Assembly (NCBI RefSeq): GCF_028641065.1
Contig: NC_073407.1
Location: 18,290,001 to 18,354,000 of the forward strand
DNA from: Leucoraja erinacea
Taxonomy: Eukaryota
Length of the DNA: 64,000 bases
Direction of reading: 5' to 3'
Part shown: one piece after another, positions 1-64,000 of the stretch
How the letters are laid out: the number at the start of each line of letters is the position of its first letter
Position numbering within the stretch: position 1 is the stretch's first letter
Program-made: the position numbers and the translations under genes
Notes under the pieces: model-generated
What the model was told of the DNA's origin: nothing
The model's input: the letters and a program-made list of their open reading frames with translations, nothing else
Database searches by the model: none

Positions 1-53
1 TTCTAGCAAATATTTATTAATTGTAACCCAAAGTCAATAAAACTCCAGTCCTA

Positions 54-170
<117 letters not shown>

Positions 171-346
171 TCAGCCAATTTTAGGGGCAACACTACAATA
201 CATTTGAACTTTCCACACTAACATACTACATTCTATCTATTGAGATAAACTCCCAGTTGGTACACAATAATTTACATCACCAACTCGATACATTAGCAAT
301 TTTTTTTAACTTCAGTTGCATTCAGTCCCATCTGTGCTCCAAGTAC

Positions 347-449
347 CTCTTGGTCTTAACTCATCATCCTCAGACTCTGATTCTCCTTCATCTGCAACAG
401 CAATGGGAACAATTTTGAATGGATGATTTCCAAGTGATATGCCAGAGTC
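347..449 (-). CDS. USP20: USP20 coding exon 5 (DSGISLGNHPFKIVPIAVADEGESESEDDELRPR)
   Basis: AG/GT-bounded 103-nt exon; VPIAVADEGESESEDD matches vertebrate USP20. Confidence 0.95.
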
Positions 450-734
450 CTAATAAAAGAAAAAGCCATGTTACTGCAATGATATAGAATGTAAATATAT
501 TGGTTTATTGCTCATAAATAACATTTTATACTTTCATAGGAAATCTATTTACATATCACCAAGAATGCTCCCACAATACCTAGCTACCTTAATTTTTGCT
601 TAGGAACGCAGCTCTGACTCTGGATAACTTAAATATCCTCAAATAACCAGTCTAAAATGGGGAAATAATTTTATTTTACAAATAACACAAATGTCTTAAT
701 ACATACATCTTAATAGAAGTCCGCCTTTGTATAC

Positions 735-866
735 CTGCTCTGTTGATCTGCTTGATGGAGCTGGACTAGGCACAACAGGTCGCTGTTCCAGGAACACTTC
801 CTTCTCACAGGCATAACACCAAACTCGAAAGGTAGTTAGGTTCACTGTCAGATTATGTTTCTTAGC
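735..866 (-). CDS. USP20: USP20 coding exon 4 ([29 protein letters not shown]..., end of ZnF-UBP)
   Basis: 132-nt AG/GT exon; zf-UBP WCYAC motif. Confidence 0.95.
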
Positions 867-1510
867 CTATGTAGGCAAAAACAGAAAATTAGGTAAATTA
901 ACATTTCTATGACAATGAGAAAATCTCAAAAATGTCATTTGTCACTTTAAATATTTTTATAATATCAGAACGTAAAGCATTTGTTCTTCCATCAGGTTTA
1001 GGTTTATCATTGTTACATGTGCCAAGGTACAATGAAAAGCTTTGTTTTGCATGCTATCCAAACATAATTATACATAGATACAATCAGTTCAAACTCAAGT
1101 ATGATAAAGTAAAGGGTACAGATTGCAGAATTGTAGTACATCAACGCCACAAAGTCCAATGTTCTCGAAGGGGTAGCGATGAATCAGACAGTACTCTAGT
1201 GCAGTGCTTCTTAAACTATTTCAGTGTCATTCACCCTTGAGTCTTTATCACAAAATTTCATTCACTCTCGACTAAATTTTCTTATGTTTTTTTGGTAATT
1301 TAAGTCTTATTTTTCCTTGTGTACAATTTTATATATAATTTATTTTGTCACATGAGCAAAAAACAAAAAAGGACTCATTTCTTAAGTAATCTTAAGTGAC
1401 ATGTATTTCTAAAAAATATATGTAAAGAAAACTAGGAGTGACAACAAGGTTTAATTACTGGAGTTGGAAAATCATTCTATTAGAATTCCAATGTCTAAAC
1501 ACTGGGCTTC

Positions 1511-1747
1511 AGCCCCATCCTACCCATTTGGCGACAACCTATGACAGGAGAAGACAAGCTACGTCAAGCCCAGTCGACAAAAAGTTTTGAACATTTCAAA
1601 ATCCAGCGGCAACCAGAAAAACATTATGACTCTTTAGGCGACTTGAGGAGACTACTCACGACCATACAGGCGACAGCCCACGACCATGTGGCGACAGCCT
1701 AGTTGCCTGTAGTCGCCGAAAAGGATTGCCTAAGTGGGACAGGGGCT
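1511..1747. mobile_element. Short non-autonomous DNA transposon (Harbinger-like MITE)
   Basis: Right end TAAGTGGGACAGGGGCT followed by TTA; degenerate inverted left end AGCCCCATCCTACCCATTTGGCG; internal GGCGAC repeats. Confidence 0.5.
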
Positions 1748-2269
1748 TTAGAAGACTATTCTATTGCAGGTCTAGTTAATGCTCACAGTCTGTTCCACTG
1801 AGATTAGGAGCACTCCCTCCAAATCATATTAATGCTAGTTGAATTCTACTTTAGGAACTCAAGATTCAAGATTCAATTTAATTGTCATTTGGACCCCTTG
1901 AGGTCCAAACGAAATGCCGTTTCTGCAGCCATACATTACAAACAAATAGACTCAAGACACAACATAATTTACATAAACATCCATCACATCGCTGTGATGG
2001 AAGGCCAAAAAAACTTATCTCTCCACTGCACTCTCCCCAAAAAATGTTTGACTCTGACATGTTTGACTCTGGGTGAAATGCAGTGTGGTCCTGCCCAGTG
2101 TTACATGAATTATAAAGGAAGATTGGGGAAAAAAGGAAAACTTAATATATCCTCACACAAAACATAAACTGATGATAACAACTGCTTAATATATGACATT
2201 CTTAGTGTTAAAGAGATGAAGAGAGCATGCACGTGGCTCCACTTTCTCCTTCACAAATATCTCATTTAC

Positions 2270-2332
2270 CTGTGAATGTAATGTGCTGTGGTCAACGTAC
2301 GATTCCCCACATCCAACATAGGAGCAGCCATT
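2270..2332 (-). CDS. USP20: USP20 coding exon 3 (NGCSYVGCGESYVDHSTLHSQ)
   Basis: 63-nt AG/GT exon; zf-UBP YVGCGES..DHS..H. Confidence 0.95.
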
Positions 2333-2719
2333 CTGTTTTTGAAAAAGGGTAAAAGGAGATGGATTTCAGGGGAAGGAAAATTAATTAATGCAACTACTAT
2401 TCAGCCCTCCACTTTTATTTTTGGCATTCCAAATGTTATAGTATTGAATAAAAGGCAATGATTACATACCATGACTTATTCCTTACAGCATGACAAAAAG
2501 CATAAAGGAATTGCCCAAGAAAGAAGCCATATTTACAAATTTGCATGCTAACAATGACAATAATATCTACATTAATATATTAAACTCCTTGATTTATGAA
2601 TCTAGACTAGTTTGTAACCAAATCAGGGGCATAAATATTTTAATCTGATAGTTTAAATGACTTCATAGTTAAAACAAACTTCTAAACAATGAACAATTTG
2701 TAAAATAAATGACTTTTAC

Positions 2720-2773
2720 CTGAAGGCAAGCCCATAGGTTTGGTCCACCAACTCCACAGGATTGGCATGTTCC
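2720..2773 (-). CDS. USP20: USP20 coding exon 2 ([18 protein letters not shown])
   Basis: 54-nt AG/GT exon; zf-UBP CxxC and LWACL. Confidence 0.95.
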
Positions 2774-5700
2774 CTGAAAAACAGTTTTTAGTACAATTAT
2801 CTCAAATCATTACATCAAGCAAAAACATACTGAACCTACCTTGGATATCATTGTTACAGGAAGTGCTCTGTGGGCATCAAAGTCTATTAGCAAGAGCATA
2901 TTAGCAACAGTGGGATTACGAATGACCAAACAAACCAAGCTATAAATATATAACTGTAGACTGGGATCATGGCAGATACAAAGAATAACAAATAAAATAA
3001 AACTACTGAACTCATCTTCACCAATCCATATGTCACAAATAGATCTGTCCATTACAGTACATAACAGTGACCACTGTACGTATACATTGATACTGAAGAC
3101 AAAGCCTTACCTTAACACTGGGAACAACTGTCATCGGGCCGCAGGTTAAATGGGATAAGTCAGAACATATGAAACAGCTACATAGAACTTAAACATAATA
3201 GCACAGCACAAAACAGGCTCTTCAGCCCACAATGCCTGTGCCAAATATGATGCCAAGACTAACTCTTATCTGCCTCCATATAATTCATGTCTCTCCATTG
3301 CCTGCATATTCATATGCCTATCCAAAAGTCTCTTAGATGCCACCAATGTATCTAACTCAGTCGCTACTACCAGCAGCACACTCCATGCACTCACCACCTC
3401 GTGTGTAAAAAACTTTCCCCACACATCTCCTTTGAACTTTGCCCTCCTCACATTAAAGCTATGCCCTCTAATAAAAAGGTTCAGACTGCCTTCCCTACCT
3501 ATGCCTTTGAATTTTATATAATTTTACCAGGTCTCCCCAGAACCTCTGGTGTTCTGGAGGATGAGGGTAGCTTTGAGCATTCATGAGGAACCATGGGCTT
3601 TCAGTAAAGGAAAGCATTCTAACGCAACATGTAACGTCCAGGCCTAGCATATACTTCACCTTAATATTAACTACCAACTGCGCAACCAAACGTCCTCAGT
3701 GAAAAGTGTGGAAAAACATGCCAAGTGCAGCAGCAGACATGCCTACAATTATGATACCAACCATTGTGAAGTTGAATTCATTGCTTAAAGTAGAACTAAA
3801 TGTTACATACATAAGGAATCCCACAACCCTATTCCACTTTTGGCTCCAATGAATACCATTCACACCCGTCTCCTGTGTGGAGGCTGAGTTTGGAATAATT
3901 TCCAATTCACAGAACACAAAAAAAATAATAACTACCATATGCCAACAAATTCTTTCCAGTCTTTACTTGATATTATCGATAGCTATGTCCTAGACTTGAG
4001 TTTGAACTGATTGCACCCATGTATAATATTTATATGTTTGGATCGCATGCAAAACAAAGCTTTTCATTGTACATGTGACAATGATAAACCTAGACCTGCC
4101 CACAAATGGAACAATTTCTCCACATCAATCCTAATGAAAGCCTTGATCATTTTTAAGACCTCCATCAAGTCATAAACTAAAAGACTGACATTTATATAGG
4201 GTCATTCACATAATTGTCAGAATGTACTAAAGTCCTTTGCAACCAATTAAATGCTGATGTTACAGCTGTTTCAATTTATAAACTGCAAGCTCCCACAAAC
4301 ATATGTAATAATCTGTTTTAGAAATTTGATGGAGGATTAACAGTGGCAGGGATTCGCTCCCTTTTCATGAAATAGCACCATGGAATTCAAAACGCTTGAC
4401 TGTAGGTCTCAACTGCCTTCCACTTCCAAAGTCCAGGTATACCCTCAACTGAGAGCAGAACACAGTCTTTCTGAAGTCCAGCCCCCTAACCCAGCAGTCC
4501 CCTCCAACACCACCTAACCTTCCAACTCTCAGGCCCACTCTCCAATAGCCCCTAAGCCTCCCGACGCCTGCCTTGGCCCGCCTGCTCTCACGATTTCCAG
4601 CCCGACTGATGTACAACCTCTCTCACCTTTTTGATGTCCTGTCTCTTTCCAGCCTTCTTCTCTAGCGCCATTGCAATTACAGTGGAATCCAGTGAAATCT
4701 CTGTGCTGATCACATCAAAACAATCAGCCAGAAGCCTACCGTCTGCCGGCACATTGCATTCAGGTGCACGTTGTACTCCCAGCAGCTTGGGTGACTTGAC
4801 AGTCAGAATGTCTGCCCAAATTTGTCCCTGATTACCCATTCTTCATGCCAATTTACATCTTTGAGCATGGGACTAGATCGATTGACATTTTGATCTGCAT
4901 GGACAAGTGAGTTGAGTGGCCTGGTTCCATGCTGTAGATATCTGACACTATTCATCCATATTATTTGTTATGCCGTCCATCTCATTTCTAAAGCTCAACT
5001 CATAAATTTCTGTTTCCTAGAAACTTTTTAACTACCCTTTGCATTCGATCACAGTCTCCGAGACACTGCAGTCAGATGACCACAACGTTTTAATGGCAGT
5101 TCTTAATTTGAAAATAATGGAATAAACATGGATTAATAACATATTCAGAACTGTGTATCACAATTTAACTTTGATAAGAGTGAATGAGCAAACACTACCA
5201 AATAAATGAAATTACAAGATGCATTAAAAAACAATAGGTAGGATCCCAAAGCAACGTTTTAATCTGATGCAAGGTCAGAGAACGTAAACATTAACTCTGC
5301 CATTCCGCTTGGTGCTCCCTGTACTGCTGAGTATTTTTAGCATTTCATTTTAAAAAAAAAGAATAATACTGGCCAAAGTCTGCACGTGACCAGACAATAA
5401 TATTGTACAATTCAAGGAGGGGGCATGTGGCCCACGAAAAGATCACAAGCCATAAAAAGCTGGAAAAACTAAGTAAAAGTGCTAAAGGAACTCAGCAGGT
5501 CAGGCGGCTTCTGTGGAGGTATTAGACAGATGTTTCAGGTTGTCAGGGGAGAGCAGAGCCTGTAAGTGATAGATGGATACAGTTGGAGGAGGGGGTTGGA
5601 GGAGGGGGTGGGGGGAAAGATGGAGTGGAGAGATATTAGTATTTTTCTCTTTCTGCCTCTACCATCTAGCCAATTATTCCTATTGCAGCATGGAAAGATG

Positions 5701-7450
5701 TATTAGCACAGGGACAAAACCAAAAGACACTTATGTAAGTCCTGGTCTCTGTGAACATCAGCTGTTTGTCGGCTGGTTACTAAAAATAAGTGCTGTGCAT
5801 CATACGTATCAACAATTAGTCAGATCTGGGACTGGAGAGACAGTAACAAATGGCTATCAGAGAGAAACTTACAATCAGCAGAAACTGCTCCTAAAATTAA
5901 GCATAGTGGTTATTAGATCCCATTTGGCAGTAAGCCAACATATAAGTAATTACAAATATTTATTCAGCTACTGTCATGTCTAATGGAAGAATGGAAAACG
6001 TTTCAACTGATAACACTCTCTACGGCTTGCTTTACCAATTTTGTGGGTCGACAAAATGCTGGAGTAACTCAGCAGGACAGACAGCATCTCTGGAGAGAAG
6101 GAATGGGTGATGTTTCGGGTCGAGACCCTTCTTCAGACTGATTTTGTGTTCCTTGCACAAATTGTCCAGACTTACGATCTTTTTGGTCATGTAACAAAAT
6201 TGACTGAGGGATGGTGGTAGATCGGAACAACAGCAATAGCGAAATCTAAGAAGTAAATTTGACTGCATGTCTGCATTTCACACAGGCCTTTTCTTCAACT
6301 AGTTGTACAAACCAACCAAACCAATGAGTGGGCACCTATCTATACCACAAAATAAAAGCAAACTATACAAAGCTAGCTCCTCACATACTATCATTAATTT
6401 TCCCCATCACTGTTGCATTGTGGCTACATCGTGCACCATTAAACAGTTACCTCCCTCAGCTCCACCGACAACATCTTCTAAAGCAGGTAACTAGCACTGC
6501 CCCCATCCCTTTCTCTCTCCTCCTTTCCACCCTGGTCCTCTCTCACACCCACCTTGTCCCCAAACACTATTTATTCTCTGCCATTCATCATAACTCCCCC
6601 ATCGGATTCCCTTTGCCCTCTTATAACCAACTCCCTGTTGTTCTCATCTCCCGTCACCCTTCATTCAATTCCATTCTTGGCCTTCCCTTCTCATTGGATT
6701 CCAGAATCTATAGCATTTTGTTCCCTACCCATCACTTTTTAGTCTCTCTTGTTATAACCACCCTTTCTCCATCTGACCTTTACCTTCCAATCAACCCCTT
6801 CTCAAATGTATCCACCTATCACTTCTAGCTCTTGGTTCTTTACCCTACACTTCTTTATACTAACTAGGTCCCTTCAACTCATTCAGTTGAGATGAAGAGT
6901 CTCGATCGGGAATATCGACTCTTCATTTCCATCCACAGATGTTGTCTGACCTGCTGAATTCCTCCAATTGCTCTCCTTTTTCACTATAGGTTCCAGCATC
7001 TGAAGTATTTTGTACCTTCTAAACCAGTGACATCTAAAGCCAAGAAGGTCAAAGTTAGCAAATGCGACATAACTACCTGCAGATTTATCTCCAATTTGCA
7101 CACCATCATAACCTGGAAATATATTGTTGTCCTTTCTGACTTGTAAATCTTGGAACCCTTTATCCAGCATTGTTTTGGGTGTACCTTCACCAAACAGACT
7201 ACAACAGTTCAACGTGGCTCACCTTCTCAAGGAATTACGGATGGGAAATAATCACTGACTTTGCCAGCGGCACCCACATCCACATCAAGAGTACTAGTTT
7301 AGGAGAAATGGTATTGGTTTATTATTGTCACGTCTTTCGAGATACAGTGGAAAATAAATTATGTGCTATGCCATACGTGAGTATAATCAAGCCATACACA
7401 AGTACAACAAGTAGTACAAAGAGAAAAATAACCAGAGTGCAAATTATAGT

Positions 7451-7717
7451 AGACACAAAATGCTGGAGTAACTCAGCGGGACAGGCAGCATCTCTGGAGA
7501 GAAGGAATGGGAGACGCTTCGGGTCGAGACCATTCTTCCTGGCGTTTCGGGTCAAGACCATTCTTCCTGACATTTCAGGTCGAGACCCTTCTACCATCTC
7601 GTCTCAACCCGAAACGTCACCCATTTCATCTCCCCAGAAATGCTGCCTGTCTCACTGAGTTACTCCAGCATTTCGTGTCAACCTTCGATTTAAAACAGCA
7701 TCTGCAGTTCGTTCCTA
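7451..7717. mobile_element. Penelope-type pLTR insertion (inverted pair with internal tandem repeats)
   Basis: CACAAAATGCTGGAGTAACTCAG...GTTTCGGGTCGAGACC repeat followed by its reverse complement; flanked by TGCAAATTATAGT / TGCAAAATATAGT direct repeats. Confidence 0.6.
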
Positions 7718-9065
7718 TGCAAAATATAGTGTTACAACTGCAAAGAAAATGCAGATACAAAAATGTTCAAGAGCCATAACAAGTTGAACAGATCTCACAT
7801 AAAATAAGGGGGTATTCATAATCCCAAGATTACACCCTTAGTGTACGAGAGACCTGTTCCAACAGTAGTATCAGTCCCAGAATCTGGTGGTACAGAACTT
7901 GCAGTTTTTTTTATTTGTCTGCCTCCCATTAAATTGAATTACTTACCGAGTCAAAAGTTTGCTGTTTCATAAAGCAGGGAAATTTATATTGTGTAAGAGA
8001 ATATCAGACCATAGATTTACAGCAATGGGAAAAAACAAAAACATCATTAAATAGAATTTGGAATCTAACTTGAGCTTAGGACTTAAACTTCATTTAACAG
8101 CCCTCCAATGTTTTATGAAAACTGAAAAAGAGTGAACCTATATTCCCACAATGCCTTTGGGAAATGAGTTCAAGGATTTACATCCAAGGATTCAAGGAAC
8201 AGCAATACATTTCCAAGTTATGATGGTGTGAGACTTAATGTGGACTCTGTAGATCATAGTGTTCCCATGATCCTGCTGTCCTTGCCCTCCTTTATGGTCA
8301 GAAAAGCCTAGATTGAATCCTTTGCCACAGAAGGCTGTGGAGGCCAAGTCAATTTATATTTTTATGGTAGAGATGGATAGATTCTTGATTAGTACGATTG
8401 TCAGGGGTTATGGGGAGAAGGCAGGGGAATGGGGTAAGGGGGGAGAGATAGATCATCCATGATTGAATGGCAGAGAAGACTTGATGGGCCGAATGGCCTA
8501 ATTCTGCTCCTATCATTAATGACCTTATGAGGTTAGCAACTGCACAATGAATTGTATGGATGACATGAACTACATGGTGAATGAATAAACGGGTGGGGTG
8601 CTAATTAAGCAGCAACATTCCTGAATAATATTACACAGCAAGGCAGATAAACAACAATTTAATAAATTATCACAATCATTCTGGTTGTACTGGCTGAAGG
8701 ATAATGTTCCTATCAGCATTACAAAGCTATGCTTTGATCAGTGCCTTAGAATATTTTACATTGGTTGAATTTGTTTAATATATGTCCAATAGAGGCCACC
8801 TCGTTTCTGCACTGGTGTGAAAATCTTCATGCCACTACATGCCCAAATATTTGTAGTGGAGGTTAAGTACAAATCTTACTAGGACCGAGCAGAGAGCCAA
8901 AAATATGAAAAGAGACCATCGATCAATAAAAGCCATGATATGGATACAATTCGGCAGTGCAAATATTATCTTGTATTGGTAACAGACACAACAAGGTTTC
9001 AACATGAAATGAAGCCACATATCAAGATTAGCCGACTCAATTTGTAGGTTTAACAAGTCTTTTAC

Positions 9066-9146
9066 CTTTGATTTTTGCAATAGCTCCTCTCTGGTGATTT
9101 CTCCTACGGAATCCAAATGGGGGCAGATATCACCTACATTAGACAT
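9066..9146 (-). CDS. USP20: USP20 first coding exon ([27 protein letters not shown])
   Basis: ATG at 9146, GT donor at 9065, tandem CAGCAG acceptor at 9166-9161; matches USP20 N-terminus CPHLDSIGEVTKEDLL. Confidence 0.95.
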
Positions 9147-10532
9147 CTTATGGAACTTTGCTGCTGTAACACAAATGTGGCTATTAGGGGTAAAAACAGT
9201 ACATAAATTTATAAGCAGGCTCATTATTGACAGCAGATATTTAGCAAAAATTATTGACTTAAACCCAACTTCACAGCCAGTTTACTCAATATAGAGTTTC
9301 CTACACGTTTCAAAATATTAATTCGCCTTTTTTACATCCAGTGTGATATATTTGGTGGCAAATTATGTAGTTATGTTCTATAATAGAGTGGAAAAGAGAC
9401 ATTTAATGTACAGACATCTTAACTAATACTAATCTACCAACTCCCAAGCAAAGTCTCTGTAGAGTTTAGAAATCTCACATCTTGAAAGGGTAGATGCGAG
9501 ATTATATTTCCTGGACACGGTGCCTAGTCTTCATTCAAGATTCAATTTAATTGTCATTGTTCAAATGGTAGTAAACATTTTAAATGTTCTACTGAATAGT
9601 TTAACTCCAGTTAAGAATGTTCATACATTGAATTAATAATTTCTCCCCATTCAAGAGCATAAATACAGAGTGTAGATTGTCAATATAACAAAGACAGAGA
9701 CTGATATTGAGGGAGCCCAGCATTTGGAGTTATTAAATGTCTTGCTTCCCTTAATATCGGAAAATCTATCATCCTCAGTCTTCCTTACATTGAGCCATCA
9801 TAACCCTCTTCAGAGAGAATGCCAAATATTCACTACCCTTTGGATGATTTTTTTTTCTTTCTAGAGCCTTGAATGCCTGATTTTAGTAACCACAGTCAGG
9901 GGACATTATTTAGGAAGGTAAAGTGGCAAGGAGCAAGGAGCTAGGATCTTCTGGAATGGCAGGGCAGGCATGCGCAATCAATTAGTCTACTTTTACTTCT
10001 ATTTATTGACTTATGTTAAGTCACTGTTAAAACCTCTTTCTACTTTATATGCCGCGACTAATGATAGACTAATGTGCTAATGTTAATTAGATCCTTGAGT
10101 AAAGACAGCTCTCAGGTGGTTGCTTTACAATCACCTTAAAATCAGACTGCCATAGGCAGTTTGTAATATAGTTACAAAATTGTTGTTTCTTTTGCATTAC
10201 TTCAAAGATAATATTTGAATAAAACACAAAGTGCTGGAGGAACTCAGCAGATCAGGCAGCATCCAGGGAGGGAATGGACAGGCGACGATTCGGGTCAGGA
10301 CTCTTCTTCTTCTGGAATAACAGTGAACACAGGCAAACTATATTGCTTCCAAAGTACAGATGTCCAGCTGATCCAGGTTGTTGTGGGGGAGGGTGGGGTA
10401 AGAAATAAGTTGATTATAGCCTGCGATTTCTTGCTTGAAAACCCATTCAAAACATAGAAAAGTACACCATAGGAACGGGCCCTTCAACCCACAATGTCCA
10501 AGCGGAACATAATGCCAACTTAAACTAATCTC

Positions 10533-10769
10533 GGGTAGACACAAAATGCTGGAGTAACTCAGCGGGACAGGTAGCATCTCTGGGGAGAAGGAACGGGTGA
10601 CGTTTCGGGTCGAGACCCTTCTTCAGGCTGAAGAAAGGTCTAGACTTGAAAAGTCACACATTCTTTCTCTCCAGAGATGCTGCCTGTCCCGCTGAGTTAC
10701 TCCAGCATTTTGTGTCTACCCGAGATTTGAACCAGCTTCAATTTAAACCAGTTCTTTCCAGCACACATA
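10533..10769. mobile_element. Penelope-type inverted pLTR pair with hammerhead-like cores and 12-bp TSD
   Basis: About 200-bp palindrome 10527-10727 centred near 10627; TAAACTAATCTC duplicated at 10521-10532 and 10770-10781. Confidence 0.7.
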
Positions 10770-11585
10770 TAAACTAATCTCCTCTGTATACATGCGATTC
10801 ATATCTCTCTATTCCCTACATATTCAAGTGCCTATCTAAAAGCCTCTCAAATTCCACTATCTAAAACCATGATACCAAGCCAAAAGGAATAGAAAATCTG
10901 ACCCTTGGTTGGAATGACAGTGTGCAGGAAAGAGCTGTAGTTCTGATTACCATATAGCAGGTGGAATCCTGTTCCAACATCCTCACATATAATAAAGGGA
11001 GTGCTAATGTATGGTGCATCTTACATTCTAAGTAATCGAGAGAAAATAAGACTACAGATGCTGGTAATCAAATAATTATGCATATCACAACGTTAAAGAT
11101 TCTAACCATGCTCACCACAGATGCTGCCTGACCCGCTGAGTCACTCCAGCCCTTTGTGTTTTGCTCAAGATTGCTTGTGTTTCTTTATTTTGCTGAATAA
11201 TCCTTGGTTTGCTCCACATTCCAGCATCTGCAGTTCCTTGTGACTCCAAGTTATTACGCATGTTGTAAATCAAGCCCCATCGCCATTCATTCGCAGACAT
11301 GTCTCCATCCCAACCTCACAGCAAATTGAAATCGGAAGGTGGACGTGTCTTTTATTAAAAAATCGCTTTAGTTTCAGACAATAAAAAAAATGAGCGTTGC
11401 AATCATGAAGTGGTAGTGAAGCCGGGTGTGGTGGAGGAGGAAGCGACAGCAAGTCCTCAGCCCAACAGCTGTCAGTGCCCACAGGGGGTTGGCACCACAC
11501 AAAAGGCACTCAGCAGATACGCCGCCGAATATTATTTTTCAAAGACATTTAGTACGTTCAAACAGATCGCGATTCCAAATCTTAC

Positions 11586-11690
11586 CTCCCTTCTCCAGGC
11601 CGTGTTATACCCGCCGACACCCCTCTTCCTCACCCTCTATTATTTTCCTATTAACGATGCACAGCTTGCCACCTCCGCCATATTGGAAAA
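11586..11690 (-). other. USP20: Probable non-coding first exon of USP20 (5' boundary approximate)
   Basis: Strong donor GAG|GTAAG at 11586/11585 in a CpG-containing segment, just downstream (minus strand) of ZNF143 and YY1 motifs. Confidence 0.6.
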
Positions 11691-11726
11691 GTTAAGGTGT
11701 CCCGGTGCGGTCTGGGAATTGTAGTT
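11675..11726 (-). promoter_or_regulatory. USP20 promoter elements: ZNF143/Staf motif ACTACAATTCCCAGA (11711-11725) and YY1 motif CCGCCATATT (11675-11684)
   Basis: Matches to the established ACTACAnnTCCCA and CCGCCATnTT consensus motifs. Confidence 0.7.
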
Positions 11727-12199
11727 CCACTAATGCCATTAGAACTACACCCACCCACCATAGGTGTGACGGGAAGGGAGTCCAGCGGCAAAAAAACACA
11801 CATATGCAGGAAATCTGAGATAAAACAGTAAATACTCTGCTGGCTGGGTTGCATCTGTGGAGAGAGAAACGATGTGTAGCGTTTCAGAGCGATGACCTTT
11901 TATCAGAACTAAAAAAATGTGGGAAATAAGGAATTTCATGCACCAACAGCTGAACAATTAAGTTCTTACTTGCAGCAGCAGTTGCAGGCTTATAAACGCC
12001 ATATCCACAGATAATATACGATAACACAATATTACAATTAATAACCCCAATATTAGATTTAAAAATCCCGAAGTCCTTACTGCAACCACAGACCATAATA
12101 GCAAAGATCTTATAGCGTACTGTTCTGTGTTCTAAAAGGCTCGGTGACTGTATCCGGTAGAGTTTGTTTACTGTGAGCTCCTGGCAAGGAAAAGATGTG

Positions 12200-12420
12200 G
12201 GTGCTGGAGGTAGCACCAATGCAGTCGTCGATGTAGCGGAGATAGAATTCAGGGATAGGGCCACAGTACGTCTCGAACAAGGATTATTCGACGTACCCTA
12301 CAAATTTGTAGCCTACCCTACAAGTCTGAAGAAGGGTATCGACCTGAAATGTTGCCTATTTCCTTCGCTCCATAGATGCTACCTCAGCTGCTGAGTTTCT
12401 CCAGCATTTTTGTCTACCCC
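12200..12420. mobile_element. Penelope-like retroelement fragment (RT piece on minus strand plus pLTR piece)
   Basis: Minus strand reads GYVE*SLFETYCGPIPEFYLRYIDDCIGATSS (YIDD RT motif), next to a CTGAAGAAGGG...GAAA repeat. Confidence 0.75.
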
Positions 12421-12910
12421 CAATTCCAAGTGTTTGGGATTCCCTCACAGTCACTCCTTGTGCTATGGCTGCAGCAAACCTCAATTACCCAATCAATCAC
12501 ACCTCTGGAACTTGGACCAAGAAGGCAACAGAGGAACTGAAAAAAGACGAGTTGCTAACTTGTTAAAAAAATCCACAGATGTGCATTGAATTATTTCATT
12601 ACAGAGTCAACGGTTTGTTTCCACTTTGAAATTGCAACACGGTACTCTCATGCCTATTTTAGTGGAATTGCAGTGTGGTGAAATTACCAAAACCTGCTAA
12701 ATACGTCAGTGATTTACACTGCCCAAGTGTTATCTCGTGTAACCTGCTATATTATACGAGACATATTCATAGATGATGTGTTGATATTCATTTAAAATGA
12801 GATTGCCATCAGAATATTAACCACAAAGTTAACCTGATCTGAATGTAAAAGCAAAGTATCAGACAACTATTGTAGGTACACAAAAATGCTGGAGAAACTC
12901 AGCGGGTGCA

Positions 12911-13247
12911 ACAGCGACTTAAATTTTCAGGCAAAAAAAAAGATAGAAAGTAAGGTAATTACAAGAGGGAACTGAAGGTGGAAAACAGCGGAAGTGAATA
13001 GCCGACATTTGCCATGGAGATTTAAAGATCCAAAATATCGGGAATTATCGCGTTTGCTCGCTGAATTTCATCAAAAGTAAATTAATAATGCCTTACTTTT
13101 GATGAAATTCAGCGAGCAAAATATTTTGGATCTTTAAATCTCCACGGCAAATGTCGGCTGTTCACTTCCGCTGTTTTCCACCTTCAGTTCCCTCTTGTAA
13201 TTACCTTACTTTCTATCTTTTTTTTGCCTGAAAATTTAGGTCGCTGT
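12911..13247. repeat. About 335-bp near-perfect inverted repeat (foldback MITE derivative)
   Basis: Arms 12911-13080 and 13093-13247 are reverse complements apart from a few mismatches and a ~14-nt indel; 12-nt spacer. Confidence 0.9.
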
Positions 13248-13613
13248 GCTTCACGGTCTCCCCGACTAGCACAGAAAATTTCAGCTCAAATATCGGACGT
13301 TTTCCATGTTTTTAACGGGTGGGAAAGTGCGTTGTACCGAAGTGAGATATGTCCTCCAGTTAACATTTTCGGTCACGTGAGGGGGGATCTGTGCTCATTT
13401 GACATTTGGTGAAATCACCCTATTGGTGATGTCTTTATTATTTATTTTACTCTGATTATATGTTTTTTTCTCTTGTTAAATTCTGTAAGGTGTCCTTGAG
13501 AATTTTGAAAGGCGCCCATGAATAAAAATTGTTATTATTATTATTATTACATGACAATAAACTCTCTTGAATCTTGAGCAAAGACTCCTGGGAACGTCAC
13601 GCCCAGTGCTTAG

Positions 13614-13642
13614 TGGGTAATGTAGTCCAAGCTACCGGAAGT
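13614..13642 (+). promoter_or_regulatory. C9orf78 promoter elements: ZNF143-like TGGGTAATGTAGT and ETS/GABP site ACCGGAAGT
   Basis: Consensus matches 120-150 bp upstream of the C9orf78 ATG. Confidence 0.6.
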
Positions 13643-13762
13643 ACGTTCGCAGACCGGATATGTCCATCTGCCAGAACCTTCCTCTCCGTTGTTAATGCGC
13701 AACGTAGCTCGGAGTGGAAAGACGGTTGTCACTTGAAGTGAAGAGTGAGAATCGCAGGAGAA

Positions 13763-13848
13763 ATGCCGGCGGGGAAAAGTTACAGGAAGAGGCGAGAGGA
13801 GGAGTCGGAGTCGGACGAAGAAGATGAGCAGAGGGTGGTGGAGGTCAG
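13763..13848 (+). CDS. C9orf78: C9orf78/TLS1 exon 1 (MPAGKSYRKRREEESESDEEDEQRVVEVR)
   Basis: ATG at 13763, GT donor at 13849; acidic N-terminus like human C9orf78; nine exons join into an 876-nt ORF (291 aa). Confidence 0.93.
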
Positions 13849-14013
13849 GTAGGAGCAGATACTCCGCTGGTCAACAGGAAAACAGTCCAGCCCGGGCTTT
13901 GGCTGAACCACTGATTAACGCAGGCAGGCTCCCTAGAATCAAATACACAGGACTAGATGTCAACTTATCGACACCTACAATAGGCCTTGATTTGAAGAAG
14001 GGTCGCGAGCCAA

Positions 14014-14160
14014 NNNNNNNNNNNNNNNNNNNNNNNNNNNNNNNNNNNNNNNNNNNNNNNNNNNNNNNNNNNNNNNNNNNNNNNNNNNNNNNNNNNNNNN
14101 NNNNNNNNNNNNNNNNNNNNNNNNNNNNNNNNNNNNNNNNNNNNNNNNNNNNNNNNNNNN
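14014..14160. other. Assembly gap (147 N) in C9orf78 intron 1
   Basis: Run of N flanked by oppositely oriented pLTR-type repeats. Confidence 0.99.
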
Positions 14161-14476
14161 GCTGGTGTAACTCAGCGGGCCGGGCAGCCTCTTCAGAGTC
14201 AGGGGAATGGGAAACTATATATATAATAGCTGGTGATTATAGAACAAACGAATGAAAGATATACAATGAGGCTAGTAACAGGTCATGTTTTTATCAGTTA
14301 TATTTCTTTTCTTTGCTTTCTCAAGTTTGATGGAGACATGGAGCCTCGGTCAATGATTCTGATTAACATGCAATCTATATAGCTATGCTTTCAAAACATT
14401 ATGTGCAGATCTTGATTTTTATTATTTATAACAACAGTGTTCCGAATCAGTTTTTGTAAATCTTCTTGTTTCCTAG

Positions 14477-14536
14477 GTCAAAACTAGACGAACTGAAGGA
14501 AATTCAGAGTTTAAGGAAGAGACAAAATGGAGTGAG
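14477..14536 (+). CDS. C9orf78: C9orf78 exon 2 (SKLDELKEIQSLRKRQNGVS)
   Basis: 60-nt AG/GT exon in phase; Q.LRKR.NGVS conserved. Confidence 0.95.
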
Positions 14537-15306
14537 GTAGGTGTGAAAAGAGCATGTGAGCATTACATACAAGGTGTGTGCACCAAATTACATGCCTGGT
14601 TTACAAATAAATTATTTTATTTGGTGGAGCCAGTGAAAATGGATTTGGGAGGTGCCGCGTCAGCTAGTTGTATCTGCCAATACAGTTCTTTTTTGGCGTG
14701 GTACCCAAAGGTGGGTGAGGTTTTAAATGTTAGTGACTGTAGTATGATTACATTTGAAATATTAAAAATTACAAATAATGAAGAACCCCAGAATAAATTA
14801 CTCAATTTTAACTGTTTGCTAAACCTTGGCAAAGTGGGCCTTTGTGGTTTGAAGGCGAGGAACTTCCTAAAAGGACAATGGATCAATGAGTATACATGTA
14901 AAGCCAATATCCCAAGTTTAAAGACTTGGCCTGAAGAAAGGACACAACCTGAAACGTCATCTGTCCATTCCCTCTACAGATGCTGCATGTCTGGCGGAAT
15001 TCCTCAAAATTTTAACATCTGCACTTCCTTTGTTTCCCATGAGTCTGTGCTATATAATAAAATAAAATTTTCAAGCCATTCATAAAAATAGGTGAAAATA
15101 GATATAATCTTTAAAGCAAATGTTACAAAATTAATACCGATTCCTACTCAAAGGCATATTTGGAACATTGTCTCTCTCTATCGCTATTCCTTTAAGTTGA
15201 TCTCTTTGACCAAGCTCTTGGTCATCTAATATTCCTGTGTCTGACTAATGCCAGATTTTGTAAAATGCCAGCCTGCCTTAAGTCAACTCTTTCTCTTTTG
15301 TCACAG

Positions 15307-15358
15307 TGCTGCCGCCCTGCTGGTTGGGGAACAAACACCGGAAGAAACTTCAAATGCG
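15307..15358 (+). CDS. C9orf78: C9orf78 exon 3 (AAALLVGEQTPEETSNA)
   Basis: 52-nt AG/GT exon; ALLVGE conserved. Confidence 0.93.
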
Positions 15359-16307
15359 GTGAGTTGTTGCGTTGTTTGTCAATGTCACTGCAGCTATATA
15401 GAGAAGGATCTATTTATTTAGAACACGAGGCAAAATATAAAGCATAATCCCTGGAGATTAATGCAGTTTAGTCAATGTTACCATAGATGCGGTGCCACAG
15501 TTATCGCTGTTATATAACCAGAGAGAACAACAGTAAGGCATTCATTCTATTGTCCCTTTCCAGCTCTTTGACAGTTATTCATCTAAATCCACCCATCATC
15601 TTCTGTCATTATTGTGTAAGTTTTACTCCAGGAAATAACTTGTAGACAGTAATTGCAGGTGAAATAGAACCAAAGGGTCTTAGTGCTCATGAATACATTT
15701 GTGTGCCAGAGTAACTGGCCAAGGGCAGATGCATCAAGACTTCATCGACTATTATACTTCCTTATTAGTAAATACATTGCCACACTTGTATGTACGCCTG
15801 GCAATAGGTCCACCTGAAGATTAATAGTTGCTCATGAGTTAGTCCACCAACTGCCTGGATGCCTTGGACAGGTACATAAATAGGAAAGATTTAGAGGGAT
15901 ATGGATCGAATGCGATCAGGTGAGACGTAGATGGGGCATCTTGGTTGGCATGGACAATTTGGGCCAAAGGGACTGTTTCCATGCGGTGTGACTGACTAAA
16001 GTGCAACAAATAAATGTTGTATAGGTTTCTTCCATCAAAATTCTACTCGGAACATGAATTTTCATCAATGTTTGCATTTTCCCTCCGGATCTTTCTTGGC
16101 ACTACTGTCATCCTCTTGTACAGCACAGGTGACTGTTTACATGATTAATGTGTATAAAAGCAAGTAGTGAATTCACTGAGATTGTTATAATTTGTCACTG
16201 AGCTGGGATGTTAACCTGACTGCTTTACCTGGGGGGGGGGAGAAAACTTGCAAGAGAATATTTTTGTTTGGCATCTGTTTTGCAGCATTTTTTTTCCTTT
16301 TGGATAG

Positions 16308-16378
16308 GATGACCCCTTTAAACTGAAGACGGGAGGTATGATTGATATGAAGATCCTGAAGGACCGAAAGCGAGAAAA
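16308..16378 (+). CDS. C9orf78: C9orf78 exon 4 (DDPFKLKTGGMIDMKILKDRKREK)
   Basis: 71-nt AG/GT exon; DDPF..KTGGM.DMK conserved. Confidence 0.95.
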
Positions 16379-17881
16379 GTGAGGAATCGGAAAAGCCATT
16401 TATTTGTTCATTTCATTATTATACACAATAATATAGCCCAGCCGTCAGCCTTTCAGCCCGTGCTGCTTCAACATGGTGTTTTTAAATAAAGCTATACTTG
16501 AGGCCCAAATAAAGCCTGTTGCAGCTTTTAGACTAAATAGCAATCATGTAACTATATGCTTTGTCACACCCACCAGTACGGTGCAGGTGGATTTATGCTG
16601 TTTCTGTGGTATAGAAGAATATGATGTAGCTTTACTGTTTTTATTTTCCATTCATTCACCCAAATGACAAAAATGCAAAGTACATAAAACAGAAGTTTTG
16701 TTCATTTAAGATGTATCTGAAAAAGGAACGAACTACATGGACTAAAACTCCTATAATCTGCTATCTGCATGTATGTAAATTACTATAGCCTAGCATTTGG
16801 CTCACCTGATTGTGTTTGCTGTACACCCTTTATACTGGCCAGGGTCCCATTTTGACACACTCCATTCAAACTTACCTGCTTCATTAGAAAAAATATCAAT
16901 TTACAGTGGCACGCCTTTTCTTGTAATGAAGGTGAATTAGAGAAATGTTGATGTACTAATAGGAGCAATACCCAACCGTCCAAAAAAATGTGCCAGTTCT
17001 GCACCACAGTGTCGAAGGTGCTGAATTATCGGAGTTTACTGAAATGTGAAGCACAGAGGGCAGTGAAGTATCTTAGTAGTATGAGGTGCCTTAGTATAAT
17101 TTAGACTTGACGCCTCTTTTCTCTCCTCCCCCTTCCCCACCACATCTCCTTGTACCTCCATTCAAAGAATGGTACCGCATGGGAACAGACCTTTCAGTCC
17201 AGGTCGAACATGACACCAAGTTAAAATGATCTCTCTCTTGCCTACATGTGATCCATTTCTTGCCATACCCTGCATATCCATATGTCTATCCAAAAGCCTC
17301 TTAAATGCTATTATTGTATCTACCTGCACCACAACCCTGGCAGTGCATTCCAGGCACCCACCAATATGAGTAAAATCAACTTGCCCTGCTTATCTCTCTT
17401 AACTTCTGCTCCTCTCACCTTAAACCTATGCCCCCTAGTCTTTGACATTTTCACCCTGGTGGGAAAAGGGCTCCATCTATCTTATCTAGCCCTCCCATAA
17501 TTTTTTATAACCTCTATCAGGTCTCCCCTCAGCCTCCAACACTCCAGAGAAAATAATCGAAGATTGTCCAACATGTCCTTATAGCTACTTTCCTGCCTTT
17601 AACCTGTCTGAAAGCACTTGGCCTATTTTCTGCATTCTTATACAACTTTGGGAAAGTGTTAAGAATGAAATGCAATCTGTCAGCCCTTGGTATCAATTGC
17701 AGGCATTGTGATGATCATTATAAACTCTTCAATCTTGCAATTGTGCCAATTGAGCCCAGAAGTGCCATTGAAGCAGAATATTGATTAATCTGTGTGGGAA
17801 GTAATTGTGCAACTGACCCTTTTACTGCAGTTACAATGTATTTGGTTCCTAGAAACTGACCTTTTATTTTCCCTTTTCCAG

Positions 17882-17962
17882 GATAGAGGAGGAAGACACA
17901 GACTTGAACTTGGGCACATCATTTTCGGTGGAGACCAATAGACGTGACGAGGATGCTGACAT
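17882..17962 (+). CDS. C9orf78: C9orf78 exon 5 (IEEEDTDLNLGTSFSVETNRRDEDADM)
   Basis: 81-nt AG/GT exon; LGTSFS.ETNRRDEDADM. Confidence 0.95.
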
Positions 17963-19085
17963 GTATGTTTGGCCTTACGTGGCACATTTTTGAAATGAAA
18001 AATAGCCTTTCCCCAAAAAACAAGAAACTATAGGTGTTTGTAATTTGAGATGAAAACAGAAAATGTGGGATCATCCTCCACTCTTTGGCTAGTGTTCTTT
18101 ATCCACTGTCTTGCAATTTATTTCAATTATTTATCTGGTTCCTTTTTGTAAATTAATATTCAATTTGCTTTCCCGCTCTTTAGTCAATGAATTCCAAATC
18201 AGAACTTTAAAAATTACTTTAAACAAAAACAAAACAACTTTTGATAGTTACCGTAAATCCTGCCCTCCCAAGTTATTGACGCTTTTCCTGGTGGAAATAC
18301 TTTTATTTTATTCACTACATCAAAACCAGTCATAATTTTACTTGTCTTCCTTTTTGAACTACATCTGCTGCATTGTTCCTCTGCCATATAAAGTCTGTGG
18401 TATCATCCTGGTAAATTTCTATGGCCGGGCATCCCATTTAATGTTAAAAATAAGGAGGACGGATACGTTGTTGCTATATTGATGTTTCTACTATGGGCAT
18501 TGGGGAATGCCAAAAGTAGATGGATCTAATTGCTGTTAAACTTCTAACACAGGACAGTAAGAATCTTAACCTGTCATTGCATACTAAGCACAACACAAAA
18601 TGCTACAGTACCTCAGCGGGTCAGGCAGCTCTGGTGGAGAGAAAGGAGAGATGAGGTTTCAAGTCACGACCCTTCTTCAGAATTATTGTCACGGGGGAGA
18701 AAGCTGGAAAATAGCTTTTGGGGGCAGAACAAAGCCTGGCAAATGATAGGTGGATACAGGGTTTAGGGCTGCGATTGGGTGGAGTAAATGAGTGAAAAGT
18801 CAATAAAAGGGCGTCAGATAAGGAGGAGTGAAATATAAAGACAATATTGGGGGAAGGGGGAAGATGAGGTAGGATAGTTGGAGAAATGATGGGGGTAGGA
18901 CACTGAGAGGGTGAGGGGGAATATTGCTTGAAATTGAAGAATTCAGTGTTGATACCTTTGGGTTGTCAGCTATTCGAGCAGTGTATGATGTGCTGTTGCT
19001 CCAGTTTGTGTTTGGCCTTCCTCTGGTAATGAAGGCAGCCCAGGACAGAAAGGTTGGATATATTGATCCCTTTGCTTCGTCTCAG

Positions 19086-19283
19086 GATGAAGTATATTGA
19101 GACGGAATTAAGGAGGAGGAAAGGAATCCTGGAAAATGAGGAACAGAAGACAAAGGTGAAAAATCCAGAAGATATGCTCTATGAACTGCCTGATAATATC
19201 AATGTTTCTTCTGCCAAGCGTACAGAAGAAATGCTATCCAATCAGATGCTAAGTGGCATTCCAGAGGTTGATCTGGGGATCGA
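19086..19283 (+). CDS. C9orf78: C9orf78 exon 6 (MKYIETELRRRKG...MLSGIPEVDLGID)
   Basis: 198-nt AG/GT exon; Hep_59 domain core. Confidence 0.97.
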
Positions 19284-20522
19284 GTAAGTGTTGAATCTTT
19301 CTTTTGTCCCAGTGAGAGCCATTTGAAATCTCCCTGAAAATCCTGGTTATCATGGTTCCTATTGCACAATACACTTCATCCAGAGAACTAGTCCATCTCA
19401 TTGGCCTACAAGCGTTAGCAGCGATAATCATAACAACAGATAATAAATTACAGAATTTATCTTGCTTTAGCCAAAATGTTTGAAAGAATGGATACATTTT
19501 GCCAATTATTTAACATGGTTAGATGCAATATATTGTAGATGCTCAATCATGTCCCATTGATGCAGAAATGTTTGGGTAGACCTTTCTTTGTCTTTAATTG
19601 AATCGATTGAAAAATGCAGCATGGAAACGGGCCCTTTGTCCTACCAAAACCATGCCGACCATCACTCATTCACACTAGTTCTATGCAATCCATATTCTCA
19701 TCCATCCACTTTCCATTGGGGGTAATTTACAGAGGCCAATTAACCTACAAACCAGCACGTCTTTTTGCTGTGGAAGGAAACCGGAGCACTCTGAGGAACC
19801 CCATGTGGTCATAGGGAGAACATGAAAACTTCACACAGAGGTTAGAATTGAACCCAGATCTATCTTTCTGTGAGGCTGCGCACTGTGCTGTACCTCTCAT
19901 TGTAACTGGGATGAATTGTACACTTTATTTGTGGTGTGTACTTCTCTTCATTCACTGCAGTCTTGTGGGGTGGGGGGGGGGGATCATTTTGAGGAATTCC
20001 TAAAGTTCTGTAATCCAGAATTCTTTTTAACAGGCATGGTTAGTCTCTTTTAAAAACAGACTTATTTCTGGACACCACCCTCCGTTCAGATGGTCTGTTC
20101 TACACTTCCCACTGTTTGAAAAATTGTTGGCTGAATTTCCATTTAGTTATATTCTTTCTCTGAAATGTGATCCTATGTTCTTTAATTTTGTACTTTTGCA
20201 AAAGTAAACATGATTTTCAGTTTATTTTTTAAAAAGGAAAAACAATTCAACAAACCAATGATGTGTATATGTTGATACATTGACTTTGCATTGCTGCATA
20301 AATAGGAACTTATTCAAGACCATGTATGCTCAGGAAGCCTGAATTTACTTGTCCAATTGCTTCACTATGTTTTCCCTCCGGTCCTGAAAATATTTTCATT
20401 TCAACTATTTATCCCTTTAGAAATTCCTTCAACCATTCTTTTAGACAGTGTGTGTCAGATTTTCATCTACTGCATGATATTGTTTTTCCTTAAATTGTAA
20501 TGTACTTCCTTTTATTTTTAAG

Positions 20523-20659
20523 TGCAAAAATAAAGAATATTATCAGCACTGAAGAGGCAAAAGCCCTGCTCTTGGCTGAACAACGCAACAAAAAGAAGGA
20601 TAACAGCACCTCCTTTGTACCCACGAATATTGCAGTCAACTATGTCCAGCATAACCGGT
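20523..20659 (+). CDS. C9orf78: C9orf78 exon 7 (AKIKNIISTEEAK...SFVPTNIAVNYVQHNR)
   Basis: 137-nt AG/GT exon in phase. Confidence 0.96.
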
Positions 20660-21984
20660 GTAAGTAAAACCTACTTAGTGACTAAAAGTGCTGGAGGAAT
20701 GCACCGAGCTGGACTGCATCTGTGGAGGGAATGGACAGACAACATTATGGTTTGGGATCCCACAGACTGCATTATAATATTGGGTATTGAGTGAGCGGGA
20801 GGCAGCGTGTTCGGAGAAAGAGGATAGAGTGGGTAAGCAAAATGAATAAGGCGAGACAGTTGCTGCCTAACCCACTGCATTCCTCCAGCACTTTGTTTTT
20901 AGCTTGAGATTTCAGCACCTGCAGTTTTTGTAGATGTAAAGTAAAAGCAAGAAGACTAACTATGTCAGAAACCTGAAATAAAGGGAATCTTAGTAGCCTG
21001 ACCAACAATCTCCTTGCCACCAATCAGTCAATTTTGTCTTGGGGATATTACTGTGTACACTCTCATTTTGCATTCAATGCAACTGCTCCACATCAAAGTT
21101 ATTACACCGTTTGAAATGCAGGATAAGCTATTGTTTGAATGCTAGCCTGCCACAACATCAGTTTAAATCCAAAAGTACCAACTATTTTGTCGGACTGAAT
21201 TTGTACATGGCCTTACATGTTAGTGACCCCTGAATGTATGGAATGATGCCTGTAATACCAGCCACACCCTCCGAATGCTCAGATATTCACTTAATGCAGT
21301 CATTGTATTATGAATTTTCAGATTCAAAGATATCCAAAAAGACCTGAGAGTAAATAGATTGTGTTCTTGTCTGTTAGGAGCTGATTGCACAGTAATTATT
21401 GGGTGATTATCCAGTTCTTGTCAGAGATTTCATTTTAAACACTTGTTAGCTTCCAAACCTGACCTATCTCAAGGACACATGCAATGCCCCTAAATGGTGC
21501 TGCCTTGTGTTTTTACTGCTGCTGAATAGTTTAATTCTCTTCGGGTCACCAGAGGAAATCCGAGGTACTTGGCTGCGTAGTTTTCTCTTTGTTTCGCTCT
21601 CTCCCGAGAGTTTACAATGGTGTGGAGAGAGAGAGAGGTTTTAAGTTAACAACGTTCCAGTCATCAGCTGTGAAAAGGACCTGATGGACCAACCTAACTT
21701 TTCATGCCTGCCAGTTTCCTAGGTCCTACATAACCAAGTGCAACCTCATGCAATTTGTATTTGTCAGTCAAAAAATAAGGATCTTGGCAGCAAAAAGTTG
21801 TTTTCTACACTGCAATGGGAACAAAATCAGTTTTCCGTTATTGGTCAATTGAGACATCTGGTTCTAAGGGCTGTTGCTGATACAATTTAATTCCATGTTC
21901 AATACAGGTTTTAAAACTGTATGCAGTTGTTTTGGCCAACTGTTATGGAACTGCTTTCAGCATTGCTGTTTTCTTCTCCTGTAG

Positions 21985-22083
21985 TCTACCGAGAGGAATT
22001 GCATGCACCTGCAAAACGCCATAAAGAGGAAGCCAAACCTCGGCCTTTGAGAGTGGGGGACACTGATAAACCGGAGCCTGAAC
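21985..22083 (+). CDS. C9orf78: C9orf78 exon 8 (FYREELHAPAKRHKEEAKPRPLRVGDTDKPEPE)
   Basis: 99-nt AG/GT exon in phase. Confidence 0.95.
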
Positions 22084-22822
22084 GTAAGTAACATCTGTCT
22101 TAGGAACAGCACAGCAATGGATTACAACAATAAAAGAGGGTTCGAATCATTCTAATGATTTGCAACTTAAAATCATGGTTAACTGCTCGTAATTACTTTG
22201 GGACTTGATCATGTGGAGCATGCTTTGTCACTTTCTGTGCTTTGCAGCCCTTCAGGATGGAAGTTCGAAGTTCTGTTAAAATAACATTTACACTAAAACA
22301 CTTATTATCTGTAGCTGTCTCCCTCATTAAAATCAATGTGGAAGAACAAATTCTCCACTGTAAATGACAAATGGGAACTGGTGCAACCCTCACTAGATTC
22401 CGAGTTCTCCAATATTGGAGTGCGGTAAATATGATTACAAACTGCTGACATTTCCAAGCAAAGCAAATGGTCTATTATTTACACCCAGATCTTTCAACCT
22501 TCAGTGATTTTAAAATTCCTTCTGAAATGTATTCTCTTGCATTGCATCTCACTGACAATCATTGCAAGTCCTACTTGATGTATGCTGAAATACAAATGGG
22601 TTTAACCAAACAATATTGTTTGTTTCTATTCTGAGCTTTTTCCACATTAAACGGCATGAGTCCTGTAAAGTACATCGCTTGAATGCTAATATTTATGCTA
22701 ATATTATGTTTTTAAATTTTAAACTCTCTTTTAAAGAGTGATTCTGTGTCGACTATATTGTCTTACATTTGGATCTGTGTCACAACAACAAAGCTATTAA
22801 AATGTTGCTCTTACATATGCAG

Positions 22823-22914
22823 AAACTCCTCCAAATCGTAAACGGCCTTCGAATGAAAAAGCAACAGATGACTATCATTATGAAAAGTTCAAGAAAATGA
22901 GCAGAAGATACTGA
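22823..22914 (+). CDS. C9orf78: C9orf78 exon 9, terminal (QTPPNRKRPSNEKATDDYHYEKFKKMSRRY*)
   Basis: AG acceptor, conserved KATDDYHYEKFKK, TGA at 22912-22914. Confidence 0.96.
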
Positions 22915-24135
22915 AGAGTGGCTCAAACTATTCCAGGTGTTTGTGTATTTTAAATGTCTTGTGGCAACGAAACTGCAGACCGAATCTGGAAAAGTGAACA
23001 GGAGTTTATCTTTCAAGAGTGAACCTATAATTCTATCCAATGTTTGTCAAAAAGATCTAAACCACAGAATATTTGTATAACGACCATACCACAACCACCC
23101 TGAGAAATGGTCACTCCATACTGTTCCGAACTATTTTCATTGCTTTGTATCTGAGTTGAATGGTGGTGAAAATGTATAGACTTAATAGGTGAGGGAGAAT
23201 TGGAGCACAATAACTTTATTTGACTAGCCTACTCCAGTTTGTTTGACAATTTCCTCACCTGAATTTTGTGTAAAACTTGAACTGCAGGAACGTGGTCATA
23301 CACAAATCATTAAAAAAACATGATTCCATTGGTTCCAGTGCTTCTGTTTGTAAATCTGAGTGATACATTAAAAGCAGCACTGTCCCATATAGTGTTCCAC
23401 AGTAACACTGCTGATGTAAGAGCTCATCTCTTAAAATAGGATTTGAATTCTTCTATTTTATCTTCTGCAAAACTAAAAATTTGCAAAGATTCTTTAGATT
23501 AAGTTACGGATTTTTTTGTTTTGTTTTTTTGGATTGTCTGTAGTGAATGTATCCAAGATAAATTTCTTGTTGAAAGATTTTCTATAAATGCTTTTCTAAA
23601 TTTAATTTGCTTGGCCTTTCTGCGTGCAATTGATACTGTATTTGAGAAATTGTGCTTTGCTCGTGAAGCTGCAATTTTAGGATAGATGTGAAGGCTTTGG
23701 AAAGACTGCAGAAAATCATTTCAGGGATGATGGATAGACTGGAGAAATTGGGATTGTTTTCTATGAAGGAAAGTAGGTTGCAAGGAGATCTTAATAGCAT
23801 TATTTACAAACCATAGGGAGGAAATACCATTTATTATGTTCTGGGAGCAGAATTTGCTCATTCGGCCCAAGTCTACTCTGCTATTCAATCATGGCTGATC
23901 TATCTTTTCTCTCACAACCCCATTCTTTTGCCTTCTCCCCATAACCCAAACACCATTCCTATTCAATAATCGTGTCAATCTCTGCCTTAAAAATATAGAT
24001 TGACAAGGCCTCCAAGTTGTTAATTATTCGAGTGTCTCAAATGGCTGACAAATTTTGAAATAGCTTGCAGGTCTGGTACATTTAATGTTTAAGTGGGTAA
24101 GGCATTTTTTTTAATGTATACTGTCTAGCGTCTCA

Positions 24136-25718
24136 GTACTCCACAATTTGAGAATTGTAATAGAAAAAAAATCACATGTGGTTAAAGTGCACATTCAGAT
24201 TTTAACAAAGGCCATTTTTATACATTTTGGTTTCACCATGTAGAAATGAGAGCAGTGTTTATACACAGTCCCCCTATTTCAGGGTACCATAATGTTTGGG
24301 ACACAGCAATCAAAGTAGTCATGTTTAGTATTTTGTTGCATATACTTTGCATGCAATGACTGTTTGTAGTCTGTGATTCATGGCCATCACCAGTTGCTGG
24401 GTGTCTTATCTGGTGCTGCTCTGCCAGGCCTGTATTGCAGCCAACTTTAGCTGATGCTTGTTTTGGGGGGTAGTCCCTTCAGCATATAAAAGGCATGCTC
24501 AATTGGGTTCAGATTGGGTGATTGACTTGGCCACTCAAGAATTGACCATTTTTTAGCTTTGAAAAACCCCATTGTGGCTTTAGCAGTATATTGGCTTGCT
24601 GTAGAATAAACTGCCAGCCAATTAGTTTTGAGGCATTTGTTTGAACTTGAGCAAATATGATGTGTCCATATACAGGTACTTCAGAATTAATTATGCTACT
24701 ACCATCAGCAGTTGTATAATCAATGAAGATAAGTGAGCCAGTTCCATCAGCCTTACATGCCCTGGCCATAACATTCCCACCACTGTTTCACAGATGAGGT
24801 GGTATGCTTTGGATCTTGGGCAGTTCCTTCTCACCTCCATACTTTATTCTTGCTATCACTCTGAAATAAGTTAATCTTCGTCTCATCTGTCCACAAGACC
24901 TTTTTCCAGAACTGTGGTTGCTCTTTTAAGGACTTCTTGGCAAACTGTAACCTGGTCATCCTATTTTGGCGGCTAACCAGTGGATTACATCTTGCAGTGT
25001 AGCCTCTATACTTCTGTTCATGAAGTCTTTTGCGGACAGTGTTCATTGACAAATCCACACCCGACTCCTGAAGAGTGTTTCTGATCCGTCAGACAGGTGT
25101 TTGGGGTTTGGGGATTTTGCTTTATTATAGAGAGAATTCTTCTGTCGTCAGCTGTGGAGGTCTTCCTTGGCCTGTCTGTCCCTTTGTGATTAGTAAGCTC
25201 ACCAGTGCGCTCTTTCTTCTTATTTATGTTCTAAACATTTTATTTTGGTAAGCCTGTTTGGCTGATATCTCTGACAGTTTTACTCTTGTTTCTCATTCTC
25301 ATAATGGCTTTTTAGACTTTCTTTGGCACAACTTTGGTCCTCATGTTGATAAATTCTCAAGGTGATGGAAAGATTCAGTGCTGAGAGCTCTCTTATACCT
25401 GCATTAAGGAGGCATTTAAACACACCTGAGCAATTCCAAACACCTGTGAAGCCATGTGTCCTAAGCACTATGGTGCCCTGAAATTTGGGGGGGGGGGAGA
25501 AGAGAGAGACTATGTATAAACACAGCTGTAATTTCTACATGGTGAAGCAAATGTATAAAAACACCCTTTAATAAAATCTGACAATGTGCACTGTAACATG
25601 TGATTTTTTTTTTTCTATTACAAATCTCAAATTGTGGAGTACAATTCTCTTACAAATCACAAATTGTGGCAAACAAATAAATGATGGGTCTTTGTCCTAA
25701 ACATTATGGAGGGCACTG
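24136..25718 (-). mobile_element. Decayed Tc1/mariner transposon (IR-DR type)
   Basis: About 220-bp TIRs, right end ...GAGGGCACTG|TA, left end truncated; transposase fragments WKKVLWTDETKINL and ILQQ on the minus strand. Confidence 0.9.
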
Positions 25719-26159
25719 TAGATTTCTAGTTTGTTTTAGAAGAAGCAACAAACAGATCCTGATTGACAAAGTGAAATCTGTAGCTAGATTTCAGTGTAGT
25801 AGTGCCGGATATAGTCTGTTCATTGAGAGTAGAACATTTTGCCTTCAAGTAAAGGCTACATCTTTAAAGGATTTAAACTGCCAATTGACAAAACGTTCGT
25901 GCCCACAATGTCAAATCATTGATGAAAACTGTCAGGCCTTAGAGATGTGGTCTGTTTCCATTCACCAACTGTAGAACACGGTGAAGGACAGTGGACACAC
26001 ATTGGGCGGTGGACAAGTACAAAACAAACTAGGTGAAGATGCAGACCAAATGCGTTTGCTCTTGGATAGGTCAGGGGAAAGCAGGAGCCAGACTCCAAGA
26101 ATGAGACTGCAACAGTAATAGCTGCAAGACTATCTCAAGAAGTATTAAAGGTGAAGCAT

Positions 26160-26590
26160 CCAGGACTTCATTAACTTCACCACTAATTTCCATTCTATAC
26201 TCAAATTCACTTGGACCATCTCTGACACCTCGTTCTGTGCACCCCTCTTGAACTATTAACTGTTGCCTGTTATAAACCCCACAACTATCTAGATCACACT
26301 TCTTCCCACCCTACTTCCTGCAAAGACTCTATCCTCCTACTCCCAATTCCTCTGTCTACGCTGCATCTGCGCCCAAGATGAGATTCCATTCCAGGACATC
26401 TGAGATGTCCTCATTCTTTAGGGAACAGGGGTTCCCCACTTCCATCATTGATGAGGCCCTCATACATGTCTCCTCGTTCCCCCTCATCTCTGCTGTTAGT
26501 TCCCGCCTTGTTATAACATGGATAGAGTCCCCCTAGTCCTTGCTTTTCATCCCATCAGCCGTCACACACAACACACAATCTTCCAACATC
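26160..26590 (+). mobile_element. Penelope-like RT C-terminal remnant
   Basis: Degenerate ...LKFTWTISD...SSHPTSCKDSI.YSQFL.LR.IC... ; paralogous to 38940-39605. Confidence 0.7.
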
Positions 26591-27408
26591 TCTGAAACAC
26601 GGTGGTGGGAGTGTTATGGCCTGGGTATGTATGGCTGCTGAAGGTACTGGCTCACTTTTCTTCATTGATGATACAACTGATGATGGTAGTAGTGTAGCGG
26701 CCCATAGTGGTGACCTTGTTAATATCGAACCCTCGCGATTGGCTGGCGCGGTCACATGAGCGTGGGAGCTTCCTTGCGGATTTTTTCTGTAACCGTTCAT
26801 TCAAGCGCCACACGAATAGAATACACATCGTTAAAATTTGGCTGTCTATCTTGACTCAGGTGACTACGTTGTTTGCGTTTCAAAATAAAGAATTTTTGCA
26901 CACCTTAACGTCTCGACTCGCCAAAGTAGAATAATGAATTCTGAAGTCTATCGACATAACCTGTCTGCTCAAGTTCAAACAAATGTCTCAAAACTCATTG
27001 GCCGGCGGTTCATTCTACAGCAACAAACTGAAGGGAACTAGCCCCCAGAACAAGGATAAGCTAAAGATGGCTGCAATACAGGCTTTGCAGAGCATCACCA
27101 GAGAAGATACCCAACAAATGGTGATGTCCATGAATCGCAGACTTCAAACAGCCACTGCATGCAAAGTATATGCAACAAAATACTAAACATTTACACAACA
27201 TTGCTGTGTCCCAAACATTTTGGTGTCCTGACATTTTGGTGAACTGACTATGTATAAGCAATGCTGTAATTTCTACATGGTGAACCCAAAATGTGTAAAA
27301 ATTGCCTTTATTAAAATGTGACAATGTGCACTTGAACCACATGTGATTTTTTTCTATTACAAATCTCAAATTGTGGAGTACAGAGGCAAATAAATAAATT
27401 ATGGGTCT
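26591..27408 (+). mobile_element. Tc1 3' half (copy A) interrupted by a solo LTR
   Basis: KHGGGSVMAWVCMAA and right-TIR sequence; 5' part deleted relative to the paralog at 39881. Confidence 0.85.
26693..26924 (+). mobile_element. Gypsy-type solo LTR with 5-bp TSD AGTAG
   Basis: Begins TGTAGCGG, contains AATAAA, flanked by AGTAG; the same LTR is followed by a PBS at 40820 and preceded by PPT and integrase at 61490. Confidence 0.85.
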
Positions 27409-28431
27409 GTAAACTAATGTATTCTTGTTTTACAGTGCACTAAATATATAATGTTCCACCACCCCAGCACCAGTTATTTTAGATCTAAATTGCTTTAGAA
27501 ATGAAATTCACAAAAAAAATCCAATTGAAAATAATCTGAGAAAATAACATGTATTTTCACATGTTGAAATTTATTTTTTTAAATAAAACCTCTTTACAGT
27601 GGAAAAAATGTAGTTAAAAATATCAGACTTTTCATGTTTTACCAAGTAACATGTATTTATTTTAATCATGAGCCTGTCACATAACTGGACACTATAACAA
27701 AGTAATAAGATTATTCTGGTATCTGTATGAAATATTTTGTATAGTAAAAGTAATTGTGAAAACAGACACTATTTGCCTTTTTAGGGAAATGTATCTATCT
27801 TAACTGGCTTTAGTTATATATAAAAAAAAAAACACTTTACATGATTTGACCTGTAAAAATGTTGACACAAAAATATCAGTAAAGGCAAAACAAGAAAATT
27901 GTTGAACAATAATCCCATGTTGGATATGCTTTTTCACGTTTGCTACGAAGGAGAAATTGAGTACCTTGTGCATGAATAGGTCATTAGTGCATTGCAAAAT
28001 AAATTAGTCTCTTCTCGTTGTTATTTCTTTAAGTGGGACGGTGGGATTAAACTTGAACATAATACATTGCTGATTTCTTAGCAGGGTTCATTCGTCAAGA
28101 ACATTTACTCAATTTTAAAATTATACAAAAAGTGTATTTTTCAAAGAAGTGCAGTGGTTCAATCTATGCAATCTGTCAAGCTATGCAATCATTTTCAACT
28201 AATTACTTCCCTACTGTATGTATGTAAACATGTGTGAAATTCTCAATCTTTAAATAGCAGCTTAAAATCACTACAGGAACAAACTGACAAATTGAGATAG
28301 ATTGAAATAGCGCGATCCCCAGGTAAATCCATCAACTGCAGCAGTCAATTACCCCATTAATTTTATTTTTTTTATTAAAAAAGTGTCCAGTGTCGAAAAG
28401 CAAAATATATTCAATTAAAAAAACACACATT

Positions 28432-28676
28432 CTACAAGTAAAAATCCACCTTGGTGGCTACGGTTTTGCAGCCTTTGTCTGAATAGATCTTTTCATTTTC
28501 TGGGAAGTATGTCATTTCATCAGCTACAGCAGTAATAATTTCCTCATCCGCCTCATAACCCCTGGCTACCAGTTCTTCCTTGACACACAACTTGACATGT
28601 TTATATTCCAGAGGAAGGAATGGGACAAAGTAGTCAATCACGTTTCTATCAATGAGGCTGGTGTGCCAGAATCCAC
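28432..28676 (-). CDS. tor1: Torsin-1 copy 1, exon 5 ([27 protein letters not shown]...[15 protein letters not shown])
   Basis: 245-nt terminal exon; sensor-II GCK motif; five exons give a 1008-nt ORF (335 aa). Confidence 0.96.
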
Positions 28677-29581
28677 CTATCCAATTAAACAAAAATACAT
28701 TAGTTTACAAAGATCACATCAGGCAAAGCGTCAAAATCATACAGCCATTCATATCTGAACTTGGGTTTTGTACCATTTCCATTTGCATCGTTTTAAAATT
28801 CTTCATTACCCTAAACACATCACAATCTACGTAATCTTGACCAAACCATAAATCCGTCAGGATCTCTGTAGATCACCAGCTGTGGACCTGCATAATCATT
28901 CCACCATTTGTTCAGCTATCAGCATCAGCAATAAGCATCTTCCAGTTCCTTCCCTTAACATCGGCCTTTAAGATGCTTCATTGACCAATCATTTGGTCAC
29001 CTGTGCTATTACCGTTTCAAACTTTTATTGGATAACAATTTTTATAGAAGTGAAGCCTTCCCAATATTTTACAAGCTTCAAGCTCCTGCTGCACTGAATT
29101 AGCCTTCAACCAAACATTGTGGAAACTTAGCAATAAATGTCTGTGCTCCTGACACTACAAGAAGAAAAGGCAATCCGCCAGTGCAGTAACCTTTGATGGG
29201 AAAACAAATAAAACTGTAGATGCTGAAATCTGAAACAAAAGCAGAGATGCTAGAAGAACTCAAGCGTTATCTGTGGAAAGATAAACCAGTCAACATTTCC
29301 AGTCAGTGATCCTTCCTCAGAACAGAACTTTCAGCACTTTGATTACCCTCAAGTAGTCAATGCTGGAAAGCACATAAATGCAAACTGCAAGCATGTCAGA
29401 ATAGAATTAGATGCATGCAGCTCCCAACATGAGCCTGTCAAACCTGTATAAGGAATGCCATAGATGTGCACTGGTAACTAGAATACTCATGGAAGTGGAA
29501 AAAGATATGAACAGATAAACAAAGGCACATTGTTGAAAAACGTCTAACATAGCCTTCATGAAATTGACAATGGATGTTTAA

Positions 29582-29858
29582 TTTAGTTTAGAGATACAGC
29601 ATGGAAACAGTCCTTTCGGTCCAGCAAGTCCATGCCAACCAACACACACCCATACACTCGTTCTATCCCACACACTAGGGACAATTTACAGAAACCAATT
29701 AACCTACAAACCCGCACCTCTTTGGAATGGGGGAGGAAACCAACACCGGTCACAGGGAGGATGTACAAACTCCATACACACAGCACCCGTAGTCAGGATC
29801 AAACCCAGGTCTCTGGCACTGGACGGCAGCAATTTTACCGCTGCGCCACTGTGCCGCC
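29582..29858 (-). mobile_element. tRNA-derived V-SINE (HE1-like); paralogs at ~49379-49652 and ~63855-64000
   Basis: Minus strand GGCGGCACAGTGGCGCAGCGGT (A box) ... GGGTTTGATCC (B box), V-core-like GGTTTCCTCCC..TCCAAAGA, (CTAAA)n tail. Confidence 0.8.
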
Positions 29859-30039
29859 ACAATGGTTGTACAGATTTCCAATTGGGGAGCATATTTTGTT
29901 CCAGTGTTCTTCATTGCACATTCCTCATTTTAAGCAAAAAAGTATATATTAATCAAATTGTACAAAGAAGCTTCCAATAATTCCAAGTTGAACCAGTGCA
30001 GCTCATTTCAAAATGCCAAAATTTAGCATACATACTTAC

Positions 30040-30167
30040 TGTTTTTGTTATTGAAGACTCCGATAGACAGTTTACTGTCAAGATCTTTCAATTGAATTTC
30101 CTCCCTTTTGCTTCCTTTGTGCCAAAAGTCCAGTGCAATCTCAGTGATCCTCTCTCCACCTGCATTG
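30040..30167 (-). CDS. tor1: Torsin-1 copy 1, exon 4 (SNAGGERITEIALDFW...VFNNKNS)
   Basis: 128-nt AG/GT exon; sensor-1 SN. Confidence 0.96.
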
Positions 30168-31717
30168 CTGTTCACAGCAAATAATAGTGATTTATAACAA
30201 ATAACCAAACACTAGCTGGCATAGGCTTAAGGTGAGAGGGGAGAGATTTATGGGGCAAAATTTTCACTCGGAATATAGTCTGTATGTGGAATAAGCTGCC
30301 AGAGGAAGCTGTAAAAGTGTAAACAATTATGGACATCTATATGGATAGGAAGGTTTCTGCGGGCTACAGGCCAAATGCAGGCCAACAAGACCAGGCCTGT
30401 ATACCAACTTTGGTCAACATAGACATGGTGGACCAAAAGGCCAGTTTCATGCTGTACAGCTCTATGACAAGTCACAAAGGGTATCCTCTGGAGCTTGCAG
30501 GCTTTAATACACCTCAACTCAACAAAACATAACTACCCCATCCTTCGCAAGAATTTCTACATCATGAGGCTCCAGAAAATTTATCATGAAATCTCTGATG
30601 GCATCTCACTGTAGTACTGATGAAGTGATGGAACAGTTAGAGATGTCTTCTTTAAAATAAAATGTTAAATATGCCCTCCAAGCTGATTGTCGAATATTCT
30701 ATTGTGTTATTTTGCAGAAGACCAGGGAAGCTCCCTCCCGTGTCTTGACCAATACAAATCCCACAATCAATTTCAGGCACAGAAATTATCTGACTAATTA
30801 TCAAATGTGTTTGTGGGAGCTGTTGTGCTCAGATCAGCTGGCCTGCTTCCTATGGGCAGCACAGTGGCATAGATATGAGTGCTCCTGCTTCAGCGCCAGT
30901 GGCCCAAGTTCAAATTTGATTGGGTGCTGACTGTGTGGAGCTTACATTCTTTCCTGTGACAACAAGTTTCTTACTGGGGTCTCAAATTTTCTCTCACATC
31001 CCCAAAAAGTGCTGTGTGGTTGGTTAATTAGCCTTGCGTGGGGTTGGGTGGTAGAACCTGGAGGGAATTAATGAGAGTGGAGATGAATAGGGAAAATTAG
31101 TGGGGGGGGGGGGGGGGTGGTACTGTTCTGACTGGTCATAGGTTTGATAGGTTGAAATAAACTCCTTCCATTAGGAAATATGGAAATGACCACTTCGGAG
31201 GTATTTCATGGACTTTATAGTATTCTGGTCAGTATTATATAACAAGATATTACATGAATGCAAGTTAATTCTTATTCTTTAAGAATGCTTGTTTGGTGTT
31301 AAGGGGTTATGGGAAGAAGGCAGGAGAATGGGATTGAGAGGCAAAGATAGATCAGCCATGATTGAATGGCAGAGTAGACTTGATGGGCTGAATGGCCTAA
31401 TTCTGCTCCTCAAATTAATAAACAAACAAATAATTTGAACATCATGTAAAATGGCATGCTTCAGTTGTTGCTCAGCTCTTAGACCACTGCTTGCTTTGTT
31501 GTCTGTTGTTCTACAATGACTGATCATGCATTACATTTATTCCCTCCATCATAATTTCAATACCATTTACAATATATTACAAAGCCTTCAGTAAATGTGC
31601 AATTATTGTCAATAAAATAATGTACCCAATTCATTTCTATTTCAAATTCAGTATTTTTATTCCTTAAAGTTAATGATAGACTTTGTTCATGTGATTCACT
31701 ATAAATATATATTTTAC

Positions 31718-31893
31718 CTCAGAAAAATGAAAATCGCCTTCCGGTACACCACTCCATCAATGTTATCATAGTACTCCAAATAAGGCTTAATGGCATCAAT
31801 AAGGCCTGCTTGCATCTTGTCCATTTCATCAAAAATGAACATGGACCTGTCACACGTGGACACATTACCACGGATCCATTTCTGCAGCTGCTC
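31718..31893 (-). CDS. tor1: Torsin-1 copy 1, exon 3 ([27 protein letters not shown]...KAIFIFLS)
   Basis: 176-nt AG/GT exon; Walker B FIFDEMDK. Confidence 0.96.
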
Positions 31894-33758
31894 CTAAGGA
31901 TAGACATTTATTTTGTATGAAATATATTCACAGAAGCAACAACTCTTCACCCCACCACCACAAATCCCCAAACACACCTATTCTCAACACAAACACAGCA
32001 TCACTGAGATGATTATATATTATCCCCAAGTCAGGGTTGATGATATTACAGGACTTTGCCTCGTTATGGCAAGAACAAAAATCACTATAAATAAATGGTT
32101 GGCTGCTGAAGACGAGTAAATTTGACACTTGATATGCACGTATTGTTATGTAGCTGTCTGGTGAAGCAAGACATTTAAGTACAGAAGAGGCTTAGTTTGG
32201 TCGATTCTGCCTTTCACCACATAATAGAAAAACAAATATTATCTCCACTTGAATCACCAACTCTCACATATAGAATGTCTCAAATACATGTTTATACTTA
32301 TTACTACCAAACATTTGGATATTGCTGCTTCTTATAAGGATCTCTGTTGTCGTTGATGCCATTTCCATGAAGAGACTAAAGAACAATTTATTCCATAAAT
32401 CCTTTAGCTGTGGGGCAACCATTTTTAAGGATGTAAATACAGTATCAAGGCGTATCCAGTAAATTAATATGCACTCAAGTCAATAAACTTCACATGAATT
32501 ACATATTTAAGCAGAAGTACTCTGCAATGTAACCAGAATCATTATTTGGAGGGCAAATGGTCTGATTTGATGTGATACCCATTCCCAATTTTCTTTCCTA
32601 CATCTGCCGAGGTCCATCTCCAAAGCACCGTGCCAGTTCCAATAGCTCTCAGAATGTACCTACATTACATGTGTAGCAGGTTATTCTCCGATACCAGTCA
32701 GGCATCAGAAATGAGTCTGATCATCAAACATGGCCAATTTATCAGTATATGAAGCTTATCTGTCCTGCCCAACTTGAAGGCACCAATCTGCATTATTGCT
32801 TCTCCCAATGTAAGGGTGGGTGGCCTCAATGTGTTATGATTTTTTTTTAAATGAAAGAACTTTTATTTTCATCAATGCTACATTTATTGCTTGTAGTAAA
32901 ATTGGCTCATTTTCTAGCACTGTGATATTCCCTCGTGAATGATTTTCAATAATTGCCTTACATCTAGCATAAGGAAAGTCTTGTTAAGTGTTGGCACTAT
33001 AACGTTTTATGATTAAGTCCCATCAATTGACCAAAACAAAATTGATAACATATTTGTCAATTCCTCAATGAGTATGCTACCAAGTTATCTGCATTGAGTA
33101 TTTAGTGCTCAGCGTTCAGTTGGGTGGGATATCCTAGGCAGCCTCGTTTGTTTTATCTTCTGTAATCTTATGACCACCCAGCTAATCACTCCAAGTCACT
33201 TTTGGGGGCATTTTTTTCCCAATGTACGATTACAATTGCTTTGTTTGAGAACAATCCTCTCAAATGTCGTCGGACTTTTATACTACGTTAAAAAGGCACA
33301 TTATAATGAAGCTGTTGTGATGACATGCAGGAGAAGATTAGAAGCAAATAATCAGTATTGTTTTAATTTATATAATGAAACATTAAATACAAAGAACTGA
33401 TTTCCATGCACCACTTTAATCGCAAGGTTTGGAGGTTGTTTAACTATTTATATTTTTTCTTATGCATTCACCAAAAGTGATTACAATTAGATTAAAACCA
33501 TAACTCACTTGGTGATCCATTATTTTATAAAGAAACTTTTTAAACTGCATGATTAAAACACAGCATTCACCATGCACCAAATTTCTATCATTTCATTCAT
33601 AATCCTTCTGAAAACTTAATTAAAATGCATAACTCACTGCTGATATCCAATACTCTCTATGCTACCCCTCATGTTTTGATTTTTTAACTACGAGGAGCAT
33701 TGCCCCACACAAAATATCCCATCTAGCAATTTAAAATGTACCCATACTCTGATGTTAC

Positions 33759-34024
33759 CTTATAGTGGCTGAGATATTCAGGGTGAGGGAAGTGCAAAGT
33801 GGAGATAAACTGATGAACATATGCACTCTGCAGTCCATTTGTGTAAATGTTCTCAGCTAGTATTTTACTAATTAGGTTTTTGCCGGTCCCGGTCCAGCCA
33901 TGTAGAGACAAAGCTAGAGGTTTTTTAGGGTTTGGATTTGTGAAGAAACCATTAACAGCCTTCAAAACAACTTGCTTGGCAATATGTTGTCCAAATAGTT
34001 TGTTATCCAAGTCCATCTTCAAAC
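33759..34024 (-). CDS. tor1: Torsin-1 copy 1, exon 2 (LFGQHIA...HGWTGTGKN...HFPH)
   Basis: 266-nt AG/GT exon; torsin-type Walker A GWTGTGKN. Confidence 0.97.
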
Positions 34025-36221
34025 CTGGTTATGGAAATAAAAGGTTCAGATTATCACACAAAGAACAAAATTACTTAGAATGCAGAGTTTAACTGTTACA
34101 CACACGTTTCACATTTTTAGTGCATAGCTGAAGGGATGTTAAACATTTGGAGATATTGCCTCTTCATCAGTACATAAAGCGGAGGCACTTTGCTTTCTAA
34201 TGTGGACATCACAGATCCCAAAGCATAAGGAAAGGGGGAATTATCCCTTGTGTCCTGGCCAATGCCTACCCTTAAGCAATGATCGAGTTATGATGCTCTT
34301 TGGTGCACACTTACTCTACACCAATTGGCTGGCATATGAAGCAGGTTTATAATAGAGGCTATACTTCATTGGTTGATGAACCACTTTGAGATAGCCCAAG
34401 GATAATTTTCCAGCGATTCAATGCTTAAAAATGAAAGCACCATTTTAATGTGAAGTGCATTGTACTGAGTACAGTACATTAAAAAAGCAATCAATACCCC
34501 GCCCCATAAGAGTGAAAATGTCTAATTTCTGACCTCGGACTGTTTCTGTACTCAGTTACACATCTGCCAATCCTTAACAACGTCTTAAATTTGCTTCTTT
34601 TCCTACCCTGCAAATGTTTTTGACATTCCTAACGACATAAAGACCGCCTACTTCCATCTTTGTTTCATCATCTGTCCTACTTCATCTAATATCCTTAGAA
34701 AAACCTCATTCATTTACTTGTGTCACTCCAGATTCCAGTCCAGGCAAGTCCTGGCAAGTCTTCTATCCCCATATCTGGAATCTTCAATGCAGGCAGATTC
34801 CTGCTGCTGGGGTTTGACAGGAATCAGTGTTCACCCTTCATGATTTATATTACAAATTAGATTAAGAGACTGTATGAAGCTAAAACAAAATATGCGGGTA
34901 AAGAATAGAACAACATGTTGATTGGTTTAGATGGTTTAGAAGTTTATTGATAATACTGATAGAGGTGGATGTTTCAATGTAAAAAGGAGTTCAAAATCAT
35001 GATAGATATGGACAAATGACATGACTTGGAAGCAGGGGGCAAAGGGAATTCATTCCCTTTGATAGGAGATATAAAAACAAGCATTTTAAACATTGAGATT
35101 GGTAAATTGTGATGTACAGTGTAATCTTGACACACTGGTTCATTTAAATGTGTAAACAAATGTAAATAAGTGAGTACCAGCAATTGGGAAAGTAAATGAT
35201 TTGAACATCTTAATTGCAGAGTTTTTAGTATTAGTTTTAGAGATACAGCATATTTTGGTCCACCAAGTCCATGTTGACCATCAATCACCTGAACACTAAT
35301 TTTATGTTACCCCACTTTTGCATCCTACACTATAGGGGCAATTTACGGAAGCCAATTAACCTACAAACCGGCACGTCTTTCGAATGTGGGAAGAAACCCA
35401 AGCACCCGGAGAAAACCAATGCAGTCGCAGGGTGAACACGCAAACTCCATACAGACAACAACCAGATGGTGTGGAAGTACAATCTCATTTTAGAATGACT
35501 GATAACTAGAACCACCGTCTCAGACAAATAAATGAGGATCACAGCCAGAACGTAGCAATTGGACAGGCGCATGGATTTGCAGGGAATGGAGGGATATGGG
35601 TTACATGCAGGTAGAGATTAATTTTAGCCCAGCATCAATGTTCAGCACCGATATTGTGGGCTGCAGGGCCTGTTCTTGTGCTGTATTGTTCAGATTCAGA
35701 TTCAGATTCAATTTTAATTGTCATTGTCAGTGTACAGTACAGAGACAACGAAATGCATTTACAACGAAATTGTAAATTTCGTGTGTTCTATGTTCTGTGA
35801 GTGTTGGAGGTCAGGAGAGACTAATAAACGTATATCAATTTATGAGAGGCTTCCTGTGGTGTACTGTTTTATCTATTTATTACATTATTATAGAAACAAT
35901 ACTATTTCAATGACCACATTTCACTCTCCATCCATCAAAAGAGACAAATAAAGTTAAGATTAAAAAAACAATTGCTTCTCCCTATTATTTAGGGCCAAGT
36001 TATTACTGGTTTATTGCTGGATTTGTATCCAAATCTGAATTTGCATTGTAATTCCCATCAGCAAATATGTGTTGTGCATTGTACATTGTCACAACTACCC
36101 TGGGGAGAGCAGACGTGTTGCAAGGTGGCCTGTGCAATCTGCATGCAAAAGTCCTGTGGATGCAGTACAAATAAATAGCCGGTGTATGTTAACGTGGCGG
36201 TGAGATGTCACGACCATTTAC

Positions 36222-36414
36222 CTGTCAGGTTGAGTTTCACCCACTCGTCCTCACAACACTCCTGGAACTTGCAGTACAGTTTGGGGAAGGTGGTGAAGAG
36301 GCCGGTCAGAGCGGTGGCCACGCCGACTGCGATGCCCATACTGATGGGCTCCATGGCCGCCACAAAAGGGGTGGACAAGAGCACGAGCAGCACAGCCCGG
36401 ACCATCACCTTCAT
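36222..36414 (-). CDS. tor1: Torsin-1 copy 1, exon 1 (signal peptide, hydrophobic domain, YCKFQECC)
   Basis: ATG at 36414, donor G|GTAAAT; MKVMVRAVLLVLLSTPFVAA-MEPISMGIAVGVATALTGLF. Confidence 0.93.
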
Positions 36415-36782
36415 GTTGTCGGTTTCCTGGCGGCCGCCCCCTAACAGGCGACGAGGCACAAGACCCCGCCTCAACGCAGCGGCCAGCGAGCCCTGACAAC
36501 CCAGCGGAAGAGCATGCGTCGTCACATCCGCCCCCTCTGACCTTTCCCCTTCCCCGCCCGAAACCCTCAGCCAGACATGTTTGTGAGGGGCATCCACACA
36601 GGCAGGAACAATGATCTTATAGCGGAGCAAGATGGTCTGCTCCTACGTAAAACACGTAGTACGGTCATGCGCAGATTCATGGGCGATTATAGGACCCATT
36701 TTAGCAACCAGCCTCCGGCAAAGATCAGATCTTTGTTTCCGCCTCCGCTCTCGTATCTTCACTTTGGTCTTTGACTTTGACC

Positions 36783-37042
36783 ATGCCGTCCATATCTACC
36801 AGTGTTGCCTAGTGTTGCCTACTGCTCTGCGGTGAATTGTTCCAATCGCCAATGTAGGCGACCCGACTTGTCTTTCTTCAGTGTTTAAGAAGGAACTGCA
36901 GATGCTGGAAAATCGAAGGTACACAAAAAAGCTGGAGAAACTCAGCGGGTGCAGCAGCATCTATGGAGCGAAGGAAATAGGCAACGTTTCGGGCTGAAAC
37001 CCTTCTTCAGACTCTCTTCAGGTTCCTCGTTAAGGAGGAAAG
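36783..37042 (+). pseudogene. Disrupted THAP-domain first exon of the P-like transposase
   Basis: Removing a 10-bp tandem duplication (36811-36820) and a repeat insertion (36882-37014, TSD TCTTCAG) gives MPSISTSVAYCSAVNCSNRQCRRPDLSFFRFLVKEER followed by GTAAG; fits the THAP CxAxxCxN...SFFRF pattern. Confidence 0.75.
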
Positions 37043-37836
37043 GTAAGAAAAGACAAATAAATCGCAATAAAAGCGAAAAGATGCCTATGTTCCTTCCACA
37101 GCGTGGGGGGGAGCCTGGCCCGGATCAGCACCAGAGATCTTTGATCAGCACGGCCAAGACACCAGAGTGAAGTTGCGGGGAGGTTTACAATGTTTATTAT
37201 TTAATGTCCCTTCTCTAGTCTGAAATAAAGATCATCATTGGATATAAAAATCAGAAGAAATATAATTGTTTAAGAAGGATCTGCAGATGCTGGAAAATCG
37301 AAGGTACACAAAAAAGCTGGAGAAACTCAGCGGGTGCAGCAGCATCTATGGAGCGAAGGGAAAAGGCAACGTTTCGGGCCGAAACCCTTCTTCAGAAATA
37401 TAATTTCAGAAACCCTTATATTCAGAAATATAATTGTGTGTGTTATATGATTATATACACCTATATCACATTCATGTATGTGTGTTCTTTCCAGCACAAT
37501 CTGGTCAGTTGTATGCTCATGGAATAAAACCATCCTTAAGTTATACATCTTTTGTAAATCTTGCTCAAAACAAATTTAATTTTGTGAAATTCTTCAATTA
37601 GATAACCCCACCATTACAGGCAGATCTCATTCCACTCTCTGGGTATTGGGAAGATCAGACCCCATTTTATTTGTGGAGAAACAACTCCATAGAAAATAAG
37701 CACAAAAACATTCAGTAACATTCCAGGGCTAGAGCAACTGGAATCTTCATATTGCTATTATTTCCCCAAATACTGCAATTGTGAACAGTGTGATTACATT
37801 AGTGTGATTAGATGAATGAATTACAGAGTGCAAGTG

Positions 37837-38284
37837 TAATACAAAATCAACTCAAACACAGCAGATGAGCCATTTAAAAAGAAATGATTTAAAAAACATT
37901 AAAAAAAAAAGAAATTTACCAGAGTCAAAATTTATAAACATTTTATTCTTTAACAAGAATTAACAGAATTATAAACTAACAGAATTATGAATCTAACCCT
38001 ATATCACGCACAAAAACTGTTCCCCCGCAACGTTGATTACCCTGCGAGTCGGGTAGGGTAGGTTCCGGTTAATACAAAATCAACACAAACACAGCTTATG
38101 AGCCATTTAAAAAGAAATGATTTAAAAAACATTAAAAAAGACAATTACCAGTCAAATTTTATTCTTGACAAGAATTAACAGAATTATGAACTAACAGAAT
38201 TATGAATCTAACCCTATATCACACACAAACTGCTCCCCCACAACGTTGATTACACTGCGAGTCGGGTCGGGTAGGTTCCGGTTA
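37837..38284 (+). repeat. Tandem duplication of ~215-230 bp inside the P-like element
   Basis: 37837-38069 and 38070-38284 both run TAATACAAAATCAAC...GGGTAGGTTCCGGTT. Confidence 0.85.
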
Positions 38285-38410
38285 CTAAAATGGGTGGGGA
38301 AAAATGCCCAGGATCCGCTCCGTAACGTACTACACGTCAGCCCATTGCATTTCGCAGAAGTGGCCTATCTTGCTCCGCTATAAGATCTTTGGGCAGGAAC
38401 AAAGATTATA

Positions 38411-38873
38411 GTGATGTTTCACGGCAGTCGGGTCACAACCCGTGCTGTTGCTACGCTACGCCAAGTGGAGTACACGCGATGAACTGCAGGTAAGCACTTA
38501 CCATTGTTTCCAGCGTAGCGGGCCCGTTAAAACCCGCCGAAATTGTCAATTTTTGCGCTGTAAATAATTATGGAAATCGGGATAAGCGTGAGAGACATTT
38601 AGCCTACTTCAGAATTCCAAAAGTGAGGAGGAATGATGGTAGATAGAAGCGAGAGCTGAAGGGACAACAACAGCCAGAGTGTCTCACGCTTACCCCGACT
38701 TCCACAATTTTTTACAGCGCAAAAATTCAACATTTTGGCGGTTTTTAACAGGTAGGAAAGTACGCGTTTCTTGCATTAATAACATATACCGGAAGTTACT
38801 GATGTCCTCCAGATGGATTGAGCGACTCCGTGCGTCAAGCCCTATGACCCAGTGACCTTACGTGCACGCCCCC
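38411..38873. mobile_element. Foldback MITE (internally deleted relative of 56145-57160) inserted at TATA
   Basis: Shares CACGGCAGTCGGGTCAC start and GACCCAGTG...CGTGCA end with 56145-57160; TATA on both sides. Confidence 0.8.
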
Positions 38874-38939
38874 TATAGAGCAGAGCCTGCAATAGTAAGA
38901 GATTTGCAAGACTATCTCAAGAAGTATTAAAGGTGAAGT

Positions 38940-39605
38940 ATCCAGGACTTAGTTAACTTCACCACCAATTCCATCCTATACTCAAATTCACTTGGACCAT
39001 CTCTGACACCTTGTTCTGCGCCCCTCTCTTGATCTCATCGGCTCCATCACAGGAGATATACTACTGACTGATGTCTGTTATAAACCAACTGACTCCCACA
39101 ACTATCCAGACTACACTTCTTCCCACCCTACTTCCTGCAAAAACTCTATCCCCCTACTCCCAATTCCTCTACGCTGCATCTGCGCCCAAGATGAGGTATT
39201 CCATTCTAGGACATCTGAGATGTCCTCATTCTTTGGGGAACGGGGGTTCCCCACTTCCATCATTGATGAGGCCCTCACACATGTCTCCTCGTTCCCCCTC
39301 AGCTGCGCTATTAGTTCCCGCCTAGTCACAACAGGGACAGAGTCCCCCTAGTCCTTTCCTTTCACCCCATCAGCTGTTGCACACAACACACAATCTTCCA
39401 ACATTTTTGCCACCTCCAACGGAACCACCACTAGTCACATCTTCCCTTTTCCCCTTCCGCAGAGAACCTTTCCTCCGCAACTCCCTAGTTAAATCATCCC
39501 TTCCCACCGAAACCACCCTCTCCCCAGGTACCTTCTCCTGCAACCGCAGGAGATGCAACACCTGTCCATATACCTCCTCCCTCAACTCTGTCCAGGGACC
39601 CTGAT
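38940..39605 (+). mobile_element. Penelope-like remnant (RT thumb to Cys-rich linker)
   Basis: PGTFSCNRRRCNTCPY motif of the kind preceding the GIY-YIG endonuclease; paralog of 26160-26590. Confidence 0.75.
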
Positions 39606-39880
39606 AGTCATAGTCTTAGCGATAGTGAAAACAGGCCCCTCGGCCTAACTCGCTCACAGCAGCCAACAATGTCCCAGCTACACTAGTCCCACTTGCCTGC
39701 GTTTGGCCCATATCCCTCCAAACCTGTCCTATCCATGAACCTGTCTAATTGTTTCTTAAACGATGGGATAATCCCAACCTCAATGACCTCTGGCAGCTTG
39801 TTCCATACACCCACCACCCTTTGTGTGAAAAATTTACCATTCGGATTCCTATTAAATCTTTTCCCGTAGGTGAAGGGGTA

Positions 39881-40602
39881 CAGTGCCCACCATAATGTTT
39901 GGGACAAAGACCCATGTTATTTATTTGCCTCTGTACTCCCCAATTTGAGATTTGTAATAGAAAAACATCACATGTGGTTAAAGTGCACATTGTCAAATTT
40001 TATTAAAAGCCATTTTTATACATTTTGGTTTCACCATGTAGAAATTCCAATTTGTAATTGCTCAGGTGTGTTTAATTGCCTCCTTAATGCAGGTATAAGA
40101 GAGCTCTCAGCACCTAATCTTTCCTCCAGTCTATCCATCACCTTTGGAAAATCTTATTTCTATTTATCAACATGAGGACCAAAGTTATGCCAATGAAAGT
40201 CAGATAAGCCATTATGAGACTGAGAAACAAGAATAAAACTGATAGAGACATCAGCCAAACCGTCCGCAGAAGACTTCATGAACAGAAATACAGAGGCTAC
40301 ACTGCAAGATTCAAACCACTGGTTACCCGCAAAAATAGGATGGCCAGGTTACAGTTTCCCAAGAAGTACTTAATAGAGCAACCACAGCTCTGGAAAAAGG
40401 TCTTGTGGACAGATGAGACAAAGATTAACTTATATTAGAGTGATGGCAAGAGCAAAGTATGTGAAGGAACTGCCCAAGATCCAAAGCATACCACCTCATC
40501 TCTGAAACGCGGTGGTGGGAGTGTTATGATCTGGGCATGTATGGCTGCTGAAGGTACTGGCTAGCTTATCTTCATTGATGATACAACTGATGATGGTAGT
40601 AG
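39881..40602 (+). mobile_element. Tc1 5' half (copy B) up to the LTR insertion site
   Basis: TA|CAGTGCCC left TIR; ORF TVRRRLHEQKYRG...WKKVLWTDETKINLY. Confidence 0.88.
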
Positions 40603-41300
40603 TGTAGCGGCCCCTGGTGGCGGCCTTGTTAATATCGAACCCTCGCGATTGACTGCGCAGTCACATGAGCGCGGGAGTTTCATCGCAGGTTCATTCTAGC
40701 GCCACGCGAATAGAATACACATCGTTAAAATTTTGCCGTCTATCTCGACTTGGGTGACTACTTTGTTTGCATTTCAAAAGAAAGAATTTTTGCACACCCT
40801 AAGTCTCGACTCGCCAAACTGGTGACCCTGTTAGTCCGAATGGATTTTGGGCATTTGACATGCAAGCCGCCGCCATCCCCGACGCCCAGCAAAAACGTTG
40901 TGGGTCTGAAGATGCCCATGTCGAAAGCACTGTAGTTGCACTCCGGAGCCTGCAGCTGACGGCTGAAAAAGGTCAACGGCTGCCAGCGGCCATCAACGAG
41001 CTGCTCCAGGTCACCACCTATAGCAGCATCCGAGGCGTATATGGTGAGTGCGGTAGGGGCGGAAGCACGCGGGTGCCCCAACATGGTAGCGTTTACCAGG
41101 GCTACCTTGGCACCCTCGAAAGAGGCGTCCGCCTCCTCGGACCACACGAGGTTCCGCGTTTTACCCGCCAGCCACCGGAACAGGAGGCTCATGATGTCAG
41201 CATCTGCCGGCACGAAACGGCGATAAAAATTCACCATGCCGATAATCTCCTGTAGCCCCTTCACGGAGAGCGGCCGGGAGAACTTCCGGATAGTCTCGAC
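40603..41300. mobile_element. Gypsy 5' LTR (40603-40817), PBS and an inverted RT-connection/RNase H fragment
   Basis: PBS TGGTGACCC at 40820; minus-strand ORF GMVNFYRRFVP...YASDAAIGGDLEQ...WQPLTFFSRQL...YSAFD. Confidence 0.85.
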
Positions 41301-41304
41301 CTGG

Positions 41305-42794
41305 CAAGAGAATATTTTTGTTTAGCATCTGTTTTGCAGCATTATTTTTCCTTTTGGATAGGATGACCCCTTTAAACTGAAGACGGGAGGTATGATTGAT
41401 ATGAAGATCCTGAAGGACCGAAAGCGAGAAAAGTGAGGAATCGAAAAAGCCATTTATTTGTTCATTTCATTTTTATACACAATAATATAGCCCAGCCGTC
41501 AGCCTTTCAGCCCGTGCTCCTTCAACATGGTGTTTTAAAATAAAGCTATACTTGAGGCCCAAATAAAGCCTGTTGCAGCTTTTAGACTAAATAGCAATCA
41601 TGTAACTATATGCTTTGTCATACCCACCAGTATGGTTATGCTGTTTCTGTGGTATAGAAGAATATGATGTAGCTTTACTGTTTTTATTTTCCATTCATTC
41701 ACCCAAATGACAAAAATGCAAAGTACATAAAACAGAAGTTTTGTTCATTTAAGATGTGTCTGAAAAATGAACGAACTACATGGACTAAAACTCCTATAAA
41801 CTGCTATCTGCATGTTTGGAAATTATTATAGCCTAGAATTTAACTCACCTGATTGTGTTTGCTGTACACCCTTTATACTGGCCAGGGTCCCATTTTGACA
41901 CACTCCATTCAAACTTGCCTGCTTCATTAGAAAAATTATTATTTTACAGTGGCAAGCTTTTTCTTGTAATGAAGGTGAATTAGAGAAATGTTGATGTACT
42001 AATAGGAGCAATACCCAACCGTCAAAAAAAATGTGCCAGTTCTGCACCACAGTGCCGAAGGTGCTGAATTATCGGAGTTTACTGTAATGTGAAGGGCAGA
42101 AGGCAGTGAAGTACAACTCGTGCCTCTTGTGCCACCTGGCAAGCTGGTGTGAGGTGCCTTAGTATAATTTAGACTTGACGCCTCTTTTCTCTCCTACCCC
42201 TTCCCCACCACATCTATCCTTATACCTCCATTCATAGAACAGTACCGCATGGGAACAGACCTTTCAGTCCAGGTCGAACATGACACCAAGTTAAAGTGAT
42301 CTCTCTCTTGCCTACATCTGATTCATATCTTGCCATACCCTGCATATCCATATGTCTATCCAAAAGCCTCTTAAATGCTATTATTGTATCTACCTGCACC
42401 ACAACCCTGGCAGTGCATTCCAGGCACCCACCAATATGGGGAAAAGCAACTTGTCCTGCACATCTCTCTTAACTTCTGCTCCCCTCACCTTAAACCTACA
42501 ATCTGTCTTTGACATTTTCACCCTGGCGGGAAAAGGACTCCATCTATCTTATCTAGCCCTCCCATAATTTTTTATAACCTCTATCAGGTCTCCCCTCAGC
42601 CTCCAACACTCCAGAGAAAATAATCTTATAGCTACCTCCCTGCCTTTAACCTGTCTGAAAGCACTTGGCCTATTTTCTGCACTCTTCTGCAACTTTGGGA
42701 AAGTGTTAAGAATGAAATGCAATCTATCAGCCCTTGGTATCAGTTGCAGGCATTGTGATGATCATTATAAACTCTCCAATCTTGCAATTGTGCC
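41305..42794 (+). pseudogene. C9orf78: Duplicated C9orf78 fragment (end of intron 3, exon 4 at 41362-41432, part of intron 4)
   Basis: Colinear with ~16250-17747; exon 4 identical 71/71 with splice sites intact; no other C9orf78 exons nearby. Confidence 0.92.
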
Positions 42795-43723
42795 TCCTCA
42801 TCCTCTTGCGCTCAATGGAATTGAGACCCAGCCTACTCAACCTCTCCCTTTTACTCACACCCTCTAATCCTGGCAAAATCCTTGTAAATCTTTTCTGAAG
42901 CTTGACATACCTTTCTTATAACATCCTTTGCAAGCAGAGGTTCACTTGCAACTCCTGACAATATCCTTTCAGGTGTTACTGCATCCACGAGACCATCGTA
43001 AACTCCCACGTTAGTCCGCAGAGGTTCAAACACTTGCAACTCCATTTCCAACCTCAGTCTAATGTATCTGTTGTTCCAGTGGTGTGGACTCAAGTAACTG
43101 CATCCACGAGACCCAACGACTAAACTTGTTGGGCGATTCGTTTTCTTGGATCATCATTATTTTTTGCTCATTGTTCTACGCCTGGACCCTATCTGTTTCT
43201 CCCGGTTGCCAAACACCTTTAATTTCTCCAGAGATGCTGTCTGACCCACTGAGTTACTCCAGCGTTTTTGCCACTACTGACCTTTGAATTGGCCTGGGCA
43301 GAAGCCCCTCCATTGGTGCTTGAAATGCAAATTGGAGTTCACCTTTACAACAGTAAAATCATTCATATTTCGCTGGGGCAGAGATTAAGACAACGTTTGT
43401 GGTATACACTTTTCTCTATCTACAAGTAACCCTTGCATCCCCCCTGCTCTTCATCCCTTCCCCACCATTTATTAAGTCGCTGACTTTAGTGTCGTAAAGT
43501 CGTATAAATAATATTATATATATTCAACAATTTTGTCTTTTTGTCATAACTGTAATTTAAATAGGAACGTTTATTTTCACCTATCTCACAGACCTCAAAA
43601 CTAAAATGACGCCAAATATTATTGTTATTACATTTAACACCATGAATTGATTTATTAGAAACCTACAAATGGGCGACAACCCAAATCTTCTCTTTAATGA
43701 GAATGATGTTCACGATTTTTTTG

Positions 43724-45890
43724 CCCTCCATAATGTTTGGGACACAATGAGACCCAAAGGTTAATGGAATGATGTTCACTTTGTTGCCCTCCATAATGTT
43801 TGGGACAAAGACCCATAGGTTATTTATTTGCCTCTGTACTCCACAATTTGAGATTTGTAATAGAAAAAACATCACATGCGCTTAAAGTGCACATCGTCAA
43901 ATTTTATTAAAAGCCATTTTTATACATTTTGGTTTCGCCATGTAGAGATTACAGCTGTGTTTATCCATAGTCCCCCCCCCCCCCCCCCCCCCCCCCACCC
44001 ATTTCAGGGCACCATAATGTTTGGGACACATGGCTTCACAGGTGTTTGTAATTGCTCAGGTGTGTGCTTAATTGCCTCCTTCATGCAGGTATAAGAGAGC
44101 TTCAGCACCTAATCTTTCCTCCGGTCTTTCCATCACCTCTGGAAAATGTTATTGCTGTTTATCAACATGAGGACCAAAGTTGTGCCAATGAAAGTCAAAG
44201 AAGCCATTATGAGAAACATTATGAGACTGAGAAACAAGAAATACAACTGTTAGAGACATCAGCCAAACCGTCCGCAGAAGACTTCATGAACAGAAATACA
44301 GAGGCTACACCGCAAGTTGCAAACCACTGGTTAGCCGCAAAAATAGGATGGCCAGGTTACAGTTTGCCAAGAAATACTTAATAGAGCAACCACAGTTCTG
44401 GAAAAAGGTCTTGTGGACAGATGAGACAAAGATTAACTTATATCAGACTGATGGCAAGAGCAAAGTATGAGGAGGAACTGCCCAAGATCCAAAGCATACC
44501 ACCTCATCTGTGAACCACGGTGGTGGGGAGTGTTATGGCCTGGGCATGTATGGCTGCTGAAGGTACTGGCTCACTTATCTTCACTGGTGATTACAACTAA
44601 TGGTAGTAGTGTAGCGGCCCCTAGTGGTGGCCTTGTTACTATCGAACCCTCGCGATTGGCTGGCACGGTCACATGAGCGAGGGAGCTTCTTTGCGGATTT
44701 TTTTTGTAACCGTTCATTCTAGCGCCACGGGAATAGAATACACATCGTTAAAATTTGGCTGTCTAACTCGACTCGGGTGACTACTTTGTTTGCGTTTCAA
44801 AATAAAGAATTTTTGCACACCTTAACGTCTCGACTCGTCAAAGTAGAATAATAAATTCTGAAGTGTATCGACATAACCTGTCTGCTCAAGTTCAAACAAA
44901 TGTCTCAAAACTCATTGGCCGGCGGTTCATTCTACAGCAAGACAATGATCCCAAACGTACATATTATCTAAATGGTGGCCGATTGGGAAAGGGGGAGATG
45001 CAGCGAGACCTGGGTGTCATGGTACACCAGTCATTGAAGGTAGGCATGCAGGTGCAGCAGGCAGTAAAGAAAGCGAATGGTATGTTAGCTTTCATTGCAA
45101 AAGGATTTGAGTATAGGAGCAGAGAGGTTCTACTGCAGTTGTACAGGGTCTTGGTGAGACCACACCTGGAGTATTGCGTACAGTTTTGGTCTCCAAATCT
45201 GAGGAAGGACATTATTGCCATAGAGGGAGTGCAGAGACGGTTCACCAGACTGATTCCTGGGATGTCAGGACTGTCTTATGAAGAAAGACTGGATAGACTT
45301 GGTTTATACTCTCTAGAATTTAGAAGATTGAGAGGGGATCTTATAGAAACTTACAAAATTCTTAAGGGGTTGGACAGGCTAGATGCAGGAAGATTGTTCC
45401 CAATGTTAGGGAAGTCCAGGACAAGGGGTCACAGCTTAAGGATAAAGGGGAAATCCTTTAAAACCGAGATGAGAAGAACTTTTTTCACGCAGAGAGTGGT
45501 GAATCTCTGGAACTCTCTGCCACAGAGGGTAGTTGAGGCCAGTTCATTGGCTATATTTAAGAGGGAGTTAGATGTGGCCCTTGTGGCTAAGGGGATCAGG
45601 GGGTATGGAGAGAAGGCAGGTACGGGATACTGAGTTGGATGATCAGCCATGATCATATTGAATGGCGGTGCAGGCTCGAAGGGCCGAATGGCCTACTCCT
45701 GCACCTAATTTCTATGTTTCTATACTGCTAAAGCAACAAAGGAGTTTTTCACAGCTAAAAATTCTTGAGTGGCCAAGTCAATCACCCGATCTGAACCCAA
45801 TTGAGCATGACTTTTATATGCTGAAGAGAAAGCTGAAGTGCACTTGTTCCCAGAACAAGGATAAGCTAAAGATGGCTCCAATACAGGCCT
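43724..45890 (+). mobile_element. Tc1 (copy C) with nested solo LTR (44610-44841) and nested CR1 LINE
   Basis: Left TIR with duplicated tip, transposase fragments including FILQQDNDPK and WPSQSPDLNPIE; solo LTR with AGTAG TSD. Confidence 0.88.
44961..45722 (+). mobile_element. 5'-truncated CR1-clade LINE (ORF2 C-terminus and 3' UTR)
   Basis: Uninterrupted frame RDLGVMVH...LVRPHLEYCVQFWSP...RTRGHSLRI...FFTQRVVNLWNSLP; CTATGTTTCTA tail; splits the Tc1 sequence CCCAAAC|ATACTGCT. Confidence 0.92.
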
Positions 45891-46050
45891 TATACAGGTT
45901 TGACAGGCTCATGTTGGGAGCTGCATGCATCTAATTCTATTCTGACATGCTTGCTGTTTGCATTTATGTGCTTTTTATTTGATTTGATTTTTTTTTTTTA
46001 ATTGTCCAGTGTCGAAAAGCAAAATATATTCAATTAAAAACACACACATT

Positions 46051-46295
46051 CTACAAGTAATAATGCACCCTGGCGGCTACGGTTTTGCAGCCTTTGTCTG
46101 GATAGATCTTTTCATGTTCTGGAAAGTATGTCATTTCATCAGCTACAGCAGTAATAATTTTCTCATCCGCCTGATAACCCCTGGCTACCAGTTCTTCCTT
46201 GACACACAACTTGACATGTTTATATTCCAGAGGAAGTAAAGGGACAAAGTAGTCAATCACATTACAATCAATGAGGCTGGTGTGCCAGAATCCAC
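46051..46295 (-). CDS. tor1: Torsin-1 copy 2, exon 5 (...[17 protein letters not shown])
   Basis: 245-nt terminal exon, open frame; five exons give a 981-nt ORF (326 aa). Confidence 0.9.
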
Positions 46296-46365
46296 CTATC
46301 CAATTAAACAAAAGTACATTAGTATACAAAGATCACATCAGGCAAAGCGTCAAAATTATACAGCC

Positions 46366-48631
46366 CAAGGCTGCCAACATTGGGTGAGAGTTGGGAGTGA
46401 GAAATTGTGAGAGACCAAGCCCGAGGGAGCATAGCGACGGGGGGTGGGGGTGGGGAGTGGGCGGAGGGTGTCCCTCTCCCATTGGTACGGAACATTTGCA
46501 TTTTTCAGCTTGAAATTGTGCAATATGGTGCATACTGTAGTGAGTCTTTTAACTTACACTTGAATGCAATATATGCTTTAAATTGGATTGGAGCGTTTTT
46601 GAAAGGGGGGAGGCTGTGTGATCACTGGCCTTGGGGGAACCCGGTGAGGGAATGGAGCAACCGAGTGTGGAGAGGGTGTGGAAGAAGAGTGTCCCTCCTC
46701 CCAGGGTAGGAACTTGTTGGAATTTGATGTATTAAAATCATGTTTTAGTGCACTGTAGAAGTATGATTTCAATGTTTTTTGTATGAAGTATTTTTAAGAG
46801 GTAACTTTTTAAGGGGTAACTTTATCCACACAAAGGGTGATGGGTGTATGGAACAAGCTGCCAGAGGAGGTAGTTGATGCAAAGACCATCCCAACATTTA
46901 AGAAAAAGTTAGACTGATACATAGATAGGACAGGTTTGGAGGTATAGACCAAAAGCAGGTAGCGTAGCTGGGAGCGTAGGCGGGTGTGGGCAAGTTGCGC
47001 CGAAGGGCCTGTTTTCACACTGTATCACTCTATGACTACATTATACCTCCACCATGCATGAATGTTTCAAAATCAAGTGATTGAGTTTTATTGCCATGTA
47101 CTCAAGCATAAAAACATAGAAAATAGGTGCAGGAATAGGCCATCGGCCCTTCGAGCCAGCACTGCCATTCAATATGATCATGGCTATTCATCTAAAATCA
47201 GTACCTCTTTCCTGTTTTTCCCCCATATCCCTTGATGTCATTAACCCCAAGAACTAAATATATCCCTCTCTTGAAAACATCCAATTGGCCAGCACTGCCT
47301 TCTGTGGCAGAGAATTCCACAGATTCACAACCCTCTGCGTGAAGTTTGTTCTCATCTCAGTCCTAACTGCCCCCCCTTTATTCTTAAACTGTGACCCATG
47401 GTTCTGAACACCACCAACATCGGGAACATTTTTCCTGCAGTTACAGTAAGTGAAAATCTAGTAGGCAAGCAGGATGCTTTCACCAACCACCCCCATTTGA
47501 AGTCCACTATCTTCCACCGTATCTACCCAGTGCATGGTACTTACTTCCAGCAGCCACTGGTTGTCCTCCAGGATGCACCGAGCCACAGCCTGATTCATGC
47601 CGAATCACACCTGGCTGAATTCGGCAGAGACTCTCACGGCAGCGGTGCAACGCTTCGACGCCTCCGACGGCCCGGGACTCTTGCACTGAGGCTGCTCCAT
47701 GGCCGGAGCTGCAGTGAGCAACTCCCCAGCCCAGCAAACACTCACCAGCCCCGCTCCCCGTCTGCATCTGTCCCCGCCCCTGCTTCTGCTTCCAACACCC
47801 GTGGCCCATGCAGTTGATATGAGTGTTGAAATATTCGTTGATCACAGAATTTCTCACAACAGAGCGAGAGAAATTGGTGAAATGCTTGATTCTCACGCCC
47901 AATGCATGGGAGTTGGCAGCCCTGCCTCTCTATCCCCTTCTCCCTCACCCCCTCTCTCCCTCCCCTCTCTCTCCCTCCCACCTCACTCATCCCTCTCTCT
48001 CCTCTCACGTCTCTCACTTCGCCCCTCTCCTCCTCTCTCTTCCCCATTTCTCCCTCCCACCTCATTCTCCCCCTGGCTCTCTCCCCCCTCTATCTTTTTC
48101 CTCTGTCTCTATCTCCTCTTTCTCTTTGCCCCCCCATCTCTCTTTCCCCCTCTCTCTTTTACCACCCCTATCTCTTCCCCCCTCTCCCATTCTCTGCTAT
48201 CCTCTCACCCCTCTCTCTCTCTCCCCCCCCTCTCTCCCCCCCCCCCCCCTCTCTCCCCTCCCCTCTCCCTCTTCTCTCTCTCCATTCATCCCCCCTCTGT
48301 CACTCCCTTCTCTCTCCTCTCACCCCCTCTCTCTCTCCCTCCCGTCTCCTTCCCCTCTCTCTCTCTCCACCTCCCTTTGAGAGTCTGTCCCTTTGGCACA
48401 GAGACTCTCGCGGCAGCGGCGCAACGCTTCAGACGCCTCCGACGACCCGGGACGTGCGCTGCTCCATGAACTGCAACTAGCGACTCACCAGCCCTGCAAA
48501 CACTCGACAGCCCCGCACACACTCGCAGCCCCGCAAACACTCACCACAGAGCGTGAGAAATTTCTGATCAGCGTGAGAGTTTGCTTGAGGGCGTGATTCT
48601 CACGCTCAAAGCGTGAGAATTGGCAGCCCTG
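46366..48631. mobile_element. Non-autonomous TIR transposon with 5-bp TSD CAGCC (possibly hAT5-like), carrying nested LINE fragments and a CT-rich tract
   Basis: TIR CAAGGCTGCCAA / TTGGCAGCCCTG; CAGCC at 46361-46365 and 48632-48636; empty site in copy 1 (ATACAGCCATTC near 28742). Confidence 0.85.
47925..48378 (+). repeat. C/T-rich low-complexity polypyrimidine tract
   Basis: About 450 bp almost entirely C and T; explains the spurious Pro/Ser/Leu ORFs. Confidence 0.95.
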
Positions 48632-49816
48632 CAGCCATTCATATCTGAGCTCCGGTTATGTACCAATTCAATTTGCATGGTTTTAAAATTCTTCATTGCA
48701 CTAAACACATCACAATCTACGTAGTCTTGACCAAACCATAAATCCGTCAGGATCTCTAAAGATCATCAGCTCTGGTCTTGCATAATCAATCCACCATTTG
48801 TTCAGCTACCAGCATCCTCTAGTTCCTTCCCTTAACCTCTGCCTTTAAGATGCTTCATTGACCAATCATTTGGTCACCTGTGCTATTACCTGTGCTATTA
48901 CCACGGAATTAGCCTTCAACCAAACCTTGTTGAAACTTAGCAATAAATGTCTGTGCTCCTGAGACTAGAAGAAGAAAAGGCAATCCGCCAGTGCAGTTAC
49001 CTTAGATGGAAAACAAATACATCTGTAGATGTTGAAATCTGAAGCAGAGATGCTAGTAGAACTCAAGCACTATCTGTGGAAAGATAAATCAGTCAACATT
49101 TCCAGTCAGTGATCCTTCCTCAGAAGAACTTTCAGCACTTTGATTACCCTCAAGTAGTCAATACTGGAAAGCACATAAATGCAAACAGCAAGCATGTCAG
49201 AATAGAATTAGATGCATGCAGCTCCCAACATGAGCCTGTCAAACCTGTATAAGGAATGCCATAGATGTGCACTGGTAACTAGAATACTCATGGAAGTGGA
49301 AAAAGATATGAACAGATAAACAAAGGCACAATGTCCAAAAACGTCTAACATAGCCTTCATGAAATTGACAAGGATGTTTAGTTTAGTTTAGAGATACAGC
49401 ATGGAAACAGTCCTTTCGGCCCAGCCAGTCCACGTCGACCAACGCTCACCCATACACCAGTTCTATCCCACGCACCAGGGACAATTTACAGAAACCAATT
49501 AACCTACAAACCCGCACCTCTTTGGAATGGGGGAGGAAACCAACACCGTCACAGGGAGGATGTACAAACTCCATACACACAGCACCCGTAGTCAGGACCC
49601 AGGTCTCTGGCACTGGACGGCAGCAATTTTACTGCTGCGCCACTGTGCCGCCACAATGGTTGTACAGATTTCCAATTGGTGAGCATATTTTGTTCCAGTG
49701 TTCTTCATTGCACATTCCTCATGTTAAGCAAAAAAAGTATATATTAATCAAATTGTACAAAGAAGATTCCAAGTGCAGCTCATTTCAAACTGCCAAAATT
49801 TAGCATACATACTTAC

Positions 49817-49944
49817 TGTCTTTGTTATTGAAGACCCCGATAGACAGTTTACTTTCAAGATCTTTCAATTGAATTTCCTCCCTTTTGATTCCTCTGCGCC
49901 AAAAGTCCAGTGCAATCTCAGTAATCCTCGCTCCACCTGCCTGG
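49817..49944 (-). CDS. tor1: Torsin-1 copy 2, exon 4 (SQAGGARITEIALDFWRRG...VFNNKDS)
   Basis: 128-nt AG/GT exon, open; sensor-1 N to Q. Confidence 0.9.
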
Positions 49945-51466
49945 CTATTCACAACAAACAATAGTGATTTATAACAAAGAACCAAACACTAGTTGGCATA
50001 GGCTTAAGATGAGAGGGGAGAGATTTATGGGGAAAATTTTTCACTTGGAGTATAGTCTGTGTCTGGGATTAGCTGCCAGAGGAAGCTGTAGAAGTGTAAA
50101 CAATGATGCCTTTTAAAAGACATTTGGACATCTATATGGATAGGAAGGTTTCTGCGGGCTACAGGCCAAATGCAGGCCAACAGGACCAGGCCTGTATACC
50201 AACTTTGGTCAACTAGACATGGTGGACCAAAAGGCCAGTTTCATGCTGTACAGCTCTATGACGTCACAAAGGGTATCATCTGGAGCTTACAGGCTTTAAT
50301 ACACCTCAACTCAACAAAACATAACTACCCCATCCTTCTAAAGCATTTCTCCATCATGAGGCTCCAGAGAATTTATCATGAAATCTCTGATGGCATCTCA
50401 CTGTAGTACTGATGAAGTGATGGAACAGTTGGAGATGTCTTCTTTAAAATAAAATGTTAAATATGTCCTCCAAGCTGATTGTCGAATATTTGATTGTGTT
50501 ATTTTGCAGAAGACCAGGGAAGCTCCCTCCCGTGTCCTGACCAATACAAATCCCACAATCAATTTCAGGCACAGAAATTATCTGACTAATTATCAAATGT
50601 GTTTGTGGGAGCTGTTGTGCTCAGATCAGCTGGCCTGCTTCCTATGGGCAGCACAGTGGCATAGATATGAGTGCTCCTGCTTCAGCGCCAGCTGCCCAAG
50701 TTCAAATTTGATTGGGTGCTGACTGTGTGGAGCTTACATTCTTTCCTGTGACAAAGAGGGTCTCAAATATTCTCTCACATCCCAAAAATGTGCGGCATGG
50801 TTGGTTAATTAGCCTTGCGTGGGGTTGGTGGTAGAACCTGGAGGGAATTAATGAGAGTGTAGGTGAATAGGGAAAATTAGTGGGGAGGGAAATGGGACAA
50901 TTAGGAAATATGGAAATTACCACTTCCAAGTTATTTCATGGACTGTATAGTATTCTGGTCAGTATTTTATAACATGATATTACATGAATGCAAGTTAATT
51001 CTTATTCTTTAAGAATGCTTGTTTGGTGTTCAGGGGTTATGGGAAGAAGGCAGGAGAATGGGGTTGAGAGGGAAAGATAGATCAGCCATGATTGAATGGC
51101 AGAGTAGACTTAATGGGCTGAATGGCCTAATTCTGCTCCTAGAACTTATGAACAAACACAAATATAGGTCTTGAGGTTTAATTTGAACATCTTGTAACAT
51201 GGCATGCTTCAGTTGTTGCTCAGCTCTTAGACCACTGCTTGCTTTGCTGTCTGTTGTTCTACAATGACTGATCCTGCATTACAGTTATTCCCTCCATTAT
51301 AATTTCAATAGCATTTACAATATATTACAAAGCCTTCAGTAAATGTGCAATAATTGTCAAGAAAATAATGTACCCAATTACATTTCTATTTCAAATTCAG
51401 TATTTTTATTCCTTAAAGTTGATGATAGACTTTGTTCATGTGATTCACTATAAATATATCTTTTAC

Positions 51467-51642
51467 CTCAGAAAAATGAAAATCGCCTTCCGGTACACCA
51501 CTCCATCAATGTTATCATAGTGCTCCAAATAAGGCTTAATGGCATCAATAAGGCCTGTTTGCATCTTGTCCATTTCATCAAAAATGAACATGGACCTGGC
51601 ACACGTGGACACATTACCACGGATCCATTTCTGCAGCTGCTC
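51467..51642 (-). CDS. tor1: Torsin-1 copy 2, exon 3 (Walker [10 protein letters not shown] intact)
   Basis: 176-nt AG/GT exon, open. Confidence 0.9.
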
Positions 51643-53385
51643 CTAAGGATAGACATTTATTTTGTATGAAATATATTCACAGAAGCAACAACTCTTCACT
51701 CCACCACCACAAATCCCCAAACACACCTATTCTCAACACAAACACTGTTTCATACGGCATCACTGAGATGATTATATATTATCCCCAAGTCAGGGTTGAT
51801 TGATATTACAGGACTTTGCCTCATTGTGTCAAGAACAAAAGTCACTATAAATAATTGGTTGGCTGCTGAAGACGAGTAAACTTGACACTTGATATGCACG
51901 TATTGTTATGTAGCTGTCTGGTGAAGCAAGACATTTAAGTACAGAAGAGGGTTAGTTTTGTCGATTCTGCCTGTTTCACCCCATAAGAGAATTTTTTTAA
52001 ATCTCTACTTGAATCACCCACTCCCACATATAGAATGTCTCAAATACATGTTTAATCTTATTACTACCAAACTTTTGGATATTGCTGCTTCTTATAAGGA
52101 CCTCTGTTGTCGTTGATGCCATTTCCATGAAGAGACTAAGCAATTTATTCCACAAATCCTTTAGCTGTGGGGCAACCATTTTTCAGGATGTAAATACAGT
52201 ATCAAGGCGAATCCAGTAAATTAATATGCACTCACGTCAATAAACTTCACATGAATTACAAATTTAAGCAGAAGTACTCTGCGATGTAACCAGAATCATT
52301 ATTTGGATGGCAAATGGTCTGATTTAATGTGCCACCCATTCACAATTTTCTTTCCTACATCTGCCAAGGTCCATCTCCAAAGCATCGTACCAGTTCCAAT
52401 AGCTCTCAGAATGTACCTACATTACATGTGTAACAGGTTATTCTCCCTGATACTAGTCAGGCATCAGAAATGAGTCTGATCATCAAACATAGCCAATTTA
52501 TCAGTATATGAAGCTTATCTATCCTGCCTAACTCAAAGGCACCAATCTGGATTATTGCTTCTCCCAATGTAAGGGTGGGTGGCCTCAATGTGTTATGAAA
52601 TTTAAAAAATGAAATAACTTTTATTTTCATCAATGCTACAATTATTGCTTGTAATAAAATTGACCAAAACAAAATTGATGACATATTTGTCAATTCCTCA
52701 ATGAGTATGCTACCAAGTTATCTGCACTGAGTATTTAGAGCTCAACGTTCAGTTGGGTGGGATATCCTAGGCAGCCTCGTTTGTTTTATCTTCTGTAATC
52801 TTATGACCACCCAGCTAATCACACCAAGTCACTTTTGGGGGCATTTTTTCCCAATGTATGATTACAATTGCTTTGTTTGAGAACACTCCTCTCAAATGCC
52901 TTTGGACTTTTATATTACGTTAAAAAGGCACATTACAATGAAGCTATTGCGATGACATGCAGGAGAAAATTTGAAGCAAATAATCAGTATTGTTTTAATT
53001 TATGTAATGAAACATTAAATACAAAGAACTGATTTTCATGCGTCACTTTAAGCTCAATGTTTGGAGGTTGTTTAACTACTTATATTTTTATGCATTCACC
53101 AAAAGTCTACAATTAGATTAAAACCATAATTCACTTGGAGATCCATTATTTTATAAATAAACTTTTTAAACTGCATGATTAAAACACAGCATTCACCATG
53201 CACCAAATTTCCATAATTTCATTTATAATCCTTCTGAACACCTTAATTAAAATGCATAACTCACTGCTAATATCCAATACTCTCTATGCTACCCTTCACG
53301 TTTTGATTCTTTAACTGCGAGGAGCATTGCCCCACACAAAATATCCCATCAAGCAATTTAAAATGTATCCATACTCTGATGTTAC

Positions 53386-53651
53386 CTTATAGTCGCTGAG
53401 ATATTTAGTGTGAAGGAAGTGCACAGTGGAGATAAAGAGATGAACATTTGCACTCTGCATTCCATTTGTGTAAATGTTCTCAGCTATTATTTTACTAATT
53501 AGGCTTTTGCCGGTCCCGGTCCAGCCATGTAGAGACAAAACTAGAGGTTTTTTAGGGTTTGGATTTGTGAAGAAACCATTTACAGCCTTCAAAACAACTT
53601 GCTTGGCAATATGTTGTCCAAATAGTTTGTTATCCAAGTCCATCTTCAAAC
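53386..53651 (-). CDS. tor1: Torsin-1 copy 2, exon 2 (Walker A GWTGTGKS)
   Basis: 266-nt AG/GT exon, open. Confidence 0.9.
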
Positions 53652-54229
53652 CTGGTTATGGAAATAAAAGGTTCAGATTATCACACAAAGAACAAAATTC
53701 TTTAAAATGCAGAGTTTTACAACTGATACACATTTTCCACATTTTTATTGCAGAGCTGAAGGGATGTTAAACATTTGGAGATATTCCCTCTCCATCAGTA
53801 CATAAAGCAGAGGCACTTTGCTTTCTAATGTGGACATCACAGATCCCAAAGCATGAGGAAAGGGGGAATTATCCCTTGTGTCCTGGCCAATGTCTACCCT
53901 TAAGCAATGACCATGATGCTCTTTGGTGCATATTTACTTTACATAAATTGGCTGGCATATGAAGCAGGTTTATAATAGAAGCCATACTTTATTGGTTAAT
54001 GAACCACTTTGAGATAGCTCAAGGATATGAGAACAACTATACAATTTATTATTTTACTTCCTGTATATCTCTGTCTTGTATAAAACATGCCTCAGTTGTT
54101 ACAACTGCAGGAGCTGATACTGATCAATTTTCCAGCGATTCATTGCTTAAAAATGAAAGCATCCTATTAATGTGAAGTGCTTCGGTCCGAGTACAGTCCA
54201 ATAAAAACACAATCAATACCCCACCCCAT

Positions 54230-54915
54230 AAGTCAAGTCAAGTCAAGTCAAGAGTTTATTGGCATGCATCCCAGATAGGACAATGAAATTCGGCCTGTTC
54301 ACAGTCGCGGGACTTACTTACCATCACCCGGCGGAGTCCCAACATCAGAAGCCTGGATCGCCTCAGCACAGAGGGAGAACAAGGAGAGAAGAGACAAGGA
54401 CTTAAGACTTTTGCCTTCCATCACAATGAGGAGGTGCATGGTAGACTCACTGTGGTGGATGTTAAATCTGTGTTTATTGTGTGTTTTGTTACTTTATTCT
54501 ATGTTATGACTGCAAGGCAAACAAAATTTTGTTCAGACTGAAAAGTCTGAATGACAATAAAGGAATACAATACAAAATTCTTGCATTGCTGCAGTACAAC
54601 AGGATATCGTAGTCATAAATACAGATCAGATCAGTGTGTCCATATACCATAGAATACATATATACACACACATCAGTAAACAGATAAAGTGCAATAAGTT
54701 GTTATAGTTCATAGTTTGTTTGAAGTTGTGTTTAATAGTCTGATGGCTGGGTGGGAAATAAGCTGTTCCTGAATCTGGATGTTGCAATTTCAGGCTCCTG
54801 TACCTTCTTCCCAATGGCAGTGGAGAGATGAGTGTGTGGCCAGGATGGTGTGGGCCCTTGATGATGTTGGCAGCCTTTTTGAGGCAGTGACTGTGATAGA
54901 TCCCCTCGATGGTGG
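54230..54915 (-). mobile_element. Rex1/Babar-like LINE 3' fragment with (GACTT)n tail, specific to copy 2 intron 1
   Basis: Minus strand ...LPLGRRYRSLK...YFP; AAGTC microsatellite at 54230-54252; absent at the matching copy 1 site near 34510. Confidence 0.65.
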
Positions 54916-56144
54916 GGAGTGAAAATGTCTAAATTCTGACCTCGGACGGTTTCTGTGCTCAGTTACACATCTGCCATTCCTTAACAATGTCTTAAATGTG
55001 CTTCTTTTCTTACCCTGTAAATGTTTTTGACATTCTTAACGACACAAAGACTGCCTACTTCCATCTTTGTTTCATCATCTGTCCTACTTCATCTAATATC
55101 CTTAGGAAAACCTCATTCATTTACTTGTGTCACTCCAGATTCCAGTCCAGGCAAGTCTTCTATCCCCATATCTGGAATCTTCAATGCAGGCAGATTCCTG
55201 CGACTCGGCTGTGACAGGAATCAGTGTTGGCCCATCATAATTTATATTACAAATTAGATTAAGAGACTGTATGAAGCTAAAACAAAATATGTGAGTAAAG
55301 AATAGAACAACATGTTGATTGGTGTAGAGGTTTATCGATAATACTGATAGAGGTGGATGTTTCATGTAAAGATGAGTTCAAAATCATGATAGATATGGCC
55401 AAATTACACGACTTGGAAGCGGGGCGATGAAGATGGGAATTCATTATATCAGATATAAAAACAAACATTTTAAACATTGAGATTGGTAAATAGTGATGTA
55501 CAGTGTAATCTTGACCCGTTGGTTCATGTAAATATGTAAATAAGTGAGTACCAGCAATTGGGAAAGCAAATGATTTGAACGTCAAAGGGCTGAATGGTCT
55601 CCTCCTGCACCTAATCTATCTTAATTGCAGAGTTTTTAGTATTAGCTTTAGAGACACAGCATATTTTGGTCCACCAAGTCCATGTTGACCATCAATCAAT
55701 CACCTGTACACTAGTTCTATGTTACCCCACTTTTGCATCCTACACTACAGGGGCAATTTCCAGAAGCCAATTAACATACAAACCGGCACGTTTTTCGAAT
55801 GTGGGAGGAAACCGAAGCACCCGGAGAAAACTCATGCAGTCGCAGGGAGAACACGAAAACTCCATACAGCCAACAACCACAGGGCGTGGAAGTACAATCT
55901 CAGTTTAGAAATACTGATAACTGGAACCACCATCTCAGGCAAATAAATGCAGATCACAGCCAGAATCTCGCAATTAGACAGGCGCATGGATTTGCAGGAA
56001 TGGAGGGTTATGTGCAGGCAGAGGAGAGTAATTTAACCCAGCATCAATGTTCAGCACCGATATTGTGGGCTTTAGGGCCTGTTCTTGTGCTGTATTGTTC
56101 TATGTTCTGTGAGCATTGGAGGTCAGGAGACCTAATAAAAGTAT

Positions 56145-57160
56145 GGGGAGGTTCCACGGCAGTCGGGTCACGATCCATGACCCGTACTGTTGCTACGCTA
56201 CTCCAAATGGATTACCCGCGATGTACTACAGGTAGGCACTTACCATTGTTTCCAACGTAGCGGGCCCGTTAAAACCCGCAGAAAATGTCAATTTTTGTGC
56301 TGCAAATAATTATTGAAATCAGGGATAAGTGTGTGAGACATTTAGCCCACTTCAGAATTCGAAAAGTGAGGAGAAATGACGTTAGATAGAAGTGAGAGCT
56401 GAAGGGACAACAACAGAGAGCTTGGCGAACATTGGCCGTTTCCTCACTGCATTTGATCAACTAAGGCATTATTTGTGTTTTTTCTTGATTCCATTTGCAT
56501 CTAAAAAGTTTCAGAAGTGATAAATCTGGCTGTGATTTTTTTTAATCGCCCATGGTTCCCAAGTGGGTTTTTACATACAAAATGAAAACGCATCTGAAGA
56601 AAATTTTACAACCAGATTTATCACTTCTGAGAATTTTTAGATACCAAAGGGATCAAGAAAAAGCACAAATAATGTCAAGAAGGGATTCGGCCCAAAATGT
56701 CGCCCATTTCCTTCGCTCCATAGATGCTGCTGCACCCGCTGAGTTTCTCCAGCATTTTTGTGTACCTTCAATCTTCCAGCATCTGCAGTTCCTTCTTGAA
56801 CACAAATAATGCCTTACTGTTGATGAAATGCAGTGAGCAAACGCGATAATTCCCAATATTTTCAATTCCGATATCTGCACGGCCAATGTTTACCAAGCAC
56901 TTTAGGCGTAGCTGCTGTTGTCCCTTCATTTCACTTCACTTTTGGAATTCTAAAGTTGGGTACATGTCTCTCACACTTACCCCGATCCACTATTTTTTTC
57001 AGCGCAAAAATTCAACATTTTGGCGGTTTTTAACAGGTAGGAAAGTATGCGTTTCTAGCATTAATAACATATACCAGAAGTGACGGATGTCCTCCAGATG
57101 GATTGAGTGGCTCCGTGCGTCAAGCCCTATGACCCAGTGCCCTATGACGTGCAACCCTCC
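56145..57160. mobile_element. Foldback MITE with long internal inverted repeats and a nested pLTR-type repeat
   Basis: Imperfect TIR GGGGAGGTTCCACG / CGTGCAACCCTCC; internal arms ~56465-56540 and ~56600-56675 are reverse complements; absent from copy 1 near 35835. Confidence 0.8.
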
Positions 57161-57523
57161 TATATGAGAGGCTTCCTGTGGTGTACTGTTTTATTTATTT
57201 ATTACATTATTATAGAAACAACACTATATCAATGACCACTTTTCACTCTCCACTCATCAAAAGAGACAAATAAAGTTAAGATTAAAGAAATCAATTTCTT
57301 CTCCCTATTATTCAGGGCCAAGTAATTACTGGCTTATTACTGGATTTGTATCCAAATCTGAATTTGCATTGTAATTCCCCACAGCATTGTTCATTGTCAC
57401 AACCTATCTTTGGTCACAACAGAGAAAGCAGACGTGTTGCAAGGTGGCCTGTGGCATGCGGATGCAGCACAAATAAATAGCCGGTGTATGTTAACGTGGC
57501 AGTGAGATGTCACGACCATTTAC

Positions 57524-57689
57524 CTGTCAGGTTGAGTTTCACGCACTCGTCATCACAACACTCCTGGAACTTGCAGAACAGTTTGGGGAAGAGGCCGGTA
57601 AAAAAAGTGCCCATACTGATGGACTCCACGACCGCCAGAAAAGGGGTGGACAAGAGCACGAGCAGCACAGCCCGGACCATCACCTTCAT
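57524..57689 (-). CDS. tor1: Torsin-1 copy 2, exon 1 (signal peptide, shortened hydrophobic domain)
   Basis: ATG at 57689, donor intact; 166 nt versus 193 nt in copy 1 (27 nt lost in frame). Confidence 0.88.
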
Positions 57690-58892
57690 GTTGTCGGTTT
57701 CCTGGCGGCCGCCCCCTAACAGGCGACGAGGCACAAGACCCCGCCTCAACGCAGCGGCCAGCGAGCCCTGACAACCCAGCGGAAGAGCAGGCAGCGTCAC
57801 ATCCGCCCCTCTGACCTTCCTCCCCCCCAACCCTCAGACAGACATGTTTGTGAGGGGCATCCACACAGGCAGGAATATGGTGCTGACAACAGTCAACTTG
57901 TCCCTCACACTCACTATCACTCTTTGTCTCATTTTCTGGAGAGTTGGAACTGTTCAGTAAATCCAGCAGCATTTGTGACGAGAAGGGAAAAAAATGAATA
58001 AGTTTTGGAACGAATACAATTAAGATTATAGAACCCCATCTAATCCAATCAACATATTATTCTATTCCCTACTCACCTATTTATTTTTTGTTTCTTTTTA
58101 CGTGAATCTACTAATAATATGACAATTTTCTGGATGAGTAAACTGTTATCTTCGATCTTTTCCCCATAGTTTTAGACACATCCATATTTGTCCTCCTTGC
58201 AGAATTTATTTCTGGGGGGAGTCTCCAAATATCCAAATATACAAGGGCGGAAGATTCTTCTAAGTTTTGATTTGTGCTCAGAACCGTAAAGCCTTGACAG
58301 AGCTTGATGATTCAGGCACACGTCAAACGCAGGACAATTTTTTTGGACTTGAAATAAGATCTCTGAAGAAAAAAAATTCAGAGGATGCACAAAGTCCTCA
58401 AAAGCATTTCAATACTCATGTTTTTGGCAAAATCTGTAATTATAAATATAAAACCTGTTATATATTATAAAACACTGGGCAGCGGGTTCAATGATTTTCA
58501 AAAATGAATTGATTTAAGTATTTGATGCAAAAGATGACTGAGGTCTGTGAAGGAAAAGTGTGTGGAAGAAACTGAAAAGAGAGATATTACAAGAGACATC
58601 ATGAACACGATGGAATAAAAACAAGGCGCAACTCGGTAACATGATGGAATACTCCCTACTGGCCTTAAATCAGTGCAGCTCTTAATACCATCCATTACTA
58701 AATACTAATTTCCTCACTACCTGTATGTCCTATCTATACAATGCACAGCACTTGATTTGGCTGCTCCACTAACATTTTGGTGCAGAAGAGGTTTACCACA
58801 ATTTTGCTTGCATTATAGAGGGTATTAGCTATAAGGTTGGACAAACTTGGATTATTTTCTCTGTAATGTAAGAGTTTGAAGGGGAACCTGAC

Positions 58893-59387
58893 GAGGGTTG
58901 CCAACTGTCCCGTATTAGCCGGGACATCCCGTATATTGGGCTAAGTTGGTTTGTCCGCACTTGTCCCGTATTTGACTGCGACTACTCGGGTCAAGGGGAC
59001 TGTTGGTTCGGAGCGCTGCGAATGGCCCCGTCTCACCCGTCCCGATGCAGTGCAGCCCATGGAGTGCAGCAGCAGTGCCTCGCTCGTGGCCCCGTCTGTC
59101 AGCAGCCCGGCCAGCTGTCCGACCTTCGGACCTTCGCTTATTCCTTCTCATGGCCGATCATCGGGTCATGAGTTGGATGGGGTGCAGGATGTTGCATACA
59201 ACATCGCGTGGCCTGGATCAAAATCCGCAACTGGCCCGCCGGCTGGGATTTGTGTGCAGTCCAGCACCCGGGCCAACTCATCATTTACCCAGCCACGGCC
59301 GAGTCAGTCAACGAATTGATATTGGGAATTTGCCCCTAATTTTGACCTTTTGTCCCTTATTTGGGAGTGAGAAAGTTGGCAACCCTA
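58893..59387. mobile_element. Non-autonomous TIR element (AGGGTTGCCAAC termini) nested in an old CR1 fragment
   Basis: AGGGTTGCCAACT ... AGTTGGCAACCCT inverted termini; TGTCCC subterminal repeats. Confidence 0.75.
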
Positions 59388-59629
59388 GACCTAACCGAAG
59401 TATATGAAATTATGAGAGGCATAGATAAGGTGGACAGAACCTTTTTCTCAGGGTGGAAATGTCAAAGACTAGACGAAAGAGCTTTAAGGTGGGAAGATGG
59501 AACTGCTCCTCTGCACCTCAAAGACATGTGGGTAACTGCAGCATTACTTTCCTAATTTTGTATTCAATTACCCTTGTGACAAGGATCAACATATCTGTCT
59601 GTTCTCTACCTGTTCATGTGTCTGTCTAA

Positions 59630-61695
59630 ATGGCTCTTAGACGACAAACCACCTGCACTGGTTTGTCAATGTCCAAGTGTGCCGGCTTAAGATGGTCCAC
59701 AAAGACAGTCTCATGCCTGCCGCCCATGTTGATGACAAAAGTCGTGGTGCCGTGTTGCAGAACCTGGAAAGGTCCCTCATAAGGCCATTGCAGTGGTGTA
59801 TGGTGAGAATCGCTGCGAAGGAAGACGTACCGGCAGTCCTGGAGGGCAGGTGGGACGTACGTGGTGGTGAGTCCATGGCGGGACGTTGAGACTGGAGAGA
59901 GCGCACCCACCATCTCCCAGAGGTGTGTCAGCCTGGTCGTGGGCGGTTCCTGATGTCGACGTGCCGCTGGGATGGTGGGCGCGCTCTCCCCAGTCCCAAC
60001 GTGACGACTACGGCTCGCAGCACACGGAATGGGCTTTCGTAGTCCCGTTGTAATGGCTAGCGGTGAGCATCCCTGCAGATGAAGATATAGGCATACTGTT
60101 GTAACACCGTGGGCACATGCACTGCAGACGAACCATGCCTGGCAGTGGGAACTGGGGCCAACGTGCTCACCCTTTGTCGAAGGCTGGCCAGCAGCGCTGG
60201 AGCTGATGCGACTTGACCGCGGGCGGCAGGCAGAAAATCCCCAGGCACCCGCAGGGCCGAGCCGTACACGAGCTCGGCCGAGGAAGTAGCCAAATCCTCC
60301 TTCGATGCGGTGCATGTACCAAGGAGGACCCAGGGCAGTTGGTCCACCCAGTCTGTGCCCGTAAGTCGAGCTTTCAGCGCCGACGGAACCTTTCGACCAG
60401 CCCATTAGCCTGCGGATGGTAGGCAATCATATGGTGCAACTGGGCACCGTAGAGCTGGGCTAGGGCAGACCACAAGGAAGAGGTGAACTGGGCCCCCCGG
60501 TCGGTGGAAATGTCAGAGGGCACCCCGAACCTGGCGATCCGGTGGTGGATTGGTTCACGAGGTGGCCTGAGGCTATTCCGCTGTCGGACACCTCCGCCAC
60601 GTCTTGTCCCCGGGCACTCGCGGCCAATTGGATAGCTAGGTTTGAGGTTCTGGCAGACATTTCCACCGACTGGGGGGCTCAGTTCACGTTCTCGTTGTGG
60701 GCTTCGCTGGCGAAGATATACGGGGCGCAGTTGCACCACATCTTCGCCTATCACCCTCAGGCAAATGGGCTCGTGGAGCGGTTCCACCGCCACTTGAAAG
60801 CGGTACTGAAGGCACGGCTCACAGGTCCGGACTGCGTCAACCAGTTGCCTCGGGTGCTCTTAGGCATCCGCACGGCCCCCAAAGCGAACTTGGATGCATC
60901 GTCCGCCGAGTTGGTCTGCGGCTCAGTTTTGCGGGTGACCAGGGATTTCCTCCCTGCATGGTTCGAGGGCAGCTGGAAGACATCCAGGCGGTGTTGGCGA
61001 GTCTCCGGCAGCTAGTGGGCGGCCTGGCTCCTGTGCCTACCTCGCGGCATGGGACAGCCCTGGTCCACGTGCCGCCAGAACATAAAAACTGCTTATTTGT
61101 TTTTGTCCGCAGGGATTTGCATCGGTCCGCACTGCATCGTGTCTACGATGGTTCGTTCTGGGTGTTGCGTCGCGACTTTCCAGTTGGACGCTGGGGGCCG
61201 GGAGATCGCCCCCGTCGCTCGGCTTAAACCGGCTCACCTGGATGTCTACAGCCCGGTAGTGGTGGCGTAGCCTCGACCTAGGGGCCGTCTGCTGGCCGAT
61301 CCAGTGGCACCTGCTGTGCTTGTTCTCCCCGCACCTCTTGCTTCTGTTCCTCCCACACCGTCAAGGTCTCCTGGCTTTGTTCCGCCAGCCTCACCTGTAC
61401 CGCCCGTCCCGTCTGTTGTTACCACGCGGGCCAGTCGTCGGGTCCACCCTCCTGCTCAGTTCCGTACCTCGGGTTCTGGGGGTGGGTCCTGTAGCGGCCC
61501 CTTGTGGTGGACTTGTTAATATCGAACCCTCGCGATTGGCTGGTACGGTCACATGAGCGCGGGAGCTTCTTCGATTTTTTCTGTAACCGTTCATTCTAGC
61601 GTCACACGAATAGATTACACATCGTTAAAATTTGGCTGTCTATCTCGACTCGGGTGACTACTTTGTTTGCACACCTTAACATCTCGACTAGCCAA
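59630..61695. mobile_element. Rearranged Gypsy integrase fragments (minus ~59630-60540, plus ~60542-61270), PPT and 3' LTR (61490-61695)
   Basis: rve motifs VDWFTRWPEAIPL, STD(R/W)GAQF, YHPQANGLVER and GPY/F module YEGPF; G-rich PPT before the LTR; AGTAG after the LTR. Confidence 0.88.
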
Positions 61696-62313
61696 AGTAG
61701 AATAATTAATTCTGAAGTGTATCGACACAACCTGTCTGCTCAAGGTCAAACAAATGTCTCAAAACTCATTGGCCGGCGGTTCATTTTACGGCAAGACAAT
61801 GATCCCAAACATACTGCTAAAGCAACAAAGGAGTTTTTCACAGCTAAAAAATTCTTGAGTGGCCAAGTCAATCACCCGATCTGAACCCAATTGAGCATGA
61901 CTTTTATATGCTGAAGAGAAAGCTGAAGGGGAATAGCCCCCAGAACAAGAATAAGCTAAAGATGGCTGCAATACAGGCCTGGCAGAGCATCACCAGAGAA
62001 GATACCCAGCAACTGGTGATGTCCATGAATCGCAGACTTCAAACAGCCATTGCATAAAAAAAAGTAAATGCAACAAAATACACAACATGACTACTTTCAT
62101 TTACATGACATTGCTGTGTCCCAAACATTATGGTGCCATGAAATGGGGAGACTATGTATAAGCACTGCTGTAATTTCTACATGGTGAAACCAAAATGTGT
62201 AAAAATGGCCTTTATTAAAATGTGACAATGTGCACTTGAATCACATGTGATTTTTTCTATTACAAATCTCAAATTGTGGAGTACAGAGGCAAATAAATAA
62301 ATGATGGGTCTTT
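61696..62313 (+). mobile_element. Tc1 3' half (copy D)
   Basis: RQDNDPKHTAK, PSQSPDLNPIE; right TIR truncated at the same point as copy A. Confidence 0.88.
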
Positions 62314-64000
62314 ATAAACTAATGTATTCTTGTTTTACAGCGCACTGTAAATATATAATGTTCCACCACCCCAGCACCAGTCATTTTAGATTAAATTACT
62401 TTAGAAATGCAATTCACAAAACAAATCCAATTGAAAAGAATCTGATAAAATAACATGTATTTTCACATGGTGACATTTAAAAAAATAAAATAAAACCTTT
62501 ATACAGTGGAAAAAATAAAGCTAAAAATATCAGACTTTTCATGTTTTACCAAGTAACATGTGTTTATTTTAATCATGAGCCTGTCACATAAGGGACACTA
62601 TAACAAAGATTATTCTAGTATCTGTATGAAATATTTTGTATAGTAAAAGTAATTGCTAAAACAGACACTATTTGCCTTCTTAGGAAACGTATCCATCTTA
62701 ACTGGCTTTAGTTAAAAACAAATATATCCACTTTACATGATTTGACCTGTAAAAATGTTGACACAAAAATATCAGTACAAAACAAGAAAATTGTTGAACA
62801 AAAAGTCCATGTTGGATATGCTTTTTCACATTTGCTACAAAGGAGAAATTGAGTACCTTGTGCATGAATGGATTGTTGTGTGCATTGCAACATAAATTAG
62901 TTTCTTCTCGTTGTCATTTCTTTAAGTGGGACGGTGGGATTAAACTTGAACATAATATAGTGCTGATTTCTTTGCATGGTTCCTTCGTCAAGAGCATTTA
63001 CTCAATTTTAAATGGCCAAAAAAATTTATTTTCAAAGAAGTGCAGTGGCTCAATCTATGCAACCTGTCAAGCTATGCAATCATTTTCAACTAATTACTTC
63101 CCTACTGTATGTATGTAAACATGTGTGAAATTCTCAATCTTTAAATAGCAGCTTAAAATCACTACAGGAACAAACTGGCAAATTGAGATAGATTCAAATA
63201 GCGCAATCCCCAGGTAAATCCATCAACTGCAGCAATCAATTATCCCATTCTTTTTTTTATTATTAAAAAAGTGTCCAGTGTCAAAAAGCAAAATATATTC
63301 AATTTAAAAAACACACACATTCTACAAGTAAAAATCCACCTTGGTGGCTACGGTTTTGCAGCCTTTGACTGAATAGATCTTTTCATTTTCTGGAAAGTGT
63401 AATTTAATCAGCTCTGCTATAGGATCTTTGCCTGAGACTACAAGAAGAAAAGGCAATCCGCCAGTGTTGTAACCTTTGATGGAAAACAAATAAAACTGTA
63501 GATGCTGAAATCTGAAACAAAAGCAGAGATGCTAGAAGAACTCAAGCATTATCTGTGGAAAGATAAACCAGTCAACATTTCCAGTCAGTGATCCTTCCTC
63601 AGAAGAACTTTCAGCACTTTGATTACCCTCAAGTAGTCAATACTGGAAAGCACATAAATGCAAACTGCAAGCATGTCAGAATAGAATTGGATGCATGCAG
63701 CTCCCAAACCTGTCAAACCTGTCAAACCTGTATAAGGAATGCCATAGATGTGCACTGGTAACTAGAATACTCATGGAAAAATATATGAACAGATAAACAA
63801 AGGCACAAAGTCCAAAAACGTCTAGAATAGCCTTCATGAAATTGACAAGGATGTTTAGTTTAGTTTAGAAATACAGCATGGAAACAGTCCTTTTGGCCCA
63901 GCCAGTCCACGCCGACCAACGCTCACCCATACACCAGTTCTATCCCACACACTAGGAACAATTTACAGAAACCAATTAACCTACAAGCCTGCACCTCTTT
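62314..64000 (-). pseudogene. tor1: Torsin-1 copy 3: 3' UTR, truncated exon 5 (63322-63413) and intron 4, running off the window
   Basis: Colinear with 27410-28525, then with 29148 onward; acceptor and 5' part of exon 5 are deleted. Confidence 0.88.

What the first reader, a model, noticed from the sequence alone, without database searches (positions are those of the whole stretch)
26107..64000. P-element-type transposon ends mark the birth and death breakpoints of a torsin-1 tandem array
Seen: three torsin-1 units. The junction between units 1 and 2 (38392-38887) and the deletion disrupting unit 3 (63414-63430) both carry short terminal pieces of one TIR family (CAAAGATC..ATAGC). A full element with 8-bp TSD and THAP remnant sits beside the first junction. 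Established: Drosophila P transposase cuts with a 17-nt stagger and produces adjacent deletions and duplications; in vertebrates P elements are known mainly as domesticated THAP9 and zebrafish Pdre copies. Inference: a P-like family was recently active in this lineage and drove amplification and pseudogenisation of a host ER AAA+ ATPase gene.
Basis: partly seen in the sequence, partly recalled or inferred. Interest (0 to 1): 0.88.

Follow-up and report, generated by a model that had tools for sequence, protein, structure and literature searches.

The report
Skate P-element scars in torsin array
In the little skate, a decayed jumping gene related to the fruit-fly P element left short excision scars at two joints of a repeated torsin gene cluster, and one scar removed part of a gene copy, but it is not shown that the element created the cluster.

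Summary
The window is the torsin-1 locus of the little skate: units 1 and 2 equal RefSeq proteins letter for letter.

Confirmed:
- A 1783-bp element with 24/25 terminal repeats, an 8-bp target duplication and a THAP first exon. Relatives link it to P transposases with RNase H and GTP-binding domains.
- Three orphan ends of 16, 17-20 and at most 20 nt; one lies outside the array. A generic deletion would rarely leave ends this short.
- The 622-bp unit-3 deletion is best read as excision repaired with a one-sided flanking deletion.

Not supported:
- 'Birth': 2 of 10 array junctions carry a P end, and the unit 1/2 junction could be a later deletion.
- 'Recent': units differ 4-8% and derived copies are shared with Amblyraja.
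- 'Death': RefSeq models an exon 1-4 copy spliced into unit 2 as a double-torsin fusion.
- An exact 17-nt cut: two junctions extend to 20 nt.

New lead: a skate copy is 68% identical to a priapulid protein over 238 residues, suggesting horizontal transfer.

The parts
28432..36414 (-). Torsin unit 1, intact, conserved copy. Exons 36414-36222, 34024-33759, 31893-31718, 30167-30040, 28676-28432; 335 aa.
   Evidence: Identical to XP_055516136.1; Pfam Torsin and TOR1A_C; 4 differences in 190 residues from the Amblyraja main copy
46051..57689 (-). Torsin unit 2, open frame, constraint relaxed. Exons 57689-57524, 53651-53386, 51642-51467, 49944-49817, 46295-46051; 326 aa.
   Evidence: Identical to XP_055516134.1; dN/dS against unit 1 is 1.37 (43.5 non-synonymous, 8.5 synonymous), not different from 1 (p=0.6)
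61920..64000 (-). Torsin unit 3 as far as the window reaches: 3' flank, exon-5 remnant 63322-63413, intron-4 piece 63431-64000
   Evidence: Self-alignment; TOR1A_C positions 35-58 of 58
63411..63430 (-). Orphan P end, 17 nt certain and 20 nt with three bases shared with the host, at a 622-bp deletion that removes the exon-5 acceptor and about 50 codons
   Evidence: empty intron-4 site intact in units 1 and 2
36609..38391 (+). Full non-autonomous P-family element, 187 bp upstream of the unit-1 start codon
   Evidence: Terminal repeats 24 of 25, extending to 42 nt at 81%; subterminal inverted pair 36694-36709 / 38280-38295; no catalytic-domain remnant by tblastn with three full cores
36601..36608 (+). 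Left copy of the 8-bp target duplication
38392..38399 (+). Right copy of the 8-bp target duplication, shared with the junction remnant
36793..37042 (+). THAP first exon of the transposase, broken by a 10-bp frameshifting duplication and a SINE at 36882-37011
   Evidence: 19 of 23 residues identical to Priapulus P0140 and Leucoraja P0143; the match to Amblyraja P0142 continues past the SINE
38400..38886 (+). Degenerate orphan P end (38400-38410 and 38878-38886) split by an unrelated inverted-repeat element; joins the unit-1 promoter side to sequence homologous to 26107 onward
38411..38873 (.). Element B, non-coding inverted-repeat element flanked by TATA; another copy sits in unit-2 intron 1 (about 56145-57160)
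57868..57875 (+). Empty single copy of the P target site upstream of unit 2
12102..12117 (+). Orphan P end of 16 nt outside the array; no second copy of its 8-bp flank within 5 kb downstream
   Evidence: expected by chance 0.0002 times in 64 kb
41301..42794 (+). Copy of 16247-17747 inside the array; no P end at either edge
   Evidence: 92% identity, 4.5% non-CpG divergence
45888..45974 (-). 87-bp inverted copy of unit-2 intron 4 at a 1.3-kb deletion in the unit-2 3' flank; no P end
   Evidence: 87 of 87 identical to 49168-49254
59629..61690 (.). Unit 2/3 junction: unit-2 upstream sequence joined at about 59640 to Gypsy integrase pieces and an LTR; no P end
   Evidence: Pfam rve

Best explanation
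A P-superfamily transposon family was mobile in the skate germ line around or after the time the torsin-1 gene was amplified. Shown: copies inserted next to the unit-1 promoter, in unit-3 intron 4, and at 12102. Inferred: transposase cut them out with a long stagger that left about 17 nt of the terminal repeat on the donor end. End joining, perhaps after a few bases of repair synthesis, attached that end to a site beyond the other flank. In unit 3 this removed 622 bp, including the exon-5 acceptor. At 38400 the same kind of end was joined to the start of another unit, and a second copy inserted at the same 8-bp site. The family reshaped the array, but most junctions came from other repair processes, and whether the 38400 junction is the first duplication or a later deletion is undecided.
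For: P membership by a homology chain. The window's THAP exon matches P0140, P0142 and P0143-5. P0140, P0146 and P0147 carry PF12017 above its cut-off. Leucoraja P0144 residues 217-252 are 86% identical to P0150, and 3 of 3 such cores scanned carry the P-type HTH, RNase H N and C and GTP-binding insertion domains. Anatomy: 8-bp duplication, CA...TG ends, subterminal repeats. All 3 of 3 orphan ends are 16-20 nt, and no longer one-ended copy was found. Under a uniform-breakpoint null, two clean ends of 15-20 nt have probability 4e-6 to 1.4e-4 for elements of 3000 to 500 bp. The Tc1 and element-B ends checked gave no such short orphans, on a very small sample. Drosophila excision leaves 17-nt 3' overhangs on the donor and gives flanking deletions (passages of PMC2895639; PMC8951532).
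Against: Both array remnants match the terminal repeat to position 20, beyond a 17-nt overhang. Either three bases match by chance (about 1 in 64), or synthesis preceded joining, or the cut differs from Drosophila. The 15-20 nt window of the null was chosen with the Drosophila value in mind and after seeing the data, and n is 3. The junction remnant needs two indels or three mismatches. No two-ended footprint was found. No autonomous skate copy was seen: the three longer Leucoraja relatives are THAP fragments fused to other proteins. In wild-type flies, lethal flanking deletions were 0 of 44 (Table 1 passage of PMC8951532), so such events are uncommon per excision.
Confidence: 0.68

Rival explanations
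1. Birth junction. A P end generated at the unit-1 promoter joined or invaded a site 10.5 kb away on a homologue lacking the element, creating the first tandem copy. Later rearrangements added the other junctions. This is a special case within the best explanation.
For: The junction is head-to-tail, starts exactly at the P site and enters unique sequence at 26103-26107, before the LINE fragment. Unit 2 has the empty site. The flank behind the junction is among the most diverged copies (7.6% non-CpG; its LTR 6.2% against 4.9-5.6%). The remnant is the most decayed P trace. No erased junction has to be assumed.
Against: The same sequence results from a flanking deletion in an existing array, the mechanism seen in unit 3. 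Unit 2 is separated from the junction by a second Tc1+LTR copy and a copy of 16247-17747, so it is not the direct product. The four LTR copies are star-like, with 1, 1 and 1 informative splits. Rhinoraja has three copies of its own, so the locus expands readily. Hybrid-element insertion is recalled, not read here.
Confidence: 0.4
2. Passive markers. P copies inserted and were later removed by ordinary microhomology-mediated deletions unrelated to transposase; the short ends are coincidence.
For: Both array remnants end in 3-4 bases shared with the host. The array has many unrelated deletions, one with a templated insertion. Any insertion lies at an alignment break by construction.
Against: 3 of 3 orphan ends are 20 nt or shorter, which a uniform null makes very unlikely; no long one-ended pieces were found.
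Confidence: 0.12
3. The element is a THAP-bearing hAT or another 8-bp-duplication superfamily, not P.
For: Two close THAP hits are named after the 52-kDa PKR-inhibitor repressor, recalled as THAP12, which is hAT-derived. The termini also fit the recalled hAT pattern. The window copy lacks a catalytic domain.
Against: Those names rest on the THAP domain alone. The priapulid hit carries PF12017, and the chain leads to cores with the P-specific GTP-binding insertion. No hAT domain appeared in any of these scans. hAT excision is recalled to leave no element sequence at the donor site.
Confidence: 0.05
4. Assembly artefact: the units are misjoined haplotypes.
For: The assembly used noisy long reads and has 1.6% heterozygosity (passages of PMC10115646). 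Reads were not available here.
Against: Units differ by 4-8% non-CpG. Amblyraja models show several derived copies sharing 13 residues with units 2 and 3.
Confidence: 0.03

Closest known systems
Drosophila melanogaster P element (PMC7776569, passages)
   Same: 8-bp target duplication, terminal plus subterminal inverted repeats, N-terminal THAP, internally deleted copy, insertion near a promoter, about 17 nt of terminal repeat left at donor sites
   Different: Terminal repeat 25 bp with a different sequence (31 bp in the fly); remnants run to 20 nt; the match of relative P0140 to the solved fly transposase is weak (E=0.047); no autonomous copy seen
Zebrafish Pdre2 / THAP9 (bioRxiv 10.1101/2024.03.22.586318, parts 1-2 of 5 read)
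   Same: Vertebrate P-like element with 8-bp duplication, internally deleted copies, and larger flanking deletions after excision in cell assays
   Different: Pdre2 has 13-bp terminal repeats of unrelated sequence. The nearest relatives of the skate THAP found here are marine invertebrate proteins (Priapulus, Diadema, Octopus). Zebrafish THAP9 did not appear, and no direct comparison was run.
BuT5/P and Galileo at natural Drosophila inversion breakpoints (PMC3698922, passages)
   Same: P-superfamily elements at fixed natural rearrangement breakpoints
   Different: Those arose by ectopic recombination between whole copies with exchanged target duplications; here single short ends remain. That paper also warns that elements colonise breakpoints secondarily.
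Pack-TIR duplications in animals (PMC8277862, passages)
   Same: DNA transposon involved in host gene duplication and chimeric transcripts
   Different: There the host DNA is captured inside the element; here it is adjacent

Membership tests
P superfamily | 7-8 bp target-site duplication | tested here: met
   8 of 8 identical on both sides; single copy at the empty site in unit 2
P superfamily | Terminal inverted repeats starting CA, with subterminal inverted repeats | tested here: met
   24 of 25 terminal; 16-nt subterminal pair at 94%
P superfamily | N-terminal THAP domain | tested here: met
   No direct Pfam or PDB hit for the broken exon; 19 of 23 identity to proteins with full THAP hits at E about 1e-17
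P superfamily | P-type HTH, split RNase H and GTP-binding insertion in the family's transposase | tested here: met
   Met through relatives only: P0144 to P0150 at 86% over 36 residues; P0150-152 carry PF12017, PF21787, PF21788, PF21789 above cut-off. Absent from the window copy.
P superfamily | 17-nt staggered cleavage | tested here: inconclusive
   Remnants of 16, 17-20 and at most 20 nt: compatible with a long stagger, exact offset not fixed
P superfamily | Autonomous partner with intact catalytic triad in the skate genome | not testable with these tools
   No eukaryotic genome collection was available; protein searches returned only THAP-fragment fusions for skates
hAT (THAP12-type) | hAT catalytic or C-terminal dimerisation domain in relatives | tested here: not met
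   None in Pfam scans of 12 relatives
Kolobok | TTAA target duplication (recalled) | tested here: not met
   The duplication is 8 bp and GC-rich
Torsin-1 (TOR1A/TOR1B-like) | Torsin and TOR1A_C domains, five exons, neighbour C9orf78 | tested here: met
   (Torsin, TOR1A_C; Hep_59 at 19033-19284); the synteny itself is recalled
Pseudogene (unit 3) | No functional product | tested here: inconclusive
   Exon-5 acceptor and about 50 codons lost, but RefSeq fusion models exist and cryptic acceptors beside the remnant are in frame; exons 1-4 lie outside the window

The most novel reading that the evidence does not exclude
A P family that entered skates horizontally from marine invertebrates created the torsin array through a P-end-mediated duplication. 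By deleting the exon-5 acceptor of one copy it then turned that copy into the front half of a read-through, two-domain AAA+ torsin expressed in at least two skate genera. Its scars record long-stagger P cleavage in a vertebrate germ line.
Probability: 0.12. Interest if true: 0.82.

Novelty: new member of a known kind. Interest (0 to 1): 0.55.

Why it matters
Vertebrate P transposition is known mainly from cell assays with THAP9 and from zebrafish Pdre copies. Orphan ends of 16-20 nt are natural germ-line evidence that a cartilaginous-fish P family used the long staggered cut and deleted host exons. They make the cut offset directly measurable from a genome-wide length histogram. The high identity to priapulid and sea-urchin proteins offers a testable case of P-element horizontal transfer into a vertebrate. 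The locus also gives skate torsin copies under relaxed constraint and a possible tandem-domain torsin.

Tried and rejected
- Pfam scans of 20 frames inside the element found no THAP or transposase domain; PDB sequence search with the 23-residue exon found nothing.
- tblastn with three full P cores found no catalytic remnant in the window (best E 0.13).
- No second copy of the 8-bp flank was found within 5 kb of the orphan ends at 12102 or 63430.
- The other three-mismatch motif hits, apart from the true ends, were treated as chance (3.9 expected); none scored in the terminal scan.
- Ordering the duplications failed: distances are star-like, and 7 of 11 inner branches of the protein tree are unsupported (14 rows, exons 2-4 only).
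- The idea that 38887-41300 and unit 3 are one unit split inside a Gypsy provirus was dropped, because the RNase H and integrase pieces are not collinear and the LTR distances do not favour it.
- Distance to breakpoints was rejected as the null, since insertions sit at alignment breaks by construction; remnant length was used.
- Pfam did not confirm the duplicated C9orf78-like exon at 41362-41430 or the USP20-like exon near 9 kb; both names are recalled.
- Literature: searches listed no paper on a skate P family or a skate torsin array, judged from listings and abstract starts. PMC4350176 has no occurrence of four 'P element' terms in its text (passages; its figure of superfamily presence could not be seen). 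Repbase and Dfam were not available, so the family may already be catalogued. No supplements were read.
Full report
Locus. Self-alignment shows large direct repeats between 26 and 64 kb. Pfam finds Torsin and TOR1A_C exons on the minus strand and Hep_59 (C9orf78) at 19 kb (63 frames scanned). The best hits for exon 2 are skate proteins. The spliced units 1 and 2 are identical to Leucoraja erinacea XP_055516136.1 and XP_055516134.1. Unit 1 is the conserved copy, with 4 differences in 190 residues from the Amblyraja main copy. Unit 2 is open but unconstrained: dN/dS 1.37, not different from 1 (p=0.6). Unit 3 is cut by the window end.

The element. 36609-38391 has terminal repeats matching at 24 of 25, an inverted match extending to 42 nt at 81%, a subterminal pair of 16 nt, and an 8-bp direct repeat on both sides. 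Unit 2 has the empty single site. Inside are a THAP first exon with a 10-bp frameshifting duplication, two SINE copies and a 230-bp internal duplication. No catalytic remnant was found.

Classification. The exon alone gave no Pfam or PDB hit and only an Atlas lead at 0.78. A search of 1.84 billion representatives gave 5 hits; of 3 looked up, two clusters hold Amblyraja LOC116980953 and one a Priapulus protein. The exon matches these at up to 19 of 23 residues. The Priapulus protein and two Diadema proteins carry THAP plus the P-transposase HTH above cut-off. Leucoraja P0144 overlaps P0150 at 86% over 36 residues, and P0150-152 carry HTH, RNase H N, GTP-binding insertion and RNase H C. The family is therefore P-superfamily by a chain of relatives. 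No autonomous skate copy was seen. The hAT rival, suggested by the record names and the 8-bp duplication, found no domain support.

Orphan ends. A scan of both strands found four strong termini: two of the full element, 20 nt at 63430 and 16 nt at 12102. A 16-mer is expected 0.0002 times by chance. At 63430 the end stays attached to its intron-4 flank and is joined to exon 5, removing 622 bp; 17 nt are certain and three more are shared with the host. Two substitutions and a 2-nt loss lie within 14 nt of that break, relative to unit 2. At 38400 a third end follows the target repeat directly: seven exact bases, TATA, the unrelated element B, TATA, then nine bases ending at repeat position 20, of which the last three or four overlap the host match. 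Seven-base matches are common (20 in the window), so this piece rests on its position. Both array remnants have A at position 16, while the full element and the 12102 end have G. The full element is therefore probably a separate insertion and not the cause of the junction (inference).

Mechanism. In Drosophila, excision leaves 17-nt 3' overhangs on the donor; most wild-type repair is short synthesis followed by end joining, and flanking deletions occur, mainly in repair mutants (passages of PMC2895639; PMC8951532; PMC7776569). All 3 of 3 orphan ends here are 16-20 nt. A deletion falling at random in a 500-3000 bp element would leave two clean ends of 15-20 nt with probability 1.4e-4 to 4e-6 (window chosen with the fly value in mind, so indicative only). 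Tc1 and element-B ends gave no short orphans, on few ends. Excision with one-sided deletion is well supported for unit 3. An exact 17-nt cut is not shown, because both array ends match to 20.

Birth. The 38400 junction is head-to-tail and enters unique sequence at 26103-26107, as a P-triggered duplication would. A later flanking deletion gives the same letters. Of 10 array junctions tested, 2 have a P end within 30 bp. Others include a copy of 16247-17747, an 87-bp templated inversion, and a join to Gypsy sequence at the unit 2/3 boundary. Four 3'-flank copies are star-like. I put the birth reading at 0.4.

Age. Paralogous blocks differ mostly by 4-8% outside CpG (one 164-column block reaches 12.7%), against 1.6% heterozygosity in the published assembly (passage of PMC10115646). 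Units 2 and 3 share a 9-residue exon-1 shortening and 13 derived residues in exons 2-4 with Amblyraja copies, so the array predates that split. The only date read is Okamejei-Amblyraja at 33.9 million years (passage of PMC12361510), which does not date it directly. Rhinoraja's three copies form their own clade. 'Recently active' is not supported.

Death. RefSeq models in Leucoraja (3 of 4 isoforms) and Amblyraja (5 of the 5 fetched from one cluster) splice exon 4 of one copy to exon 2 of the next, giving proteins with two Torsin domains. I infer that the front half in Leucoraja is unit 3, which lies outside the window. Exons 2-4 total 570 nt, so the frame is kept automatically, and circular-RNA back-splices could produce the same models. 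The front half also changes a tryptophan that is invariant in the other 13 rows. Cryptic acceptors beside the remnant read in frame to the normal stop. Unit 3 cannot make a normal torsin, but silence is not shown.

New lead. Leucoraja P0144 and Priapulus P0140 are 68% identical over 238 residues, including the linker. This suggests horizontal transfer between marine invertebrates and skates. No host-gene control or tree was run, and contamination is not excluded.

Novelty. Searches listed no account of this family or array; repeat databases were not checked. The zebrafish precedent was read in parts 1-2 of 5 of bioRxiv 10.1101/2024.03.22.586318, and natural P-caused inversions in passages of PMC3698922. 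Verdict: a real, new member of a known superfamily with informative scars, less sweeping than the title claimed. Interest 0.55.

Noticed in passing
P0144 (Leucoraja) against P0140 (Priapulus); also P0146-P0148: 68% identity over 238 residues of THAP, linker and HTH start between a skate and a priapulid; candidate horizontal transfer.
   Followed up: partly
P0143, P0144, P0145 (Leucoraja RefSeq models): The family's THAP exons are modelled as fused to host genes: a TRIM B-box/coiled-coil protein, and a C-terminus recalled as MORC-like. Possible exon capture.
   Followed up: no
window 35826-35845, 56145-57160, 38411-38873: Element B is present in unit-2 intron 1. The matching unit-1 site has about 8 extra bases resembling an excision footprint, and a B copy sits 2.5 kb away inside the P remnant: a possible local hop.
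   Followed up: partly
window 63431-63456, minus strand: A pyrimidine tract and two cryptic acceptors just before the P remnant are in frame with the rest of exon 5. The break falls at the position recalled as the DYT1 glutamate pair.
   Followed up: partly
window 41301-42794: The duplicated block includes a short exon recalled as C9orf78-like; Pfam gave no hit.
   Followed up: partly
window 42795-43785: About 1 kb inside the array with no match elsewhere in the window apart from a SINE piece; origin unknown.
   Followed up: no
window 26693-26925, 40603-40818, 44610-44842, 61490-61692: Four copies of a Gypsy LTR nested in a Tc1 element: two solo, one followed and one preceded by internal sequence.
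   Followed up: partly
window about 11700 and 13620-13764: Two promoter-like regions with motifs recalled as ZNF143 sites flank the orphan end at 12102; the left gene looks USP20-like (recalled, no Pfam hit).
   Followed up: no
P0129, P0130 (Rhinoraja): A 6-residue exon-1 deletion close to the one in Leucoraja and Amblyraja derived copies; the first duplication may be older than the tree suggests.
   Followed up: no
window 36719-36735: A 17-bp palindrome built from the first 8-9 bases of the terminal repeat, 110 bp inside the left end; function unknown.
   Followed up: no

Follow-up and report, generated by a model that had tools for sequence, protein, structure and literature searches.

A P-like transposable element upstream of a torsin gene in Leucoraja erinacea and candidate excision scars in the surrounding gene array

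Torsin genes and repeats in the window

We analyzed a window of 64,000 nucleotides of the Leucoraja erinacea genome (GCF_028641065.1, contig NC_073407.1, positions 18,290,001 to 18,354,000). At about 27000-64000 it carries a tandem array of three torsin paralogs, which are 91-93% alike and all lie on the minus strand. The paralog discussed most below has its exon 1 at 36221-36414 (minus strand), and the gene is named from matches to the Pfam families Torsin and TOR1A_C (PF06309, PF21376) on other exons. The second paralog has, next to its 3' end, an inverted copy of 87 bp (45888-45974) whose identity to the torsin intron sequences at 49168-49254 and 29367-29453 is 99-100%. The window also contains a run of 147 N at 14014-14160.

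Several repeats are interspersed with these genes. A palindromic MITE family is present at 38407-38877, with a sister copy at 56142-57164 and a related palindrome at 12934-13225. Both of its strands carry THAP-like remnants, its boundaries are of the TATA/AT type, and one torsin paralog retains an empty site for it near 35833-35841. The AT target and the G-rich ends suggest that this family is ISL2EU. The sister copy has an ORF on the minus strand (56771-56935) with a weak match to the Pfam family THAP (E 0.021, below the cut-off), and homolog searches with two ORFs of this MITE family, aimed at THAP references, gave no scoring match. A profile-free search with one of these ORFs returned three repeat-rich proteins, which lack THAP and were dropped. 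Sequence searches of the PDB, apart from that with the 24-aa exon piece described below, gave four weak and irrelevant matches, and Rfam gave two sub-threshold miRNA matches on the palindromic neighbour.

A short repeat occurs at 36882-37013, 37267-37396, 56677-56803, and in other places, and its contig depth in related runs is about 1e7. DNA transposons bearing THAP harbour two insertions of this repeat. A longer dispersed repeat is found at 38883-39620 and 26103-26589, with 84% identity between copies. Three of its ORFs had no Pfam match, and it may be Penelope-like. Finally, remnants resembling the RNaseH and integrase of LTR retrotransposons were recognized by eye at 40758-41321 and 59626-61400, the second being inverted at 60226-60957.

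Extent and structure of the element

The P-like element spans 36609-38391 (1,783 bp) and starts 195 bp from the torsin ATG at 36414 (minus strand), the distance given by the first-pass annotation of this DNA. That annotation had also described terminal inverted repeats (TIRs) of 25 bp matching at 24 of 25 positions and an exact 8-bp target site duplication (TSD), and both stand. The left TIR is at 36609-36633 (plus strand), the right one at 38367-38391 (minus strand), and the TSD, GGCAGGAA, is found at 36601-36608 and 38392-38399. This 8-mer occurs three times on the plus strand of the window and once on the minus strand. The termini of the element are CA..TG, and the length of the TIRs falls within the range of about 13-31 bp of P elements.

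Between the TIRs, a candidate pair of subterminal inverted repeats was identified at 36694-36709 (plus strand) and 38280-38295 (minus strand), matching at 15 of 16 positions (E 0.31, which is weak taken alone). The element further contains a 17-bp palindrome made of two TIR cores and devoid of a clean TSD (36719-36735), a second copy of the high-copy short repeat (37267-37396, 97% identical to the first), and an internal tandem duplication with a unit of about 233 bp (37837-38290, 86% identity). Its six-frame translation revealed no catalytic domain, two internal ORFs had no Pfam match, and Rfam had no match inside the element. A homolog search with the exon read-through gave no candidate and retrieved no autonomous relative, and scans of metagenome, prokaryote-genome, and viral contigs with the TIR pattern found 0 loci.

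A THAP-like first exon and its lesions

The element had been described as carrying a doubly interrupted exon ending at GTAAG, which is what we find. The exon lies on the plus strand in three pieces (36783-36809, 36811-36882, and 37017-37042), from an ATG at 36783. Its 5' part (36783-36874) carries a C-x4-C motif at 36823-36840 and is frameshifted by a 10-bp tandem duplication (36801-36821). The second lesion is an interruption of 140 bp (36875-37014), made of the very high-copy short repeat and a 7-bp duplication; the resulting 7-bp direct repeat is at 36875-36881 and 37015-37021. The 3' part of the exon (37015-37047, plus strand) has F-x-x-F and then L where THAP has P, followed by the putative GTAAG donor at 37043. 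This Leu is one transition from Pro.

By eye, the C-x4-C and the conserved-Pro position 16 residues further on agree with the THAP positions C3, C8, and P23 of the Drosophila buzzatii P transposase (PMC3698922). A looser motif, C-x4-C-x-N-x(6-14)-F, occurs four times in the six frames of the window, one of them in this exon. The six-frame translation of the element lacks the second half of THAP, and the unbroken exon piece of 24 aa, searched alone, matched 0 Pfam families and gave 0 PDB hits. The THAP label proposed in the first-pass annotation agrees with the spacing of these residues, but it did not gain a profile match with the unbroken piece. Judged from this spacing, the THAP identity of the exon is plausible. 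None of the splice joints listed starts from 37042, and the RNA reads of data set X23 fall on parts shared across the family.

Copies of the element in related genomes

Fractions of 0.14-0.47 of the sampled words of the stretch are present in 20 runs, which represent at least four organisms. We compared contigs of four runs with positions 36200-37262, which cover the left part of the element. The summed contig depth, which is not a copy number, is 25-118 in the flanking DNA and climbs to 9,796-14,356 and then 81,214-122,365 in the bins that follow. The family boundary at 36609 is the start of 3 of the 24 contig pieces listed (of 148,871). The element is one copy of a multi-copy family in related genomes. 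At 36612, where the window has T, the related copies have A, as does the right TIR.

The contigs also bear on the lesions of the exon. The 10-bp duplication is left out at a depth of 764 of 1167 in X5 and of 160 of 507 in X6, and a joint from 36874 to 37015, which skips 140 bases, is present in two contigs of X5, three of X6, and one of X15. Since copies with neither the duplication nor the insert exist in nature, in two other organisms, the repair of the exon proposed from the window sequence agrees with natural copies. One piece of X15 retains the 10-bp duplication and has otherwise no difference, which suggests the existence of a non-autonomous subfamily bearing the frameshift.

The element by itself is ordinary. 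P-like elements are already known in vertebrates. A literature search that left Repbase, Dfam, and most subscription papers outside its scope returned no study of P families in chondrichthyans or of P scars arising naturally in a vertebrate, and the family may already be catalogued.

The insertion site and a second element end

An empty site at 57868-57875 of a torsin paralog had been proposed in the first-pass annotation. The left flank of the element (35841-36608) does align with 57163-57875 (779 aligned bases, 85% identity), and the alignment ends on the TSD 8-mer. But the match is restricted to this flank: the paralog DNA to the right of the site (57876-61500) has no counterpart in 36609-45000 except two short repeat matches. 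The target region has 61% GC and a CpG observed/expected ratio of 0.66, compared with 41% and 0.43 in the window. A torsin contig of X15, a data set that we guess to be RNA, covers 36220-36481 with one difference and exits the window at the donor of exon 1, bearing in mind that contigs cannot show a transcription start.

Directly after the right TSD come the start of a TIR at 38400, the palindromic MITE (38407-38877), and the dispersed repeat (38883-39404). Hence, two insertions took place at this target site, and this torsin paralog lacks its native upstream DNA. The second element end, overlooked in the first-pass annotation, is placed head to tail with the element at the same target site (38400-38410, plus strand) and shows seven exact TIR bases before the MITE. 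These bases (38400-38406) have a chance of 9.4e-5 per position, although the window contains 20 occurrences of the 7-mer where 12 are expected. The end is split by the MITE and resumes at 38878, and the dispersed repeat takes over at about nt 17-20 of the TIR. Once the MITE is removed in a script, the likeness to the TIR extends to nt 16-20 with 4 mismatches in 20, a fit that requires 3-4 changes or a gap of 2 nt.

The DNA missing to the right of 38400 might instead mark the breakpoint of the tandem duplication of the torsin array, placed at the element by alternative transposition, with no later deletion. This would account for the fact that the paralogy with the second copy ends exactly at the TSD. 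However, the segment at 38883-39404 is a copy of the dispersed repeat with 84% identity and junctions unlike those of its sister at 26103-26589, whereas the gene paralogs are 91-93% alike; for the same reasons, 38883 was rejected as the start of a paralogous array unit. In addition, the junction carries a short remnant and not a full end. We regard a duplication breakpoint as rather unlikely, and retain a double insertion followed by loss of upstream DNA.

Remnants of terminal inverted repeats

A scan of the window with the first 17 bases of the TIR, allowing at most four mismatches, identified four places: the two ends of the element and two orphans at 12102 and 63414. In 100 block shuffles, the mean number of matches per window at two mismatches or fewer was 0.01. 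The orphan at 12102-12117 (plus strand) is a left end of 16 exact nt, for which no empty site was found. The orphan at 63414-63430 (minus strand) is a right end of 17 nt, or 20 nt when 3 nt common to the torsin exon are included, and adjoins CCTGAGAC. Its 8-mer at 63431 has empty sites in two torsin paralogs, at 29148 (one substitution in the 8-mer) and at 48958. To the left of this orphan, 622 bp of torsin DNA are missing, namely the 5' part of the last exon (about 50 codons), the acceptor, and intron sequence. Having lost the 5' part of the last exon, the third paralog may have become a pseudogene, or it may use another 3' end.

The three one-sided ends (12102, 38400, and 63414) all stop at nt 16-20 of the TIR, and no longer orphan end was found in the window. 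At two of the orphan junctions, microhomology of 3-4 nt falls on TIR nt 17-20, which a strict overhang of 17 nt would not provide; this calls for some repair synthesis or for another position of the cut.

The fourth case is two-sided. At 37124-37151 the window reads ATCAGCACCAGAGATCTTTGATCAGCAC, in which a 12-bp TIR remnant with one mismatch (37132-37143) stands between exact 8-bp direct repeats at 37124 and 37144. Including the final G of the remnant extends the repeat to 9 bp. The TIR contains an 8-nt palindrome at nt 3-10, and two long overhangs should therefore anneal there and leave 12 bp between the TSD copies. This form was predicted ahead of the scan for two-sided remnants and recorded after it. 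When neither overhang exceeds 17 nt, 153 joins with a length of 10 nt or more can be formed. The 12-bp scar is the sole join present, and its microhomology is the longest of all. For it to form, each side must have kept 10 TIR bases or more. No such structure was found in 40 shuffles, and the analytic expectation over all joins is 4.5e-4. The second match of a loose two-sided scan (18321-18356) was discarded, as its interior is not derived from the TIR and none of the 153 joins corresponds to it. We treated a 12-mer at 58354 with one mismatch as a chance match.

These remnants, four in a single window, are probably scars of P-type excision, an interpretation that we favour with some reserve. 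They could also be something else around a P-like element: ends of other families that share the terminal 16-20 bp, chance deletions that end in a TIR, or internal binding motifs that resemble ends. The element does contain two palindromes of TIR cores, one of them lacking a TSD, the sample is n=4 from one window, and the microhomology at the junctions reaches nt 20. The scar at 37132 was also not seen as a gap in related copies: no gap of 20 nt is present among the 12 of 13 indel rows and the 15 of 104 joints listed for them. On the other hand, the remnant at 63414 adjoins a torsin exon and the one at 38400 meets the dispersed repeat at 38883, neither of which is element interior, and the exact repeats around the 37132 remnant are those with the expectation of 4.5e-4. 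We consider such a non-excision origin unlikely, though the least unlikely of the alternatives in this work, and interpret the remnants below as excision scars.

Superfamily of the element

Four points of background are relevant here. CA..TG termini are the rule in the P superfamily, the 17-nt overhang of an excised P element consists of TIR bases, the target duplication of Kolobok is TTAA, and THAP is also found in the hAT-derived THAP12 group (Zaphod-like branch). The literature examined held no confirmation of the link between THAP12 and hAT. It is stated in PMC4482050 that ISL2EU transposases carry THAP, that this family is defined by an AT TSD and GG termini, and that the TSDs of hAT range from 5 to 8 bp. 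Donor ends of the P element after excision in Drosophila have 17-nt 3' overhangs (PMC2895639, PMC10983969), and PMC5873905 and PMC7827188 describe hAT excision via hairpins, leading to flank deletions and palindromic P-nucleotides.

Duplications of 8 bp, as in P elements, are found at 36601/38392 and 37124/37144, and as an 8-mer at 63431 with empty sites in the paralogs. A long staggered cleavage that leaves about 17 nt of TIR is indicated indirectly, by four cases in one window. The 8-bp TSD fits hAT as well, but TIR bases adjoin host DNA, whereas a hAT donor site should retain none. The TSD is an 8-mer and not the TTAA of Kolobok. The AT TSD and GG termini of ISL2EU are absent from the element and fit the neighbouring MITE better. 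This copy lacks the P-type catalytic core, an RNaseH with a GTP-binding insertion, and past exon 1 it has no coding remnant that could show the catalytic and dimerisation domains of hAT.

The first-pass annotation had assigned the element to the P superfamily from the combination of the 8-bp TSD, the CA..TG ends, and THAP. The assignment remains the best reading, and the TIR remnants fit it, but this combination is suggestive and not diagnostic, because THAP also occurs in ISL2EU and, as noted above, in the THAP12 group, and because the unbroken THAP-like piece gave no HMM match. Stronger support comes from the TIR remnants beside host DNA, which fit donor ends of P type. The element is likely to be a non-autonomous member of the P superfamily.

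The main competitor is a hAT element of the THAP-bearing branch (Zaphod/THAP12-like), with the remnants left by gap repair that was aborted while copying from the sister chromatid. An 8-bp TSD lies within the range of hAT (PMC4482050), no match ties the THAP-like exon to P, and no catalytic domain was seen. Yet hairpin excision gives footprints derived from the flanks and not TIR bases between intact TSDs, and one would not expect aborted repair to end at nt 16-20 in all three cases. We judge a hAT origin very unlikely and keep the P assignment.

Proposed history of the locus

The account that we propose, and consider likely, is that of a 1,783-bp non-autonomous cut-and-paste member of the P superfamily with the following sequence of insertions and excisions. 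By analogy with P biology, a THAP-bearing P-type transposase encoded elsewhere would act in trans and bind near the ends, making one cut at the boundary of the element and a second, on the opposite strand, about 17 nt within it, and insertion would take place with a stagger of 8 bp and a preference for promoter DNA. After the torsin duplication, two copies would have inserted head to tail, both at the 8-bp site that lies 195 bp upstream of the ATG of one paralog. According to 10.1101/158386, P tandems arise by double insertion with the TSD between the copies, at a median of 169 bp from the transcription start site. The outer copy would then have been excised imprecisely, leaving 16-20 nt of its end with the loss of native upstream DNA, and an unrelated MITE would later have split this remnant. 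Another copy may have entered the element and left again, its overhangs being joined via the 8-nt palindrome of the TIR into the 12-bp scar. In the third paralog, the last intron would have held a further copy, and the excision of that copy would have come with a deletion of 622 bp, by which the acceptor was lost together with about 50 last-exon codons.

A broader claim is that P donor sites have been fossilised in numbers (four scars in 64 kb) and record the 17-nt cut in a natural non-insect germ line, and that hopping and imprecise excision removed the upstream region of one torsin gene and truncated another. We hold this claim in even balance. The 17-nt staggered cut is called atypical in PMC10983969 and cited there for the Drosophila enzyme. 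If scars across the genome peak at 16-17 nt and at the 12-bp palindrome form, the cut geometry of a vertebrate P family and the repair pathway would become readable from sequence, and the shape of scars would offer a way of classifying non-autonomous elements in which no catalytic domain is left. The locus would also be a natural example of imprecise P-type excision editing a tandem gene array.

Comparison with known systems

The hAT elements (Ac/Ds) share with this one an 8-bp TSD and short TIRs, but their footprints are derived from hairpins and lack transposon ends (PMC5873905). Among vertebrates, the zebrafish system Pdre2/zfTHAP9 is P-like and shares with the present element an 8-bp TSD and TIRs; it also has subterminal inverted repeats, of which there is a candidate pair here, and its excision produces flanking deletions and one-ended cuts. 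Pdre2 has TIRs of 13 bp and about 50 copies (PMC10983969), whereas the TIRs described here have 25 bp and the contig cover in relatives is far deeper. The MITE BuT5 and the P element of the repleta group are another case of a non-autonomous partner that keeps the ends alone, and are also linked to rearrangements, which in BuT5 arose by ectopic recombination. Unlike our element, BuT5 has TIRs of 3 bp, TSDs of 8 or 9 bp, and no coding remnant (PMC3698922).

There are also parallels with the P element of Drosophila and its internally deleted derivatives. They have in common with the skate element the 8-bp TSD and the CA..TG ends, and their TIRs are of similar length (31 bp versus 25 bp); a subterminal inverted repeat and an N-terminal THAP-like first exon may be shared as well. 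The sequence of the Drosophila TIR is, as we take it by eye, unrelated to this one beyond the first bases. Shared traits also include insertion near gene starts, head-to-tail double insertion with the TSD between the copies, and remnants of up to about 17 nt with flanking deletions. The skate element differs from Drosophila P in the absence of the catalytic region and in the 8-nt internal palindrome of its TIR, which gives a preferred scar of 12 bp.

What the first reader, a model, noticed from the sequence alone, without database searches (positions are those of the whole stretch)
37124..37151. Excision footprint: 12-bp fused TIR tips between 8-bp direct repeats
Seen: ATCAGCAC-CAGAGATCTTTG-ATCAGCAC. 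The core is the TIR start CA(A/G)AGATCT joined to the TIR end AGATCTTTG through the palindromic AGATCT. Established: P excision leaves TIR-derived 3' overhangs on the donor site that are joined by microhomology. Inference: a second element of this family inserted here and later excised by a P-type staggered cut, which would be evidence of real cut-and-paste activity.
Basis: partly seen in the sequence, partly recalled or inferred. Interest (0 to 1): 0.72.

Follow-up and report, generated by a model that had tools for sequence, protein, structure and literature searches.

The report
P-transposon excision scar in skate DNA
This 28-base motif is most likely the scar left when a P-family jumping gene cut itself out of a sister copy in a skate-like genome; the scar type is well known from flies, and here it hints that a vertebrate P lineage cut its ends the same way.

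Summary
The 28-mer is present as described and is beyond chance. It is the only one of 404 short 8-bp direct repeats in the window whose spacer begins and ends with TIR tips. It lies in intron 1 of a broken 1,783-bp element (36609-38391) with 25-bp TIRs, an 8-bp TSD, an empty site in a paralog, and a THAP exon whose relatives lead to P transposases. One contig from another organism crosses the site without the core. The longest possible microhomology join between two 17-nt TIR tails predicts a 12-bp core; the observed core differs from it at one base. Two further solo tips of 16 and 17-20 nt occur in the window, one at a 622-bp deletion. Best reading: a sister P element inserted here, was excised, and its tails were joined by microhomology (0.75). 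A transposase-independent deletion between the TIR palindromes gives the same scar and is not excluded (0.14). This is a known footprint type in a P family not found in my searches, and it records past activity only.

The parts
37124..37131 (.). left copy of the 8-bp target-site duplication ATCAGCAC of the lost element
37132..37143 (.). 12-bp core: two TIR tips fused through the TIR's own palindrome (6 nt as it stands, 8 nt for a canonical tip); one mismatch at 37134
37144..37151 (.). right copy of the 8-bp target-site duplication
36609..38391 (+). host: internally deleted, non-autonomous P-superfamily element, 1,783 bp
   Evidence: no exon-2 relic by tblastn
36601..36608 (.). host left TSD GGCAGGAA
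   Evidence: single copy in the paralog
36609..36633 (+). host left TIR (25 bp, one mismatch to the right TIR at 36612)
38367..38391 (-). host right TIR
38392..38399 (.). host right TSD GGCAGGAA
36783..37042 (+). transposase exon 1 (N-terminal part of the THAP domain), broken by a 10-bp duplication near 36801 and by a 140-bp repeat insertion; GT donor at 37043-37044, so the footprint is in intron 1
   Evidence: (tables 4, 5)
36875..37014 (.). secondary insertion of a high-copy short repeat into the THAP exon; contigs of X6, X11 and X17 skip it
   Evidence: table 5 (joint 36874 to 37015)
36719..36735 (.). 17-bp near-palindrome of two TIR tips (8+9 nt) in the 5' region; shared by other family copies; either an old fixed scar or an internal motif
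57868..57875 (.). empty host target site (single GGCAGGAA) in the paralogous repeat unit
63414..63430 (-). solo 17-nt TIR tip (15 of 17 matches; 3 more bases fit both TIR and flank) standing where the paralog has 622 bp (28526-29147): one-sided scar with flanking deletion
12102..12117 (+). solo exact 16-nt TIR tip; no partner and no TSD seen

Best explanation
A second element with the same TIR tip as the host inserted into intron 1 of the host P element and duplicated ATCAGCAC. It was later cut out by a P-type transposase with a long staggered cut, leaving single-stranded TIR tails on both donor ends. The two tails have the same sequence and could anneal only through the TIR's own palindrome at positions 3-10. 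End joining at that microhomology left TSD + 12-bp core + TSD, and the G at 37134 is a variant tip or a later substitution. Shown: the motif, the host anatomy, the P affinity of the THAP exon, and a family contig lacking the core. Inferred: that a whole element once stood here, that a transposase removed it, the tail length, and the repair pathway.
For: (1) The motif is far beyond chance. (2) The host has 25-bp TIRs, an 8-bp TSD and an empty paralogous site. (3) The THAP fragment's best hits are skate proteins (P0001 Amblyraja radiata, 83% over 24 aa) and P0004 (Priapulus caudatus, 83% over 23 aa), which carries THAP plus the P-transposase HTH PF12017. P0004's longer relatives P0010, P0011 and P0013 carry the RNase H halves and the GTP-binding insertion; skate P0007 shares the stretch leading into the HTH. 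(4) In run X17 (organism C) the one contig crossing the site, depth 28.5, lacks 11 of the 14 letters 37132-37145. The letters kept read G,G,C,C,A, which is the sequence after the second TSD copy. (5) In X1 and X6 (organism A) contigs cover the core without these gaps, so it is not only in the window's assembly. (6) Among all joins of two 17-nt tails the longest microhomology is 8 nt and gives a 12-bp product; the next is 4 nt. (7) Tips of 17 nt with at most 2 mismatches occur 4 times in the window (two host ends, 12102, 63430) against 0.007 per simulation in 300 simulations. One of them replaces 622 bp of the paralog. (8) Both junction classes, two-sided and one-sided with flank deletion, are in Drosophila P repair data (PMC2895639 Table 1).
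Against: No filled site (whole element at this position) was seen. The empty state rests on one contig whose alignment shows 11 letters missing in four gaps, not one clean 20-bp skip. No 20-bp joint is among the 15 of 86 joints shown, and the tool warned that some joints were not counted for X6, X11 and X17. X1 may be related to the window's own source, so it is not independent. The core has one mismatch to the predicted product, and G at TIR position 3 is not seen in either host TIR. The P assignment runs through a chain of homologues from a 24-residue fragment that has no Pfam hit itself; no DNA record joins these TIRs to a full transposase. For zebrafish THAP9, larger deletions of flanking donor DNA were reported after excision (10.1101/2024.03.22.586318), so clean tip retention is not guaranteed in vertebrate P relatives.
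Confidence: 0.75

Rival explanations
1. A sister element did insert here, but it was lost without transposase. The palindrome at TIR positions 3-10 also forms a direct repeat at the two ends of any copy. Slippage across the TIR stem, or repair of a chance break, could delete everything between the two palindromes and leave the same 12 bp.
For: The product is identical to that of the best explanation. Transposase-independent 'nearly precise excision' between inverted repeats is known for bacterial transposons (recalled, no call).
Against: It does not explain the solo tips of 16 and 17-20 nt, close to the 17-nt P cut, one at a flank deletion. Those are separate events, so they bear on this site only indirectly.
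Confidence: 0.14
2. No element ever stood here. A local repair event duplicated 8-9 bp and copied the core from the host's own 5' motif at 36719-36735, which shares GATCAG and the last 10 letters of the core apart from a 2-base slip.
For: The internal motif lies about 400 bp away and is a family trait. Real DNA here has four times more short direct repeats than the simulations (404 against 96).
Against: It needs an exact 8-bp duplication, the family's TSD length, with both insert ends falling exactly on the TIR termini (CA...TG). The TIR-tip model needs one substitution.
Confidence: 0.05
3. The 28-mer is part of the family consensus (an old fixed scar or an internal binding motif), or it is chance.
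For: The same host carries a 17-bp tip-like palindrome that is family-wide. The evidence for the empty state is thin.
Against: The X17 contig crosses the site without the core. Chance expectation is about 0.0009 for the exact form and at most a few in a hundred for the loose form.
Confidence: 0.04
4. The family is a THAP-bearing hAT element (8-bp TSD; databases name some hits after the hAT-like P52rIPK protein), and the core is a miniature deletion derivative.
For: 8-bp TSD. The source names of P0004 and P0006 are '52 kDa repressor ... -like'.
Against: P0004 and its longer relatives carry P-transposase domains and no hAT domain. hAT excision leaves hairpins on the flanks, not TIR tips (recalled).
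Confidence: 0.02

Closest known systems
Drosophila melanogaster P element donor-site end-joining products (PMC2895639 Table 1; passages read)
   Same: Both 8-bp TSD copies kept, TIR tips fused through microhomology; one-sided products with deletions past the TSD also occur.
   Different: Natural and fixed in a vertebrate genome, with a different TIR. The join uses an 8-nt palindrome inside the TIR; the fly tip-to-tip joins seen use 1-3 nt, and its 5-8 nt joins leave only one short tip between the TSD letters.
Zebrafish Pdre2/THAP9 (10.1101/2024.03.22.586318; passages read)
   Same: Vertebrate P-superfamily element, 8-bp TSD, TIR starting CA, THAP transposase, many internally deleted copies.
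   Different: Pdre2 has a 13-bp TIR of unrelated sequence. The passages read report larger flank deletions after zfTHAP9 excision and cite the 17-nt cut only for the fly enzyme.
Galileo and 1360, P superfamily with 7-bp TSD (PMC3698922; passages read)
   Same: P superfamily. The tip fusions with the same 16-nt tip in L005, L025, L031 and L082 have flanks that fit 7 bp better than 8 bp.
   Different: The skate host and the footprint have 8-bp TSDs.
Priapulus caudatus THAP + P-HTH protein P0004 and unnamed full P transposases P0011, P0013
   Same: 70-71% identity to the skate THAP proteins; P0011 and P0013 are 83-87% identical to P0004 over the HTH region.
   Different: Their DNA ends were not obtained, so shared TIRs are not shown.

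Membership tests
P superfamily (host element) | TIRs beginning CA | tested here: met
   25-bp TIRs at 36609-36633 and 38367-38391
P superfamily (host element) | 7-8 bp target-site duplication | tested here: met
   GGCAGGAA on both sides, single in the paralog
P superfamily (host element) | N-terminal THAP domain | tested here: met
   The fragment has no Pfam hit alone but aligns at 78-83% to proteins with PF05485
P superfamily (host element) | HTH, RNase H and GTP-binding insertion in the transposase | tested here: inconclusive
   Absent from this deleted copy; present in homologues reached through P0004
P-type excision footprint | both TSD copies kept, with TIR-derived sequence from both ends between them | tested here: met
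P-type excision footprint | retained tips no longer than the staggered cut (17 nt in flies), joined by microhomology | tested here: met
   9-10 nt per side; the longest possible microhomology predicts 12 bp
P-type excision footprint | empty pre-insertion state exists | tested here: inconclusive
   One X17 contig lacks the core, but its alignment is gapped in four pieces
P-type excision footprint | filled donor state exists, or excision is shown to depend on transposase | not testable with these tools
   No genome held; single read-laying run used
hAT with THAP domain | hAT transposase domains in the family's protein | tested here: not met
   No hAT Pfam family in P0001-P0005, P0006, P0007, P0009, P0010, P0011 or P0013

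The most novel reading that the evidence does not exclude
Skates carry a P lineage, shared with distant marine invertebrates by horizontal transfer, whose TIR-internal palindrome channels donor repair into one stereotyped 12-bp scar. Its scars genome-wide are a fossil read-out of the cleavage geometry. The tips of 17-20 nt in this window, and of up to about 24 nt in another organism with the same tip, would then mean a staggered cut as long as or longer than the 17 nt known from flies, not reported for a vertebrate P transposase in the papers I read.
Probability: 0.2. Interest if true: 0.62.

Novelty: new member of a known kind. Interest (0 to 1): 0.37.

Why it matters
Excision is normally invisible in genomes, but P elements leave TIR tips behind. 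The 17-nt staggered cut is described for the fly enzyme; the vertebrate papers I read in part do not measure it. If these scars are transposase products, a skate assembly holds a countable record of the cut length and of the repair pathway in a vertebrate germline, and a simple pattern search would read it. A single footprint is otherwise an expected by-product of an old transposon.

Tried and rejected
No genome is held, so the genome-wide pattern search was not run. In one search, run X11 has no cover over the core while both flanks are covered. Summed depth falls from 804 (X6) and 737 (X17) at 37114 to 22.8 and 28.5 at 37132. The tool states that missing cover and summed depth are not copy numbers, so I do not count these as evidence. 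4 of 24 listed runs were laid. The full 25-nt TIR gave 0 matches in metagenome contigs. Paired tips in viral contigs: 0. Related loci for P0006 and P0011 in viral and prokaryotic contigs: none confirmed. The THAP fragment and the putative torsin first exon have no Pfam hit. P0002 is a repetitive chance hit and was dropped. The 12-nt tip at 58354-58365 is within chance. The 7-nt tip at 38400-38406 is left open, because the flank beyond it is a diverged repeat. Earlier findings of the scan: nothing. Paper searches for the TIR letters gave two unrelated papers, seen as listings only. Searches for P elements in skates or cartilaginous fish gave no paper on this family by title and abstract start.

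Full report
Observation. Window 37124-37151 reads ATCAGCAC CAGAGATCTTTG ATCAGCAC. Of 404 exact 8-bp direct repeats with 6-60 nt spacers in the window, it is the only one whose spacer matches the first five TIR bases at both ends with at most one mismatch. 200 Markov simulations gave 0.01 per window at five bases and none at seven, though they contained only about 96 repeats each. The expectation for the exact 12-bp form over all 404 repeats is about 0.0009.

Setting. The motif sits inside a 1,783-bp element, 36609-38391, with 25-bp TIRs and the 8-bp TSD GGCAGGAA. The window holds tandem paralogous units about 20 kb apart, one of which has a Torsin exon (PF06309). The paralogous unit has a single GGCAGGAA at 57868-57875, so the host is a true insertion. 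It lies about 190 bp upstream of an ATG at 36414 on the minus strand that I take, by position, for the torsin start; that exon has no Pfam hit. Preference for promoters is described for fly P elements (PMC7776569, section 7 read). The nearest named proteins are from skates; the species of the window was not determined.

Family. The host carries a THAP exon from 36783 to a GT donor at 37043. It is broken by a 10-bp duplication and by a 140-bp repeat that other copies lack (tables 4 and 5). A skate isoform that skips the next exon breaks at the same residue (P0001 against P0006), so the footprint is in intron 1. The fragment has no Pfam hit alone. A search of 1.84 billion representatives gave 5 hits: two skate-type family proteins (P0001, P0005), a Priapulus protein P0004 with THAP and the P-transposase HTH, a short THAP protein, and one repetitive chance hit. 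P0004's longer relatives include P0010, P0011 and P0013 with RNase H and the GTP-binding insertion, and skate P0007, which runs on into the HTH lead-in. The family is therefore P superfamily by a chain of homology. No DNA record tying these TIRs to a full transposase was found, and no later exon survives in this copy.

Is the 28-mer in the consensus? No genome is held, so I laid contigs of 4 of 24 listed runs on 36560-37262. In X17 (organism C) the one contig that crosses the site lacks 11 of the 14 letters 37132-37145. The letters it keeps read G,G,C,C,A, the sequence that follows the second TSD copy. I read this as the empty site, or a small duplication of it, forced into a gapped alignment; either way it lacks the core. 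In X1 and X6 (organism A) contigs cover the core without those gaps, and X1 also holds an exact 157-bp piece of this locus. Against this: no clean 20-bp joint is among the 15 of 86 joints shown, the output was flooded by the high-copy repeat, the tool warned of uncounted joints, and no filled site was seen. Depth differences are listed under Tried and rejected only.

Mechanism. The fly P transposase cuts at the 3' end and 17 nt inside on the other strand (PMC7776569). The donor ends keep 17-nt TIR tails, and repair junctions of the form TSD, tip, microhomology, tip, TSD are tabulated, as are one-sided junctions with deletion past the TSD (PMC2895639, passages and Table 1). For this TIR, the first 17 nt contain one long palindrome, positions 3-10. 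Enumerating all joins of two such tails gives a longest microhomology of 8 nt and a 12-bp product, CAAAGATCTTTG; the next best is 4 nt. The steps from insertion to repair are inferred, not shown.

Independent scars. Tips of 17 nt with at most two mismatches occur four times in the window against 0.007 per simulation. Two are the host's ends. One is an exact 16-nt solo tip at 12102-12117. The other, 63414-63430, is exactly the 17 bases that stand between two paralogous blocks, where the paralog has 622 bp. Three further bases fit both TIR and flank, so the tip is 17-20 nt. This fits a one-sided P excision with flank deletion. Among 120 metagenome loci holding the 16-nt tip, 5 are 30-51 bp tip-to-tip fusions in DNA whose longest stop-free frame is 77-155 codons. 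Four come from one assembly. Four have flanks that fit a 7-bp duplication at 4-6 of 7; L027 has none. They may be footprints or tiny elements; some arms exceed 17 nt.

Rivals. The same palindrome is a direct repeat at the two ends of any copy, so a transposase-independent deletion gives the same 12 bp (0.14). Templated copying from the host's 5' motif at 36719-36735 (0.05), consensus or chance (0.04) and a hAT identity (0.02) are weaker.

Comparison and novelty. It works like a fly P donor-site scar and meets the sequence-level tests; dependence on transposase is untested. The zebrafish THAP9 preprint (passages) cites the 17-nt cut only for the fly enzyme and reports larger flank deletions. 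The human THAP9 paper PMC8230255 has no occurrence of 'staggered', 'overhang' or 'footprint' in its main text (passages). I did not see the supplementary figures of excision products in either paper, and they may show retained tips. An earlier human THAP9 study is recalled only. PMC3698922 and 10.1101/158386 were read as passages. Searches for the TIR letters and for P elements in cartilaginous fish found no description of this family (listings only), but Repbase, Dfam and subscription journals were not searchable.

Verdict. A real footprint of a known kind in a P family of a skate-like genome, recording past activity. Interest 0.37. Its value lies in the cheap genome-wide census it suggests.

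Noticed in passing
window 63414-63430: 17-nt TIR tip of a variant type standing in place of 622 bp of the paralog (28526-29147), inside a torsin repeat unit; looks like an imprecise P excision that deleted flanking DNA.
   Followed up: yes
window 12102-12117: Exact 16-nt solo TIR tip with no partner or TSD and no paralog in the window to compare.
   Followed up: partly
window 38400-38406: Seven TIR-start letters directly after the host's right TSD, where the flank stops matching the paralog. Possibly the remnant of a second element inserted in tandem and excised with a deletion (P dimers separated by the TSD are described in 10.1101/158386); may also be a diverged repeat.
   Followed up: partly
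window 36719-36735: 17-bp near-palindrome of two TIR tips in the 5' region, shared by other family copies (also visible in the translation of skate P0001 and P0006). Two low-depth contigs have a different sequence there. Either an old fixed self-insertion scar or an internal motif.
   Followed up: partly
L005 2357-2407, L025 1964-2011, L027 454-483, L031 2804-2851, L082 280-316: 30-51 bp tip-to-tip fusions with the same 16-nt TIR tip in another organism. L005 and L082 are the same locus in two assemblies with different cores (51 and 37 bp); L031 is a 24+24 near-perfect palindrome.
   Followed up: partly
P0004 versus P0005, P0006, P0007: A priapulid THAP/P protein is 66-71% identical to skate proteins, high for that distance; possible horizontal transfer, no tree built.
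   Followed up: no
P0007, P0009: Little skate gene models fuse this family's THAP exons to other domains (a B-box protein among them); could be exonisation or annotation artefact.
   Followed up: no
window about 27000-38000, 46000-58000, 62000-64000: Tandem cluster of at least three torsin-like gene units at about 85-93% identity; the host element sits just upstream of one of them.
   Followed up: partly
window 38407-38877 and 56142-57164: A TA-flanked element with inverted ends, present at different sites in two paralogous units; the site near 35830 is empty.
   Followed up: partly
window 12911-13247, 56467-56674, 60226-60957: Long inverted-repeat (foldback) elements.
   Followed up: no
window 14014-14160: Assembly gap of 147 N.
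   Followed up: no

Follow-up and report, generated by a model that had tools for sequence, protein, structure and literature searches.

A truncated P-superfamily terminal repeat at a seam of the torsin gene array of Leucoraja erinacea, best read as an excision scar

The torsin array and its paralogous segments

The sequence analysed (the window) is a 64,000-nucleotide stretch of the Leucoraja erinacea genome (assembly GCF_028641065.1, contig NC_073407.1, positions 18,290,001 to 18,354,000, forward strand), and all coordinates below are those of the window. A torsin array was identified on the minus strand by its Torsin and TOR1A_C domains. The neighbouring gene, on the plus strand, carries a Hep_59 domain and is presumably C9orf78. 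The array comprises the following segments:

26103..36608, minus strand: torsin copy 1, with five open exons and canonical splice sites; start at 36414, last exon ending near 28435
38887..40818, plus strand: truncated copy X, equivalent to 26107-26925 of copy 1
41301..42794, plus strand: block Y, a copy of the neighbouring gene's intron 16247-17747; second backward junction
43785..57875, minus strand: torsin copy 2, with five open exons and canonical splice sites; start at 57689; ends in an empty 8-bp target
61490..64000, minus strand: 3' part of torsin copy 3, which extends past the window; third backward junction

Copy X contains, in order, about 55 bp of low-copy DNA, a retroelement fragment (38944-39600; no Pfam hit), which we take to be Penelope-like, the left part of a Tc1 element, and an LTR followed by a primer-site-like motif. 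It is followed by Gypsy RT/RNase H sequence on the minus strand and then by the copy of intron 16247-17747. This copy, block Y, differs from the intron at 68 of 1,467 columns (4.6%) and meets the Gypsy RT/RNase H sequence in a short stretch that both have in common, with no P tip. The target at the end of copy 2 is followed by upstream DNA (57876 to about 59640) that is absent from copy 1. Ahead of copy 3 lie Gypsy integrase fragments (about 59640-61489).

Four Tc1 elements carry an LTR at the same base, in copy 1, X (39879-40818), copy 2 and copy 3 (regions of 26587, 40497, 44505 and 61490), and an independent Tc1 at 24132-25715 has no LTR. Copies 1 and 2 carry a solo LTR; X and copy 3 retain internal Gypsy sequence. 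Because of the four Tc1 and LTR paralogs, block Y and the third copy, the piece at 38887-40818 is a separate truncated copy and not the start of copy 2. The tip described below thus joins copy 1 to copy X, and copy 2 belongs to a wider event that starts at least 10 kb further left. The initial annotation had instead proposed a single duplication of 26107-36608. When 26000-36700 was aligned against 38800-58000, 8,939 of the 10,506 bp of this unit were covered, but just 9,170 of the 18,993 bp of the partner (38883-57875) matched it; with four paralogs and two more backward junctions in addition, a single duplication does not account for the locus.

Divergences among the paralogs are star-like (about 5-6%). 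There are 192 differences in 3,710 positions between copies 1 and 2 (5.2%), and 40 in 478 columns between copy 1 and copy X. Private differences in three-way comparisons numbered 29, 35 and 42 in 1,086 columns (p=0.30) and 9, 12 and 18 in 319 columns (p=0.20), and informative sites in the LTR split 1:1:1. These divergences do not decide between a deletion and a duplication history. Ordering of the paralogs by private or shared differences was attempted and set aside, giving no pairing of copy 1 with copy 2. Assignment of the RT/RNase H sequence beside X and the integrase pieces before copy 3 to a single Gypsy subfamily was likewise rejected, as the best relatives were just 43-53% identical.

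Further features of the array were recorded. The Gypsy pieces at 59640-61489 and 40830-41303 are oppositely oriented: near 60540, two integrase fragments that are just 67% alike adjoin each other, and the RT/RNase H piece after the LTR of X is inverted. This arrangement suggests that one Gypsy was inserted, in reverse, within another. The copy 2 Tc1 has at its left tip (43694-43822) a short tandem duplication and the first bases of the Tc1 end are gone; this is a break at a Tc1 end with templated filler. Nine codons are missing, in frame, from the first exon of copy 2, in the hydrophobic part that follows the signal peptide (36298-36360 versus 57600-57640), and exons 2 and 5 of this copy carry several amino-acid changes and are still open. 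Two near-perfect palindromic elements, 88-90% self-complementary, lie at 10527-10727 (approximately 200 bp) and 12911-13247 (approximately 340 bp).

The P element, its target and three terminal-repeat tips

Upstream of copy 1 lies a P-superfamily element, termed P1, inserted in an 8-bp target and followed by a second, truncated terminal-repeat end (tip A). Two further tips (B and C) lie elsewhere in the window. The relevant features are:

36601..36608, plus strand: left copy of the 8-bp target, 187 bp upstream of the torsin copy 1 start codon (36414, minus strand)
36609..38391, plus strand: P1, an internally deleted P-superfamily element of 1,783 bp, with 25-nt terminal repeats and a THAP exon remnant
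38392..38399, plus strand: right copy of the 8-bp target, between P1 and tip A
38400..38410, plus strand: outer half of tip A, terminal-repeat nt 1-11 (9/11), ending in the left TATA
38411..38873: non-autonomous DNA element (MITE), high copy, with TATA on each side (38407-38410 and 38874-38877)
38874..38886, plus strand: right TATA (38874-38877) and inner half of tip A (38878-38886), terminal-repeat nt 12-20 (7/9)
63411..63430, minus strand: tip B, terminal-repeat nt 1-20 (18/20)
12102..12117, plus strand: tip C, a lone copy of terminal-repeat nt 1-16 (16/16)

The terminal repeats of P1 are 25 nt long, begin with CA and are alike at 24 of 25 positions. Its target duplication is perfect (8/8, at 36601 and 38392) and is present as a single copy at the paralogous empty site, 57868. 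The target site first proposed for the element was borne out, and its exact edges were corrected (P1 ends at 38391; the right target occupies 38392-38399). A THAP exon remnant lies at about 36783-36879 and resumes near 37015-37043, past an insertion at 36882-37011 that is presumably a SINE, as is 37267-37396. The 34-residue frame of the remnant (36784-36885) gave no Pfam hit alone and matched five proteins at E<=0.001. Four of these have a THAP hit (three above the curated cut-off), one also having a Tnp_P_element HTH hit, and the fifth is an unrelated repeat protein. Identity to the protein with both domains is 83% over 23 residues. A longer relative of that protein, P0012, contains THAP, P HTH, TNP-like RNase H and GTP-binding domains; a tblastn search of the window with P0012 gave no match at E<=0.001, so that the window lacks the catalytic RNase H and GTP-binding part. 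P1 is a non-autonomous, internally deleted P-superfamily derivative.

The P1 family is dispersed. In all four related sequencing runs, bins containing the two ends of P1 reached a summed contig depth of 5e4-1e6, against 37-306 for exon and promoter bins in the same four runs, summed contig depth not being equal to copy number. Contigs that jump from 36874 to 37015 represent family copies with no SINE inside the THAP exon. The terminal-repeat pattern had no matches in viral contigs. Ten loci in metagenome contigs were dismissed as chance, since only 1-4 of 11 bases fitted past the pattern and none gave a blastn match to the window.

The THAP start of P1 and the torsin start lie head to head, 370 bp apart and facing outward. 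Named skate proteins begin with or include the P1-family THAP exon, one of them fused to a B-box (TRIM55-like) protein, and the first exon of the family may have been recruited into host transcripts. The closest named relatives of the P1 transposon peptide are from thorny skate and little skate. The protein that is 83% identical over 23 residues (36811-36879) is named from Priapulus caudatus and is 68% identical to little-skate proteins across most of its length, a high value for such distant animals; horizontal transfer is a possible explanation.

The initial annotation had described a terminal-repeat tip beyond the right target duplication, split by a TATA-flanked MITE, and this description held. 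With the MITE and one TATA removed, tip A matches terminal-repeat nt 1-20 at 16 of 20 positions, ungapped. Two readings were scored; the alternative, in which TA only is taken out, gave 15/20. No 20-mer among the 127,630 in the window scored 15 or 16, and the four that scored at least 17 were the two P1 ends and tips B and C. For pieces of 11 and 9 nt drawn independently at a fixed position, the probability of a score of at least 16 is 1.0e-6; taken singly, the two halves have probabilities of 3e-4 and 7e-4. A gapped reading made by eye, with two nucleotides fewer on the left and two more on the right, is workable too: a TATA occurs within the repeat, at nt 10-13, and would be a natural MITE target. 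Both the gapped and the ungapped readings stop at nt 20. Given this fit to the resident repeat of P1, the 20-mer need not be the terminus of a related subfamily.

The MITE has imperfect G-rich termini of approximately 13 nt (by eye). A relative lies at 56146-57160 in the first intron of copy 2. Opposite this relative (56142-57164), the site in copy 1 (35830-35845) carries two TATA-like motifs with 6-8 additional bases between them, possibly the excision footprint of a MITE relative.

On the plus strand of the window, the target 8-mer GGCAGGAA occurs at 36601, 38392 and 57868 only, and on the minus strand once, at 17590. The outer end of tip A sits directly on 38392-38399 and starts at nt 1 of the repeat. 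A single copy of the target thus separates the right end of P1 from tip A, the layout of a double insertion (tandem dimer). The same target was hit twice, as first proposed, with the layout target-P-target-tip, and the junction does lie at another P-family end on this 8-bp target and arose from a break at a P end. Similarity between the upstream regions of copies 1 and 2 was also confirmed to stop exactly at the 8-mer (36608/57875). In copy 2, 57868-57875 is an empty site, the terminal repeat being absent from 57876 on (8/20).

At its inner end, nt 17-19 of tip A (38883-38885) are identical to 26103-26105 of copy 1 and nt 20 mismatches 26106, giving a 3-nt microhomology and one mismatch. The reported homology of the flank of tip A to 26107 onward is real (26103-26589 versus 38883-39404, 83.7% with gaps) but begins 4 nt earlier, at 26103/38883, inside the tip. 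To the left of this breakpoint, 25700-26102 has no partner within 26200-64000 except a 21-bp Tc1 end. The first 55 bp or so behind tip A are low-copy: summed contig depth at 38939 was 24-52 in three of the four runs and 0 in the fourth, compared with 2,427-5,952 at 38968. For this reason the match between 38887 onward and 26107 onward is more than that of the next repeat alone.

Contigs over this region were searched in the four runs. Among the matches listed for 36300-39150, which were swamped by the SINEs, no contig piece or joint spanned the tip A junction, a result that proves nothing either way. Contigs end exactly at 36608 in two of the four runs, and in a third run two end at 36605, a weak hint that there are possibly two different sequences after the target. 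In the sequencing-run search, 20 of the 24 listed rows shared part of 35850-39000; none shared at least half of its words (best 0.47). The lack of a spanning contig among the matches listed would suit a 20-mer that is a chance likeness or an assembly artefact. This explanation is very improbable given a match with p about 1e-6 at a fixed position and given that X, as a supposed assembly copy, differs from copy 1 at 40 of 478 columns.

Tip B has its outer end on the 8-mer at 63431-63438, of which the intact paralogs have a single copy (29148-29155 in copy 1). The innermost 3 nt of the tip (nt 18-20) equal 28523-28525 of copy 1, again a 3-nt microhomology. Relative to two intact paralogs, and as read from local alignments, tip B marks a plain 622-bp deletion (28526-29147 in copy 1 numbering), through which copy 3 lost most of its final torsin exon together with the splice acceptor. 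Tips A and B thus have one anatomy: target, 20 nt of repeat, 3-nt microhomology and distant DNA. The sole change from the repeat that they have in common is a CpG-type change at nt 16; among the read rows listed, none covers the variant positions. Tip C has no partner end or repeated target nearby and its site has no paralog for comparison; it lies between the Hep_59 gene and a gene that we take to be USP20-like.

No truncated P ends of lengths other than 16-20 nt were found in the window. A scan for 12-nt stubs with up to two mismatches gave 15 matches, against 7-16 in eight shuffles, placing shorter stubs at chance level. These lengths bear on a further explanation, in which no transposase cut took place: a double insertion made a P-target-P dimer and an ordinary large deletion stopped by chance 20 nt into the second element. 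Large deletions with no P tip do exist here (26589/40497, 42794 and 59640), and small deletions at tandem junctions are described for hobo dimers in the cited part of 10.1101/158386. Set against this are three lone 16-20-nt tips in 64 kb, two of which stop exactly at nt 20, with no other truncated lengths, and an ordinary deletion is accordingly considered improbable.

Readings of the tip A junction

Judged from the sequence of the junction, the best reading of tip A is as a P excision scar; such structures are known, and this one is natural and vertebrate. The chance that the junction arose as an excision deletion inside an already duplicated array is put at about even. A P-family element would first have occupied the 8-bp target approximately 190 bp upstream of the torsin start, as indicated by the target, the empty site in copy 2 and the tip. 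Transposase would then have excised it with a long stagger, leaving the first 20 or so nt of the repeat as a 3' tail on the gene side, by analogy with the tails of 17 nt known from Drosophila P. Through its final 3-4 nt, this tail would have paired with the equivalent of 26103-26106 in the next array unit, where the microhomology is seen; the partner site was presumably on the same chromosome, further downstream. All DNA in between would have been lost: the opposite tip with its copy of the target, no less than 1.8 kb of the upstream DNA still present in copy 2, and the beginning of the next unit. Subsequently the MITE would have inserted into the TATA within the tip, and another P from this family into the same 8-mer, to give the target-P-target-tip structure observed. 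As a result, copy 1 would retain approximately 190 bp of its own upstream DNA, facing the P1 THAP remnant head to head.

The order of these last insertions is suggested by the differences of the tip from the repeat (4/20) compared with those between the P1 ends (1/25), and tip A is probably older than P1. Four differences in 20 have a probability of 0.003-0.03 at 3-6% divergence, or 0.02-0.12 if counted as three events. The starting structure may also have been a P-target-P dimer whose right member was excised later.

Several findings favour an excision deletion. Tip A matches the repeat at 16/20 at a fixed position (p about 1e-6), and tip B, with the same length, the same geometry of outer end on target and a 3-nt microhomology, marks a plain 622-bp deletion. 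The array predates the tip unit and extends beyond it, as seen from the four Tc1 and LTR paralogs, the block from 10 kb further left and the third copy. The solo LTRs of copies 1 and 2 and the internal Gypsy sequence of X and copy 3 are consistent with one pair that was block-duplicated and trimmed twice. The empty target site fits the 14-bp fly target motif at 10/14, a level reached by 40 of the 63,827 14-mers in the window.

Other findings sit less well with it. There are three backward junctions for four paralogs, and reading each as a duplication costs no more events. Private differences and LTR sites do not pair copy 1 with copy 2. The stubs are 20, 20 and 16 nt long against 17 or less in the fly, the target of tip B is poor on the fly motif (4-5/14), and the fourth microhomology base at tip A is mismatched in copy 1. 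Solo LTRs can also arise twice independently.

The principal competitor is duplication from the excision break itself. Here the 20-nt gene-side tail would have paired with 26103-26106 on the homolog or sister, creating a tandem copy X that was later truncated. The junction does run backwards, from 36608 to 26103, with microhomology and with homology stopping exactly at both points; four paralogs are joined by three backward junctions; and star-like divergences of approximately 5-6% would suit several duplications in a short time among co-existing haplotypes. Nevertheless, tip B, the sole tip readable against intact paralogs, is a deletion. The combination of an empty site and solo LTR in copy 2 with internal sequence in X would also require haplotype exchange or two solo-LTR events. 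Tail-retaining repair in flies, in the cited parts of PMC8951532 and PMC2895639, gave deletions and no tail-retaining duplication. The original proposal that the tip junction was the break that created the duplication therefore stands as possible yet unproven, equal anatomy at 63411-63430 being a pure deletion. We regard a copy-making break as a minority possibility, and an excision deletion in an existing array as somewhat likelier.

The two readings correspond to two histories of approximately five events each by our own tally. In the first, a pair consisting of a solo-LTR and a full-Gypsy unit would have been block-duplicated and each block would have lost its spacer, the first by P excision. 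In the second, all three backward junctions would be duplications, one of them from a P tail, with haplotype exchange or two solo-LTR events in addition. The first history is favoured on two grounds: the sole stub that intact paralogs allow to be read marks a deletion, and the fly work cited here also has deletion as its outcome.

Hybrid-element insertion had been offered as one possible cause, break repair being the other. In the form considered here, hybrid-element insertion or alternative transposition made the duplication together with a whole P, the original breakpoint lay slightly left of 26103, and imprecise excision later left the left tip. An empty site in the downstream copy is predicted, and 57868-57875 is empty. 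Alternative transposition, as far as cited from PMC3744419, yields tandem duplications in which the first element stays at the old target and one end lies at a new one. At the junction, though, no outer element end is found at 38886/38887: it is the cut inner end (nt 17-20) that adjoins the new site, through microhomology, and the outer end lies at the old target. This does not fit hybrid-element insertion as the direct cause. One event more is needed than for excision deletion or excision-break duplication, and two further junctions separate copy 2 from tip A, so the empty site need not belong to the same event. Overall, this origin is considered unlikely.

The lengths attributable to the tip only are 16 nt for A, 17 nt for B and 16 nt for C, within the fly range. 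The match to the repeat runs to nt 20 in tips A and B, where nt 17-19 (A) and nt 18-20 (B) are also sequence of the flank. As microhomology is usable only if those bases are in the tail, these two tips hint, at n=2, at a tail of at least 20 nt, and so at a P stagger that may be longer than the 17 nt of the fly, or else at a few bases that were copied off a different P copy ahead of the join. Such aborted repair synthesis is described in the cited part of PMC2895639 as common in a fly excision assay. Tips A and B exceed the fly 17-nt tail limit and otherwise behave like a fly footprint.

A broader proposal is that cartilaginous fish had a P transposase with a stagger of approximately 20 nt and that the genome is strewn with 16-20-nt stubs marking transposase-made host deletions and duplications, including both the break that made one torsin copy and the deletion that killed another. 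This is speculative and in our judgement doubtful. If true, the geometry of cleavage by an extinct vertebrate P enzyme would be readable directly from stub lengths in the genome, and the stubs would mark changes in gene copy number that have been overlooked so far.

Comparison with known systems

Searches for P footprints, stubs or torsin arrays from sharks and rays found no paper on them among the titles listed, in literature that excluded most subscription journals and repeat databases; as an indication of novelty this is weak evidence. What appears to be new here is tip B, on a plain 622-bp deletion with the anatomy of tip A, together with the 16-nt tip at 12102. Of the torsin copies at this locus, two are intact and differ in the DNA upstream of them, and the third was broken by the same P family; three P stubs in 64 kb are tied to the reshaping of this gene array. 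A long staggered cut is the signature of P transposition, and in the cited sources rearrangements made by P are described mostly from flies. The present locus is a natural vertebrate one, where two junctions that damage or rearrange genes carry repeat stubs roughly as long as the tails. If such stubs are common, they would offer a test for a long stagger shared by vertebrate P enzymes and for its length. They would also be a marker of transposase-made deletions and duplications that repeat annotation misses at 20 bp.

In the cited passages, Drosophila P transposase makes a 17-nt staggered cut (PMC2577343, PMC7776569). The 17-nt 3' tails remain on the flanks and are joined at short microhomologies, at times with loss past the target (PMC2895639, Table 1), and imprecise excision in the fly yields one-sided deletions of kilobases (PMC8951532). 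All three stubs in the window are consistent with such excision. The stagger length is given in the cited parts of the P literature for the fly enzyme only, and those of PMC3698922 and PMC8230255 give no footprint lengths. With the excision footprints described from Drosophila in the cited parts of PMC2895639, PMC8951532 and PMC7776569, tips A and B share an outer end on an 8-bp target, a 3-nt microhomology join and loss of the other side. The stubs here differ in being natural and old (paralogs about 5-8% apart), in lying in a cartilaginous-fish genome and in that one stub is at a gene-array seam. Their lengths of 20, 20 and 16 nt also compare with 17 nt or less in the footprints described from the fly.

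Double insertion of P at one target, with the target kept between the elements, is described in the cited part of McGurk and Barbash (10.1101/158386). As there, one copy of an 8-bp target lies here between two element ends near a promoter; the second member here differs from those described in being 20 nt only and split by a MITE.

The zebrafish element Pdre and its enzyme THAP9, as described in the cited parts of PMC10983969 and PMC7776569, likewise represent a vertebrate P superfamily with CA...TG ends, an 8-bp target duplication and internally deleted copies. Flanking deletions made by THAP9 are given in PMC10983969 as larger than those of the fly enzyme, the two ends being cut at different times; these large losses on excision in cell assays are the feature comparable to the losses linked to stubs here. 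On the descriptions cited, the terminal repeats differ in length (25 nt here against 13), and the likeness noted is one of features.

Alternative transposition of maize Ac/Ds joins an outer end to a new target, as set out in the cited part of PMC3744419, which also cites P hybrid-element insertion. Hybrid-element insertion and reversed-ends Ac/Ds events, as covered there, resemble the present locus in placing a transposon end at a tandem-repeat seam, with an empty target in the downstream copy. In those events the whole outer end meets the new target, whereas here it is a cut inner end, joined through microhomology. By this comparison, the anatomy of the tip is of the Drosophila P excision type and unlike that of hybrid-element insertion.

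What the first reader, a model, noticed from the sequence alone, without database searches (positions are those of the whole stretch)
49930..53530. Torsin paralog with a changed ATPase site: canonical Walker A (GKS) and sensor-1 Asn to Gln
Seen: copy 1 has GWTGTGKN and LSNAG; copy 2 has GWTGTGKS (AAC to AGC) and LSQAG (AAT to CAG, two base changes). Walker B DEMDK and the GCK motif are retained and the ORF and splice sites are intact. Established: torsins have a non-canonical Walker A ending in Asn instead of Ser/Thr, lack an arginine finger and need LAP1/LULL1 for hydrolysis; sensor-1 Asn helps position the catalytic water. Inference: two neighbouring active-site changes may give altered Mg/ATP handling, a substrate-trap or decoy torsin, or changed cofactor dependence.
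Basis: partly seen in the sequence, partly recalled or inferred. Interest (0 to 1): 0.78.

Follow-up and report, generated by a model that had tools for sequence, protein, structure and literature searches.

The report
Skate torsin copy, altered ATP site
A skate carries extra, fast-changing copies of the nuclear-envelope enzyme torsin-1 next to a conserved one; one copy has lost much of its membrane anchor and carries a change that probably stops it splitting ATP, more likely through loosened selection than as a purpose-built decoy.

Summary
Spliced contigs match its exons 1 and 2 exactly. GKS is ordinary: two other torsins in this genome have it, Ser/Thr fills that site in 32 of 148 aligned torsin stretches, and human N109T changed nothing in a yeast assay. 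The sensor-1 Gln is the unusual change: 0 of 223 Tor1 stretches have it, and the same swap kills hydrolysis in p97. It is absent from the Amblyraja duplicates, may be one mutational event, and creates a rival splice acceptor 4 nt downstream. Best reading: a transcribed, ray-skate-family Tor1 duplicate under relaxed but not absent selection, probably ATP-binding, hydrolysis-poor and weakly anchored. A selected decoy is possible: Rhinoraja duplicates also trimmed the anchor, and skate duplicates carry E171Q and E171G. The statistics for that are marginal and post hoc.

The parts
57524..57689 (-). Copy B exon 1: signal-peptide-like start and shortened hydrophobic segment (14 residues against 23 in copy A); Trp58>Cys
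   Evidence: exact RNA-type contig X1 record 7 at 57522-57661
57591..57610 (-). Site of two in-frame deletions (18 nt and 9 nt) in the hydrophobic N-terminal segment; shared with copy D and, at protein level, with the Amblyraja duplicate
53386..53651 (-). Copy B exon 2 with Walker A GWTGTGKS and a cluster of changes in the STLHFPH segment (L136V, P139L, human numbering)
   Evidence: exact spliced contig X9 record 26
53503..53505 (-). Ser codon AGC replacing Walker A Asn (human N109)
51467..51642 (-). Copy B exon 3 with intact Walker B (FDEMDK)
49817..49944 (-). Copy B exon 4 with sensor-1 Gln and E212A
49941..49947 (-). TAG|C CAG: acceptor changed from CAG to TAG, Gln codon CAG (49943-49941, human N208) that is also a rival acceptor 4 nt downstream; its use would shift the frame and stop at codon 228
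46051..46295 (-). Copy B exon 5: small domain, GCK kept, changes S315P, K325R, D327H, F269L, R260C
36222..36414 (-). Copy A exon 1 (conserved Tor1; full hydrophobic segment)
33759..34024 (-). Copy A exon 2 (GWTGTGKN)
31718..31893 (-). Copy A exon 3
30040..30167 (-). Copy A exon 4 (sensor-1 Asn)
28432..28676 (-). Copy A exon 5
63322..63399 (-). Stump of copy C exon 5 (A-like 3' end; the front of the exon and its acceptor are deleted). C exons 3-4 and all of copy D lie beyond the window

Best explanation
Copy B is a transcribed tandem duplicate of the skate Tor1 gene, older than the Leucoraja-Amblyraja split, living in an unstable array (A conserved, B altered, C truncated, D decaying). Copy A does the ancestral job, so B evolves under relaxed but not absent selection. 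Shown: the sequence changes, the open frame, splicing of exons 1-3, the rate asymmetry. Inferred: B enters the ER, holds the membrane weakly because 9 of 23 anchor residues are gone, still binds ATP (Lys108, Walker B, GCK kept; Ser109 is harmless) and hydrolyses poorly even with LAP1/LULL1 because Gln208 crowds the catalytic water; C-terminal and interface changes may also weaken activator binding. The Ser is a tolerated old change; the Gln is a recent passenger, possibly one slippage event, with no shown function.
For: 36 of 40 A-B replacement changes fall on B's side, 4 on A's, by protein outgroups (p 2e-7). A-B replacement divergence 40/757 equals intron divergence 221/4128. Replacement against silent on B's side is not significant (36/757 against 5-7/197, p 0.24-0.57). 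Pooled skate duplicates hit conserved sites 22 times against 28.2 expected if neutral (65 derived states, p 0.077). 7 of 13 D-only changes hit conserved sites, and C is truncated. Gln208 is found in no Amblyraja or Rhinoraja duplicate, nor in C or D. Ser/Thr at the Walker A site: 32 of 148 stretches among 50%-cluster representatives, 4 of 237 in the near Tor1 set, and native in loci L005 and L006 of this genome. N109T without effect (PMC5628414). N348Q abolishes p97 hydrolysis while nucleotide binding stays (PMC10914628). The hydrophobic segment gives membrane association and retention (10.1101/2021.12.09.472013).
Against: B's changes avoid conserved sites (5 of 28 against 104 of 271 sites, p 0.023), so selection is not absent. 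B and D keep open frames where intron indel rates predict 4.4 frameshifts (P about 0.01; introns are more indel-prone than exons). 36 replacement changes exceed the 20 expected if intron divergence splits evenly between A and B (p 0.001; p 0.09 if 70% lies on B's side). Rhinoraja duplicates, which group with their own intact gene (96/98), also lost 6 anchor residues and one has GKT. 6 of 28 B changes fall in a 25-residue activator-interface list I compiled from two papers (p 0.03, post hoc).
Confidence: 0.55

Rival explanations
1. Selected decoy: skates keep membrane-loosened, ATP-locked Tor1 copies that act like the laboratory EQ trap mutants, soaking up LAP1/LULL1 or joining Tor1 oligomers and damping them, perhaps against nuclear-egress viruses.
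For: Anchor trimmed in both Rajidae and Rhinoraja duplicates. Hydrolysis residues hit three times (N208Q in B, E171Q in an Amblyraja module, E171G in a Rhinoraja copy) against 0.8-1.0 expected, p 0.05-0.09; Asn109 hit twice against 0.27-0.35, p 0.03-0.05; G102/G107/K108 never hit against 0.8-1.0 expected. Open frame, sparing of conserved sites, excess of replacement changes. EQ torsins are dominant-negative and slightly lower pseudorabies virus titres (PMC7140721 passages).
Against: All these tests are post hoc and marginal, and the sites were chosen after seeing them. Each hydrolysis hit is private to one copy. Overall the duplicates are near neutral at conserved sites. B's interface changes (L136V, E212A, D327H) would weaken, not favour, cofactor trapping (residue lists in PMC4999309 and PMC6048259). 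No link to viruses was tested.
Confidence: 0.27
2. Copy B is a transcribed gene in the first stage of becoming a pseudogene: the exon-4 change shifts splicing to the new CAG, most transcripts end at codon 228, and the Gln is rarely made.
For: Acceptor weakened to TAG with a new CAG|G 4 nt downstream; its use gives a stop 48 nt before the last junction. Neighbours C and D are decaying. Anchor deletion, A20V at the presumed signal-peptide cut site (inference; no predictor run) and two new cysteines.
Against: The first AG is still present and the database model P0127 uses it. No stop or frameshift after 36 replacement changes, and conserved sites are spared.
Confidence: 0.14
3. Assembly or base-calling artefact.
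For: The array is repetitive and mosaic: D is B-like in exons 1 and 5 but A-like at several exon-2 sites.
Against: B-exact contig pieces in runs X1 and X9; A-B introns differ by 5.35%; the deletion, Ser109 and four more changes are shared with an Amblyraja model.
Confidence: 0.04

Closest known systems
TorsinA/TorsinB (Tor1; PDB 5J1S, 6OIF; Pfam Torsin PF06309 + TOR1A_C PF21376)
   Same: Same domains over cut-off, E 4e-127 to human TorsinA, five exons, Walker A Lys, Walker B, both redox cysteines and GCK, two glycosylation sequons; 85% identical to copy A.
   Different: Ser for Asn109, Gln for Asn208, hydrophobic segment 14 residues against 23 (summed hydropathy 15.5 against 29.9), changes at P139, F269, S315, D327.
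Torsin2A / Torsin4A (labels for L005 and L006 are my assignment from recall)
   Same: Native GKS in this genome; Torsin2A and 3A lack the hydrophobic domain (PMC5425593 passage).
   Different: Those are ancient paralogs (47% and 36% identity over exon 2); B is a young Tor1 copy that drifts toward similar features and has also lost sensor-1 Asn.
p97 N348Q and TorsinA E171Q laboratory trap mutants
   Same: Same kind of change at a water-positioning residue; N348Q abolishes hydrolysis with binding kept; E171Q binds but does not hydrolyse.
   Different: B is natural, carries some 35 other changes, and has not been assayed; torsins need an arginine in trans, so transfer from p97 is inference.
Divergent tandem Tor1 duplicates of teleosts
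   Same: GKT in P0019, P0041, P0120, and Walker B Glu-to-Gly in modules of P0003: the same drift in other fish duplicates.
   Different: Separate duplications; none has sensor-1 Gln.

Membership tests
Torsin family / Tor1 | Torsin and TOR1A_C domains | tested here: met
   174.3 and 85.9 bits against cut-offs of 27
Torsin family / Tor1 | Descent from Tor1 | tested here: met
   Groups inside the skate Tor1 clade 100/99, Rajidae duplicates 96/97 (17 rows, 187 columns, exons 2-4 only); same exon structure
Torsin family / Tor1 | Walker A Lys and Walker B Asp-Glu | tested here: met
Torsin family / Tor1 | Non-canonical Walker A Asn (Tor1-typical, 233 of 237 stretches) | tested here: not met
   Ser
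Torsin family / Tor1 | Sensor-1 Asn (222 of 223 stretches) | tested here: not met
   Gln
Torsin family / Tor1 | Sensor-2 GCK and partner cysteine | tested here: met
   Cys276 and Cys315 of B
Torsin family / Tor1 | Full hydrophobic N-terminal membrane anchor | tested here: not met
   9 of 23 residues deleted
Torsin family / Tor1 | Cleaved signal peptide, ER-lumen location | not testable with these tools
   First 17 residues as in copy A; A20V lies at the presumed cut site; no predictor available
Torsin family / Tor1 | LAP1/LULL1-stimulated ATPase | not testable with these tools
   Needs an assay; three LAP1-domain genes exist in the genome
Pseudogene | Stop codon or frameshift | tested here: not met
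   Open 326-codon frame
Pseudogene | No spliced transcript | tested here: not met
   B-exact spliced contig pieces for exons 1 and 2
Pseudogene | Neutral evolution | tested here: inconclusive
   Replacement rate near or above intron rate, but conserved sites spared
Trap or decoy pseudo-ATPase | Binds ATP and cofactor, no hydrolysis | not testable with these tools
   Predicted by analogy only
Trap or decoy pseudo-ATPase | Inactivating change kept across species | tested here: not met
   Gln208 only in B; E171Q and E171G private to other copies

The most novel reading that the evidence does not exclude
Skates have repeatedly evolved, and selection keeps, membrane-loosened Tor1 copies locked in the ATP state by different routes (N208Q, E171Q, E171G): natural counterparts of the dominant-negative trap mutants that tune torsin-LAP1/LULL1 activity at the nuclear envelope, in some transcripts perhaps fused in tandem to a second AAA module.
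Probability: 0.2. Interest if true: 0.72.

Novelty: new variant of a known kind. Interest (0 to 1): 0.4.

Why it matters
If B is only drifting, it is a tidy case of asymmetric evolution after tandem duplication and a natural allele series for torsin active-site and anchor residues. The sensor-1 Gln is still a variant not seen in any other torsin surveyed here. If it is a kept trap, it would be a natural dominant-negative torsin, the kind of molecule so far made only in the laboratory, and its bound partners could point to the long-sought torsin substrates.

Tried and rejected
Run search: no RNA holder listed on record; runs were only guessed to be RNA. 4 of 24 listed runs were laid, all as contigs, on 49700-57800 only (exon 5 left out). 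The rows shown give no B-type contig across the Gln codon, the B exon 3-4 junction or the three exon-3 differences; the listed exon 3-4 joints are copy-A type. Contigs drop rare variants and 248 letter rows and 250 joint rows were hidden, so this says nothing either way. No exon 4-to-exon 2 joint was among the rows shown. Single-sequence structure prediction of B failed (mean pLDDT 38.7) and was not used; no fold search or complex prediction was run, as neither would resolve point changes. Pairwise dN/dS A-B of 1.67 is not significant and included one misaligned codon, so it was replaced by the counts. The one sensor-1 'Gln' among representatives (P0263) lies in unrelated sequence and was rejected. 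Rejected: that GKS is a restoring, gain-of-function change; that the two changes arose together; a microinversion as origin of the Gln (reverse complement does not fit; checked by eye). Literature searches found no paper on skate torsin duplicates or on a torsin N208 mutant; one search listed 10 of 565 papers, none holding 'torsin'. Scan notes: nothing. No DNA of other skates was available, so no codon model across species.

Full report
Setting. The window is G000:C31:18290001-18354000. Database proteins identical to the two complete window genes carry the source name Leucoraja erinacea torsin-1A-like (P0128 = copy A, P0127 = copy B). Sharks and non-skate rays in the lists have one such full-length gene each in the clusters I read; I did not search their genomes.

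Observation. Both motifs are as described: Ser codon AGC at 53505-53503 and Gln codon CAG at 49943-49941 on the minus strand. Walker B and GCK are kept, the frame is open for 326 codons and all four introns are GT..AG. One detail was missed: B's exon-4 boundary reads TAG|CCAGGCAGG where A, C and D read CAG|CAATGC. Three bases changed within seven, the result is a CAGG-CAGG repeat (so the Gln may be one slippage event; inference), and the new AG, if used, ends the protein at codon 228, 48 nt before the last junction.

The array. Reading 10 kb below and 48 kb above the window shows four copies on the minus strand: A (36414-28432, conserved), B (57689-46051), C (exons 3 and 4 at C31:18356180 and 18354425 plus an exon-5 stump at window 63399-63322) and D (C31:18385638-18364321, open frame, with W103G, H140Y, D173N, K184M, D264G in human numbering). 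B and D share two in-frame deletions of 18 and 9 nt that cut the hydrophobic segment from 23 to 14 residues. That segment gives TorsinA its membrane association and retention (10.1101/2021.12.09.472013, passages). D is B-like in exons 1 and 5 but A-like at several exon-2 and exon-3 sites where B agrees with the Amblyraja duplicate, so conversion or unequal crossover has mixed the copies.

Other skates. Amblyraja models have a duplicate with the same 9-residue loss, GKS, V136, T141, K142 and T177, but sensor-1 Asn; another module has E171Q. Rhinoraja has an intact gene and two copies with a 6-residue loss at the same place, one with GKT and E171G. On a 17-row tree of exons 2-4 the Leucoraja and Amblyraja duplicates form a clade (96/97) and the Rhinoraja copies group with their own intact gene (96/98). 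So the B lineage predates the Leucoraja-Amblyraja split, the Ser is old, the Gln is recent, and the Rhinoraja copies are either a separate duplication or homogenised old ones.

How unusual are the two changes? Counts are per aligned stretch. Leaving out nine Leucoraja and Amblyraja duplicate models, the near Tor1 set has Asn in 233 of 237 Walker A sites (4 Thr) and in 222 of 223 sensor-1 sites; among the best 150 of 1906 representatives at 50% identity, 32 of 148 have Ser or Thr in Walker A and 131 of 144 have sensor-1 Asn, with no true Gln. Two other torsin genes of this genome have GKS (L005, L006; the labels Tor2A and Tor4A are recalled). Human N109T did not alter luciferase refolding in yeast (PMC5628414, passages; the data are in a supplement I did not see), although Asn109 makes the usual bond to the Walker B Asp (10.1101/2022.06.23.497301, passage). 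In p97, N348Q alone fully abolished hydrolysis while nucleotide binding stayed, through crowding by the longer side chain (PMC10914628, passages). The Gln is therefore the change that matters.

Expression. Four of 24 listed runs were laid as contigs. X9 record 26 matches 53385-53534 with no difference, where A differs at 11 and D at 15 letters; the joint table shows the exon 2-3 intron skipped at a depth equal to records 26 and 27 together (my sum). X1 record 7 matches 57522-57661 without difference or gap, across both deletions and the one site that separates B from D. The runs are only guessed to be RNA, but the GT..AG skips mark spliced molecules. X1 record 4 differs from B at 6 letters where A differs at 12 and D at 15, hinting at another allele or copy. 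In X17, which covers all bins, part of the depth at 51558 carries B's own letter. Whether the Gln codon is spliced in remains open.

Selection. Outside the deletions A and B differ by 40 replacement and about 7 silent changes; outgroups put 36 replacement changes on B's side and 4 on A's (one of the 36 is ambiguous). Replacement divergence (40/757) equals intron divergence (221/4128). Against silent sites the excess is not significant (p 0.24-0.57, or 0.04 only if just 3 silent changes are B's); against an even split of intron divergence it is (36 against 20, p 0.001), but that fades to p 0.09 at a 70% share, and conversion undermines the clock. B spares conserved sites (5 of 28 against 104 of 271, from 225 proteins, 17 left out; p 0.023), D does not (7 of 13). 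Open frames in B and D are unlikely at intron indel rates (4.4 expected, P about 0.01), a rate that overstates exons. Six of 28 B changes fall in 25 interface residues compiled from passages of PMC4999309 and PMC6048259 (p 0.03, post hoc; two are conservative). Pooling nine duplicate modules, 22 of 65 derived states hit conserved sites against 28.2 expected (p 0.077); hydrolysis residues were hit 3 times (0.8-1.0 expected), Asn109 twice (0.3), binding residues never (0.8-1.0). These are hints, chosen after the fact.

Mechanism and verdict. Most likely (0.55) B is a redundant, still-expressed copy under loosened selection whose product binds ATP, hydrolyses poorly and holds the membrane weakly. 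A selected trap or decoy (0.27) fits the recurring anchor loss and hydrolysis hits, and EQ torsins are dominant-negative (PMC7140721, passages), but every inactivating change is private to one copy and B's interface changes argue against tight cofactor trapping. Early decay through the new acceptor (0.14) and artefact (0.04) remain. By descent B is a Tor1 paralog; it fails three Tor1-typical features, so it is a new variant of a known kind. Papers were seen as search listings and passages only (also PMC5425593; PMC7175109); no supplements were read. No paper on these duplicates turned up in nine searches.

Noticed in passing
G000:C31:18385638 to window 46051 (P0001, P0002, P0126; Amblyraja P0121-P0125): Database models in two skate species join exon 4 of one copy to exon 2 of the next, giving torsins with two AAA modules in tandem (here D1-D2-C3-C4-B2-B3-B4-B5). 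Could be real read-through, a chimeric model, or a back-spliced exon 2-4 circle mapped onto duplicates.
   Followed up: partly
L013-L015 (G000:C10:38141385-38207936): Three LAP1_C-domain genes in a row, 44-53% identical, all with the WSR arginine motif; two (LAP1, LULL1) are the usual number by recall.
   Followed up: partly
P0122 (Amblyraja), P0129 (Rhinoraja): Natural Walker B changes E171Q and E171G in skate Tor1 duplicates; E171Q is the standard laboratory trap mutation.
   Followed up: partly
L012:6217-6750 (minus strand): Exon of a ubiquitin hydrolase-like gene downstream of copy A (atlas score 0.91, UCH; no Pfam hit); USP20 beside TOR1 genes is recalled synteny.
   Followed up: partly
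window 46365-48632: A 2.3-kb insertion in intron 4 of B, shared with D and absent from A, with a CT-rich low-complexity tract at 47925-48377.
   Followed up: no
window 54320-54439 and G000:C31:18381045-18381164: A stretch in intron 1 of B and D is used as an alternative first exon in model P0002.
   Followed up: no
window 40761-41321, 59629-61224: Degraded retrotransposon reverse-transcriptase and integrase-like fragments between the torsin copies (by eye from translations); such repeats may seed unequal crossover.
   Followed up: no
P0003, P0019, P0041, P0120: Teleost Tor1 duplicates show the same drift (GKT, Walker B Glu-to-Gly), suggesting repeated birth and decay of Tor1 copies in fishes.
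   Followed up: no

Follow-up and report, generated by a model that had tools for sequence, protein, structure and literature searches.

Excision scars of a P-superfamily transposon in Leucoraja erinacea point to a long staggered cut of variable length

The torsin copies and the lesion in copy 3

The window analyzed here, a stretch of 64,000 bp of the Leucoraja erinacea genome (contig NC_073407.1, positions 18,290,001 to 18,354,000 of the forward strand), contains three copies of a torsin gene, the third of which is broken in its last exon. On the exons of copy 1, the counterpart of the broken exon encodes PF21376 (TOR1A_C, the torsin C-terminus) and an upstream exon PF06309. Comparison of the copies shows that only the 3' part of the last exon remains in copy 3 (63322..63413, minus strand), without its splice acceptor. 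Homology between copy 3 and copy 1 ends at 63413 (28525 in copy 1) and restarts at 63431 (29148 in copy 1), the two edges described in an earlier note on this DNA. The roughly 620 bp of copy 1 that it had reported as missing, acceptor included, amount to 622 bp (28526..29147, minus strand), which comprise the acceptor at 28677-28678, about 50 codons and intron sequence.

Copy 3 is the sister of copy 2, as over 3,176 alignment columns there are 89 sites unique to copy 1 versus 59 and 56. The copy-2 segment missing from copy 3 spans 46145..48957 (minus strand) and includes a 2.27-kb insertion. Given that copy 2 is the closer relative and carries this insertion within the lost interval, the loss from copy 3 amounted either to about 0.55-0.6 kb or to about 2.8 kb, the larger figure applying if the insertion predates the duplication. 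The insertion itself (46366-48631, in the last intron of copy 2) has an apparent 5-bp duplication and short inverted ends and represents a different type of DNA transposon. An 87-bp inverted copy at the downstream boundary of copy 2 (45888-45974), 100% identical to 49168-49254 and 99% to 29367-29453, is a recent templated rearrangement or conversion. The similarity of copy 3 to copy 1 ends at copy-1 position 32450, and no match to the first two torsin exons was found in the 9 kb past the window end (L035); the 5' end of copy 3 may likewise be truncated or interrupted. Elsewhere in the window (12934-13225) there is an inverted repeat of 105 nt, 98% complementary, with arms 82 nt apart.

P-superfamily elements and their transposase

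A non-autonomous element of 1,783 bp lies at 36609..38391 on the plus strand, with 25-bp terminal inverted repeats, a remnant of a THAP exon and a perfect 8-bp duplication on its flanks (36601-36608 and 38392-38399). It sits upstream of torsin copy 1, about 200 bp from the likely start codon, and the match between copies 1 and 2 stops exactly at 36608. Over about 1 kb it is 84% identical to the 3' ends of two transposase-bearing copies (L055 and L059).

The family belongs to the P superfamily, of which the 8-bp duplication, terminal repeats of 23-25 bp starting with CA, a THAP domain and a split RNase H fold were found. The genome holds 38 matches to the P GTP-binding/transposase domain. In the three transposase frames scanned, the P domains PF12017, PF21787, PF21788 and PF21789 were detected, the last three of which, representing the RNase H DDE core split by the GTP-binding domain, scored above cut-off in 3/3 frames, and one frame aligns with the Drosophila P transposase (6P5A) at an E value of 5e-33. 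Copy L048 (G000:C956; 10,519 bp) is near-intact, having both ends, 23-bp repeats, a perfect 8-bp duplication, the THAP exon and an open frame of 773 aa. All three acidic motifs are kept in L048 and L051, while the glutamate is missing in L055; the GTP-contact motifs are conserved in sequence, and the exon with the THAP-type cysteine motif was recognized by pattern and translation both in the full-length copy and in the window element. A domesticated THAP9, a single gene without repeats or deleted copies, was considered and rejected in view of the 38 domain matches, the repeats, the duplications and the many deleted copies. P-type transposases of marine invertebrates share the same Pfam architecture, the named matches being two gastropods at 35-40% identity, and the four closest transposase protein matches reach 57-80%.

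Two transposase lineages, 75% identical to each other, were distinguished; mostly, the short repeats go with L048, L060 and L064 and the long ones with L052, L055, L057 and L059. The latter four copies carry, at their right ends, the 25-bp repeat type to which the tip discussed below belongs. A search for left ends 10-20 kb further yielded no full-length transposase copy bounded by 25-bp repeats on both sides, and two other end pairings (C4 and C3) were discarded as whole elements because their flanks did not match.

Within the repeat, the inner 5-mer (bases 21-25) is an exact repeat of bases 3-7 of the end. This inner motif lies 20 nt from the end in 70 of 86 distinct intact ends, 19 nt in 8, 18 in 7 and 16 in 1; these figures are not genome frequencies, as the ends were picked by the inner motif at loci mostly chosen as 20-type.

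The junction in copy 3

Between the two edges of the lesion lies a 17-mer (63414-63430) with four matches in the window at three or fewer mismatches, against 0.24 expected. The earlier note had described it as a terminal-repeat variant with two mismatches, which is correct relative to the element at 36609-38391, yet the 17-mer is the exact end of a subfamily and has 1,315 exact matches in the genome, whereas the reversed control has 0. Alignment of copy 3 to copies 1 and 2, as that note had suggested, showed the 17-mer to be absent from the equivalent site in both. The intact subfamily ends agree with the junction over 20 nt (63411-63430, minus strand) and differ at base 21; bases 18-20 of the tip also belong to the torsin exon sequence and form a 3-nt microhomology at 63411-63413. 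Given that both partners carry the shared bases in microhomology joining, the tail at this junction would have been 20 nt long, and the 17 nt originally proposed, although correctly located and unambiguous, are a minimum only. Had the tail been 17 nt, the chance of a 3-nt match at the junction would be about 1%.

Adjoining the tip, a surviving copy of the 8-bp target site is present (63431..63438, plus strand), and the identical 8-mer occurs in copy 2. Scored with a matrix built from 94 scar target duplications, it ranks in the top 1.8% of local 8-mers and at the 61st percentile of scar duplications, and so looks like a normal target of the P family. Just left of the junction, at the place where extension of the tail would have occurred, comparison with the other copies reveals three changes (63399..63410, plus strand; one 2-nt deletion and two substitutions), an excess over the copy-3 rate with a post hoc Poisson p of about 0.003; they possibly reflect error-prone fill-in. 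The search for tips in the window also identified a second solitary tip, of 16 nt, at 12102..12117 (plus strand), with no matching target duplication seen nearby. The first reading of the junction, as a P-family tip left by excision and joined by microhomology after one-sided loss of flank, is supported.

Excision scars across the genome

Head-to-head pairs of tips of the 25-bp variant occur 906 times in the genome (control 0), a raw count that covers exact matches in scars shorter than about 60 bp and includes scars copied inside other repeats. Flanks common to many scars indicate such amplification, so that raw counts are not event counts. Unique flanks were found for 73/100 sampled tips, and an 8-bp duplication within 2 mismatches for 44/50 scars (the first 50 of the 906 pairs); the deduplicated samples all come from contig C1.

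It could be argued that these palindromes of 22-46 bp are tiny mobile elements in their own right, as terminal repeats and 8-bp duplications are present and certain sequences are found over and over. This we regard as scarcely credible, since the recurring copies have common flanks and thus spread inside other repeats, the junctions are heterogeneous and include templated inserts, and the palindromes are without the subterminal motif common to both intact ends. Reading them as excision scars, we observed that single ones had been multiplied as passengers of several other repeat families (L014, L123, L129, L155-L159, L215 and others), and these could date the host repeat families relative to the P burst. 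Others (L011, L119, L152 and L245) are nested in other copies of the same P family, some in the terminal region, a pattern of repeated self-insertion. At L183 (G000:C1 64503683-64503757), three tips fall within 75 bp, a 38-bp scar adjoining an extra 20-nt tip, possibly through re-insertion beside the scar and subsequent excision. A tandem array at L022:240-552 (G000:C1 ~49388640-49388950), made of about 13 units of 24-27 bp that each open with an 18-nt repeat tip, is a minisatellite derived from a scar.

The length of the surviving tips was determined on 200 sampled C1 tips, which comprised 32 element ends and 168 remnants, 105 of the latter being unique by flank. Counted strictly, these 105 end at 13 nt (2), 14 (13), 15 (23), 16 (2), 17 (12), 18 (6), 19 (6), 20 (36), 21 (4) and 22 (1), so that 5 exceed 20. 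This strict count is used as the main figure, its 17 class being inflated by 19-type ends; a mismatch-tolerant count gave 40/107 at 20, 8 at 17 and 7 above 20, and a pooled histogram that contains loci chosen for long tips was set aside for frequencies. The mode at 15-18 nt predicted in the earlier note was thus not borne out, with the largest class at 20, followed by 15 and only 12 tips at 17; nor is the distribution flat, the outcome named there as refuting the note's reading, for the lengths come to a sharp stop at 20. Scars reflect trimming and repair as well as cleavage. The 15- and 20-nt peaks match a GC microhomology, and their height is therefore partly a repair effect, which leaves the ceiling and the direct joins as the only features that inform on the cut.

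Over the whole genome, the paired tips that reach 20 nt number 1,177, against 22 that extend to 22 nt. About 8 of these 22 rows enter the element interior, as expected of aborted template copying, and the remaining ones are accounted for by the partner tip or a templated repeat. A recurring scar that apparently keeps 22 nt was dropped as amplified, the three copies examined having a single flank. The ceiling is also informative with respect to microhomology use, given that a 5-nt microhomology exists beyond base 21 that is stronger than those used. Longer tails would favor the resulting 25+10 product, which was found in 1/100 scar rows listed, and its near absence argues against longer tails; the genome count of tips reaching 22 nt is blind to this overlapped product.

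Solitary tips comparable to the one in copy 3 were examined by eye, and 6/16 automatic candidates were removed (two decayed pairs, one re-duplicated tip, one extended scar and two element ends). The ten retained measure 14, 14, 17, 17, 17, 19, 19, 20, 20 and 20 nt. For the copy-3 locus only, the element could instead have stayed in place until an unrelated deletion removed most of it together with its flank and ended near the tip by chance; one junction cannot reveal its cause, and microhomology deletions do occur without a transposase. We consider this improbable, as the breakpoint falls exactly on the family-wide ceiling, where a random break in a 1-2 kb element would seldom fall, and 0/10 solitary tips exceed 20 nt.

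Direct joins and the short repeat variant

An untrimmed end is best recognized by direct joins. In the 25-bp variant, 19 scars hold two non-overlapping 20-nt tips with 0-6 nt between them. The tips abut directly (20+20) in 16 of these scars and are separated by templated inserts in the other 3, and none of the 19 retains base 21. Fifteen of the direct joins are unique, 12 of these with a duplication within 2 mismatches. The 20-nt end is joined directly to partners of 14, 15, 16, 17 and 19 nt as well. In the 23-bp variant, whose repeat is 2 nt shorter, 913 tips end at 18 and 34 carry base 19; its 19 two-tip scars include 12 of the type 18+18 (all unique), 6 of the type 19+18 (5 unique), one scar with a 4-nt insert and none of the type 20+20. 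The base beyond the ceiling is thus retained at times, with base 21 in 4/105 unique tips and base 19 in 6/19 short-variant joins.

These joins bear on whether the overhang is the 17 nt known from Drosophila, longer tips being the product of a short bout of repair synthesis, templated by the sister chromatid, that precedes end joining. Aborted synthesis followed by end joining is common at the 17-nt tails of Drosophila (PMC2895639), 3/10 solitary and 12/105 unique tips end at 17, and a few scars do enter the element interior, such as the rows noted above and one 91-bp scar. Such synthesis would have had to stop after exactly 3 nt on either side of each of 15 independent direct joins, and after exactly 1 nt in the short variant; moreover, in clearly one-side-extended scars the partner tip still measures no more than 19-20 nt, and the longer microhomologies past base 21 are almost unused. 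A conserved 17-nt overhang is for these reasons quite improbable in this family. We favor instead tails of about 20 nt in the long variant and 18 nt in the short one.

Two ways of setting these lengths can be envisaged. Each transposase lineage may have a fixed ruler (18-19 nt or 20 nt) with which the inner motif has co-evolved, and this would explain most of the data, given that short and long repeats mostly sort with the two lineages. The class one base longer is commoner in the short variant (Fisher p 0.02-0.05), and one 19-type solitary tip (C1:13782214) retains 20 nt, the length expected from a fixed ruler. Some intact elements nevertheless pair a 19-type end with a 20-type end, and 18+20 scars occur both as two direct joins with matching duplications and as additional microhomology joins, which have unique flanks and likewise matching duplications. 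The 18+20 scars came from single mixed-end elements, which is difficult to reconcile with one ruler per lineage, even though the direct mixed joins are only two. A fixed ruler therefore appears unlikely to us, though far from negligible, and we lean modestly towards placement of the cut by the inner motif, since the ceiling tracks the boundary ahead of the inner 5-mer in both variants.

Proposed excision mechanism

Integration by DDE enzymes requires a 3'-OH at the element end. On the basis of this chemistry, the tails are presumed to be 3' tails. At the torsin locus, a P-superfamily element would have inserted in the last intron of copy 3 and later been excised by its transposase, which would cut the transferred strand at the extreme element end and the other strand about 20 nt inside, leaving a 20-nt 3' tail of terminal-repeat sequence on each donor end. 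Usually the tails would be joined via 2-nt microhomologies, directly or with short templated inserts, to yield a scar of 22-46 bp flanked by both target copies. In copy 3, one side would have lost its tail along with 0.6-2.8 kb, and on the other side the 20-nt tail would have annealed within exon 5 through its final three bases. In our judgment, the probable course of events is a long staggered cut of the Drosophila type with subsequent end joining, the overhang measuring about 20 or 18 nt (±1) and ending at the inner motif instead of at a fixed 17. We are rather more confident that the length ceiling marks the cut site to within 1 nt.

An inner cut at the conserved motif boundary GAGC^AAGAT gives a tail of 20 nt with the 25-bp repeat and of 18, or sometimes 19, with the 23-bp repeat. 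In Drosophila, the scars of PMC2895639 (Table 1), which include one-sided deletions joined by microhomology, never exceed a 17-nt tail; by the same logic the tail here would be 20 nt, and 18-19 nt in the short variant. The geometry that the earlier note had taken to be conserved therefore appears to hold as a long staggered cut, although not at exactly 17 nt.

As described for the fly structure (PMC7776569), the transferred strand folds back and pairs with the other strand in its 5' part, there is disorder at bases -14 to -18, and the inner half of the repeat is held by the HTH domain. Because bases 21-25 equal bases 3-7 in the family studied here, the new 5' end could form base pairs with the transferred strand once this has folded back, in the manner of the Drosophila strand-transfer structure. 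By analogy, the repeat-length variation observed here would fall in the loop that is disordered in the fly. From the fly repeat sequence given in PMC2136230, pairing of bases 19-23 with -4 to -8 would be feasible at the cost of two wobbles, and the first base past the cut would lie opposite -3, like the cut at 20 here. A plain alignment with the Drosophila cut site favors one base further in, making 21/19 possible, and the uncertainty of ±1 remains.

It can be speculated that P transposases have no fixed 17-nt measure and nick the non-transferred strand at the inner copy of the terminal sequence, with a loop (16-20 nt at the ends found here) free to vary even between the two ends of one element, so that the overhang of any P family would be readable from its fossil scars. 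We put this generalization forward tentatively and with slightly less than even confidence.

Comparison with known P elements

The family shares with the Drosophila melanogaster P element (6P5A) the THAP and HTH domains, the RNase H fold split by a GTP-binding insertion, the 8-bp duplication and the CA...TG ends, as well as two-tip scars, whose tips meet by short microhomology, abut directly or enclose templated inserts, and now and then a one-sided deletion (PMC2895639, Table 1). The Drosophila repeats, in contrast, are 31 bp rather than 23-25 bp, and the tips there are 17 nt long, whereas here they are 20 or 18 nt and vary between repeat variants in one genome. Furthermore, the evidence here comes from thousands of tips in fixed germline scars and not from an assay.

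The zebrafish Pdre2/zfTHAP9 is likewise a P-like element of a vertebrate; it too has 8-bp duplications and copies with internal deletions, but its repeats measure 13 bp and are unrelated in sequence, and it is present in about 50 copies (PMC10983969). Its excision was demonstrated in cells, with larger flank deletions, and the excision account in the main text of that work contained no cut position that we could find. With respect to repair, the short microhomologies and the inserts copied from nearby resemble polymerase-theta-type alternative end joining, as for P breaks in the fly (PMC2895639). The fly table holds 1 blunt join, with trimmed ends, whereas intact tails joined directly are much more frequent here and may reflect more classical end joining.

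Meaning for the P family

P scars and the stagger are already known in Drosophila; what would be new is a different overhang length in this family. Among titles and the openings of abstracts, with subscription journals and repeat databases outside the scope of the search, no report of an overhang length for a non-Drosophila P element or for this family was found. The torsin copy-3 lesion is itself a minor example, and the scars together document, on a large scale, how defined long 3' tails were joined in the germline. Given that the natural repeat variants differ by 1-2 nt within the segment for which the fly structure shows disorder (-14 to -18) and that the scar lengths shift accordingly, the question of ruler or motif becomes directly testable, and L048 offers a near-intact vertebrate transposase with which to test it.
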